Below, piece by piece: positions 1 through 64,000 of a stretch of 64,000 bases of DNA; within the stretch, counting starts at the first letter, position 1; each line of letters opens with the position of its first letter. The notes under the pieces were generated by a model. It saw only the letters and a list, made by a program, of their open reading frames with translations. It had not been told where the DNA came from and did no database searches. A program made the position numbers and the translations under genes. The DNA lies in the NCBI GenBank assembly GCA_051294905.1, contig CM119372.1, positions 8,310,001-8,374,000 on the forward strand. The letters are read 5' to 3'. Source of the stretch: Botryllus schlosseri. Lineage: Eukaryota.

Positions 1-443
1 GTTTACAACGGTAGGCCTATAAAGTAGGCTACAAGCTGTAAAATATCAAATGATAAGTTCACCGACAGCGCAAAATCTACGATACAAACGAAATGCAGAG
101 GTCAAAAAATGTTTGACTTTGCAAACAATTTTGACAAATTTTGACCTAACGCTACAATTTTGACCTAATTTTGACTTTTTTTGACATGTCAAAAAAAAAT
201 TGCCCTAGTTATGACTTTGAATCATCACTCCTACTTCGAAAATTCAATTTGACTTGAATTGTGACTTGACTCGTGACTTGACTTGACTTGACTCGACTTG
301 ACTCGAGTCACCTCCAAAAATCGAGTGACTTGACTTGACTCGAGTCACCTTCGAAAATCGATTGACTTGACTTGACTCGAGTCATAATCTGCAATGACTC
401 GAGATGACTCGTGACTCGAAGGTAGTGACTTGATCCCAACACT
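1..443. mobile_element. Right ends of two nested or adjacent MITEs: a TTTTGAC-rich element ending ...gcccta at about 208, and a GACTT/GACTC-rich element ending gatcccaacactg
   Basis: 1-208 matches 5610-5807. The GACTT/GACTC arrays and terminus resemble 33100-33243. Confidence 0.65.
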
Positions 444-649
444 GCTCGATATAGCATATTATATTAACCTCTATCAAGTAGCCTACCTAATATTCCTAAA
501 GTGACCGAACGACCAGTATATACATAAGCCTTACAGACCTTAATTAAAAGCACTTCGTTTGTGTTTCGTTTGCAACAATATTTTGATGCAATAAGTTGGG
601 TGTTGTCTTGGAATGATAATTTCCTACTTAATGTTTGTGATATCTTCAG

Positions 650-3600
650 GTTCTTGTGGAAATACTTCTGACACGAAGCGCCGAAGAGATAAAATGTATG
701 AAGGAAAGTTATTCCGTTAAATATCACCGTAGTCTTGAAACCGACATTGAGCAGAGCTGCTCCGGAAATTTGAAAACATTCCTTCTGAAAATTGTTGCGG
801 TAAGTATGGCGTCTCTCAATCAGAATTGCTGCAGCCTTAAAATAGTGAGTGTAAAATGTCGAAATCTCTAGGACAGTGGTTCTCAATCTTTTTGTTTTTG
901 CGGACCCCACGAACCTCCGTGGATTCCCTTGAGTTTTCGTTCAAAATTATACCAATTATCGTGCAACTATCATCTCTCTTGTGCAAATATTAACTGTAGG
1001 CTTGTGAGAAACAGCTACAAAATGACTTTGTTTTTTGAAAAGAACATCATACCATATGTAGAAATTGGGTAAACTTTTATTATTTGGAAGCGAATTTTAC
1101 AGCTGTATTTATTGTCTTAAAAATTCCAGTCTTCGATTTGATATGAACGAGTGCCGAAAATAATTCAACAAAGATAGGTGCTGGGGAATGTAATAGTAAC
1201 GCGCAACGCTTCCGACGACACCTTTTGGTATGATCGCAACATATATGGCACCAAAGTTGAAAAACAGAGTATTTAATGAACTTATAAAGTCCAGCCTTGT
1301 CATTTATATCTAGCATCTCATCTTGAAGTTATTCTGGAATGGTGGTTGCGTATGTCACAGGAGAAAATGGATTTCGTGACGTGGTTTCAATCCTTTCATT
1401 TGGGACAGATTAGGAAAACAATTCAGAAATTTCAGTAGCTATTGGCAATTTGTGTATTAAAATGAGTTTGTATAGTAGGATATTTTATCTCAGACGACTA
1501 TTGTAATGATGTTAGTCCTTAAGTTTTAGCAATTAGGAAGCAAAACTGTCTCATGATTTCCCTAATTAAACAAACACAAATCAGGTTATCAACCATTTTA
1601 CAAATTCAGAGGTTTCGCGGACCCCCTGAAAACGCTTCGCGGAACGCCGGTTGAGAACCACTGCTCTTGGACTCATAATTAGCGTTGGCCAAAATAGAGT
1701 TCCTGAGTGATTCAATTCTGAATCGAGTATTTGGTTTCGAGTCGAATCGAGCATGCATCCTTTATGCTACCACAAAGACAATAATGCCCGTTCTGCACCA
1801 CGTTGAAGATAGTTTGGTATTTACTCGACCATGCAATTTCATTGCACTTTATGACAATGCTGTGGGGTGATCATGACTTCACAGATTTGTCCTTTTCACT
1901 AAGGTGCGTAGCCTTGCACTATATACGATTCGTTCGCTGCGATACGAGATACGACCAATCGAGGTTTCAAGGGTTTCACTATTGAATAATAACATGGGAT
2001 AGTAACGAGCGATTTTGCAGCTTTGTTCCGCTTCGCTGAGGCTGTTTCGGAATTGTTTTACGGCAGCGACTATAGGACTTCTGGCTATCCAAAAGTTATC
2101 TTCAAGATCGGAGAAGATACTGAATCTGGTTTTGATCGAAAGCTACTGTCGCACCGATCCCGAAAATATAAATTAATACATGATCAGGCGATGAACCCCC
2201 CGGAATTCGCCCTCCAAGTCTGCATTATCGGCATTGTCCGAGCAATCGGAGAGCCGCAACGGTCCATTGTTATGGTCATTGTTTTGCAGTCATCCTATAG
2301 CTCTGAACAATGAAGATTTTAGAAGTAGATGGTAGTTTACATTCGGTACTTCCACGGTGGAAAATACTAGCAAAACTATAATTTCCGCCCCTCTCAAGGA
2401 ATTTCACTACTTGAAAGATTCTTTTCTCACGACTAGATACGAATGATTAGAATTAATAAATCGATTCAGATTCGAGTACACGAATCATTGTGCCCAGCCC
2501 TACTCATAATCTGTCACTTGTAACCTATATCTTGACACATGCCGGGTCGCCATTAGCGCGATTTGCTACAGCGCTTATACTAATCAGTTAAACAAACTTG
2601 GCATGTATAAGTGGATATTGAGGTTACGAATAAACGGTTCGCCACAACCCCAGTCATCAATCCCATGCTCATATAACCTATCGCAAGATACACAATTACA
2701 CATCGCTTTCCGACCAGTCGATAATAGCCAGTAAAGTTCGTCTCCTCACGACTTTCGTTACCAAACTAGCTGTTTTTGTCCCTCGCTATTCTGTCCGGAT
2801 TCCATGTCTCACAGCTTAGTCAATTCGGATCAAGTAGCAAGGTTCGCTTATATAACCTTCAATTCGCAGGAGGTTCGAGATGGTGACGAAACGCGTACTT
2901 CGGCTGATATCTCGAAAAGAGACGCGACCGTTTTGAAAGAGATCAGCCATGCAAATGTAGATAATCTGCTCGACATACTGTGCAAGAGGAGTTACTCACA
3001 ACTAAATGCGATTTTGGAATGTTACCACGCAGTAATATTATTGATATATTGAAGAAATTATTGATGGAACATTTCAGATGTGATTAATATATGCAGGACC
3101 GTAACTGCCGCACTCCAAACCCGCAAATGGGGGTTGAAGGGGGGTGGGGGCGAGCTCGAAGAGGGGCCCAAAATTATTTCGTAAATTAGCATAAATGATA
3201 AAGTTTTTTTGGAAATTTTGCAGCTTTTGCAACTTTTTATGTTGCCAAATATCTAGGTTATTGGGTGCTGTACCTCCCCCCTCCTAAGAAAATATACGCA
3301 TGATTTATACAAATGGGCATTTCGGCGTCACCCATTACCGCGCCACGACGCCCCAAGACATATACAGTTTTGAGCCATGTAACATGCGACTCCAAGAAGT
3401 GTGCCAGAACTATCGTCGGCGAGAAAGCTTGTGCCGAAAAGGACTGCCCTTATGCTGACCGAAAACCTCAATATGTATACATTATACATAAGCCTACATA
3501 TATAATTGTCCATAGGCACCTAAATGGCAGACACCAAATGTTACTGCCCTGGCAATCTGAAACTTACAAGACAAATACCTACCCACGAGGAAAATATAAT

Positions 3601-6300
3601 AGCCAGTGAAGAAATCTCAATTTGAAATCGAGTGCGTATTTTAGTTTAGCACGTTTGGGTGTTATCAATATGTTTTGACGTAACATACAGGAGGTCACGA
3701 AACAACATCATATAACGAAGTCATTATACCGCCGGAATATGCTTAATTATTATTCACGGGCCCTATATACAGTTTCCAAGACACCTCATTCAGCTCGACC
3801 GGAAAATCTGATTACTAGGACATGTTTTTGCAACTTTTGCAACATTTTTTACCGCTTCCGGCTGCTTCTTAAATACACGGAACTTATGTAGTATGGTGTT
3901 TTAAGCTGTTGAAGGAATCGTATGTTGCAACTTTTTTGCAGCTTTTTCGATTTTTCATGGGATCTTTTTGCAACTTTTTTCGATTTTTCATGAAACTTTT
4001 TGCAAGTTTCTTCTGTTTTTCATGCAACTAACTTTTTACTGGAAAAATTTGGCACTTCATACAAATAGATCACTTTATTATTTCAGTGTCGTTTAAATTT
4101 GAGGTCCTTTCTGATTTGACGTACAGTCATGCGAGACCGCCGAAAATAATATTTTCACTGGGTCAATTTTTTCAGGCTATTGATTTTATTGAAGTCGCCA
4201 ACACTGGATTTTGCTACGGTGTCTTGGATACAGATCGATTCCAATATCTCATACCCTAATAATTTCAAGGAACTTGTCTAAAAATGCAACGTTTTACTGC
4301 AACTTTTGTGAAAAGTAAATGCAACTTTCCAGGGATTTGACTACAACAAAAACTTGCCCTACCGATTACGTGAGCCGGGGGGATGAAAATTGATAGCAAC
4401 ATATATGCAATTTCCGATCATATTGACCGATTTAATCATGAATTGTTGAAAATTTTCGTGCTACGCGGGGTTCGGTGTTAATACGCGGCTCACTAAACAG
4501 TACAATAAATGGCGTTTATATGTCGCGACAAACACGACTAACCTGATGAGGATATGGGGGGCGGAGTCCCCCAGAATTTTGATTTAACACCCCATCAAGG
4601 GCCCAAGACCCACGTTTTTAGGGGGGGGCTGGCGAAGTGCTGTTACGGTCCTGAATATATGGAATTTACGTTTCATCTTGTTACTTTCCGCGGAATCATT
4701 TTGAATTCGAGTCGATGGATGTTTGAATGATTCAAACTTACTTCACTAAGCGGAAATAATTACTAAGGTTTAGTAAACGGCGTAAACGCTGTAAATAACA
4801 GCTGTTAATGTTACCACAGCCCGTTCATGAATATCAGCTAGACTCGGAATAACTTGCGCGAGTCCATATGTTATTATACGCTCATCCAAATTACACTACG
4901 GATTACAGGCAAACACCAAGGTCATCAATTAAAGTAAATATGTAGTATAATATCCAGTTTTATCATAATGCTATATACAAATCGGCAACACTACAGTATT
5001 CGAAATCAGTAATTTTACGTGTCGAGCTGTATTTCCGGGTGTGGAATTATGCTCCTGTGATCAGTTATCACTAGTGCGATTTTTTTGACCTAAAACGAAA
5101 GATTTGGACCTAACAAATCAAAATTTTGACTTTTTTACCTTAAAAACTTAACTTTTTACCTAATTTTGACCTTACGTATGTAAATTAGGTGTTTTCCCAC
5201 AAAATCTTAGAATTGTACTACTTATTTTAATTTCTGGTTTGAACTATTTGCCATTACGAATTAGTTAGGCATGAGCAAACTAATTGAAATTTGCTGTATA
5301 GTACAACGAAAGATACTTTCCCACATTCTCGGGTAGTAAGTGTCTGTCCTTACGAAGTAGCTTGAACTTGTTGGCTGGCAACACTAAAGCTGTGTGTACA
5401 GTAAACGGCTGGTGACACACCGTGTTGCTTCATTCTAACAATTTTGTCTACATCACAATTTTTGACTATGCGCTTCTTGATATAAGAACCATGCAATGCC
5501 CAAGCAGACTTGCTTCCGTTAGGTCATTGCGGTACGTCGATCATAACACCGTGCCAACTTCTTTGTTTGATTTGGCCGTTTATGATTCACAATGAGAAGA
5601 CAATGGGCCGTCTACAACGGTAGGCCGATAAATTGAGCTACAAGTTGTAAAATATGAATGATAAGTTCACCCACAGTGCAAACATCTACGATACAAACAA
5701 AATGTAGGTTGCAAAATAATTTTGACATTGTAAATAATTTTGACATTTTTTGACCTAACGCTGCAATTTTGAAAAATGTTTGACTTTTTTGACAAAAAAT
5801 CGTCCTATAGTTATTAGATACGATGCTTTCTATTGTCTAATCCGTCAATATGACGTGTTTTTGAAATATATGATATCTACATACCATTTCAGCCTATATC
5901 ATACCTTTTCGCAGCTCTCACCGGATTGCGATATACAGAAAAAGATTTCATCGGAATTTCATGGAGAATTCAAAGACGCACTAAAAAGTCAACTCAAAGT
6001 CATTGAAAGCAAGCCGCAGTTTTTCGTTGAGAAACTCTACAGATCGATGAAAGGAGTAGGGACAGATGATGAGACACTGATGAGGATCATTATCACCAGA
6101 TGTGAAGTGAGCTGAATGTCAACTGGCTTCGAACTATACTGATCACCAGTAAATGTGTTTTCAATGATTTATCCCAGGTTGACCTGCGCGATATTAAGAC
6201 CAGCTTTCAGGCCACGCATGGGAAAAGTTTGTCCAAGTTTATCGAAGGCGACACCAGTGGATCATACAGAAAGCTGTTGCTTGCGATTGTGGACCAATGA
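650..6300 (+). CDS. Annexin, 3' part (repeats 2-4); 5' exons lie upstream of the window. Exons 650-799, 2870-3031, 5915-6106, 6178-6300
   Basis: Four phase-0 exons with AG/GT boundaries translate contiguously: VLVEILLTRSAEEIKCMKESY...LETDIEQSCSGNLKTFLLKIVA / EVRDGDE...DILCKRSYSQLNAILECYHA / ...EKLYRSMKGVGTDDETLMRIIITRCE / VDLRDIKTSF...FIEGDTSGSYRKLLLAIVDQ*. These contain the classic annexin repeat-4 MKGxGTDD and DTSG motifs. Confidence 0.95.
874..1663. mobile_element. Non-autonomous hAT (Charlie/Buster-like) element with a transposase C-terminal relic
   Basis: TIRs cagtggttctcaa...ttgagaaccactg; 8-bp TSD ctctagga/ctcttgga. The minus-strand peptide FSALVHIKSKT resembles the hAT C-terminal dimerisation region. 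Confidence 0.8.
1680..2502. mobile_element. hAT-like MITE, TAGGGCTGGGC-type ends
   Basis: Perfect 8-bp TSD ctcataat. Related copies at 59121-59631, about 52504-52790 and about 50050-50130. Confidence 0.8.
3094..4653. mobile_element. hAT-like MITE (caggaccgtaac ends) with a second MITE nested at 3816-4361
   Basis: TIRs caggaccgtaac/gttacggtcctg; perfect TSD aatatatg. The inner element has TSD ctgattac/ccgattac. Fragments of the same family lie at about 13930, 17100-18255, 24590-25329 and 54803-55350. Confidence 0.85.
5072..5807. mobile_element. MITE with TTTTGAC subterminal arrays
   Basis: Ends tagtgcgatttttt...aaaaatcgtccta; its 3' part is duplicated at 1-208. Confidence 0.7.
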
Positions 6301-7401
6301 ATTCGAAAATGGCGTTTTTGCCACAACACTGGTACATTTCGTAATGTGGTCGAGGACCGTAACTTGCTGAAGAAAGCAAATTTTCAAGACAGTTGGGACA
6401 CAAAACCGGTTCCTGTAGCTACGTCAATTGAAACGCGTGCAACTGTCTGTACAGTGTAAATCTATTGTGACATGTCAATATAATTTCATGTAGGATATAT
6501 TCTGATGGCATTATTATGTAGTCCGCAAGTGTCTTTTTCGCCGAGCGCCTTTAGAAAGCTCTCGCTCAGTCGTCTAGCCGGTGAGACTTACAGCTCAATA
6601 GGTCTCTTAGTGATGATATTGTCCCCGTGGCGTCTTTCTCATTTGTTCTTCAATTTGTATGTTGATCCCTGGCGTTAATGATTTACATTCAGCCCGGAGT
6701 TGTCAAAGTAGTTGGCATTGATACTAAAATATATGTAAGCCTAACGCTGTATATTTGTACTCAATTACAAGTAGAAGTAGCAATATATTGGATAATCCAA
6801 TATAAAACGAAATGTATGAAAAGTACTCGAGCCAGTAGCTTAGAAATAGATTTGGTTTGGGCGTTGCATACTTTTAGTGGCCAGTCGGGGTAAGATACTT
6901 CCGTGATTGAAAGGTCATAATATTCACGGCGAGCCCAAATCACTAAGTGATATCAGGAATTGGTACAGCGTTCGAGAAAGTACACTGTTACCGTGGAATG
7001 GGGTATTTCGCACGGTTGTCACGGTAGTTTCACTCATAATACCCTATCCAATATAATGCTAACTTCACAAAATGTAAGTATCTGATCATTTCGGGATAGC
7101 GTGCGGTGGAGACGAAATATAAATATTTTCAACCCCACTATCAAAGCACCTCAATATTGCTGGCGAACATAAACTCACCTTCTTACTGACTGGAAGAGAT
7201 ATTTGGAGACCCACCAGCCGTGACTGAAAAGTTCCTGAAACTGTTCATTGTTTTGTGGCATGGAGATATATGAGAATGGTAGAAAATTGAATTGGAGCAT
7301 CTATAACAGCGCCCCCCCCCCCCCCCCATCCAATATCGTCATATCACTAAATGCAACCAGAATGCTAGTAATCCCAACGGATATTTTGATCATTGAGTCC
7401 T

Positions 7402-8721
7402 ACACAAGCAAATCTCCCGGTTCAGTGAAATTGGTTTACGTCATACTTTCCATTCGGTCAAAGGGAATTTGACGGTAGTTTTTGACAGGCTTGCCGAGCA
7501 TTAAATTTGATGAAACGGGTATCAATCGAAAGATACCGCGGTACTAATTGGAAAATATCAATTTTATTCTGCTCGTGGTCCCGGAACCCCCAAAATCAGC
7601 CTCAAATGTTGCCTCGTAACAGAATTTGAAATTACGACGCAACAATGCCGTCTGGGAGCAGGAGAGCAGCAGTGCAAACCGCAAGCTAATTCTGATATAA
7701 TATATATCAGTGGTTCGAAGACTGGGGCGCGTGAAAGCATCTGAAGGGGAGCGGCCATTGTTCTGTAACCGATTGAGCATTCACACTCTCACTCTCGTGC
7801 GCACTAGCTCCTGAGCTTCTCAGTAGGGCTCTTCAAAAATGACTTTTTTTCTCAAATCGTACTGGCTACTTGATAAAATTGTTAGGTTACCTAATTTAAG
7901 CCTACACACAAAATTTGGTCCAATTCCAGCCAGTAACCGCTTTGCTACAGGAGAAGAAAGTTTCTATTTATTATATAAAAATAAATAATAAAAAATTTGA
8001 AAATTTTCTGTTCACCCCATGAAAGTGCTAGGCTGTCTATAGAAACGATGCTCACCAAATTTGGTTCAATTCCAACCGGTGGAAGCGGAGTTATTGCCGT
8101 CGAAAAATTTAGATTTGAATAAAATAGTATTTACGGTGACCGATTCTTTGTTTATTTATTATAATTGTGCTCACCGTAAATACTATTTTATTCAAATCCA
8201 AATTTTTCGACGGCAATAACTCCGCTTCCACTGGTTGGAATTAAACCAAATTTGGTGAGCATCGTTTCTATAGACAGCCTAACACTCTCATGGGGTGAAC
8301 AGAGAATTTTCAAATTTTTTATCATTTATTTTTATATAATAAATAGAAACTTACTTCTCCTGTAGCAAAGCGGTTACTGGCTGGAATTGAACCAAACTTT
8401 GTGTGTAGGCTTAAATTAGGTAACCTAACAATTTCATCAAGTAGCCAGTACGATTTGGGAAAAAAGTCATTTTTGAAGAGCCCTACTGCTCAGTCGGCAT
8501 CGCTGCGTCATTATACCAAACTCCGTTACAATGCAACATTCGCGACTAGTTTTGAGGGGTTCCAGGACCATAATTTATATTTTCGCAATCAGTACCGCGG
8601 TAGCTTTCGATTGATATCCGTTTTATCAAATTTAATGCTCGGCAAGTCCGTCAAAGTGCATTTGACCACATGGAAAGTGTGACGCAGACCAATTACACTG
8701 AGCCGTGGGATTTGCTTGTGT
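7402..8721. mobile_element. Fold-back element with long inverted arms, hosting the 7824-8485 palindromic MITE
   Basis: acacaagcaaatctcccggttcagtgaaattgg at 7402 is inverted at 8689-8721, and 7490-7600 is inverted at 8556-8647. Same family as 52799-53191. Confidence 0.75.
7824..8485. mobile_element. Near-perfect palindromic MITE of about 660 bp (TAGGG...CCCTA)
   Basis: Arms of about 320 bp are reverse complements of each other; flanks cttctcag/ctgctcag (7/8 TSD). Second copy at 43223-43878. Confidence 0.9.
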
Positions 8722-9255
8722 CCACACCATATTGGACACCATGGATTGATCGCATGGGAGGTAATGGATGTTGATGAGAGAATTCTCACGTATGAAATTC
8801 GGACAAAACACAGAGCAAAAACCAGGAGTTCAAGTTAAATCGCGCCGAGCGTGAAAAATATTTTTCAGTTGACCGCAGCTTCGCGCTCCCCTTCAGACGC
8901 TTTCACGCGTCCCAGTCTTCGAACCACTGATCTATATTATATCAGAATTTTTCCGGATACGATTTTGAGCCCGAAATGAAATATATTATATATAATTGCA
9001 CAGTGCACACCCTCGCCTACTCTTGCATCACTTTCAGTAAAACCTGAACCCAACATTTAATAATGCTATATGCGGTATTTTATTGATGATAGTAAATTGA
9101 AATCGCTATCAGACAGGATCTATATATGTAAAGCAATAAAGTAACACACGCGTTGCGATAATTATATCCGGAGTGCTAGGTCTCCTAAATTGAATACAGC
9201 GAAAGTATGGTGCTGGATGCGGTAAATTTCTTCGTATAGCTGAACATTTGCTTGC

Positions 9256-12200
9256 TTATCGAAGTCCGCAAGCACTGACACACTTTCCCTTCGCTCTTTG
9301 GTATATCTCGAAGTATGTGTGGTATTTTGCGTAGTTAACTTTCCATGCGGCCATCAGTTGACTTGGGTCTGGAAATAGATAGATATAGCGATGAAGGTAC
9401 ATCTATATAGTTGCAGGTAAAGGTAAATTACAGATAGTGTAATATTCAGCTTAATTGTTAGTTGTTACAACGGTATTCTTTTGGGGGTGTGTTGCAGTAT
9501 AGAAACAGAGGTGTTCAAATTAGTCAACGTTGCTACTCGTGTAGAGAAGCTATCAGGGTTGTAATGACTCGAGTCATGACTCGACTCGACTCGAGTCCGA
9601 CTCGAGTCACGATTTTCTGATGACTCGAGACTCAAACGGCCAAGACAGACATTTCATTGTAATTTCGAACAATAGTTAAGTGACCAGTGTGACTACACTA
9701 TTGGGATATCGTCTATTGGTACTGGTACTTGAAAATGCGACCAGAAACTACTAAAAGTGAGGAAATTAGTGCATTATCAATGCGAACCATTCGATATCAC
9801 CAAGCAGAGTTATAAAAAGTGGGTTTAACGAGACTTCAACTGGAAACTGAGCAGTCAACACAATGACTTGGACTCGGACTCGAGTCCTAATATCATGACT
9901 CGGACACGACCCTCTGCCCGATGACTTGGACTCGGACATGACTCGGTGGTGAATTGAAAATGACTCGACTTGACTCGAGTCAAAACTATAAAAGTGAGAT
10001 TGACTTGTGACTCAGAGCCTTGTGCCTTCGTTACAACCCTGGAAGCTATACCATAAATTGCTACTCAATTACAAGTAGAATTAGCAATTTCAAGGACATT
10101 TAAAACTACTCCAAGTCACAGATGCCGAAAATGATGATCAGAATAAAAAGTAACTAGCCTTGTCTGAAAAACTGTCAGATAGAAGTGTAAGTAGTCTAAA
10201 TACATAACCACTTGAACAGTAGCCTACAAGTGGACGAAACATACTTCTGTATACCAGGACTAAGCAGACGTTCTTCGATACTGACCACCTATATAATATA
10301 CACGAGAAATCCATGCGTACCGCCTAGGTCACGTTTAAAACATGCGTATGCACATTATCGCAGTGTCAATCTGTAAAATGAGGAGAATACTCATCTTATA
10401 CGAATATATTTCTACCTTCGTATCGTCCGTCCGCACACTCGCAAACGTGACATCCGAACGCGTCAGTGCTGCATCGCGCCGCGTCGGAATCCTTGCATCT
10501 TATAAGCGGGTTTGAGTCGCAAGTGTTTTTTAAGTCCTCCCACAGATCGTCCATATCTTCGCGTCTGCTATTGCAACTTTCGACCCTGCGGGATAGAAGG
10601 AACGTGATTGAAATTACTGTCTGCTTCATGCGGAGAGTAGGCTAGTCTACGCTGTAGCAATACTCAGGGAGATAGCCTTCTGAACAAAAAGAATGTTACT
10701 CGTAAACCCATCAAATTCATAGAGGAATTTCCTGAGGTTAATGTCCACAATAATCGGTGTAGCACATATAGCCATGGGTCAAAAAGTGCTTCTGTTTCCT
10801 TTCGATCCATATGGGACACAGTCATCATAATGTCAATGTCATTTTGAGTCATTGCAGGAATTCGTCAGTCCGTTCAGAGTTCTGAATTCCTTAGCAGATA
10901 TTCATAGATAGCATGGGCACACTAAGTGAGAACGTGAACGATATTCGTTTGTAACTAAAACGTATAGTTAAAACAAATCATTCAGCGTGAACGATACGAT
11001 TTTAACTGAAACGCATTTACAACAAATTATTGGAATTATTCAGCAAAATGTTATTGTTGATAGTAGACCTGTGCTAATAAAAATATCCGTCAAGGGTTTC
11101 AGAACGTTTGTATTGTTCATGAACCTAAGTAGGGTCCAAGACACATAGGGCGTGGCGATCTTGAGAACGTACGTTGAATATCACGCCAGGTATCTGCGAT
11201 ACAATGAACATCCGGTTCTCTTAAAGATCTGATGGGGAAGACCACAGTAAATGTCCGCTTATCCAACCGCAAAGACGCCCACGGGGCTATGATTCATGGC
11301 GACTGGTTTTGAATGCCTATATAAATGCCTGCTATTTTCTTTTCCCGTTCTGATAAACATAGAACAGTCAATTTCATCTTCCTGTATACAATGCTTATCA
11401 TACGCAACATAAACACAGCTATGGTGCTGCTCTTATATGGATTTATTATTCGTATTTAGCAATGTGGAGCACTCACCACCACTTCGTCATCCCCATTTTC
11501 CATTTATACGTCGTGCACTTCCACTGCGACAAATAGCAGGACCACGACCGCAAAAGTTCAGTTGGCGACCCTCTGATGTCTAGCTCAGGGCAGTCTCTCT
11601 CGCAAAATTCAAAATCTGCGGCAAAGTATTCCGGTAATCGAAGTCTATACTTCAAAAACGAGGTGTGAAATGCCAACCTGCGCACTCGTAGTCGCGAATG
11701 CAACGCCTATCAGTCAAACTCCTCAGCATAAACCCTTGTGGACACACACACGGGTCGAGTGCGCAATTCCTGGTGCAAAGAAACGGGAATGGATTCCCGC
11801 ACGTTGCTGGGCATGCAGTTGCACATTCGCTAAAGATCTTCGGAAAGTCACATGTTGTTGTTGTTGAGGTCGGAAGAGGTGGAGGAGTAGCAGGAGTGGT
11901 CGTAACAGGATCAGTCGAAGCTGTCAATATAACCATCGTTATTCTTCCATTCGGCTGCCATAGCCTTCACTACCTCAGCGAAATGAATTGTCGTTGTAAT
12001 AGTTTTACCAAACTCAATACCAGAAGATATGGAACGGTCGCGGTACGGGGACAAATACCAGAACGTATTGTAGGGGCAGAACTTATAGCAGCAAATACAG
12101 CCAGAAACAAAATGTTGATCACGTCTTATTGAATTAACCGTGGGATTGCACCATATATCGCAACGAATGTGCGGCGATAATTGAGTGTCACAATATTGGG

Positions 12201-15200
12201 AAACTAATATCCAATCCTAATGTCCACTTTTCGCATTTTGAATGCGGATTTCTTTCATTATTCATCGACTGTCCAATCTACTCATAGCTTCGAACACCAA
12301 ACACTTACGGCTTTCGCATTCAGTTTCGGGAACGCACGTCCTATTGGTGAGACTCTTTCTGATGAACCCGGGCCCACACACGCAATTATCTGCCACGCAT
12401 TGTTGAGTACATACGACCGGTTCAAGTGGCTGATTACAATAGTCCTGACACGCACTCGCGCACTCTCTGAAGATTTTCGGGAAGGAGCAGATATCTGGAA
12501 AAATATAAAGGCGTATGTGCGCTTGGTTTGACTTGTACAGCAGTTTGAAAATGTTGTTTGTTCAATATTTGTGTTGTATATACTAAAATCCAATTATGAA
12601 TGATGGAAATCTGACATGGAAGTTACCTATAACTTTGTTGTAAGTTCACTCGTCTTATACACTGCACCTGCACCGAGAGGCACACCGTCCGATTCTAACC
12701 AAGCTGAAGATTTACGATACTCGCTCTACTGAACGCGTGCGCAACCAGATTAGGTATATCTTGGGCTGCATTTAAGACAAAAATCAAACACTGTTTTTTA
12801 TTGTGTTTTTTTAAGTTTTTTTTATCCATGACACCACGAATCGTGAATTGGGACGTCACAGTGGATTAGCATTGATAACTCTGGTCAACAAAATAAAAAA
12901 AATTTTTTTAGGCAGAACATCTGAGAGCCGTTTCCGGGGTTTTTGAGGTTGCTGATTACGAATATCACATTAGTTTTGTCAGACCGGCTCTCTGTCAGAA
13001 GATATTTATACCCCTAAAAAAGCCCAAAATTACTGTATTTACCCTCAAATATTTCACTTGGTAGGAAGAAAATCGTAGTTTTTTCTCATTTTATACTGCG
13101 CATAAATGGCCAATTGACTATGAAGAACCCTCATGTCATTCTCAGTCGTTCTATCAATATTCACATGGCATGATGCGAAATATTTGTTTGTTAAAAAAGC
13201 AATTTGTCAAGCCTAAAAATTGTACTTTTGCACAACGGAAATTCATATTTTTCTGTATCAATTGGTCATTCTACCAAGATTAAAGAGGAGTATAAAACCA
13301 TAAAATTTGTCCTTGAAAGGCTTGACTACAATACTCATATGTGTCTCATTTCTTTTGACTGGTAAATGGATAATTTTCCACTGATTTAACAAAGTGGTAT
13401 ACCTAGTAACCCTATCAAACGAGAAGCTTAAATCTGGTGTCTGGTATATTCGAATACCGATGAAAGATTCCAATTTCACATTAGGAAGGAGTTCACAGCA
13501 ATGTTCCCTCTAATTTTTCGCGAGTCTGCGCAAACATGCCAACTCACTGCGCAGGCCCTTGGACAACAGTTCGCAACCAGGCCCCCATATGGTGATAAGC
13601 CGAACTTCTGGGGGGCTTCGCCCCCCAGACCCCCTCAGACATGGGGTGATTACTTCATGAATGTAATCGATTGCGATTACGATTACAGTAAAATCAGGAA
13701 GTAGTCGATTACGATTACATTGGAAAAGTAATCACGATTACTCACGATTACATTTATTTTGCATCTTAGAAGCTATGCTGGAAGACAATATATGGATTGC
13801 GCCGAAAAGGCCTAATGAGATAACAAACTCATTTTAAAAAAGATGCGTCATTTGCTTGTTACGTCATAATGTACCCATTTCCCATTTTTATAGAGGTCAA
13901 TTTATCGCGCCCAACGATTTGCGTTCTTGTCAGGGCCATAACTGCCGCACCCCAAATTTCCCAATAGGGTGGAGAGCGAGATCGAAGGGGACTCAAAAAG
14001 TATTTCGTAAACAAACCTAAGTTATAGAGTATTTTCGAGAGATCTAATTAGCTTGAAAATCCTGTCTAGATCAGTGATTCCCAACCGCGGCTCCCAGCTA
14101 GCCTACTTGCGGCTACCATTGACGTTGGAAAATCCAACAAAAATAATAAAAAATCAATCTATAACAAAAAAAAAATGATATTCAAAAATTACACTTGCTT
14201 GGCTTAATCTGGAGTTTATAATTGGTGGAGACCAATTCCTTGGCTGTCGAGTAGCGATTCTCTACTCAGCAACGATTTCGTTATTCAACTCACGTCAAAA
14301 AGTATCCTCACACTCAAATACGTTTGGATCGGCACTCAAATCTAAGTCTGCGCAGTTACAGATTTAATTAAGTCTAGGTGGTGTTACAACACGTTTTACA
14401 ACGCTATATGACCATCAAACCAATGGATCATTTGACTTGATTGTTAAGTTCAACGGCCGCATTGACGGAATAAATGCTTTTTTGCCCATGGATGAAATTG
14501 TTTTCATGTCCTATTGTAGGTAATGAGGCGACTGACCCTAGTAATTTAGAACTTGAGTTGCTAGACATGCAGTCAGATAGAAGAAATTACGATTAGTTCG
14601 TGCGTCTCACGAAAGTTTTTCTTTTAGTCTGCTGCGTTTGAGCCACTACAATATCTTTTGATTATATAACAAACCGAAGGTCACGAATTAACAACATACA
14701 CTAAAGTAATTATGACAAGATACCAGCGATAATAATTATGAATTACGTGCTCCCAGCTCTGCAGGTAGGTGTAGTTGTGTGACGAGATAGCGTAGTGGTA
14801 TAATCCACGGCTGCAACACCGATGGGTTGCGGGTTCGAGTCCGACCGAGGTCGACATCAGAATTCCTACCAAAGTGCTGGAGGTTTATCTATGCTCATCC
14901 TCGCCGCCTCATCCGCGTAAGCGGTGTCTTACAAAAAGCCTAGAAGTGGGCCGTGCTACAAGTCGGCAGATACGGAATCAAAAATGTAGAAAATCGGCCT
15001 GCTGTAAATGACAAACTAGGGATGGTGTGAACCTCTGAAAGGTTCAGGTTCGTGTGAACGCGAACCTTTTTGAAAGGTTCTGTGTGAACGCGAACGTAAA
15101 CCTCATGACGTCACGTGACGTCACGTGACGTCATGTTGCTAATTCCGACTCTGCATTTCAGTGAAGTGATAGCCTTGCTATACCTAACGACGACTCGGGC

Positions 15201-18200
15201 CACAATGCTGAAGTACAAATTGACATTTTAAACGTGTACAGATGTATCAACTGGGGCAATCAATTGATATAATCATTCTAGAAAATCAATATCTTCCGTC
15301 GCTTTGCCAACAATTTCGACGAGGACTTGCAAGGGAATATAAGCTTACGCCCCAACGGTCTAGGCCAGACCGGACAATGTATTCGGCGTCCGAGTATTGC
15401 TATAGGTTGATATTGAGCAGAGTGTAAAATGAGTTTCTATTTGCTACCGATATTATAGCATTAAGAAGTTATACAGCAGTAGCCAATACTCGAATCGCAC
15501 GGATTTGGTTTTTATGATAAAATATTCATATGAAATCAAGATTGACCCCGGACGCCTGCTAGAATTTTTACATCAGACATCGATATCAATTTCATTGATT
15601 GGTTGAATAAGCATCATGCGCTGACTATGACTACCTAGGTAGGTACCTACATGTAGTGTATTTCGCTCTCGATGTTGTGTGATTGCGGGTCAAGCTTACA
15701 GTCGAGAGTCACTAGATATTAACAAACGAAAAGCTGGATATTTCGAGCAAACTTTTGTAACAAAGCAACTAAAATTTGTGAGATGGTCAAGGTGCATGCT
15801 CGTTTAGTGTTGATTTTTTATGCTGCCAGCGCCATGCACGGAGTGGCCCGCAGTTGAAATGCAATAAATTTCAACCAAAGATGTTATAATGAAGTGAAAA
15901 TTGTAATATATGAAAAAGGTTCACATTGCAGAACCTATCAAGGTTCGTTTGTGAACGTGAACCTCTAAATTTATGAGGTTCACACACAGAACGCGAACGT
16001 GAACCTCTCGTTCACACCATCCCTATGACAAACACCATGATTACGTCAGACGAACAACCTCTACAGGTAAATCTGACCATCGGGGGCTGAGAGAGGATTA
16101 AAAATTATTGCAATTACTAATATTATTGACGAAATTCAACTTGGGATTACCACCAACGTCTGGACTGGGGGACGAATTGCTGTTTTGGTCCTGATTCCAG
16201 CTACAACCCACGCTAACATGATATATAAGCGGCAGGTCCAAATGTTGAGAAAATAATTGTGAAATAACGATTGACGCCCGTTTCAAGTAGAGTCATATGA
16301 GAATATGACGAAGCGAACATAAAATTCTGCCTTCAACTTAATACAGATATTGTACTGCAAGCTGCAGTTACGAGAAACGGCAAAAACGGCTCGGTTATGA
16401 TATATATATTATACATCACCAGCTGTTGATTTTTACTGATTCGTTGTGGAAACCGCAATGTTTTATTTGACTAGTACAAAATTTAAAATCATTGTCCGGT
16501 GTACGTACGTACTAGATAGGCCTACTGCTCGCCAAGCAGCAACGGTTAAACTGCGGTTAAATGAGCATAACCAGACATCAACACATAAGTTACTATTTTA
16601 AACTATAGGCAGAGCGGTGACAAATTATACTGCTGCGAGGTAGTGGCGTGTGGAACGTGTTGATAACCTGATACACAGCACGGCGGGTGTTCTTACAATC
16701 ACGCTAATGTACGACGTACGTACAATCGTACATCGAATATCTATGTACTGTGGATACTTCGTATGCAATGACGCGCAAAGCTAATAGGCTGCTTCTGGCG
16801 TAATCATGAGCAGTGGCGTTTGAAAATCAGACGTTTGTGCTATCACGAACCTGGTATAATATCTCTTCCTTGTTCACGAATGTTCATATGTCATAGTCCT
16901 TGTACAAACAAAAAGTCATCGTTCTTTCACAGAGAAATCGATTAGATATGGGAAGTAGTCGATTACGATTACGATTACTTCGTAATTTTTTCGAATGTAA
17001 TCGATTGCGATTACGATTACTTGAAAATGCTGTAATCGTCGTAATCGATTACGATTACTAATCGCGATTACCCCATGTCTGGACCCCCTCAAGCTGTACG
17101 CTGTTAACCGCTACTTATCTGCCTCATTAGGTCTACGTTTACTGAGGCACCTTTTCTCGGCTAAACGCACGAAGCGCGAGAAATTTTTATAATTCATGAC
17201 TGAATCGGTCAATATGATCGGGAATTGCGTATATATTACTATCAATGTCTATATTCTCTCTGCTCACGTAATCTGATTTACCGGTAGAGCTGAGGGAGGT
17301 GTGTTTGAAAAGGAAGGACCCCTCAATAATAATTTAACATCTCCCGGTGTACATACCCGTTGGCAGGAACGAAACAGCACTTCGTTAGCCCCCCTCCCCC
17401 CAAAAAACTCCCCCTGCCCCAAAAAAACTTGAGTCTTGGGCTCCCATACGGTGATAAAATGGCCCCTCCCCATTACATTGTTCGCTTTTGCCACGAAATT
17501 ATAGTGGTACTGTATAGTGAGTCAGCGTGAGGCGCGAAACTTTTTGATAATTCATGATAAAATCGGTCAATAAGATCGGGAAATGCATATTTTTTGCTAT
17601 CAATACCTTGTCCTCTCTGGTCACGTATAATCAGATTTACAGGTAGAGCTGGGTAAGGTGTCTTTGAACTGCAGAGCCCGTAAAAATAATTGGACATCTT
17701 TGGGCGGGCGGACCCGTTGGTATCACTTCGTTACATGATGTTATTTCGTGAACTCCTGTCTGCTATATGAAAAAAATATAGAATTGTGAGGTTCAGATTG
17801 CCAAGACAGGAACATTCGGCGCCAGTCATTTAAGCGCCTATATGGACGATTAAACCTATATGTATTTTGTATATATAACGAAGTTTTCGGTCAGCATAGG
17901 GCAGTCCTTTACGGCCAAGGTTTTCTCGCTGCCGATCGTTCTGGCACACTTCTTGCAGTCGCATGTTACATGGCCTAAAACTTTATATGTCTTAGTGCGT
18001 CATGGCGCGGTAATGGCTAACGCCGATATGCCCATTTCTATAAATCTAGCGTATTTTTTATTGGGGAAAGAGTTCCCAATATTCAAAATATTTGGCGACT
18101 GGAAATCGCGCGCAGTGCGAAAAATCTTTGAAAAAGTTGCATAAATTTTTGGAACATACCCTGTAATTTATGCTAATTCACGAAATAATTTTGGGCCCCC

Positions 18201-21200
18201 TTCGAGCTCGCCCCCTCCCAATTGGGGGGTGTGGGGTGCGGCAGTTACGGCCCCGCGACTACGAAGTGGGAACAATTCACCATTTTTCAGTATTTCCCTC
18301 CGGTATTGCAAAAGTGTCCTCTTTTCAGATTTCCAAAATATGGTAATCCTAGGTATTACCTTATCGACAGAAAACTCCCGTTCAAACGAATTGAATGTAA
18401 TCAAAATTTTTGCTGCTGAGAAGCTGATGTAATTCAACGCCCTACAGTGCACAGTTGCAGCGTTTCCCGATCAACGTTTGCAAGGGGATGGATTTTTCAA
18501 CAACGTTAGTGCTTGGTACTTGCATTCTGCATATTTTCCTATCTCATCATACATGATCACTGATCAGATTTGCCTGATGAAAGTGATGACTTCGAAAATC
18601 CACGGCATGTAATTGTACAGTAAATCTTACGCATTCGTTGGTTTCTCGCTGATTAAATTCGCGCTAGCCCATTGTTATTTAGTTAAACCATGTTATTTCG
18701 CCATTTCCAGAAAAGATTGTGCTACTGAAATGATATCAGTATCGCTCACGCGTACGAGACCATACTAAAAGAAATATATTTTTCGTGAGGCGCACGTCAT
18801 TGCAAATTATCATTTCTTCACAGAGCGCAATATTTACCTTTACTGGCCGCACTTGTACCTCGGTTTCAGACTTCACCGATAACACTATTGGCCCCTGGCA
18901 ATGTTCTCTCTGATTTTTTCACGATTCTGCGCGCTTGCGCGGTCCCTTGGAGAACAACAATTAAAAAAAAAAGTCATCCCTACAGATTTTTTGTGCGCAG
19001 CTAAGATTTTCTGTGCGCAGAGACCGGTTCAGCACTGCGCATTTGCGCACGTGCGCAGCTTAGAGGGAACATTGGTTCACAGCATGTAATTTATCCTAAG
19101 ATGTAGTAAATAAAACTTTTTAGATGGTCACAAAGCACCCAACTACAAACAGTTGGTCCGAAAATTCGTATCTGCATATCGAACACTCGAGCACAAACAC
19201 GAGCATAAAAGCTCACTTCCTGTCCAGTCATCTTGATATATATCCTTATCATTTTGTTGATTAGCAAGGGAAGAGGTTCTACCAAGACATCAGAACAACA
19301 AACGAAAGATTCCAGAGCAGATGAGATGAACCATTGCACATATTATATCAGACCATTTCCGGAACCTTTCGAGAAACTGCACTAAATAGCTTACAGGCGA
19401 AAATCGTACAAAAAACAATTTCGATTTAAAATATATCAGTAATATTGTATTCCAACTGATTATTTCAAATTTACAATAGGTGGTTGACGTATAACTGATT
19501 GAATTAATGCCACGCTACTTGAGTATCTCGGTAAATACTTATATACATGACTGGAGTTTATTTATGTACATGATATCCGTGAAAGTCAGTAACTATGATA
19601 AATCCATTACCCCTAAATATAGTGCTGTTGCTGTATTTTGATTTAAAATGGTCTTCTGTGTGTAAAAATAACAAGTAGATCGAATTTCTAAACTATATAG
19701 TACGACTAAGCCTATTTTTTATCTAGTCAATACCGCGAAAATGGGAGATTTTGGTCGAAATAGCCCCATGGGTTATCTCCACAACAAGAGCCAATTTGAA
19801 AAAACTTAGGTCATATTCGGAATCAGTGCCCTTCAGAACCCCCAAATCCACTCTTACTTTGTCTGCCTAAAAATATGTGTTGACTAGTGTAATAGAAGAT
19901 ATAGGGTAAATATGATCCCTTTGACGAAAAAGGTTTTCGACCACTGTCATAAACAGACGAAAATATCTTTAACAGGGACTGCATCGTTTTGCAGCATTTT
20001 CACGGTCGGCGGCCACCATCATCAAAACATCCATTCTGTACCAATGATATATAACAGGGGTGGGCCGACCTGCTTCATGCGCGAGACGCAGATAAAAAAT
20101 TTTGGCTTTAAATGAGCCACAACACAAAAATTCAAAAATTCGGATTTATTACGTCACAATGAAATATAGGCTATCGAATGAAGTTTATTATTGTGTGGTG
20201 ATACGGTGCGTCTACACCTGGGCTGCAAGGTGTCTGAAATCAGGCTAATATGACGTGGAAGCAGTGCGGAGCAGCTTCTTCAAGTGCTAATGAGCAATTA
20301 AGGAAGATTTCAGCTCGGTAATCTTATTAGTCCGTAAATCTGTCTTCGATGGGCAACTCGTGGCAGAGTTTTGGTGTTTGGTTTCGTAATGACGTTTGAA
20401 GTTACTGTCCTATTTTCCTGTTTATACTTTCTTTTCTTGCAATTATCGCTCGACGACATTTTCATGGCCAAACTCCGGAGTTATTCCTAGCTTTTACAGT
20501 ACAAATGGAAGTCCTCTATTCCCCGTTGCTAGCCCGGAAAGGATTGTGGCCTGAGCTGGCGTGATCAATTATCAAGTTCATTGTTGAACACAGTGATTTA
20601 TCATTGATTGGTAACCAGGCACCCTTATTGCGGGTGGAACGTTTATGAAAACTCGATTCGAGAGGTCAATTGCAAAGTTCTAACCTTGTAGTGCCACCTT
20701 CCCCAAAATTTTACAAGTCTTGCGTAAACCATAAGGAAAGAAACAACACGAAAACAATGTGCATATTGTTAATACGCGATAGAATGCATCAATTTCTAAT
20801 CGGGTTAAACCTCATTAGAAAAATGGCGAAGCGCAAGTGCAATCATTAAAGAGCCGCAATCGAAGGCTGAAAGAGCCGCATGCGGCTCGCGGGGCGCAGT
20901 TTGCCCACCCCTGATATATACCCATTATGCCTTCATGCTAATGATGCTATATCTGTTGAACTGACGACGATTACGAGGGTCCCAGCCATTCCACATCGTA
21001 TACGTCGACTATATCGGGTGCAAATCGTCCGTAGGCTCATACTACATGTTTTTCCGAAAGTATTTACACGAATATTTTTTTAAAAACACCAGTTGTGTCA
21101 AATGCAACCTCAAGTATATCTGCATCTAGCCTGTATACCGGAAGATGGAAGTATCGAATGTGACATGTATAATGGAAATAACGCTTGTAGGGCTAGAACT

Positions 21201-24200
21201 TGATTAGAGATTAATGGAACCAGATACGCATATATCTATATCAGGGGGGGGCAATTATATTCCTCCGCGGGCCAAATGAGAAGTTGAAAATACGTTGGTG
21301 GGCCGAGTAAAACTTTCTAGCCATATTCTCCAGCGTATTTTAATTTTATTTCTAAATGACATTGTTAATAAATGCTGCTCACTAATGTGTTCATATCATG
21401 AGAAAGTGGCGGTTAATTTAAAAATTATCTATTTGCCGTCATGATCCGAAACAAATGATAAACATATACATTTTAACTCTCTTCAAACCCATATCCAAGT
21501 TCTTCTATTAAGACTCTAAATCAGTGGTTCTCCGACTTTTTTAGGCACGCTACCCTTTAGGATAGTGAAAACTTACCCGCTCCCCTTATCATGATATCAA
21601 AAAATATTAAAAAGTGTAACCAGAATGCTAGCAATCCCTACGGATAGTTTGATGGCATGGAAGATTATGGCTGTTGATGAGTGAATTCTGAAATATCAAA
21701 GTAGGACGATACACAGAGCAACCTGTAAGCTAGCGGTATATCGCGCGGAGCGCGAAAAAAAAATTTCAATAAACTTCGGCTTCGCGCCCCCTTCTGATGC
21801 TTTGTCCCCCCCCCCCCACAGTTCGAGAACCAATGCACTGAAATGTATATGCAATAGCACAAAGCTTATTTTCTTCGTCGCTGCCTTCCGAGCCGTGTGT
21901 AGCTCAAATAGACTTGTTGTTGGGTGAAGCTTGCAATTTTTCTGAACCTCTTGACTGAGTGTATCGTGTTTTTGTCATAAGACCGACATTAATTAAAATC
22001 CGTAATCTCGGCGACATGGCCGGCAAAAACTAAGAGGACGGGTTTACCCTTGACTTCCATATACAAATATTTAGTGCCAAGTCCACACCTTCTTTGAACG
22101 TCAGTTTTCGGCTTTCATTTTGGCATGCCCGTTAATCCATTATGGGTGATAGAAATAGATATAATACAGTAATCCCGAGCACTGATTGACTTGTTTTACG
22201 AATTAGGGATTTGAAAACGTATCACGTAACAATTTGAAACACAAACCGTATAATGTGTAATGTGACAATGACAACAAAGAAGGTTCGAACTGAACTATAT
22301 GGAAAGACTGATTTCTTGTGACTTCAATTGCTACTCATACTTTGCTACATTGCCTTTATTTTGAATCTGGATTGCGCATGCGAGGTACGTAGGCACTTTC
22401 ATCGTGGCATATCAATGAACGAATTTCCTGTTTAGTTGATACATCCTATGGTTTCAGTCATTCGAAAAGCAAGTTTTATGTTTTGAATTCTAAGCAACCT
22501 TTCTCGGGCCACACAGAATAGCTTCGCGGGCCCACTTTGCCCAGGCCTGATCTATATAGATACGGGTATCAATTTCCGTACATTTTTAATATTAGCTCAT
22601 TCTACTTACCACTGTAGACTTTTCAAACTCTCTTTAGTTTTGAACGTATTTTTTACCTTGAGTACCGTTCCGTACGCATCTTCCGCCGGAGTTAAATGCT
22701 ATGTCGCCGGGAGCTACGAATCTGTCGCACACCAGACCTTGTTCCTCATCACAGAGACCTTCGATGTCCCATGGTCCTCCGCACTGTTCTCCAAGTCCTT
22801 TGGAACATTCGTCGCAGCAACTATATACGAAAAGAAAACAGAAATCGTGTTTTATGGTTCTTTTGATAATACGAAAATGACCAAAAGACCCCGCTACATT
22901 AGAGTCACCGTGAAAATTATTTCGGTGGTGGCTATTTGTTTGTATATAGCAGGGTTCGGGAAACAGTTTTCGCCAAAAGAGCCATTTGGCCCAACATTTT
23001 CCTTTGTAATTCCCAAAGAGCAATGCAACGATTTCGATCAACTTCTATGTCACAATTGAAGATTAGTCACGTCACTGGAACACGGAATCGAAGTTCACTA
23101 CATGAGATTCATCATATATGATGTTTGATTACATTTCATTGATTTTCCCGTAGCCTATTCGCTGTTAGTCGCTCAAACTTTTAGTTGTTAACAGTAGCTT
23201 GAAACAATTTTCTGTGTTTGTAGTTTTCAGTACTCATGATTAGGAATAGTTCGAATACGTTCGAGTTTTTTTTTTAATTAAAGGGTATTCTACGTATCAT
23301 GAATGGAACATGAATAGGTTGAGATTGTAGCTAATTACGTCGCTACGGTTGTCAAAGAGCACCTCTCTACCGAATCAGTTACATGTTTAACAGTAATTGT
23401 AATTGTAATTGTAATTTAATTGATTACATGTTTAACAGTAATTGTAATTTGATATTTTTAGCATTGAGTAATTGTAATTGTAATTGAACTGAATTATTGT
23501 AATTCATCCAACTATGGCAGTGGTTCCCAAACGGTGGGGAATTACCCACTGGTGGGGAATAGACGCATTTGTTCAAAATTCTGTACAGGACAGTCTATAT
23601 TCACGCAAACACATGCGCAATTACCGTTACCAGAAATCTGCTCTGGAATGTAGGCCCATGTATCGAAAATTATATTGCGTGTTGTTCGCAAAACCTCATT
23701 TTTAACACTGGATGGCCAATGATCGCGTCACAAATGCATCCAGCACGACTAGTTTGACGTGAAATAACACTTTCGCGAAATTTTGAGCGTTACTGGTATC
23801 GGCTCAAAATACGTTTTATGTTGCAGTTATAGGCGATTGTCTTGCGTGCTGGTGTGGTTGTATGTCTTGTGTAGTCAAACCAGCAAATAGCAACTCTGTG
23901 ATGACAAAAGTGCTGGGTAGGTGGGAACAGGACCGCAATTGCCGGGTGCGTCATTTATTATTGCCTAATATCTGATTATTGGGTACCTTTCCCCAGGGTT
24001 GTAACCAAGTCACAAGGCTCCGAGTCACAAGTCAATCTCACTTTTATAGTTTTGAATCGAGTCAAGTCGAGTCATTTCAATTCACCACCGAGTCAAGTCC
24101 GAGTCCAAGTCAGCGAGCAGAGTGCCGAGTCCGAGTCGTGGAATTATGACTCGAGTCAGATTCCAAGTCATTGTGTTGACTGCTCGGTTTCCAGTTTAAG

Positions 24201-27200
24201 TCTTGGTAAACCCACTTTTTATAACTCTGTTTGGTGATATCGAATGGTTAGCATTTATAATATACCAATTTTTCTCACTTTTAGCAGCTTATGGTCGCAT
24301 TTTCAATTACCAGTGACAACAGACGAAATCCCAATAGTGTGCTGGCTTCGGAATTACAATGAAATGTCGGTCTTGGCTGTCTGAGTCTCGAGTCAATGAC
24401 TTGGTTCGAGTCATGCACAACGACTCGAGTCCAAGTCGTGTCAATAAACAGATTGACTCGAGTTGAGTCGAGTCACTTCCGTATTTTGAATAAATGACTC
24501 GAGTCAAGTCGAGTCATCAGAAAATCGTGACTCGAGTCGGACTTGAGTTGAGTCACGACTCGATTCATTACAACCATGCCCTTCCCCCACGAAAATACGT
24601 AGAATTTATAGAACTGGAGACTTCGTCGTCGGCCATTACTGCGCCACGACACACCAAGGCATATGAAGTTATAGGCCATGTAACATACAACTCCGAGAAG
24701 TGTACCAGACCGATCAGCAGCGAGAAGATCTTGGCCGAGAAGGAATGCCCTTGTGGTGACCCAAAACTTCGATATATATAGGCCTACCATATACATATAT
24801 GTTTAATTGGCTAAATGGCTGGCGCCGAATGTTCCTGTCCTGGCGATCTGAACCCACATGACAAATGCCATCCCGCAGGGAAAAATTATTTGCCAGTAAA
24901 GCAATACCAATTTGAAATCATGCGTGGCTTTTAGTTTTGGCGATTTCCATATCTTTTGACATAGAAGATATAGGAGGTCACCAAATAGCATAATGTAACG
25001 AGGTCAATATACCAACGGGGCCGCCGAAGATGGTCAATTCTTATTTAGGGTTCCTACCTTTTCCAACGCACCTCACTCAGCACTACCGGTAAATCTGATT
25101 ACGTGAGCAGAGAGGGGATAAAAATTGATAGCAAAATATATGCACTTCCCGATCATATTAGCCGATTCAAACACGAATTATATAATTTTTTCGCTCTTCG
25201 CGCGTTTGGTCGAAATAAGGCGACGTACTAAACAGTAGACCCTATGTAGCTGATAAGTTGCGTACAGGCTCTGGGGGCCCAAGACCAACGTTTTTTTGGC
25301 GGGGCTAACAAAGTGCTGTCACGGTCCTGGTGGGGAATTAAGGCTCGGAATAAATCTGAAGTGGGGAATGAAGACAAAGAGGTTGGGAACCACTGAACTA
25401 TATGGTAACATCAGGCTACTTAACAACCAGCACTGCAGATGGCTATGTTGGTAGTTTTGAATGTGCTTTTCTCTCTGATTAATCAATACTTATGCAATCC
25501 AAGATTTCAAGGATTGCGATGTGGGGTAAAGCGATTTCGTTGATGGTATGGGTTGACGGCGTTACAGCAATTATTCAGCAGACAATATTTAATATAAATT
25601 TTATGATTTTGAAAAGGGGATTCTGAGCACTTGAAAACCTTCAAAGAGCTTCTTGGAGGTACAGAACTTCAATATACAATTGAATAGTATATTCATATTG
25701 AAATGAACCCGAATATTTTAGGCTGGCACTCGTCAGCAACTAGTGGAGAATTGGAAAGAACATTGTATCAATCAATCAATCAGGTTTATTAATATTTTCA
25801 TCGTTTCAAAACATCACAAGACTGCGATACAATGTATATCAACAATCGTATCGCGAAACATGACGTCACCAGCATGAAATAAGAGAGCGTTCAATGCACT
25901 GTTTTAAGATGGTACACGAACTCCTTTTGTTGACAAAGCTTGGCTGATGTATTTTGATAAAGGTCGACTCCAGGGCCATCTTAAAATAGTACATTGAACG
26001 CTCTGTTATCTCATGCTGGTCCTATAACATGTCTAAAGCTAAAAATAAGTCAGATTCAACTTTTCCAGATTAGGACACGCCATGGACGCTAGATTACGAT
26101 ATGATAAGTAAATGCTATATTGTGAAACATCAGTTTGAAACGTTATGATGAGCCATATATACTGTGATAAAGTAGAGAAAAGTAAGTAAGTGGATCACAA
26201 AATATTACGCAGTAGAAGCAGCGGGAAATTAGATCTACTTAAGTAAGCACCCAAGTAGCGGAAAACTACTTCAGTACTTCAAAAAAGTAGAAGTACTTCA
26301 TTACTGACCACATCTGGCTGGTGCATGTGTCTTGATCAGATGACAATATAATCTGACGATTATTGATTGAAAATAAATAAATAAAAATACTAATCAGCCC
26401 TCAAGATTACCTGACCACAGTCTGACTTATCAACCGCGCCTACAGACACATGCTTCATTCATTTTTGTCGATTCCTTTTATGTTATCCGTTCTTAAATCC
26501 AGTGTACAGTGCATGCCTTTTATTTACATGCTGTAGGCCAAGGTGGGTATCTGATTAAAAGACTGCTCCAAGTCTTCCTGGCACCCTCCTATCTTCTCAT
26601 TATATCGCAAGCTTGTGGTGATTTGATAAACATTTTTACAAAATTATGATGATGATGAAAAACGAAAAGAACAACAAAACACACAGCATCATGGAACTAT
26701 TAGAAATGAAATAGAGCAATTGCAAATGCAATGTAGTGGTAGTTAGAGATCAGATAATGAAGACATTTTTTAGCTCAGAAGATTTGGTGGTAGCTTATTC
26801 CAAGTATTTACACCAATAAAACGGATTGAATTTTACACCGGACTGGTAGCTTTGTCCGCAGAAGGAGTTCGTGTACCTTAATACATTGGGGACGCTCTCT
26901 TATTTGAGATTTCATTCCATGGCGGTGACGTCATATTTCGTGATACGATTGTTGATATCCAATGTTGTTTCCAATTCTCTACTAGTCGCTGACGATTACC
27001 CCTGACGAGTGCCAGCCGAAAATATCCGAGTTCATTTCAATATGAATATACTATTCAATTAAAAACCTTATATACTTCACTTTCTCGACCTACCATAGAC
27101 TTGTCTCAGCTACCATAATGATAATGATTCTGGGCGTCATGAATAGGCCTATTTACTAGGGATGGTGAGAACGTGAGGTTCACGTTCGCGTTCTGTGTGT

Positions 27201-28776
27201 GAACCTCGGAATTTTGGAGGTTCGCGTTCACAACAGAACCTTGGTAGGTTCTACACTGTGAACCTTTTCATATATTACAATTTTCACTTCATTATAACAT
27301 CTTTCGTTCAAATTTATTGCATTTCAACTGCGGGCCACTCAAATACATTGCGCTGGCAGTATAGAAAATCAACACTTGACGAGCATGCACCTTGACAATC
27401 TCAAAAGTTTTACTTGCTTTGTTACAATAGTTTGCTCGAAATATCCAGCTTACCGTTTGTGAATATTTAGTGACTCTCTGCAGTGAGCTAGACCCGCAAT
27501 CACACAACATCACGAGCAAAATGCGTAGTCAGCGAATGATGCTTATTCAACCAATCAATGAGATTGATATCGTTCTCTGATTTAAAAAAAATCTAGCAGG
27601 CGTACGGGGTCAATCTTAACTTTATATGTTTATTGTATCATAAAAATCAAATCCGTGCGATTGAGGTGTTGGCTACTGCTGTATAACTTGTTATCGGCAG
27701 CAAGTATAGAAACCCGTTTTACAATCAGCTCAATATCAATGTAGCAATACTCAGACGCTGAATACATTGTCCGGTCTGGGCTAGACCGTTAAGGCGTAAG
27801 CTTATATTCCCTGGTAAGTCCTCGTCGAAATTGTCGGCTAAGCGACGGAATATATTGATTTTATTGGATTATTATATGCTTTGATTGCCTCAGTCATGGC
27901 CTACTAGGCCATGTCTCAGTTGATACATTTAACGACGTTTAAAACGCCAATATGTACTTCAGCATTGTGGCATGTGGCCCGAGTCGTCGCTAGGTATCGT
28001 GTACAGTGTATACACTGTGTCACATTAATATAGGCTATCACTTCATTGAAAGATAGGATTGAAATTAGCAATATGACGTCACGTGACGTCATGAGGTTCA
28101 CGTTCGCGTTCACACAGAACCTTTCAAAAAGGTTCGAGTTCACACGAACCTGAACCTTTCAGAGGTTCACACCATCCCTACTATTTACCAAGTTGCAGCA
28201 GTGTTGAAACATGATAAGGGAATTCAGTGCCACATTGAAAATCTATCGGAGAACCATATCATATAAAAAGCATGGTTTTCGACCCCTGGTGTATTTGCTG
28301 CATAAGTGTTCGGCAAAAGGGTTAATTCGACCCTCAACAACTAAGACTTTGTACACCACATATAGAAATAGTATGGCGGAATCGAAATATATTGTTTAAG
28401 AATTGTCCAAACCCCCGCCAATATCTGAGATTCCGAATATGCAACCGCCTACCCAGCTTCACAGGCTAACACCTATGATCCGACGCATTCTTCGAGAAGC
28501 TACGCAAACAACAAGATAGCCCCTCAAAAATCCGAGTAAATTGTAAGACAGCCCATCTTGTAACAATTTACTTCCCCCGACGAAATGATACAAGCGTTAG
28601 ATTATATTCTAAATAGACGAGTAACAACTTAACGAAGAAACTTACAAACACGGGTCTTTCACGACCGTAGTTTCGCAGGTTACGTTTGCGCACTCCGTTT
28701 CGTCACATGGCAAGCAGCTCAAAGCGTGGGCAGACGAAGCGAATGCTACCACCCCAAGAAATATCAACCATTTCAT
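9256..28776 (-). CDS. Secreted mosaic protein, about 381 aa: signal peptide, IGFBP N-terminal domain, two TIL domains, Thr/Pro linker, EGF-like module, two Trp/Cys-rich repeats. Exons 28646-28776, 22657-22820, 12309-12494, 11678-11920, 11477-11615, 10416-10585, 9256-9368
   Basis: Exon translations: MKWLIFLGVVAFASSAHA-LSCLPC...KDPCF / CCDECSKGLGEQCGGPW...GLVC (IGFBP); DICSFPKIFRECASACQDYC...CVCGPGFIRKSLTNRTCVPETEC and CDFPKIFSECATACPATC...CVCPQGFMLRSLTDRRCIRDYEC (TIL). All junctions are GT-AG with matching phases (2,1,1,1,2,1). AATAAA lies on the minus strand at 9079-9084. Joining the IGFBP exons to the TIL exons across the 10-kb intron is inferred from phase match, the lack of a start for the TIL exons, and MITE-filled intervening DNA. 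Confidence 0.8.
9554..10041. mobile_element. hAT-like MITE with GACTC/GAGTC subterminal arrays
   Basis: TIRs cagggttgtaa/ttacaaccctg; perfect TSD gaagctat. Inverted copy at 23994-24578. Confidence 0.9.
14778..16060 (+). mobile_element. tRNA-derived SINE, interrupted by the 15017-16025 MITE
   Basis: Pol III A box tagcgtagtgg and B box ggttcgagtcc, followed by about 200 bp of non-tRNA body. An uninterrupted homolog lies at about 33518-33775. Confidence 0.7.
15017..16025. mobile_element. hAT-like MITE (TAGGGATGGTG ends, GTGAAC arrays)
   Basis: Perfect TSD tgacaaac. Inverted full copy at 27157-28180. Confidence 0.9.
20055..20913. mobile_element. Charlie/Buster-like MITE
   Basis: TIRs caggggtgggc/gcccacccctg; TSD atatataa/atatatac. 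Confidence 0.8.
21242..22549. mobile_element. Charlie/Buster-like MITE with another nested at about 21522-21835
   Basis: Ends caggggggggcaa/ttgcccaggcctg; perfect TSD atctatat. Confidence 0.8.
23392..23503. repeat. Degenerate (GTAATT)n hexamer array
   Basis: gtaattgtaattgtaatt runs, with a repeated ttacatgtttaacagtaattg unit. Confidence 0.8.
23518..25395. mobile_element. Charlie-like MITE carrying nested GACTC-family (23994-24578) and caggaccgtaac-family elements
   Basis: TIRs cagtggttcccaa/ttgggaaccactg; flanks aactatgg/aactatat. Confidence 0.75.
25644..27060. repeat. Dispersed repeat, direct at 25644-25880 and inverted at about 26925-27060; a further copy at 63831-64000
   Basis: aagagcttcttggaggtacagaacttcaatatacaattgaatagtatattcat... 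is nearly identical at 25644 and 63831. Its aattgaatagtatattcat...tgacgtca portion is reverse-complemented at about 26925-27060. Confidence 0.75.
27157..28180. mobile_element. hAT-like MITE (inverted copy of 15017-16025)
   Basis: TIRs tagggatggtg/caccatcccta; perfect TSD ctatttac. Confidence 0.9.
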
Positions 28777-29239
28777 AGCTATCAGTTATTTTATTTACTG
28801 GCCGCAGATAACGACTGTATCTTCCGTAAAAAGGATCATATAGTTGGTTAATAGATAAAGACACTGTCCGGTCGATACGCTTTCTGCGTCAGAATAACCT
28901 GTCACGGCTGCACGCTTCTGAACGAATGAAAGGCGTGTTGTAAGGGATTGGTCTTAACCTCAGATAAAACTCTCGCAATTTACCCACCGCTCAGTAAATA
29001 GTTTTTCGTAAGGGTTACGTCACAGCAGTCGACAGAAGAGTAAAAAGTATCGCGGCGTTGCTAACGGTAAACAAAATATTTCACGAAATAATAGCGATGT
29101 TATGATACCCCGAAATATAGCTAACGTGATCGAGACACGTAAGCAAGGCAAGATCTTTCTAGATACCTTCCGAAATCATCGCTTTGGCAGCGGATCTTTT
29201 GTCTCGACGCAAGTACCGGTGTGTGAGTACAATCTAGTA

Positions 29240-29980
29240 CAGTGGTCGGGAACCTTTTTCGACCGAAGAGCCATATTGGTCTATTATTTTCAATTGTAAC
29301 TCCCAAAGAGCCATACGTGCGAATCAACTGTTACGTCACAATTGAACATCTGTGACGTATTGGTAGCACTTATATATGGGAAACGTAGTGTTTGCCATGT
29401 TTTATCTGCCCACAACAGCAGTACATGCCCACCGTGTGAAACGTCAGTGACGTAGGGTTAGGGGAGGCAAGTGATAGTGAGGCAGCACCTCAGATGTCGT
29501 CAGTGATGAGTGAAGGAATATTGTGAAGCCTTCAATGGTTAGTGGCATCTTCTATCGATGTTTATGAATGACTAGATTCTGAACATTTTAATTCCCAAAA
29601 TCAAGGAATCTTCATATTTATTGTTTGAGAAGCGCGAAAGGAGAGGTAAGACTCAGATGATGCGCGGACGGGCCAAGACTCACCTGTGACAGCGAAACTC
29701 ATCGTAAATTGCTTGGAAATTATAATTACTGATATTAATCAAATATAATTGTCGCCCTGATTCTGAAAATCCAAGCATTAATCGACTCCGAATATATTCG
29801 GCGTAACGTAACGTTACGAACTGACATCTTTACGGCTATGTCAAAAATGGCATGAAAATTTACTAACAAGTTGCTGCAATATTGATAAATTACATAAAAA
29901 ATTGAAAATTTCTTAAAGAACCATATCTTATACCCAAAAGAGCCATATATGGCTCGCGAGCCATAGGTTCCCGACCACTG
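29240..29980. mobile_element. Charlie/Buster-like MITE upstream of the IGFBP-TIL gene
   Basis: TIRs cagtggtcgggaacct/aggttcccgaccactg; perfect TSD atctagta. Confidence 0.9.
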
Positions 29981-31132
29981 ATCTAGTAGTAGTTCAATAG
30001 TCAGGTATTGATATATTTTCAAAACTGGAATGTCAAAATCACGCATTCTTATCAAGCCATATTTACGATGTTCCCGAAGCCGTAATTATGTAAAGAGTAT
30101 AAAGACAAGCCGGACTTATATTTCCAAATCCCTGATTCTTTTTTATCGTCTTCGAATCCATACCGATACCCGCCACTCTCTGAAACTGGTCGGAAGTTAC
30201 GCGAAATTTTAAAATCCATTGGATTTTCGTGCGTATATACTCCATGTCTTAATCTGGTTTTAGAAAAACACTGCTCCGGTTTCTAATCTGCCCCACATTT
30301 GGCCAAAATATTCAAATTTACAGTTTCAAACACACGAGCATTTGCGGAATTGTGAAATAATGATGGAGCGTTTTCTCAAGTGCAATGCGTTTAATATTCG
30401 TTACCATTTCCAGAGATTAAATGACTTTGCAATGACTCGAAAGTATACAATCACGTGGTGGATAACGAATATTGAACTGCATTTTATTATATAGGTAAAA
30501 AATACGACCGTGACAATCTTCTATGTCTGACTGAAAATAAATCAAAACCAGAAAATACCAGTACAAGACACGCTAAAATCTTAGTGGCCATTTTCGGACT
30601 GAGACTTTCAATTCTATTCGGAATGTCAATCAATGTCAACATAAAAACGAGTGACAAAAACCTGACTGGGGATCAAAATCACGCAAGTTCAATACGAGGA
30701 CATGCATCACGCGTAAACAGATAAGTAATATCATAGAACGGCAAAAAATGAATCACTAGTATAAAAGGATAAATAACAAACCAAGGAGTGTTGGAATTCG
30801 TCAAATTCAATGGCTTAATTACATATCAATGTATAGGTAATAAAAACATAAATCGCTAATAAAACAGTCCCCAGAGCGGATTAATTTCTTCATAAACATA
30901 TCCGTGTTGCACAGAAAGGGGTCGGGTTCGCTATCGTCAAGAAGAAACCTGACATTCGATTGCAGTAGGAGCTGGACAATGGCAGATTCCAAGCCCTATA
31001 CATTGCCAATGACTTGAATCAGCGTCGATCTTAGCGACCCCGTAATTCCATTATGTCGATTTCGGCTCTGTTATACCTTTGCAAGAATGTTGATTTAGAC
31101 TTGGATAGCAAAACGTACCGACGACGGAGCAT

Positions 31133-34100
31133 TTATTCACCTATCGTCGCCGAGTCGTTTTCCGTGCCATTGTTGGTATAAGCCACTGATAGGGGATTCG
31201 TGTATCCCAGTTCAGCCGTTGTCACCGTCGTAGGCGACATGAGCTGAGTCGAGTACGTCCCACGCTTTCTGAAATGCATGCACGCGTCGCTGAAAATAAT
31301 CGGTAACGTATATGTTAAATTAGTCGCGAAAAATGTGCGATCGCAAATCTTACTTTTTTCTGATCCACCAAATCGATAAAATCAACACAATCGTGACTAC
31401 CAAGGCGATGATGACGATCAGTGGAATGATGCGGTGGTTTGAATCTACTGCCTCCTGTGAAATGAAATGATGAAGAGATAGGATAGGGTTTTATCGGTAA
31501 AGAAAGATTCGTTTCCCGAGTGCGGTATATATTTTCGGACTCGAACTACAAGTACAGACAAATGATCATTCAGCAACGGGGCTTAACGAAAGGAATCAAT
31601 GTAAATGTACGTAGGTACAATTGTACATGTACAGTCATAGATCGGGCCTATCCGAAAAGAACCAAGAGAATACGATATCTAGCCTATATACTTGATGTAA
31701 TCGTATGAACAAAATGCGAGTTAGTCAGATTCGATTTAATGTCTGTAGCGCTATATATACGTCTCTTCCCTAATGAATTCGTTTCTAAACGGGGGTTTCC
31801 AATAGAAAAGGATATCTGCGATCACGCCGCCTATTGCTACACTCATAATACGCCATGTATATATGATGCCGAAGCTAATCGTGTACTGCACACACTACAC
31901 ACGCATCCATAAAAGACATACGGCGAATAAATCTCGTGTGCTTCTTGCTCATTACGTGTGGTCTACATTTTACAATATATGTACGTACACTTGTTCATGT
32001 TAGCGTGGTAATATTTAACCTTGATAATTTTAATTTTGTCGCAGTCCGGGATTGGTTTATTCCATCTTCCGTCTCTTCCGCACTTCAACGTCATATTATC
32101 CTGCCCGGTTCTGATTCGAAATCCCTCGACGCATGTGACATGAACACGCGCGCCCTCCCAGTATGCGTGTAACGTCGTGATGGCGTTCGGATTTGACAGA
32201 ACCGAGACTGTTCCGTTCCCAAAGTTGGGGGAAGAGCAAGCCCTGTAGTCTGCGTGAGAAAAGGCGCAGTTTCTACGATGTGCAGTCCAGTTTCATCGTA
32301 GTATTGTCACATGTTACGGATGCACGCGATAATACAGAGGTATTATTATGATCCCACATCGGCCACAAAACATAATAGTTTGACGGAATCCAGCGTTAGC
32401 CAAGATCTGTGGTTCTTCTCAACCGCCAGCCCGCCAAGTATATTACAATTTCATATCTCAATTGCGAAATGCAAGCAGTTGGACGCCTGACCATAAATAA
32501 TAGAAATGATACGTGGTATTTTAAATTGAGTTGGTAATTTGGAACGTGCTGTTTATTGTTTTGCATTATGGCCTATATACTTTGGACTATGCGTATACGT
32601 CACAATGCAACAAATAGCATTCCAAACTGTTTAAAGTAGCCTACAAATCTTTTAATACCGGTTATATGAGAAAGGTGAAAAGTATTTTAAATTATTAGTT
32701 ACATTTTGACAGTCAGTCGGATTTTGCGACATTTCGCAATATGATAGAGGCTATCAAATTTGAAGTTATTTCACAAGAAGCCGAACAATCGAAATAGCGG
32801 TTTTCGATAGGACTTCACTTTGTAGAAACTTCAATAGAACCACTTAAAACAGATGTAATATCAAAAAGTCATCTGAAAATTTCTCATTACGCTGGAATTC
32901 CAAAATTTGCGTTCAAGTTGCATGCATTTGTCGTAATCATGTTGGATTCATTTGCATTTTCAAAGATTCAGCGATCCGCGAAATTTGTTTTGAAAGCTAA
33001 AGGGTAAGAACCGCTGGCCTATTTAGATGCATGTGCATCGCACAATTGTACATATGCGCAAGCGCACATTAAATCAAACGACTTAGACTTGTAATTGTCT
33101 TGCAATCGACTCGAGTAATTTCGAATATTTGCGAAACTTGACTAGAGAGGTAACCTGAAAAATGTAGAGACGTGACTTGAGTCAAAATTTGCATGGGCCC
33201 AAATGACCTGCCACTAGGTTGACTCGACTTGATCCCAACTCTGGTGGACAAATCACGAATACCAAACAACAACAATAGCCTTGTTATTTTACCCTTTTGG
33301 CACCGTGGTGCCTCGCTCCACGCCCCGTCCGCTTTGCAAATCAACTGATGCACGCGTTCTTGATCGTCGCACATCACCATTGCCTCACCCCCAGCTCTAG
33401 CATTCATAGACTTAAAAGATATTGTACCGCGTGTAAGGTTTAGGAGAAAATACGCATACAACATTCGGATTTCAGCGAACAATGCATGACAGACATATCA
33501 CAATTGATTACTAGGGCGTGGCGAGATAGCGTATAGTGGTACGTTCCACAGCTGCGACACCAATGGGTTGCGGGTTCGAGTCCGACCGAGACTCCAGGAT
33601 TCCTACCTAATAGGGTTTATCTAGGTTCTAGGCTCCTCCTCGCTACGTGATCCTCGTAAGCCTAGAAGGGGACCGTGCTACAATCGGTAAATACGGAAAC
33701 ATAATAAAGAATATTGGCCCGGTGTAAAATGCCCAATGTAGTCAAAACACCATGAATATCAAACAATAACAATACTAGCATAGTGATGGTGCGAACGTTC
33801 GGTTAAGCTCGTGTTCTGTATTCGAGTCCTGATAATTCAGAAGTTCGCCTTCGCAAACGAACCTTGGATGGTTCTACCCTGCTAACATTTTGTGATTTAC
33901 CGCTATTTTCCAGTAATATTAACATCACCGATCAACATTTCTTGCATTTAAACTGTATCACAGCAAGGGAAGTTCAATACAAAACTAAGAGGGACTTTGG
34001 ATCCGTGACAGATCGCCTGTCTTGGCCATCATCGGCTGCAGTGAATTAAGCGCAATCAGTTGTCGAATTGTCATGGTTATGATGGTATATGTCGTGCGCA

Positions 34101-37100
34101 GTGGCGTACTGAAGGGAAGGTTTGAGTTCGAGCCCGAAGTGCCGAGTCTATCTTCTATATTTGTTAGCTCATTTGCAATTATGCAATTAGTATCACGCTG
34201 CTGCGTTTCGACCGAACAATACGATGGCGCTTCGCGTTTCTGAAAGAGAACAGCAGATGTCACAGTGATTTGCAATACATATGCATTATAATATTTTCGC
34301 TTTGTGTTAAAATCATGTTTAATGCCTTTAAACATTAAACACTTTTAGCACAGTAATAGAAATAAATTTGATGAGTAATGTAACAGACTTTTGTTTTTGT
34401 GACTTGGTGAAAATCGAGGGTTCGCTGGAGGCTTACAAATTAGCGTAAGGGTTCGCCAAGCTTAAGAACCACTGCTCCAAACATGTCGAACATACTTGTA
34501 TCCGTAACGGCGTCATTCTTTGTGACAACGGCGGAGTCGGACAAGTGTCGAGAAGTTGGCAGAAGCGATATCGATGCCCCGGAGTAGTGGTCATGCTGTG
34601 CAATTTTTTGCTCGGGCACGTACAGAAATTCGCGGACTGACTCCAGCAGAAGAAAGTGCAGGGGAACAATTCGCAAAGGTTCGACTCTTGGTGGCGAGAA
34701 ACATACGAAAACATTAGATATGCGAGGAATATATTGGGTGGTAGATACCGCACAGCCATAACCTACAAGAGGTGTCACTGGTCACTGTCGATCTTAGAAT
34801 TCGTAACCAGGATGCAAATTTAGCAGGTGGCAAATGATATTAACCACACGACGCCGTGTACTTTTTATGACGTGAAGAACTAAACAACGAGAAAATATAG
34901 TGGACAGGCAAGAGCAGCTTTACACGGTATGGATATAGGCAGGTGGTTGCCACCACTAAAGTTCCATATACTCGTTCCAAAGACATACGCAAAAAACAAC
35001 CTTTACCCTGCAATTTTAAAGTTACCAGTTTCAGACAATATTTGATGTTTCAACTAGTATGTTTTTCATTTGAAGATTAATGACATCAGGGCGCTTGTAT
35101 CTCGTTACGACAATCAATTGACGCTGTGACTGGCTGAGTGGTAGGGCCTACAGTGAATTTTACCTACCTATAGGAGGCTGAAACCACTTTTGCAACACTC
35201 CCAATTGTGCGGAAACGGGTATCTGTCTCATTGCTAAGCGGGAGAAAACCTCATGATCATTTTCCCGCCGATAATAAACAGTCGACAGTCGGTCGTTAGC
35301 CCTTTGAGCTTTGATTTGAATCGATCCACCACCATCGACGTCGTCCCGCGATAGATCCGATTCAATCCACGACACTCGGTATTCAAACACCGATAATCCG
35401 GTAATTATTTTCGCGCCTTTGTACTGGTAGACTACTTTCCTTTGAAGATATTCTTGCTTGAATATTGACATTGCGGCAGCACGAAACCGGGAATGTCTTA
35501 CCTTTTGTATTCTAAGAGGGGCGACTTTTCGATTTTGTTGTCGCGGTGAGACACCCAGTATAAGGTGTTTTCGACGTAGTCGATAGTGAGTGTTCGGAAA
35601 ATGTCATCGGTTTTCTCGGCAAATACTCGACATTTTTTCCCATCGAGACCGCATATATTTAGCCTGGGAGATAATCCTGCGCTTATCTTACTCGTTTTAC
35701 TCGCTATGTATGAGTTACATACTTCCCCGTTCCATTTACAGACACGGACGAAAACACCAACGTAGACTGTAATGGGTTTAATACCAATCCGTTAATCTTG
35801 TCGCCATGTGACACGATAGCTCTTGAAAATTGCCCGTCCTTTGTCACAATCTCTATGCTCTGAACGAATTAACGTAGCTTGGGTTAAGGCCAGGAGCGGG
35901 CAACATACGGCCCGCGGGCCGGGTCTGGCCAGCGACGGGATTTTGAGCGACCCGTTGACACTTTCCGGTGTTACATGATAATGTGACCCAAGGGTCTGCA
36001 CTACATACATGTGCGAGCAAACATTTTCGACCATGAATATTAAAAAGACAAAGCTGCGTTACAATATAACTGGTGTTCTCATAGGCAGTCTTAACTAAGG
36101 GTTTCTATACGTCCGACACACGGCTATAGTTCAAAGAACTTGTTGAAAACTTTGATCGACCACAGATGTCTCGTTGGAGCTATTGAATATATTATAATAA
36201 TAAATTCATTGAATACTGGTCTTTGTCTCTATGCTTTAAACTTTAAGTTTACATAAAATACGATTTATTTGTTGTATAGGCGGATGAATCCGCAAATAAT
36301 GTATCGATCTAGAAACCCGGCCCGCCAAATACTTCATTTTCCCATATTCGGCTCGCCGACTGGAGAAGATGCTCATCACAGGTTTAGGTCTTAGGGAGTA
36401 TAGGGTACCGCGTGAATTGTGACTTTTCGCGTTAATTGGTGGCGCATTCGGCTCAACCGAAACGGCGGGCATATACGTTCAGCGTAATGGGCAATGTTAT
36501 GCAATAGGCGACGGGTGAGCTATCGCGCTACACGAATTCCTAAGGATCAAGATGTCTTCAAGTAACTCCGCGCCATTGGCTTATCAGTCAAGCGCATGAA
36601 CCAAATGTCTGAAAATGTGGTTCCTCTCGTACTGAGCAGAGTTACTATCGCAAAAACACTTCATCAGTAGGATTCAAAACTTTCACCTTACCCTCATCGA
36701 ATAGGCCAATATATTCAGAGGTGGTCTGCGTTGTTTTTGTTACTGCACTAGAAGTAGAGGAGTAAGTGTGACGCCGCAAATAATACGTCAATTACAAGCA
36801 GAAGTATACCGATTTCCAAGATCAGTAAAAATACGTCAATCGGAAGTAGAAAATGAAAGGTCTGACAAGTACCTAAGTAAGTAGTTAAGTAAGTAGTATC
36901 GCAAGCGTTTTGGAGTTAATCAGAGGTGACTATTTTTGAAATTGCAATATGTATCTTTGTGACAACCGCAAATCGACTAATTATACTACAAAAGGCGACG
37001 GTTTTTATTACAATTATACTCATTAAAGTAACGGAAACTCCAAACTACTTTGTACTCTTAAAATTTCAAATTGTCAAAATTAAATAATTTTGCGTAAAAT

Positions 37101-40100
37101 GTGTTCAAATATAGGAGTGGAAATATTCTAAAAACAAAACCACTAAAGTACGTGGTGCAGGTGTGCAAAACCTATGCTTTATTACCCCAGAACAGTAGAT
37201 TATGTCGGATAATGCGTCATGCCTATATGCAAATCTTCATTGATTCGGGCGACGTTTTGCACATGCCAAATAGCATACACACCTTTTTGTCTGTCACCCA
37301 ATAGATCTTTTTTCCGCCCCAATCCCAGCGCAATGCCAAGATAGTAGGAATGCTGTGAGTCAGTAACGTAGTATTACCGGATTCCGTATTCGTCACGTAC
37401 AAACGATGCTGTCAAGGAGAGAACATATCATGAAAACAATGCAGTGAAGATTGGAGGACCGTTGCAAAGCTTAAAGAATTTACGTACCGACTGATTGTCG
37501 ACCCAATAGAATTGATGGTCTCCTCGCACCGCGAAATATGTCGGTCGAATGATTTTCGGTGTTTTCGTGTTGATAAACGTCAACGGCACTACGTCATAAT
37601 GTTGGATTTGGCGGTATGTAAATACGCGAAAGTCGTTCCGGGTGGCAACGATGTATGCTGGCGGTTTCCCTGCGGATGAGCGCGATAATGTTTTTAGAGT
37701 GCCTGATATTGTGGGTAGATTATGTTAAGAGATTTCTCCTGCTACGTTTCTGTAAGGTTTTCCAAAATCAAAGTGGAAGAGACTTGTTCCGCTCTCCAGC
37801 TTGACGCTGTTATAAATAACTGATCTCAATGTGTGATTGGGAAAATATATAAAAGTGGTCGTCAAACTGGCAAACATCGCTACTCTAGTAAAAGAAGCAG
37901 TAGCGATTCCCATGATGTTTGAAAACTACTTCAAGCGTAAGAAAACTTCGCCTGTAGTTGATCAGATCACTCACGATTCAACAACTGCTGCGCCCGTCCG
38001 CCCAAGCGGATGGATACAAAAGAGGCAGATACAACACTATTGTAACTGTCACAGGGAGCAGTATAGAGCACGGCTGCTACACAAGTAGAAGTATAAATTA
38101 ACAGCTCTAAAAGTAGGTAGTCTCATTAGATTCGGTCAAGGCGTCCTGAAGGTGGCTACTTATTAAATTCAAAGATGCACAAATTGCACAATCACGGCTA
38201 ACGCAAAACACAAGTGACAATGTAAACAGGTTTACTTGGACGAAGTTAATCGAAGCTGTTGTTGTTTAATAAGCAACAACTTCAAAAGTCGTAAAATAGA
38301 AGTTGAAGTTAATCAAAGCCTACTTGACTGCTCAGAAAAACTAGAAGCAGTTTGTTGCTGATTACCTCTGATATATAGGCTATTCGTGTGGGATCAGTAA
38401 ATAATATACATGAGTATAGCTTGCCTTCTGCTTTACATTTGTACTTCTGTTCCAAAACGTATCCTTCGTTACATCCGCAGTCGTAGGAGCCGTCGGTGTT
38501 CACGCACGACTGCTCGCATTGATTGACACCCGATTGACATTCATTGATGTCTTGGAAGCGAAAGTGCACGAGTTACTACTCGAAACTTATCTTGTCCTCA
38601 GAAAATCGTTCTAACCACTGCAAATGCGTTGCACCAATTCGTATCCAGACGGACACAAACATTCCGGTCCTCGTGGTGATTTGTAACATAGGCTTGTGCA
38701 CTGTCGCTTCAACTCTGGACTGCACGCGATCGCGCAATCTCCACCTTCGTCAGATGAGTCGGAGCAATCTTTGGCACCGTCGCATATCTGCGTAAATTAC
38801 TTTGATTTTGTCAACTAAGGCTACAGATTTTAACAGTACTACAGTCGAACGGTTTACTTGCCGATGATATATTTATACATTGGCCGTTGTCACAGATATA
38901 ATGATCGATATGTGGGCAGGAATAAATGGAAGAAGTCGGCGTTGGATGAATGGTGTCGGGAAGTCGATCAGTGGAATTTGGTGGTTCGGCTTCCCCTGTC
39001 GAAAAGGCACATCCAAGGTCGAGTTTTAAATTAGAATTTGTTTAAAACGCACATACGTTGAAACATGCTTTAAAAGATAATCGACATATATGAATACCAT
39101 CTAAATTGCTATACTATAGCTCACTACGTGAGCACTACGCAGAATGATATTAAGGTATAGCCTGTAGTCAGCGTTGCTACTCACGGAAGTAGAAGTTCAA
39201 GTAACGACAATTACTTTATATACAAGTACAAGTAGAAATAACCATTTCCTGGGCATATGTCAAAATTACCTCAAAGGAAAGTAGAGAAATGAAAGGTCTG
39301 AAAGGTACTCATTCTACTCAAGGAAGTAGGTTCAGAAAGTGATTTAGTCGAGGGTTCGAACACTCTTAACGGATCTGAGGTGTCTATATACTTCCGAAAC
39401 CGCGAGATGTATATCTTCGCGACTAACGCAAAATGACTCTTAATGACACTACAAATATATATAATCTTCAAAAACATATTCAGTTACAAAGATTTCACGT
39501 TCAGTATAGTTCCCGATTACCTTAGTATCAGTTAAATCGGTCACCTGTACAGTTCACAAATTCGTCGCTGCCATCGTGGCAATCGTAAAAGTCGTCGCAC
39601 ACCAGCGATGAGGATATGCATTCTGCGGGGTCCTCGCATTTGAATTCTTGCTCGCCGCATTCCAGGTTGCTCTATAACGTCAAAACATGATTTGCACAGT
39701 AAGCATCTCAACTTGGATGGCCATAAGCATATGAACCGTCCCTCAACATATGAGTTTACTAGCAACACAGTAGGGTACAGGATCAAGCGCCTGAGTAGGC
39801 AGTCCAGGGGTCACCAACACGCGGCCCGCGAGGTCATATTTTGCGACCTGCGATCTGATTTGAGATTTTGGAAGAACGCTGAGTAAATTATTTTGAAATG
39901 CTGTATTTGATTTCAGTTTCAAAATATTGTTGTTGTTTAAAAATAAGCAACTCGCCTGTGCTCAACAGCACTATTATGCAACAGCTGAAACGGCTTCGGC
40001 AATAGCAATATCATTCCATCTAGGGAAAATCAGCTGATATGAATTGGCATATTGCCTAGGCATGCAGTACCCCAGACACTACCAAGACCGAGACGCTCAG

Positions 40101-43100
40101 AACACGGGACTAGGTGCGTCCTCACTAGATCAAGCTTTACGAGGAGATAGTCCGTCAGCTAGTAACGTGTCTCGCAAGCCCCAATATCGATTTCTTGGTC
40201 GCTAAAATGCGTTGTCAGGTATCGTGCGCAGCTCATAGTCCACTATTAAATGAAGTTTATAATCATGATTTTTGTTGTTGTATTTGCACATATTTAATAA
40301 AATATCGCTTCTTTTATGGTAACTATATGGTCAACGCCCACTGTGAGGCCTATTTTGTCTCGATATTGCATTCCTGCGGCCCGCGGCCTCAACGAAATTT
40401 GAAAAGTGGCCCGCGACCCGTTTTGAGTTGTCGATCCCTGGTATATAGGCCTATATCAGACTGGATGCGCTGTGAGACAGAAGCATTGCTAAGCTAGAAG
40501 ATACTGATGTCAAATTGAAAGTTGGATAACATGATATAGATTTGAAATAGTTAATCTACAAACCTCATCTTCGCCACCCGCGCAGTCTGCGACACCGTCG
40601 TCAACCCAGATAATCGGTATGCAATTCGGGCGCGCATCAGTATCAATCGGGGGACATTTAAATTCCGTTACTGGATCGCAGGAGCAATTTATTTCATCCG
40701 CTCCGTTCACACACTCCACAAAGCCGTTGCAAAATAAATCAGAATCCAAGCATTGACGATTCTGTATAACATAGAATAGTAACTGAAAATTCAAGTAGAA
40801 ATGACAAGATGTAGACCAGCTCACAGCAGTTGTGTTGTCTCCTGGTAATCGGCATTCTTTAAACATCGGCTCTTGACATCCTGAATATGATTGGTTTCCG
40901 TTTTCAAGACAGTATATAATTTTAGATGAAGAGAATCGTACTGCCGCATGCCTATATACATCAATTGGCGCACATGATACACAGATCCTCGCGTCGGTCA
41001 ACGTTAAAGTAATCTAGACTTCACAGCATCATCGGGCAGGAATGTATGTCGTATAACGCTTGTACATTTTTATGAAGGATATCAAAGAGTGTCAGTTGTC
41101 ACTTACCCGATAAGACTAGGTAGCGGTTTTCACTTCAAGCTTGAATTGCTGAGTCAGCATAATTTTTTTAAGTGTCGCGAATTTGGTTACAACCATTTTC
41201 GACCCAGGAACTACGGTTAAAATGTTGATGAAACGTTTAATTGGCGGCAAGCAAGTTCCTACCGTAATTACCACACCCCATAGTCATTCATACCGAGAAC
41301 TGGAGATACAAATTACCAAGAACTGTTATTTTGCGGATCAAACTCGAAAAGCATCTTTTTGCATGCCCCCAAGTGTCGATTGCTATGGTGTCGCTTGATG
41401 ATATCTCCTGGACAAACAAAAACGCGTAACAATGTTCTAGTGGTATCGCCATTTCGCCAATTCCATTTTAGAGAATTAAAATGAGATGATATCAATTACA
41501 GACGAATGTTTTAAGTCAGCGTTATAGTTATATAATTTATCACAAAGTTCTGGCTTCTAACCGCATAACTCCACAGACTCGTCGCTTCCGTCGTTACAGT
41601 CCGCGTTACGGCGATCACACGCAAAATTAAGACTGACACAATCGGAAAACAGATGATCCCATCGGTGGAAATGTTCGTCCCTTTCTAAAACGTCAGGAAT
41701 ATTTGTAACGAAGCCGATCTTAGTTTCTATCGCTGTCCTCACCGCCCGTGACGTTATATTGGTAGCAGTATAATTCGTCCTTCTTACAAGGCGTCGCGAA
41801 ACACGAAAAACCGTCTGCAGCCAGGACATAGCCATCTTGACATCCACAAGTGTACTGTTCTGTGTTGAAACGTTTTTTATTTTTTATTTTCCGAATACTT
41901 TCACACTAGTAACATGCTAACCAGGATGCGTTGTTGACGGGAAACAAAATTGTGCGCATGACGCTTGAGCTGCAGAATATGGCGAGCATGGATTGCTCGC
42001 GTTTCGAAAGGTGTGACTAGCGTCCACAAGGGTCATACCCCCTCGATTTTGCATGTTCACTTCTGTATTCCACGCTTCCAAGGGTATGTCGGCACGCTGA
42101 ACAGCACCGACTCTACTTTTTGTTTGGGTGATCAACCTTCCTGGAATAGGGTATTATAGACTATAGATTGACAAGATTGCAAGATTATATAGTACTGTAG
42201 TAATTTATTCCGAGTAAGATATGGTATGCCAAGGTATTGCTTTAGTCGATTGTTGGCCTAATTTATCGTATATTTAAAGGGGGAGGAGAATATGGTAAAT
42301 ATTTATGACATTGTCGTGCTTGGCCTGTGTGTATGAGAGACCGCAACTATATGGTCGTTACAACCTATCTGTTCATTACATCGCATTGTGTCTGATCGAA
42401 TTGTACATTGTGCGTGTCTTCTTTAGATGAAAATATAATCTGACGATTATTTTTATTATTGCATTGTGTATTTCCAACCTTTTTAATCGTAAGCGTACAT
42501 TATCTTTTCGTAATATAAATAACATTAATCGTATACTCTTAATCCGTCGATGGAAAGCCCCTCTCACAAGTTTATTTGGTGAAATATCAGTGAGTTATGA
42601 CAGTTGCCAGACGTAATCATAGTCAATTGTTATTACGAATTGTCACATAATTAAATCATGATGCTGGTTGATGATGTAGTGTAGAAAGTCAACCCGATTG
42701 CATTGTTGACATTATGAAAAGTTGCGCTGCTTCAATCCGATTGATCTTATCCAAGGGTTGCATCAGCGATTCAGCTATTGCTAAATCTCTGAGCAGAAAC
42801 TGGGGACTATTCGTTGTTATATGGGCTTATATAACTCCATAATTGCACAGGCTACATCTCCCATTTAAATAAATCCTTCCTGACAAGTTCGATGACACCA
42901 GAAAAAGCGGGGCTGTGGGATATGGTTCTTCTCGGCAATATTGTAAGAATCGTCAATGAGATGATCAGATCATGAGGATTTATCAGACTCACCTTTCGTT
43001 GGCTCGAAAACTGCGACCCTATTCGAAGTGACAGCTATAGTGGTTGCATCTTTAGTAAAAGCTACACTTACGAAGAACGAATTTGAATTCAACTCCACAG

Positions 43101-46100
43101 TCTCGATGTAATCTGTACAAATAAAGTAACGTTGCTAATTACAGGCCAAGAAATCACTTTGTTGGGGAATGCATAGTTCTATAGTGTCTACACTTAAACT
43201 ATAAAATTTGGTCCGTGGATATTAGGGGTGTTAAAAATGACTTTTTTCTCAAATTGTACTGGCTACTTGATAAAATTATTAGATTACCTAATTTAAGCCT
43301 ACACACCAAATTTGGTTCAATTCCAGCCAGTTGCCGCATTGCTACAGCAGAAGAAAGTTTCTATATATTATATAAAAACAAATAAATTAAAAATTTTCTG
43401 TTCACCCCATGTAACTGTTAGGTTGTGTACAGAAACGATATTCACCAAATTTGGCTTCATTCCAACCAGCGGAAGCGGTGTTATTGCCGTCGAAAAATTT
43501 GGATTTGAATAAAATAGTATTTACGGTGGGCACACTTACAATAAATAATTAAAGAGTTGGTCACCGTAAATACTATTTTGTTGATAATCCAACTTTTTGT
43601 ACGGCAATAACTCCGCTACTACTGGTTGGAATTGAACCAAATTTGGTGAACATCGTTTCTGTAGACAACCTAACACTTTCATGGGGTGAACAGAAAATTT
43701 TTAATTTTTTTTTTTAATTTATTTTTATATAATAAATAGAAACTTTCTTCTCCTGTAGCAATGCGGTTACTGGCTGGAATTGAACAAAATTTGGTGTGTA
43801 GGCTTAGATTAGGTAACCTAACAATTTTATCAAATAGCCAGTACAATTTGAGAAAAAAGTCATTTTTGAACACCCCTAGTAGACAATACACATATGAGAA
43901 ATATACTATATAGTGAGGCAGGGGTAATGTTCCTATCATATGAATTGACCGGGATAAGGCGTTGTTACTGATAGCAAACCGTTGGTGTTGTTGTTTATTA
44001 GTCCGAAAACATAAATGGTGCTTATCGCCTGTTGGTCTTTAGCCCAACTGTTTATGAAGTAGCTTACAAAAGACAGAAATATAAAGAAAACTAATATCTT
44101 CTTTCATACGATTTCTACGTATATACAGCAGGTGTGCAAACCAACTTCGAAACGAAACCTACATCACATAGGCGCCGAGCTGACTTTTATTTTTTACGAG
44201 GTTGCGAAGTCTTGTGACGTCATATTTGTTCCATATCGATGACGTCATCGTCGCACGAAAACGCACTTTACTGCAGGCCGCTGGTGTACGTGCAGAGTTA
44301 CACCATTTGCGTGACGTTTTAATATCGGCCTTGCACTCATTAATATCATACCATGCAGTCGAGTTATTAAATGGAATCTTAAAACGGTTAGATCATTTGA
44401 AGTGTAACTGCGGCCTGCGCTACCAGTCCGTCCGACGGAATCCGCAGTTGCATCAATGTTATTCACGCGCAACGCCCAGTGTTACTAACGACACTACGCA
44501 CTGGCCTTGCAAGTAACGCACGTCAACTCTCGAATACTTCAAGCAGACAATAATGATGATTAAAAACGCGAAATCGCGCAGCCAATCAGTAATTGCCTCA
44601 TGCGGCTTCTTGCTTCTCGTTGACCAACTGGCATCGCGGCAATTGTTTGATGATTAAAACATTGGTGCATTTACCGATTTAAGTTCGCGAAGCATTTCGG
44701 GAGTACATCGGTCAATTCGTAAATTCAATCGGCATGTCGACGGCCGCCAACGCATACTAATTGAATTACGTGTTGACGGCCGCACTAATTTCGTTCTACG
44801 GCCGCGGGTTGGCCACCCCTAGGCTAGAATTAATTCCACTTCCGGACGCATGCCGCGATCTTACCAATATAAATCCACTGCCTATCTAATGCCTTATAGT
44901 TTAATATTCGATAGTGTTGTTCTCGATACGAGTAGTGTACATCCAGCAATCAAGTTTATCGGAATGTAGAAGGTTCCCTGTTCAAACGAATCGAATAAAA
45001 TCAGAATTTGTGCCACCCATAATCTTGTGATGCATCACGATAATAATGAAAGGAAGACTGAAAAATGACTTTGTGCGACAATTTCGGAGTACGAATGTAT
45101 CAAGTAGATAACAAGAAATATGGATGATGGCAAATGAGAAAGCGTGTAATCTAATCAGTATCGCCACGAATCGGTTTTGAGTGTGACACCGTATTGACTA
45201 GCTTCCGTCGCGACAATTGTTTTCTCATTATATCGGTGTTTTCTCATTATATCGGTGTTTAAGCTGTATTGCTGCATTTCCCAATTAATGTCATTGGCAA
45301 AGCCTTGTTAGAGAAACGAATCTGCGCAGAAATGAAATCCAATTTGCAGGCACACACCAACACACCCTCCAATTTCGCGCTCCGATTACCTATCTCGAAG
45401 CTAGCTAGCTCATGAATGGTTTCGTAAACGAATATGGGTGCACATAATTTAGATTTCAGAAAAGCAGAACGTATATTTGGGCGCCTGGTCGGCAGAGGAG
45501 ATCTAGGATGGTGCTTCTCAGCACACGCTAGGCGCGTAGCCAGTCGGAAAATTAGGGGGATTTGTATTTTTTTTCCAAATTTACCAATATAGCATCAATT
45601 CAATTAGGGTCAAGTGCATGTGTAAATGGCGATCATATAATCCCTTCGTATCGACGATTTTAGGCGTATGATAAGCTTGCCAAAAAGAGTCCGGGAATGC
45701 TGTCAATTAGCGAGTCACTGATCTCTGGTGAACAATTAAATACGCGCGCGTATTACGCAGTCTCGGCTACAGTTTTCGCAAATCAAAATGTCCGAACTTG
45801 ATTGCACCGATTTCAAACCTTTGTCGTATTTCAGAACTCGAGACATGACACACATCTTCTGGTCGTTACGTTCAAGTATTAGCGGGAATCAATTTCGCAC
45901 GTTAAAGTCTGTTTGCAGCGATTTGATGTTATTCAGTTTCGCGATGTCGCTTTTCAATCAATACGACAAAAAACAATCACTAATTAGCGTAAACTCGACC
46001 GCATTGTCTCGAAACCAGCGAGAGATAGGAGCCAAAGCATGCTAGGCCCGAGAAGCGATAGTTAGGCCATAGTCCAACAACGATATCTTTCACTTCAGGC

Positions 46101-49100
46101 CTATTGCAGATGCTATTGTGTACACTGAGGCATTAGGCAAGCGATGATATCGTGCACACCAGGCCAAAGCCGCCAATGCAGATTCGATTGCGCAGTTAAG
46201 CGATGATAAAGTGTGAACTGGGCCTATTGCAGATGCGATTGCTGAAGCCTGCGGAACCAGGCTTGATCGAGACGCGATAAATCAGGCTAGCGACGATTGC
46301 CATGCGCACGGGAATGAATGACCTAATTTCGCGACCATCTCAGAGGGGGATCATCACAGATTCTTCTCGCTAATTGACCACACGTTTCTCGCAAATCCGC
46401 CGCGCGGAACACTGATTACACAATAATTGAATTGCAACTGAATATTAGAGTTAGAATGATCATTTCAAAATGACGGGGTTTCGCGTTTCAAATAAGGAAG
46501 TTCGACCCCCGATACCCCCGTGGCTACGCGCCTGACAGACGCGCGTATCGAAATCGAAGACGTCTCTAATGAGGTCGCATCGATTCGCCTTATTACTAAT
46601 TACTGGTCACAAATAACTTGGGCGTTTCAGCATTTTGTACGAGGTAACCTCGTAAGTCGGCGCCTATGCTACATCATTATGCCATGAATGACTATGGACA
46701 AGTGCGATAGTTAAAACAGTGGTTGCCAAGATATCTCGAGGAGAAAATTATTAAAATCATGTTATGGTGCTTATCATAACAAAGATCTTTTGCACCACTA
46801 CACAAGCAGGCTAATTAGCTTCATCAACAACACATAGTAATTGATCATTTTTGTAACGGACTATATGATATTCACAATATTTGGATCTGATATGTCAATT
46901 TGAAATGCCAAGGCTTTCAATGGGACTTGATAGGAAATCCAATTTCAACTTGATACGATTCATTGGTCAATTTATAACGTGCAAAACGCAGAAATTAGAT
47001 TTAGCTATTGCACATCACCTCTTCCAGTGTATGTCTTTGCTATGTACACCACTCTATCACTATACGGGTCGTAGACCATGTGACTGAGAGTTTGAGTAGC
47101 CGCGACACTTCGCAACATACGAAGGTCTGTGCCATCCGCATTCATCGAGTAAAGACTGGCTGATGGTGTGATTATGGTGAAGTGCAACCTGATTTGAAGT
47201 TGAAGAATGGTGATTAGAACGTGATATACGTATTTAAGTATACTCCTGCATTTACTTGTGTCGGTGATGATCGAACGCTAGTCCCAACGGACAATCGACA
47301 TCTTTCATGAAAATTGTAGATTGAATTGTAGAAGAGCGTCCTTCTGCATCTTGAAATGTTTTTGCTGCTATAACAGTACAGTTTGATATCCAATAGAGCG
47401 TACCGGTTGTCGGATCAATCGTGATGTATCTTGTTGGCTCGATATTTTCGATGAAGGTCACACTGAATGAAAGATCAGCGATTCAATAATGATATGATAG
47501 ATTCTAAGTTCAACCGCAACAATTACCAAACGCAAATGATGCTCGACGATGTTAACAAGTTTTCCGTTGAAAAGCCATGTAGGCCTACTATAAAAACGGC
47601 GTTGGAGCGAACAGAGGTTGAAGCTCTTTCGATATGAACTTGAAAGATTACGTCACTATGTAGGCCTATACATCAAGGACAAAAATAAAGTACGTCCTTT
47701 CCTTATACATTTTATGGAGACGAAATCATTGTGACTTCACGTTGGGCCGCGAGTGTTAACGAGAATTGAGTGTTTTAACCCGCCATTAGAAAATATATGT
47801 TATTTCGTGCATGCCTGATTGTCTGTAGCCGTGTTCCCGTCAATTCATACAAGCAGTTCGATATTGTGACTGAAAATTGTTTTCAAATCTCCGAAAAAAA
47901 CATCATTTTGATTAAAGTACTCGTGTTAACAATTATAGTGAAGCAGCCATAGAGATGATAAATTGAGGAATTATCATTTTACAATTTTTTCACCGCCCCT
48001 TGAAAAGGGGCATTGGCAGGTTGGGAATCTTTGACATAAAACGATTGGTTATCAGAATGAATGACGAGAGGGTCGATAGGATACGTTGATATGTCATAGT
48101 ACATAATTATGTCACTAAATGGTTTCCAGTAAGGCAATGAAACGCACGTTCTGCTTTAAAAGAGTATCAGTATAACATCTTTTAACTTTATATCTAGACG
48201 ACTATGCAAAAGAATACGAACTTTTCGCATACCAAAAACAAACTCCTCACGGACTGACCACGGGTTACCGATCACTGTGTCATGTGTTATTGCGACCATC
48301 GCGCTTTATAATGGTCATGAGCATTGATCATGTATTCAGGTCCCTCGACTTAAAAAAAGCTTTTGTAACAATATATAGACAATATAGAAAGAATATAGAT
48401 GAATGGTCGGTCCGGCACCTGAACGCAATTTGAAAACTGCCGGTATACAGAACCAAAAAGATTACCTTTTCGGATTCGGAGCATCATACTTGATATATCG
48501 GATTGATCTTTTCTCTCTGTCCACGAAATATATTCTTTCTTTATTTGCGTCGTACACTATCGCGTACGCTGACGCAGTACCATCTACGAAACACGGGTGG
48601 CTGGGATTCGGCGTGAAACCCGTTTTAAAGGCGAGACTTACCTTCAATACGAACGCGTGATTGCGAGCCATACCCATGCACTGTCCTCAAATATCCGTCG
48701 TCGATGATGATAAATTGGTACTTGCCGTGGACTAGAAACGAATGGGCACGACATACAAGTTGCTGTTGGGTGTTTGAAGTCTATTTGTAATGTGACATAA
48801 CAACCAGAGGCAGTCAAAGTAGTCATTGTCAAAACTCAAGTAAAAGTAGAAGTAACGCCGTGATTTTCTTCTCTATTAGAAATAGTGATTTACAAGGAAT
48901 TAAAAAGTAACTATTCCCGGCCCAGTTTTGCCTAAGAAACTGAGCACTGTCAAGTAGAAGTAATTTAAAATCGTCACCACTTGAGGAATTAGAGCAAGTA
49001 GTCAGAATCTACTTGAAGTACTTCGAAAGGTAGAAGTACTTCGTTACTGACCACGTCTGATGACAAGATGAAGCTATTCAGACTCTTTACTCACATCGAC

Positions 49101-52100
49101 ACGAATATTACATATAGATTATAACCTATACCAATGGCATGCAGCCGTAGCCATATATAATATTATCACCTTAATCCTGATTGACCCAATCAACACTTGA
49201 AATTGAGGCATTTTCATTAGCATAGACAGGGCGGAAATTTGAGAGGGATGAGTCAAAGTTTGGGGTGATGGAACGGCGCACCTACATTGTGACGTAGTCA
49301 AAACATTATATCACAAACCCTGGCCGAATAGTTGAGGAGTGGGTACCCCGTCCCCTATGACTGCGTTATCGAGTATATTGTACTCATATGCCAAAAAAAT
49401 AGTTTCCGAACGTAAATTAACGGTGTCAGCCCATTTTCATGCTGTATTAAATACCTTTGCACGAAGAAGTGAGACTAAAAAGGTATTTTGTATCAGGGCA
49501 AACGCACTGCGGTAGCATAGTTTCGCTCTTTGTCAGCGATTTGACGTCAGGATTGGTCATGACACAAGCGTGATCGCAATTCAGTGTATTACAGATAGTA
49601 CCTGAAAGAAGAATATCAGTAATTGAATGTATCAGTCTAACAAGCAGGAAAATACACTCACTATATTGTGGGGGTATTCGCTGCAGCATCGGGTGACTTA
49701 TCACCAAGGATTTAGCCTCGTGAGAGCTCGCGTTTGAACGAGCTAGTTTCGCCAACACCACCGCATTTTTTCCGTCCCAAGCTTCCGCGGATATGATCTC
49801 GTCCCGGAGAACATCATACCAACGGATTCGGTTTTCAAAGTAGGCTATGGATGATGAGCTTCGGTAGTAAGGGTGAGATCTTGATAAAACTACCTTAATA
49901 TAAAAATATATGGATTGTTTGAATTATTGTCCCGTCGTGAATGGACTAGATGTATGGATCTGGAGGTCGTCCGACATTTGAGCTTGTTACACAATGAAAA
50001 ACGACATAGTTCAAAATCAGACAGTTAAGCATGCGGCTTTATCATCATCCAGGGCTGGGTTGAAATCGAATAGCTGAGCAATTCCAATCGAGTATCCCTC
50101 ATTATGACGTGATGACAGTTGGAATAAAGTTCAAATAATGTATACCTTTTAGTGACCACAGCGAGATTACACACATCATTGAAGATAATTCGAAATTTTT
50201 TCGGCCCGTTACCTATTTCATTTCGTTTTGTGGGAAAGTTGCAGATTCATCACTACTTCCCAGAAATCTCGCTTCCACTAGTAGGTTGCTTTGTGGTACA
50301 TTTGCTTGATGCTGTGTTACAACCGACCTCTAGATTTCAAAACTTCCATGAGGGAAAGAAAGTATCGAAACTAAAAGTCTCGTTATCATTCTTATTGGTA
50401 ATGGCCGCAAAGTTTCATTATAGAATGTAAACGTTTACATTCTATAGTTTCATTATCCATAAAAACAGTCTCTCAGTTTCGACTCCTTCCCATTCCCACC
50501 TTCTCATTCGCGAGAGTTGCGAGAGTTATGGACCGAACTTCGAAGTCTTGCTCTCTGTTGGCCCAATGCCCTGTTGGTAGTTGTGACCAGTACAGTGTGT
50601 CAGTTGTAGTGTCGTAAGTTAGCGCGTTGGGCCACATCAGATGCAATTTCAAATTCTTTAAATCGGACCCGTCGGCGGCGACGGCGAATATGCGACCCAA
50701 TACATCGTACTCACAGGCGATCACAATCCTGAAAAGACAGAATGTAATCGCATATCATTTACAGCACACCTAACCGTAACTTCTAGTCTGGTCACATAAG
50801 CTAGCTTGAAAACAGTGGTGGCCTTACGAACGGGGGGCCCTGGGCGAGACTTACCGGGGGGACCCTATAAGTATCTAACCGTAACTTCTAGGGGGGATCC
50901 GCCCCCCAGGCCCCCCTTTCCCGCGGTAAGGTTTAACCAGGTGCTGGATTCGGCTATGTATATTATTGCATGTGTCAAAGGATAGACTACATCAAGACTA
51001 AGTAATTCTACCGCATGTAGAGGCGTGTTGATTATCGGGGGACGGAACTTTTCTAACAAATGCAGAGATTTGATGATGATTGACACATCCGTACGGAATC
51101 ATATTCTTGCTTGGTACACGGATTTCCATGTTTATTCGTTATTATCCTAAAAAAAGCGCATAATCCGAATAGGGGGGCCCCTTCGACCAGGGGGGGGCGG
51201 GCGACCGCCCGCCCACCTCGCCCACCCCAAAAGCCACCACTGCTTGAAAACGTCAATCGATTGCGCGGAGCGGAGTAGAAATATAAAGTTTCTAAATCAT
51301 AATAACTTAATGAGCTGAAATATATTAAAATATACAATATCAGGTCATGGTGCATGAAATCCTCTACAAAACTCGGCAGGTGTCGAGTAAGGATTAGATG
51401 TAAGATTGAGGGAGAGGGGGATTGACAGATAATGGTTCTTTGAAAAATATTGATTCAAGTCATACGAAATAGTCTTTCTTACCCAATATCTGAAATAGCA
51501 ATAATATCTAACACGTTTCCAAGGTTGTCGGCTATACCATGAATTGCCTCGCTTGACGCCGCATTGTCGGAGGAGTCTAAAAAGGATTTTCGTGAACGTC
51601 TGAATCTCAAAAGCAGCAGCAAACTATGTAACAACTTGTTATTGGCACGAGACCGATCCTTCCACAGGTGCTACAACCGCTCTTGTCAGTCTCTTTTGGT
51701 TTTCCTGTCGCGGTAAAGTACACGTTCCTGCCGATCCAGTCGATTGATATTCTTTGTAATACTGTAAGTATGAGGTATACATGGAATCCTTGATCTTGAC
51801 ACATGAATACTTTCATGTCCTTACCAAGAGAACTGTTGGATTCTACCAGCGTCATAACCTTCCCGCTTTCTGATTTTGACTTGATCATAGTCGTCTTATT
51901 CGTTGATTCCAACCAAAACACTGTTTCCGTCTCATATAGGTAATCAACATCAGTCGCTATTGAATCGGGCGTGATGTTCTACATGAAGTGAGTCAAAATT
52001 AGCGTGAACGTTTTGGTAGTGCATAACACCGTCACTGCGACCGTACGAAAAAAATTCTTCGCTCAAGATAAAGAGGGAATATAGTTTCACGAGAGACGAG

Positions 52101-55100
52101 ACCATGTTTATGACAAGCGGTGGATAAAAGAAACGTTTTCTTGCATCATGGGTAGCCTATGTGAAAGGGAGTCGTTGAGTTTGACAATATTTAGGACATC
52201 TCATCGGACCAACAAGGACGGGCTGGGAAAGGCAAATAACGCTCAACACATTCTTACCACATTCGTTATTGCATCGTAGTGTAGGTACGGTTTGGTGTCG
52301 TGAGCTCCTTCTACAAGAGGCAACAACATCATTCGACGTACTTGGTCATGAGTTCCGAAAAATAGATATGTAGAATTGTGCCCTGAAATAAATGCATTCT
52401 GTCGCCTGTCAATATTCTCCGCTTCAAATTAGGCTATATGCAATGCGATAATACAGTGATCGCAATGACATATAATTCTTATAACATAGATAGATCCAGT
52501 GGCAGGGCTGGGCATAATCGAGTACCTGAGTGATTCGATTCTGAATCACGTATTACGCTTCGAGTTAAGTCGAGTATTCGAGTATCACTCATTATGACGT
52601 CACACCAGAATGTAGTATGTCAAAGTTCAAATAGGTACCTTTTATGCCACCACAACGGGCATAATGACTCTTGTCCGTCACATTAAAGATACTTTGGTAT
52701 TGATTCGATCATACTGATTTCATTGCCCTTCTTGACAATGTTGTGGGATGATGGTAACTTCGGAAACGTGTTATTCCCAGTAACGTTCGTAGCTAGACAC
52801 CATAGTGTCCTACATGGTGTCGACACAAGCAACTCTCACGGCTCAGTGAAATTGTATTACGTCACAACAATGCTTTCTCGCTCTCTTTCTCTTGAGCTAC
52901 TCTCTCGTTTCGCCAGACAGCATTGTTGCGTCCCAATGCCAATCTCCATAACAATGAAAAATTCGAGGCTGATTGTGGGAGTTCCAGGGCCACGAGCGGA
53001 ATAAAATTTATATTTTCGTAATCAGTGCAGAGTCAGCTTTCGATTGATACCCGTTTTACCAAATTTAATGCTCGGCAAGCCGGTCAAAAATGACCGTCAA
53101 ATTGCCTGTAGCCAAATGGAAATTGTGACGTGATACAATTTCACTGAGCCGTGAGATTTGCTTGTGTCGACACCATATAGGACACTATGGTCTCACTATA
53201 GATAACTAACCTACGGATAGATACGCAACACCCGTCGTCACGCTTGCTTGCCCGGAGGAAATTACCGCTCAGCAATCTGAACGCAGCATAATTGCTAATC
53301 CCATACCTGACGACCTGAGCGCTTAAATTAATTGAAGTTGATCTTATTTGAAAGTTACTGTCGCGTTGATTCTGAAAATATACATTTAAATGGAATGGAA
53401 CCAGCTCGAAATAGCCTTCAAAGTCTGAAAATCGGCATTGTTGCTATTGCTAACAAGGGCAGCGACGTAGCACAATGATCATAACAATGGCCCTCGCATG
53501 GCTGCGATTGTTTACAACAATGAAGATTTTCAGAGGTTGAAGTGTATTTTGAGTGGGTTCCGCTGCCCTGATCAGATTTTAATGTATATTTTCGGAATCA
53601 GTACGACAGTAGCTTTCAAATAAGATCAACTTTATTTAATTTAAGCGCTCAGGTCGTCAGCTATGGGATTAGCAATTATGCTGCATTCAGAGGGCTGAGC
53701 AGTAACTGCCTCCGGGCAAGCAAGCGTGACGACGGGTGTTGCGTATCTAACCGTAGGTTAGTTTTCTATAGTCTCACATGCTGTGACACGGCCAATCAAG
53801 GTCTCAATGCTTCCTCAGTGGAAAATAGTATCAAAACCCCAATTCTCGTTAGTAAATTAACTTTCAGGAGCGTATAATTTCAGTATTGTATTTGTACCTT
53901 AGCCGCCTCTATAACAATTTCCCAGGATCTATAAAATCTGGCAATCATATGGCTTTACATCGAATCGTCTAACATAACAATCCGGATAAAATTTATACTT
54001 AAAAAATGTCCTTACCGTAAGGTTTACAACGTTGTTTATCCGAAGTCAACCCATACCCAGCGACGCATTGACATTGGTAACTTCCCACAGTGTTCACACA
54101 TATCTGCTGGCACTGATTCGAAGGGAGCGAGCATTCGTCCATATCATCGCATGTTTCATTGTCCCCACTTAATCTAACAAGATGAGTTTAAATCATTGCC
54201 TAATAAGGTTACACCAATGCCTCTATTTATTTAAGATAAACGTTTGATAATATGCGGTTCGTGTTTGATACATTGCATGGCCCGTGGCCGCGAAAATTGG
54301 TGAAAGAATGCACGAATGATCAATGTAGACGCTCTTCATTTCTTAGTAATCCTACCGGTATCCTTCGTTGCATGAGCAGACCGGTCCGCTTGGGGTTTCC
54401 TTGCATTTTTGTCCGCAAGTGTTTTCAGTTCTTAATGAGAAACATCAATTGTTATTGTTACATACGTCATCTAGACCCGTGGTTCTCAACCGCCGGTCCG
54501 CGGACCGGTGCCGGTCCGCGACGACATTCCTGCCGGTCCGCGAGGAATATTACAATTTTATACATTAATTTCAAGATGCAATGTTGAAGGCTTGTCCTTT
54601 GATAAAATAAATAAAACATCTAATTTTAAACTGATTCAAAATTTTGTGAGGTAACGTTAGGGCTAGAAACATGTTCGATTTGACTTAAAGTACAAGACGT
54701 TTCATTTGACGACATGCGAGCGACAAATACAGAACAGATACGAGCTCACTCATCGCTAAGCAGCGCAGTTTGATCATTGGTTTTCGATTCATTTATTTTG
54801 TGCAGGACCGTAACTGCCGCGCGGCACCCCAAACGGCCCAATTGGAGAGGGCCGAGCTTGAAAAGGGCCCAAAATTATTTCGCAAATGAATATAAATCAT
54901 AGCGTTTTATTTGAAAGTTTTTCCAACATTTTTCAATTTCTTTTCGGGCTTTGCACGATTTAGTGTCCCTAAATGTCTTGCTTATTAGGTGCCCTTCTCC
55001 GATAAATACGCATGATTTATAGGCATTTCGGCGTCAGTCATTGCCGCACCACGACGTATCTACACATAATGAAGTTTAGGTTAACATATGGGACTCCGAA

Positions 55101-58100
55101 ATCTGGGCCTAAAATTCGACCGCAAGAAAAGCGCTTCAGTCGTGAATGATCGAAAATTGTCGCCATTGTCGCGATAAGCTACGTAAACTCTCTGCTTACG
55201 CTGAGTAGAATGGATGTAATCACAAGTACAGGTGAAAACATCCACCGAAGTGTAGGGTCTTGGGGCGAAGCCCCCGGAAATTTGGCTTATCGCCCTGTGG
55301 GGGCCCCAAGATCAACGTTTTTGGGGGTGGGCTGACGAAGTGCTTTTTCGGCCCGGATTTGCGGATGGCAGTTATAGCTGCTGCAATGTGTTTTCTTGCG
55401 GCACGCACTGTATTCGCAGTTGTCGGAGTAGCCTGCGTCTGGTGGCAGTGGGCAATGAGCAAGGTAGCACGACAAGGTGCTTGGTTCGACTCCGATAGGC
55501 TTCTTCCCTTGATATTGTCGGTTGGTATTGAGTTGGCGTGGCCGTTTAAACCCACGGCCTTTGGCGCGAAAGACTGTAAACGACTCTCAGCGGTAGCACG
55601 TTTATCTGGACAAGGCAATTTTACCTCGACTTGGCAGTCTCACTACCATAAAATCACATGGATGCCATCATGAATATTATTAAATACGATCAAAACCCTC
55701 CAAATGTCACTATCTAGCATCATATTATTGCCAAAAACGGTTGCATACTTTACATTTTGGCTTCATTTCAATTTTGACAGTTCACCGGTTCGCCAGACAT
55801 TTTTTGAAATTTTACCGGTCCGCAAGGCAAAAAAGGTTGAGAACCACTGATCTAGGCCAGTGGTTCTCAACAAATGTTGCGGACCAGTGAACCAACAAAA
55901 TCAAAATTTAACCTAAATTTATTTATGACAAATGTATGCTACTCAAATGTAATATATCGAAAACTTAATTTAATGCTTTCTTTTAGATGTTAGGTATTTA
56001 TACGTGGTTCTATTGAAGTTTCTGCAGGACGAAGCTTCTGTTAAAGAGCACTAACTTGATATTGATTGTTCGGTATCCTCTGAGAGAAATGCGACTTTGC
56101 TGTTTGCTATTTAGCAGTCTCCGCAGCTTTCATGTAGGCCAAGGGTTCTCAACCTGGGGAGCGCGGGAGGCTCTCAGGGGGGCGCGAGAAATTTTGTCAA
56201 TTTGTCAATGTTTTTATAAATTGTGACTGAACATGTGTTTCGCAACCATTCTGAAGATACGATTATTGAAGATTAAACTTAATTCGTATTCTAGAAAGTT
56301 TGACAAACTCAAACGCCAGCAGTCGCGCTCAACGGAGTATAGGCTGACTTCAACTTCATTAGAGCAATTTTTTTATATTCTTTGAAGATTTAGAGAAATT
56401 CCTAAGTGCAAGTCATTCATTACTTTATAGCTTTGGCAGTAGCCTAAATCTCTGTGCGCTAGGTAGCTGTTGTTGACAGACTTAGATGCAATATAGGTTG
56501 CCCGGTTTCGCCCTCAATTTGGCTATAAATCAACACAATTTACTTCATTTCCAAAACTGATCAAATTTAGCATGACAGGACAGAACGACGCCGTGCTCTC
56601 TGTAGTCACTATACCAGCATCAGGATTAGTCTCAGTGCAACCTACCTTGAAATTAATTGATGTCCTTTTCAATGTTTTTTTGTTATTTTCAAAGAAGTTT
56701 GGGGAAATTTGTCAGCACTGTAAAAGACTAAACAACTGTAATGCGGATTCAAAATTGGCGTAAGATATACCTTATGTATACTATTATATCAGGGGTGGGC
56801 AGCCAGAACAGCCGTAGACATGCAAATTGCAATTACGAATTCACTCCCGAATTTTCGAGAGATTTTATTTAATCTTGAAATTTTCTTCGCGCTCCGCGCA
56901 ATTCAACAAGACTTCATTGTTCGATTTTAATGCAGTAGCGCCCTTCTTAATTGGAGCGGGAATGGGAATCCTCAAGAAATAACAATTCATTCGCGGCTCT
57001 AAAAAATTTTCGCGGTCCGCGCGACAATATGCACTCCCCTCCCACCAACTATTCATAACATTGCCACTCGCGATTTCGGTGCGTACAATAGGCCGTGGTG
57101 AAATGTAGAATAGTCCGGAGTTCAGCGGGAATGGATATGGACAGTTTACCATAGGCATTTTGCGTCCAGATCGTTCATTGCGGCTATGCCCTGGAATGCG
57201 GCCTTAGGCTACATAAGTAATCGAAATGCGGCCATGATTAGTAGGATGGTTGCCCACCTCTGTATTAGATGATGTGCTCTTTTTGACATGACGATAAATG
57301 TAAGGGAGGTCAGGGGGCGCGATTTTTTTGACAATTGCCAAGGGGGTCGCGTGCCAAAAAAGGTTTAAGAACCGCTGATGTAGGCTATAACTGGTCCGAA
57401 ACGAGTTTTGTATAGGCTACTAGAAACAGTTCCGCGCAACACATGCACCATTGTGACGTGCGTCAAAAGCAGACTATGAACTCTCTATTATGACAACATG
57501 TAGAAAAATACGTTCCAAATTTCTGAATCAATTTAAAATTCCACATAATATTTCTCTAATTAATGGACAAGCGTCCAAAAGCTTGCATTCTGTGATTGGA
57601 ATATATTTGGCCGGTTGGCTGAGACCTTGCCACGAACCTGCGGTTGAGAACCACTATATCATATAAACAATGTCTTCTCTCATGACTGAAAGTATCAATC
57701 GAACATGCGCCACCTACATTATTACACAAAATACACATAGTTCAGTTGTATTCGACTATACGATGTATAACAAATAAACTAAGCGTAGACCAATAACTGC
57801 TGTGCATATAATGAGGTTGTTACATTGTTTGAATTCGTTATTGGTGCCAATCTTATTCATACTTAGGGTTACCATACGTCGTCTTTTAAGAGGATTTGTC
57901 CTCTTTTTTTACGTTTTTGCATAAATGTCCTTTTTTAGATTTCGTCCTCTTTTTTGAGAATTTTGTTCATATTTATAGCAAAATTCGACTGAGATGCCGT
58001 AAATCAGCACCGATGAGACGCTCCGGCGTGTGTTTCGGGAGCTGAGCGGAAGACCTTTTTTTAGTCAACCATCCGACACTGTGAAGGAAAAAACTGTATT

Positions 58101-60437
58101 TTGGGCGCTGAGCGAGAAAGTTCAACTTTTTTTTAGTCAACCGACCACACAGTGGGAAAAATATTACCATTTTTTGAGAATTCTCCTCCGGTTTTGCAAG
58201 TCTGAAAATTCTGAAAAAGTGTCCTCTTTTCAGATTTCCAAAATATGGTAACCCTAATTATACTATAATAAATACTGTGTGTTTGGATAGCAATAACATC
58301 AAGGCCCTAGACTCCAAGAGAAAAATTTGAGTAGCCCACAGTATCTACATTCGCATCATACCCGCCTTCGACTTGTTCACACGGTTTCGAGCATTCACCC
58401 TCTTCATCCTCGCCATTCAGACAGTCGTAGATACCGTCGCATTGCGAAATTATCGAAACACATTTGTTATGGTTGGATGCGTTTCTGCAAGCAATCTGTC
58501 CCACAGAACACGTGTGATTTAGTTCTTCGTCTCCTGTCGAAAAGTATTATGCTTGGAATTACTGTTTAATGCTTTTATATTTAATTTTAAATGCTGAAAC
58601 CGTACCGTCACATCCGATCTCATCTGAACCGTCTGAGCAATCCTCGCCTCCGTCGCATCTCCATTGGCTTGGTATGCAAGATGTCGGATCAAAGCAACTG
58701 AAACAAAACAGAATGTGTCTATATTTGGTACATCGTACGATGTACATTATACAGTATACCAGTATAATTTGCAACTTTACTTAAACAAATACCTACACGA
58801 CATGGTGCACATGCAGCATGTGCTATATAAGCCTATAATCTCTGTGTACTATACTCAGTATGCACACGATATACTTTGGTTTGCTATTCTCATTCCTACT
58901 CAGTCGTCATATAAATCCGCTTTTCTAATTTTATTGCCATTAGACGTGAGCTTTACTGAAACTGAATCAGTGTGGGCTCTTGACGCGAGCACTTTAATTC
59001 CTACCCGATCACAGACTACTAAAGATACGATGACAGCCCGGAAGATGTTCACTGTTCAATGTTCACCTATCTTCCGCGGACAGGTTCCCCACCAGATTCA
59101 GCGCCGGATAATATTACAATTAGGGCTGGGCGTAATGATCCGACTACTAGAATCTGAATCGAGTATTATTTCTAATGCTTCGAGTCGAGTCGTAAAAGAT
59201 GATTTTTTCGAGTACTGAAATTATACTCTCCTCGACACTGAAAGTTAATTTATCAATGAGAATTATAATTTTTATAGTAATTTTTACTGATGAAGCTTTG
59301 AGACTTTGACTGGCCGTACCGTAACATACAATACATATAGTACAAAGCTACGAACGTTACTGGGAATAACACATTTCCGAAGTCATGATCATTCCACAAC
59401 ATTGTCACTAAGTGCAATGAAATCGGTCAGGTCCAAAAATATCCAAGTATCTTTAATGTAATGGCTAACGGGCATTATATTCTTCGTGGTGGCATAAAAG
59501 GTACATATTTGTACTTTGACATATTACGTTCGGTTATGACGTCATAATGAGTGATACTCGATTACTCGACTCGAATTAGAATACGTGATTCAGAATCGAA
59601 TCACTTGGATACTCGATTTTGCCCACCCCTAATTACAAGTCCTATACTTTTTACTTACGCCATGTAATCACCGAAGCATTGAACAGAATCCTCGCACGTC
59701 TCCTTGCTTTCATCCGAGCGATCGGTGCAATCATGCACCCCGTCGCAAAGGGAATACCGATCTATGCACTGCGTACTGTCTGATTTACATTTCCAGGAAT
59801 CTTCCGAACACGTTACGTCGTAGTCGTAGTACTAGACAACGTACATAAGATAAAGTGAATGAAGAAATTGGAATGGCGTATCAAAAGAACTGTATATGTT
59901 TCGTTTGCTACGAGTAGAGAAACCCTGAAATCTCACATCGACATCATCACATTGCATTTCATCCTCTCCGTTCGGACAATCTGTTTCGCCTTCGCAACGC
60001 CACGCCGCAAGAATACATATTCCGGATGTACCGCATTCATATTCGTGATCTTCGCACTTGGTTTTATCTGCATGGTGATATAGCAGTTTTAAAAGCCATA
60101 GTCCTGGATATATAGTCTATAATCGAGTACTGAACTGCACGTTGATAGATGCTCGTCCATTCCATTCGTACAGTCTGGCTCATTGTCGCAAATCCACCTT
60201 TCGTCGATAGTAGTGTTTGCAGAGTCGTTACAATAAAACAGACTGACGGTGGATACGCCGAGAATATCCTGTGTCGCTAGAGTTGAAATGGTGCGAAGAT
60301 CCCAAAAGTAATCTGTGTCACCTACAGTACCGAAACGATAACATGACATTCATACCTGAGTTTGCTATGCAGTACTTACCAAGGCTGTAACTCACAAAAA
60401 CATATAATAATATACTATGATATGTACCGCCCACCAT
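31133..60437 (-). CDS. LDL-receptor-related protein, vitellogenin-receptor (yolkless)-like layout, 39 exons, about 1919 aa: SP, 5 LDLa, EGF, cbEGF, propeller, EGF, propeller, EGF, 5 LDLa, EGF, cbEGF, propeller, EGF, 2 sushi, TM, short tail
   Basis: Exons: 60380-60437, 60136-60276, 59937-60067, 59659-59831, 58606-58697, 58362-58533, 54356-54430, 54016-54173, 52258-52382, 51825-51978, 51636-51761, 51483-51576, 50500-50728, 49662-49893, 49455-49601, 48642-48731, 48466-48583, 47256-47462, 47019-47188, 42993-43112, 41922-42140, 41743-41859, 41562-41684, 40825-40880, 40564-40761, 39545-39671, 38862-38995, 38616-38787, 38425-38550, 37488-37669, 37283-37408, 35723-35859, 35502-35663, 35168-35439, 34496-34686, 33293-33410, 32020-32249, 31354-31454, 31133-31289. 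They sum to 5760 nt in one open frame. Motifs: start [20 protein letters not shown]; LDLa [20 protein letters not shown]; cb[65 protein letters not shown] few individual acceptors have in-phase alternatives. Confidence 0.9.
33518..33775 (+). mobile_element. tRNA-derived SINE
   Basis: A box tagcgtatagtgg, B box ggttcgagtcc; body homologous to 14778-15016; A-rich tail acaataacaata. Confidence 0.7.
39804..40440. mobile_element. Charlie/Buster-like MITE
   Basis: Imperfect TIRs caggggtcaccaac/gttgtcgatccctg with gcggcccgcg subterminal motifs. Confidence 0.65.
43223..43878. mobile_element. Palindromic MITE, second copy of the 7824-8485 family
   Basis: Long inverted arms taggggtgttaaaaatgac...gtcatttttgaacaccccta; high similarity to 7824-8485. 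Confidence 0.9.
45529..46534. mobile_element. hAT-like MITE containing a degenerate minisatellite
   Basis: TIRs taggcgcgtagcca/tggctacgcgcctg; flanks gcacacgc/acagacgc. Confidence 0.7.
48805..49059. mobile_element. Short MITE with AAGTA arrays
   Basis: Ends cagaggcagtca/tgaccacgtctg; flanks ataacaac/atgacaag. The same 3' end occurs at about 26290-26316; related AAGTA-rich relics lie at about 36715-36900 and 39168-39350. Confidence 0.6.
50813..51242. mobile_element. hAT-like MITE with G/C-run subterminal motifs
   Basis: TIRs cagtggtggc/gccaccactg; perfect TSD cttgaaaa. Confidence 0.85.
52799..53191. mobile_element. Fold-back MITE with CCATAG-type ends
   Basis: TIRs accatagtgtcctacatggtgtcgacacaagca / tgcttgtgtcgacaccatataggacactatggt. 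Same family as 7402-8721. Confidence 0.8.
53196..53771. mobile_element. Palindromic fold-back element with CTATAG ends and a 5-bp flanking duplication
   Basis: Inverted arms of about 190 bp, near-perfect; tctca on both flanks (53191-53195, 53772-53776). Confidence 0.85.
54477..57654. mobile_element. Cluster of tandem and nested Charlie/Buster-like MITEs (54477-55849; 55858-57654 containing 56140-57377, which contains 56789-57262)
   Basis: c(a/c)gtggttctcaac/gttgagaaccact TIRs; TSDs atctagac/atctaggc, atgtaggc (perfect) and tattatat/tattagat. Confidence 0.8.
57864..58256. mobile_element. hAT-like MITE (TAGGGTTACCATA ends, GTCCTCTTTT arrays)
   Basis: TIRs tagggttaccata/tatggtaacccta; flanks ttcatact/attatact. 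A 3' fragment lies at about 18290-18351. Confidence 0.75.
59121..59631. mobile_element. hAT-like MITE (family of 1680-2502)
   Basis: TIRs tagggctgggc/gcccacccta; TSD attacaat/attacaag. Confidence 0.85.
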
Positions 60438-61408
60438 ATTTCCCTTTTTATCGCTAAATACTCATCTTGCAATGCATCTGCGAACTAATAATTACGAAAA
60501 GCAAACGTAATTTTCATCGAAAATCATTCAACGCATTTAGACATGAATGATTGTCTCGACGAAGATATTGATCAGTTTAATTTCGGAGGTGCGCCACTAC
60601 TGGAACAATCAAAATGGAATATAACAGTCGCTTCAGAGGAATTCTTGTTCGTGAATGCGTTAATACGTGCCGGAAGTGGTAGATCGTGAATCCTGTATGT
60701 CTGCACGAATGTTTAGCATCACTATAGTACTACATTGCCTTACATAAGTGAAAGATTTTGCAGAAATTTCTGATATTCTCAGCATGAACATCCCTGGCAA
60801 TGATAGGGTTTTCTATCGTGAATCAGAATTCGATCGCACAGGACAAATGAATCCAACGTGAAACCCCAAGACTCTGTGTCATAATTTATACAAGTGCAAA
60901 CTTACTATATAGACCAGTTTAGATTTTTAAGAGTTCAAAAGATCAGAAGATTGCGATGCGGTGCAATGAAAAGATAGGAAGGAGGCAAAACTTCTTGGGA
61001 TTGTCTTTTAATCAAACAACCCCATGCCAACAGATAGTAATAAATGAATAACATGCATATGGGGATAGACATAAACGCTGTATAATGCATATACTCCAAT
61101 CGTGTACTATATCCACAACTTGGGGTACGAAACAAGTTTGTGAAGAAGCCGTTGATAAAGCGGAAACTTGAGTATTGGTGCGGTATCTGCGGCATACGCA
61201 TATATGAGGCATATACAATATACATTTGTACAATTGTAGCCTACACCTAACGAAAAGAAACAGAAGTTATAGCTTAAAATGGACAAGCAATGAAATTGAA
61301 TTGGCATGTGTCGGGAGGCGATATATGGCTATATATGAAACTATTCTGGCATTAGCTCGCGCACTGGACTTGACATGGAGGTCGACGGCATAGTCATTGA
61401 GTCATAAG

Positions 61409-61907
61409 TAGGGCAAGTTTTTGCAACTTTTGCAACTTGTTTTTACAGCTTCCGGCAGCTTCCTAAATACTCGTAAGATATGTAGAATGCTGTTTTAAGC
61501 TGTTTGAAGGAATCTTATAGTGCAACTTTTTGCAATTTTTGTCCATTTTTTTTTCATGCAACTTTTTGCAACTTTTTCGATTTCTCTTGAAAGTATTTTT
61601 GATTTTGGTGAAATACACGACCAAATTCGACTGAAATACCGTATAGCACTGAATTAACGCTCTTATATGTATTTCGGAAGCTGAGCCGGAAAGTTGACCT
61701 TTTTTTTAGTCAATCAATGGCGAATGCGGATGGAAAACTGCATTTCGGGGGAGGAACTGGGAAATTAACCCTTTTTTTAGTCAACCGAGCAAAATGTGGT
61801 CTTTTAGTGCAACTTTTGTGAAAAAATAAATCCAACTTTTTACTGCAAATTTTTTCAAAAATAAATGCAACTTTCCACGGATTTAACTACAACAAAGATT
61901 TGCCTTA
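61409..61907. mobile_element. hAT-like MITE with GCAACTTTT arrays (family of 3816-4361)
   Basis: Ends tagggcaagttt/atttgcctta; perfect TSD gtcataag. Confidence 0.85.
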
Positions 61908-62299
61908 GTCATAAGTATTTTCGTTGCTATATAATGGGTATTATTGTGCAACCCACGGATAGAGTTGGAATCAGCACTTTCATGTCATCGTTTCCAGGAT
62001 TTCGATATACAACTTGGGCAACAACTACAACAATGCTGGGGCTACGGTCTCCTCAGAGATAGCTGTCTGTGAAATGACTGATATAATTAGTAATAGGTGT
62101 TAATCTAATCTGAATTAGTAATCCCGATAGGGCTCGTACTTCTATGACAACACCTAATTGCACCTGAATGCACCTGAACAGATAGCGCCATTCAGTGACA
62201 AGACTGATTTTACAGAACATTGTGATAATTGTCACTGTAAATTGACATCTGCTGATGCGATGTTTCAAATGAAGTTCAGTCCTCACTTTGTAGTGTATT

Positions 62300-62814
62300 T
62301 AGGGCTGCATTTCAACTAAACAAACATGTTTAGAACGTGGGCCTTATTTCAAACGTGTTTTCATTGTTGTTGTTTTTGTATTTTAACGACGACGTCACGT
62401 ACCTTTAATTATGACGCCACAGTAGACATTGACCCTTGGCTCCTTCGACGAAAATAGCTTTCGACCCTATTCTTAAACGGACCAATCTCTGACTATCAGG
62501 TCAACATCGCTATGCAGCATTTTTACAGTCGGCGGTAATTATCACGAAAACGTCCATTCCGTACCAATGATATGCAACTACGTGCCGTAACTGTTCAACC
62601 ATCGACGATTTCGAATGTTTCAACCATTCCTTATCGTATACGTCAACTATATTGGGCGCATATCGTGTGTAGTTTTTTCGAAAGTTTTTACAAATTTATA
62701 GCACAAATATACAAAAAAATTCTCTTTTTCAATGGCCTTTTTTGAAAAACACTGTTTAAAACATGTTTCGAAAAAAACTGTTTTAAAGCACTGATTGTTT
62801 TAAATGCAATCCTA
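62300..62814. mobile_element. Probable MITE (tagggctgcattt...aaatgcaatccta)
   Basis: Imperfect TIRs; the interior matches about 19915-20050 plus 20920-21110, and the start resembles 12762. Confidence 0.6.
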
Positions 62815-64000
62815 ATTTTACGCAATCTCGTGGTGTTTTGATCCGATAAAATTTAAATACCATGACGGACTGACTTAATGCATTTTTCGATCATGCAAAA
62901 TGTAGAAGTAAAACAGGCAATATAGCTCGATCAAAAAAGGACACCTATAATTGTGAATTGATTCTTGAACCGACTTGTGAGTAACGTTCGTTTTTTTGGG
63001 GGGGAGGGATAAGCCGCTTCTATCTAAACTCAACAATGTTTTCTAAAGAAACATTGTACATGCGCTCCATCACGCGACTTTACAAACAAATGAAAATACC
63101 TGTGAATATGATTACATCAATGAGTGCAATATATATTGAGATTACAACAAATATTTCGCTTCGATCGATGTGTTTTGTTTAGAATTAGAGTCGGAGTTAT
63201 ATGCTAATGGCAGATCGTATGTTTGAATAGTTTTTAGACGGTAGGTACTAATGTAATTTTGTGTCTGCGTTTAAGAACTGCGCTGTACGAGATAGAGCTA
63301 CATCACTATACCAAAATATCTCGCTCGTGTTGGAAGAATTTCAGAAGCGTGGTAACATTCACGATCTTGATACAGGCACAGAAGGTGGCAACTTCGTCTG
63401 GTCGTTGCGTATCTGTATGCGGGACGCTGTATCTGCTATGTCCAGAAGTAACTCGTATTTGGAAGAGAGTGGAGTTTGGTGTCCGGATGAGGAAAGTGGA
63501 GACAACCTGTCATCAGTAGTTGTATCGACTTCCACGAGCACAGCACGTGCCAAGGCAAAGCACAGGTACCTTCGTTGCAGAAGCTCTGTTCGTGTATTCA
63601 TATTTGTGTTGGTGATTCTACGATTATGCGCATTTTTACTCAACATTTTCACGAAAACATTCGGATATAGCATTGCTTTGCTAACAGTCTTGGTGAATAT
63701 TGATTTACAGGAGACAAATAGAATTTTCAAATGTGAATTATTCAATTAATTAAAAAATTGAATATTAGGTTTATGCGACACCCAATCTTTTGACGCAGCG
63801 TAGTAATATACACTACTATATAATAAATGAAGAGCTTCTTGGAGGTACAGAACTTCAATATACAATTGAATAGTATATTCATGTTGAAATAAACCCGAAT
63901 ATTTTCGGCTGACACTCGTCAGGGGTAATCGTCAGCAACTAGTAGAGAGAATTGGAAAGAACATTGTATATCAACAATCGTATAACAAAATATGACGTCA

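What the first reader, a model, noticed from the sequence alone, without database searches (positions are those of the whole stretch)
31133..60437. Yolkless-type two-cluster lipoprotein receptor with two sushi (CCP) domains next to the membrane
Seen: 5 LDLa, EGF, EGF, propeller, EGF, propeller, EGF, 5 LDLa, EGF, EGF, propeller, EGF. These are followed by CPTPPLSQ...[26 protein letters not shown] and CSSPNFGNG...VTCVEGFR...[16 protein letters not shown], then the TM. Established: the two-cluster, three-propeller plan is that of arthropod vitellogenin receptors (typically 5+8 LDLa), which have an O-linked sugar stretch or nothing at this position. Sushi domains are not part of the canonical LDLR/LRP members. 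Inference: a possibly undescribed LRP subtype, a candidate yolk-uptake or gamete/immune-surface receptor.
Basis: partly seen in the sequence, partly recalled or inferred. Interest (0 to 1): 0.7.

Follow-up and report, generated by a model that had tools for sequence, protein, structure and literature searches.

The report
Sea-squirt yolk-receptor-like protein with sushi domains
This is a real sea-squirt gene for a cell-surface uptake receptor built like the insect egg-yolk receptor, except that two complement-type 'sushi' modules sit next to the membrane; a second sea squirt has the same protein, and its job in yolk uptake is likely but untested.

Summary
A 39-exon minus-strand gene (60437-31133) gives an open 1934-aa protein: 5 LDLa, 2 EGF, propeller, EGF, propeller, EGF, 5 LDLa, 2 EGF, propeller, EGF, two sushi modules, TM, 54-aa tail. 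Contigs of two probable RNA runs show the sushi1-to-sushi2, sushi2-to-TM and propeller-to-EGF joints; 34496/33410 was not among the rows shown. A colinear orthologue with both sushi modules exists in Styela clava (37% identity over 1803 columns); RefSeq calls it 'vitellogenin receptor Yl-like'. Sushi 2 passes Pfam; sushi 1 is degenerate and supported only weakly. Concatenated propellers group the two ascidian proteins with yolkless-type receptors (100/99 and 100/97), on a very long branch. None of 92 other relatives combines LDLa/YWTD with sushi, and ten paper searches found no description. Best reading: an ascidian yolkless-type endocytic receptor, probably for vitellogenin, whose sushi pair replaces the juxtamembrane EGF/O-linked stalk. 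Ligand and ovary expression are untested. New variant of a known kind.

The parts
31133..60437 (-). Whole gene, 39 coding exons, 1934 aa type I membrane protein of the LDL-receptor family
   Evidence: open frame with canonical splice sites; 37% identity over 1803 columns to Styela clava XP_039267289
60380..60437 (-). Exon 1: start codon and signal-peptide-like stretch
   Evidence: aligns with the hydrophobic N-terminus of the Styela protein P0002; not covered by the read lay
58362..60321 (-). Exons 2-6: LDLa cluster I, five repeats (repeat 1 lacks the Cys1-Cys3 pair, as in Styela)
   Evidence: Pfam PF00057 on each of five pieces; alignment
54016..54430 (-). Exons 7-8: rest of EGF1 (75-base exon 54430-54356) and calcium-binding EGF2
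   Evidence: only phase-compatible candidate in the gap; Pfam EGF_CA E 9.7e-12
49662..52382 (-). Exons 9-14: YWTD propeller 1 (divergent)
   Evidence: own propeller profile; joint 49891/50498 in X3; 39% identity to Styela
49455..49601 (-). Exon 15: EGF3
   Evidence: six-cysteine pattern, conserved in Styela
41922..48731 (-). Exons 16-21: YWTD propeller 2 and start of EGF4
   Evidence: own propeller profile E 1.4e-12; 34% identity to Styela
38616..41859 (-). Exons 22-28: end of EGF4, LDLa cluster II (five repeats; repeat 8 lacks the Cys4-Cys6 pair; Ser/Thr/Pro-rich linker before repeat 10), EGF5
   Evidence: Pfam PF00057; joints 40761/40825, 39671/40564, 38994/39544 in X1 and X3; same features in Styela
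38425..38550 (-). Exon 29: calcium-binding EGF6 (GC donor)
   Evidence: Pfam EGF_CA E 8.8e-10; joints 38550/38616 and 37668/38424
35168..37669 (-). Exons 30-34: YWTD propeller 3
   Evidence: own propeller profile E 4.6e-24; joints 35859/37283, 35438/35501; 45% identity to Styela
34496..34686 (-). Exon 35: EGF7 and first half of sushi 1 (Cys1718)
   Evidence: joint 34686/35168 in X1 and X3; 42% identity to Styela
33293..33410 (-). Exon 36: second half of sushi 1 (Cys1747, 1758, 1770 and the Trp)
   Evidence: joint to exon 37 in X1 (table 5c); weak sushi-only PDB hits; conserved in Styela; upstream joint not among rows shown
32020..32249 (-). Exon 37: sushi 2 (Cys1777-Cys1842)
   Evidence: Pfam PF00084 E 9.9e-8; 36 PDB sequences at E<=0.01, all sushi-bearing by their names; joint to TM exon in X1 and X3
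31354..31454 (-). Exon 38: transmembrane helix (aa 1858-1880)
   Evidence: highest hydropathy window, 3.27; joints on both sides
31133..31289 (-). Exon 39: cytoplasmic tail with a YxNPLS motif (NPGY in Styela) and a QLM/KLL dileucine-like motif; stop codon
   Evidence: joint 31289/31354 fixes the frame; alignment

Best explanation
An ascidian member of the yolkless/arthropod-vitellogenin-receptor type of LDL-receptor-family proteins. Shown: the protein, its splicing (all but one sushi junction), its conservation in Styela, and the grouping of its propellers. Inferred from the family: the acidic, calcium-binding LDLa clusters bind a large lipid-transfer protein (vitellogenin or ApoB-like) at the surface of oocytes or their accessory cells; the tail motifs recruit PTB adaptors and AP-2 to clathrin pits; propeller-EGF units release the cargo in acid endosomes and the receptor recycles. 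The sushi pair, gained in the ascidian line, stands where relatives have a last EGF and/or an O-linked stretch, and most likely works as a folded, protease-resistant stalk that lifts the ectodomain off the membrane.
For: Same module order as yolkless-type receptors among 93 hits; RefSeq name of the orthologue (automatic); concatenated propellers put the ascidian pair with those receptors at 100/99 (29 rows) and 100/97 after dropping four fast yolkless-type rows and adding three fast LRP rows, which went to their own clades (24 rows); AU tests reject ascidian+LRP1/2 N-terminal unit (p 0.003) and ascidian+Lrp13 (p 0.016); a wider clade with Lrp13 and hemichordate proteins (92/98, 97/96) contains the known vitellogenin receptors. 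Tail motif resembles the non-standard FQNPLA of Yolkless (PMC3338440, passages) and is NPxY in Styela. Ascidians make long vitellogenin mRNA in the hepatopancreas (PMC9265791, passages), so a receptor is needed. Exons are held by contigs of some runs but are near zero in two bulk RNA runs, as expected of a restricted gene.
Against: No ligand or tissue data. The ascidian stem is 2.4 changes per column; single-propeller trees are weak (propeller 1 unresolved, 2 at 68, 3 at 95) and class profiles do not favour any class. Grouping with protostome receptors against hemichordate/Lrp13 proteins (AU p 0.006) conflicts with the species tree and needs hidden paralogy or residual long-branch pull. The one ascidian LDLR with a published egg-follicle pattern (Botryllus ldlr, PMC4523013) is not this gene by its primers (best match 6 or more mismatches of 20). 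Cluster II has 5 repeats, against 6-8 in arthropods (PMC7243368). The spacer role of the sushi pair is inference only.
Confidence: 0.55

Rival explanations
1. A somatic scavenger receptor of megalin/LRP1 type (gut, blood cells, epithelia) that takes up lipoproteins or thioester proteins; the yolkless-like plan arose by truncating a duplicate of LRP1/2.
For: The plan equals the N-terminal part of LRP1/2; class-profile scores are as high for LRP1/2 propellers as for yolkless-type ones; the older RefSeq name was 'LRP2-like'.
Against: AU test rejects grouping with the LRP1/2 N-terminal unit (p 0.003); near-zero exon depth in two bulk RNA runs fits poorly with a broadly expressed scavenger.
Confidence: 0.22
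2. The sushi pair is a second binding site: the receptor couples uptake to complement C3/thioester-tagged cargo, or acts in gamete or colony self-recognition through a polymorphic membrane-near region.
For: Sushi modules bind complement in the closest solved structures; within one X3 contig exon 37 differs from the window at 21 of 241 bases against 5 of 251 in the next two exons; ascidians have polymorphic sushi surface proteins (vCRL1, PMC9265791) and vitellogenin fragments act in sperm binding (same paper).
Against: Of the 10 changed sushi-2 codons among the printed rows only 5 change the residue, and exon 35 is also divergent, so a divergent haplotype block explains it; the modules lie under about 1700 residues of ectodomain; vCRL1 proved not to act in fertilisation self-recognition.
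Confidence: 0.13
3. The sushi and TM exons are used only in part of the transcripts; read-through at 34496 gives a secreted ectodomain, so the membrane form with two sushi modules is minor.
For: In X3 one contig runs unspliced from 34688 to 34369, no depth is listed at 33327, and the contig of exon 37 begins 10 bases inside the intron; the 34496/33410 joint was not among rows shown.
Against: X3 also holds other unspliced introns (34659-34963, 37642-38453), as pre-mRNA or DNA would; X1 joins exon 36 to 37 at depth 12; both halves of sushi 1 are conserved and contiguous in the Styela model.
Confidence: 0.08

Closest known systems
Styela clava XP_039267289 (version 1 'LRP2-like', 1808 aa; version 2 'vitellogenin receptor Yl-like', 1990 aa), predicted protein
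   Same: Orthologue: 5+5 LDLa, three propellers, both sushi modules, TM and short tail in the same order; 37% identity over 1803 columns; same cysteine pairs lost in LDLa 1 and 8.
   Different: Longer Thr-rich linker in cluster II, longer linker before the TM, canonical NPGY in the tail; Pfam does not call its sushi modules. No paper on it found.
Arthropod vitellogenin receptors / Drosophila Yolkless
   Same: Two LDLa clusters, EGF-EGF-propeller-EGF-propeller-EGF then EGF-EGF-propeller-EGF, TM, non-standard NPx motif plus dileucine-like signal; propellers group together (PMC7243368, PMC4394447, PMC3338440, passages).
   Different: Cluster II of 5 rather than 6-8 repeats; two sushi modules in place of a last EGF and/or O-linked stretch; found in a chordate, whereas PMC7243368 calls the duplicated plan exclusive to arthropods; function untested.
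Vertebrate Lrp13 (LRX+1) and hemichordate 'LRP2-like' proteins (XP_077986933, XP_070532292)
   Same: LDLa-EGF-propeller receptors in the same wider clade (92/98, 97/96); Lrp13 binds vitellogenin (PMC12009396, passages); the Glandiceps protein has the two-propeller + 8 LDLa + propeller plan.
   Different: Lrp13 has one extra LDLa and an EGF next to the membrane, no sushi (PMC9935665); a clade with the ascidian pair is rejected.
LRP1 / LRP2 (megalin)
   Same: The N-terminal third has the same module order.
   Different: Four clusters and eight propellers, EGFs before the TM, no sushi; grouping rejected.

Membership tests
LDL-receptor family (core) | Clusters of LDLa repeats with the acidic DCxxxxDE motif | tested here: met
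   ten repeats, Pfam PF00057, ten motifs
LDL-receptor family (core) | EGF-precursor units with YWTD propellers | tested here: met
   three propellers by own profile; PF00058 at the cut-off in the Styela orthologue; no Pfam YWTD hit on single exons
LDL-receptor family (core) | Single TM and NPxY-type internalisation motif | tested here: inconclusive
   TM met; window tail has YxNPLS, not NPxY; Styela has NPGY at the aligned place
Yolkless-type vitellogenin receptors | Two LDLa clusters and three propellers in the order A-EE-P-E-P-E-A-EE-P-E | tested here: met
Yolkless-type vitellogenin receptors | 4-5 repeats in cluster I, 6-8 in cluster II (PMC7243368) | tested here: not met
   5+5 in both ascidians
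Yolkless-type vitellogenin receptors | Common descent of the propellers | tested here: inconclusive
   concatenated trees 100/99 and 100/97 but long branch, weak single-propeller trees, uninformative class profiles, conflict with species tree
Yolkless-type vitellogenin receptors | Ovary-specific expression and vitellogenin binding/uptake | not testable with these tools
   runs carry no tissue labels
Lrp13 (LRX+1) | One extra LDLa repeat next to the membrane | tested here: not met
   sushi pair instead; clade rejected, p 0.016
LRP1/LRP2 | Four LDLa clusters, eight propellers | tested here: not met
   two and three; clade with the N-terminal unit rejected, p 0.003
Sushi/CCP module (module 2) | Four cysteines, conserved Trp, profile match | tested here: met
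   PF00084 E 9.9e-8, above cut-off; PDB matches
Sushi/CCP module (module 1) | Four cysteines, conserved Trp, profile or fold match | tested here: inconclusive
   cysteines and Trp present and conserved; no Pfam hit; low-confidence model of the Styela region (pLDDT 45) matches single CCP modules over about 50 residues at rmsd 2.0-2.9, best Z 4.5, Foldseek E >= 0.022

The most novel reading that the evidence does not exclude
Ascidians kept an ancient yolkless-type vitellogenin receptor that vertebrates lost, and grafted onto it a fast-varying sushi pair that serves as a second recognition site (complement-tagged cargo, or self/non-self at the egg or follicle surface), tying yolk uptake to recognition.
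Probability: 0.12. Interest if true: 0.75.

Novelty: new variant of a known kind. Interest (0 to 1): 0.42.

Why it matters
No ascidian vitellogenin receptor turned up in my paper searches beyond one suggested Botryllus ldlr, which is a different gene. This gives a concrete, conserved candidate that can be tested by in situ hybridisation and knock-down. It also shows that the two-cluster yolkless plan, described in PMC7243368 as exclusive to arthropods, occurs in chordates and hemichordates, which bears on how yolk receptors (yolkless, Lrp13, VLDLR/Lr8) replaced one another. The sushi pair is a module not seen in the LDLR-family receptors examined here. By itself it is an exon-shuffling variant; it would matter more if it binds a ligand.

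Tried and rejected
No whole genome is held for this window, so copy number and paralogues were not checked. Word-based searches with single exons found nothing (sushi 2: 0 of 7 candidates; propeller exon 13: 0 of 83); this is weak evidence. (Atlas) and one row each of alignments A1 and A2 used exon 35 in a wrong frame; those results were discarded and the frame corrected. The Atlas search with the Styela sushi region gave only sushi clusters, at scores 0.79-0.85, a lead only. The run search listed no holder on record as RNA; X1 and X3 are RNA by guess, though their spliced joints show transcripts. Raw-read runs X18 and X22 gave next to no exon depth and no joints. Botryllus ldlr primers do not match, so its published expression cannot be borrowed. 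A 253-propeller FastTree and class profiles did not resolve the origin. My sushi profile, built from the four ascidian modules, missed the Pfam-called sushi of P0072, so its silence on other proteins is weak; the pattern search and reading of 49 juxtamembrane regions carry that point. No orthologue from Ciona, Phallusia, Clavelina or amphioxus appeared; with this divergence that does not show absence. Paper searches found no LDLa-YWTD-sushi receptor; the library lacks most subscription papers. The supplements of PMC4523013 were listed but not read; several are too large to read and could list further LRP-like contigs of fertile colonies.

Full report
Observation. Six-frame translation and the raw sequence show LDLa, EGF, YWTD-like and sushi pieces on the minus strand between 60437 and 31133. 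I fixed exon ends at AG and GT/GC sites. The result is 39 exons and 5805 bases, one open frame of 1934 aa, with 13 of 38 introns only 58-67 bases long. Pfam on 36 pieces found LDLa on all ten repeats (two below cut-off), EGF families on the calcium-binding EGFs, Sushi on exon 32249-32020 (E 9.9e-8), and nothing on any propeller piece. A profile from 39 canonical propellers recognises the three propellers.

Splicing. Four runs were laid on 30900-50850, which holds 26 of the 38 introns. The rows printed (15 of 69 joints, 12 of 31 joint-insert rows) show 12 of these 26 introns, all at the modelled sites. They include propeller 3 to EGF7 (34686/35168, X1 and X3), sushi 1 to sushi 2 (32250/33295 with one other letter, X1), sushi 2 to TM (X1, X3) and TM to tail (X1, X3), which fixes the tail frame. 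The junction inside sushi 1 (34496/33410) is not among the rows printed. Against it, X3 has a contig that reads on into that intron and no depth at 33327; X3 also keeps other introns unspliced. Exons 1-12 lay outside the stretch laid. The two raw-read bulk runs show next to no exon depth.

Orthologue. A phmmer search of the exon 14-15 stretch against 1.84 billion representatives gave one hit (E 4.9e-14): Styela clava XP_039267289, named 'LRP2-like' in version 1 and 'vitellogenin receptor Yl-like' in version 2. It is colinear with my model, 37% identical over 1803 columns, and has both juxtamembrane modules with all eight cysteines and both tryptophans; it aligns without a gap across the unconfirmed junction. 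Identity is 33% in each sushi module against 34-49% in the other ectodomain parts. Both species lack the same disulfide pair in LDLa 1 and in LDLa 8. With earlier notes of this scan that call the genome a sea squirt (unchecked), I take the organism to be an ascidian; the species was not determined.

Are they sushi modules? Module 2: yes (Pfam; 36 PDB matches). Module 1 is degenerate: no Pfam hit (Pfam also misses both modules in Styela), but 9 of 9 weak PDB hits to its second half are sushi proteins. A model of the Styela EGF-module-module stretch is poor overall (pLDDT 45; 64-75 in the second half of module 1). Every Foldseek row listed is a tandem-CCP protein, none at E <= 0.001. VIA-align fits module 1 to single CCPs over about 50 residues at rmsd 2.0-2.9, best Z 4.5, below the level that would stand alone. 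The lines agree but each is weak.

How unusual? A whole-length search with the Styela protein returned 93 proteins. Apart from the Styela record itself, 1 of 92 carries PF00084, a fibrillin-like protein without LDLa or YWTD. I read the membrane-near region of the 49 non-ascidian hits with a C-terminal TM: 0 of 49 have a sushi pattern there. Yolkless-type receptors have one or two EGFs and a short linker; Lrp13 has an LDLa and an EGF. This is a sample, limited by shared words and length, not a census. Ten paper searches found no such receptor described.

Origin. A tree of 253 single propellers and class profiles were uninformative. Concatenating the three propellers (801 columns, LG+C20 PMSF) placed the ascidian pair with eight yolkless-type receptors at 100/99, within a clade with Lrp13 and two hemichordate proteins at 92/98 (29 rows). 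Two of those eight are unnamed proteins that I classed by architecture alone. With four fast yolkless-type rows dropped, three fast nematode/ostracod LRP rows added and four other rows removed, the values were 100/97 and 97/96, and the fast LRP rows joined their own clades (24 rows). AU tests rejected ascidian+Lrp13 (p 0.016), ascidian+LRP1/2 N-terminal unit (p 0.003) and ascidian+Lrp13+hemichordate (p 0.006). Cautions: the ascidian stem is 2.4 changes per column; single propellers give unresolved, 68 and 95; the placement disagrees with the species tree; no spiralian or echinoderm receptor of known identity was in the set.

How it probably works. From family knowledge (recalled; domain lists in PMC4394447, PMC7243368, PMC9935665, PMC12480657, passages read), LDLa clusters bind ligand, propeller-EGF units release it in endosomes, and tail motifs drive clathrin uptake. 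The tail has YxNPLS, close to the non-standard FQNPLA of Yolkless that Ced-6 reads, and a dileucine-like QLM (KLL in Styela), as Yolkless has a redundant dileucine signal (PMC3338440, passages); Styela has NPGY. Cluster I of crab VtgR and of zebrafish Lrp13 binds the vitellogenin N-terminal domain (PMC12009396, passages). Halocynthia makes long vitellogenin mRNA in the hepatopancreas (PMC9265791, passages). So a vitellogenin/ApoB-like uptake receptor is my best reading (0.55). The sushi pair most simply replaces the juxtamembrane EGF/O-linked stalk, whose known role is protection from shedding (PMC12480657, passage); this step is inference. The Botryllus ldlr seen in egg follicle cells (PMC4523013, passages and primer tables) is another gene by its primers.

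Verdict. Real, spliced, conserved in two ascidians, and not described in the papers I could search; but its type is known and RefSeq already gives the orthologue a yolkless-like name. It works like a yolkless-type receptor by inference. Membership is met for the plan, not met for the repeat count, inconclusive for descent and untested for function. New variant of a known kind; interest 0.42.

Noticed in passing
window 641-6112 (+): An annexin gene, three pieces with Pfam PF00191.
   Followed up: partly
window 9769-13731 (-): A gene with two TIL domains (11655-11966, 12265-12561; Pfam PF01826), a Thr/Pro-rich linker and an EGF-like piece at 10399-10641 (no Pfam hit).
   Followed up: partly
window 22637-23044 (-): A cysteine-rich exon that looks like an IGFBP-type N-terminal module (recalled motif; no Pfam hit).
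   Followed up: no
window 32020-32249 and 34496-34686 (-): A second allele differs strongly here: 21 of 241 bases in the sushi-2 exon against 5 of 251 in the next two exons of the same X3 contig; about half of the printed changes alter the residue. Divergent haplotype block or diversifying selection.
   Followed up: partly
window 38862 and 38425 (-): Two GC-AG introns in one gene; the one at 38424-37670 is seen as a joint in X3.
   Followed up: partly
window 40564-40761 and 60136-60321 (-): LDLa repeats 8 and 1 have each lost one whole disulfide pair, identically in Styela clava.
   Followed up: partly
proteins P0028 and P0025: Hemichordate 'LRP2-like' predicted proteins have the yolkless-type order of propellers and an 8-repeat cluster, so the plan is not confined to arthropods. 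Fish Lrp13 models with 25-38 LDLa repeats and four propellers also appeared (P0004, P0008, P0016, P0018).
   Followed up: partly
window 42200-46900, 36228-36893, 33564-34229: Intronic stretches with very high contig depth, i.e. dispersed repeats; poly(A)-bearing reads of another transcript match only 42364-42412 and 47670-47704.
   Followed up: no
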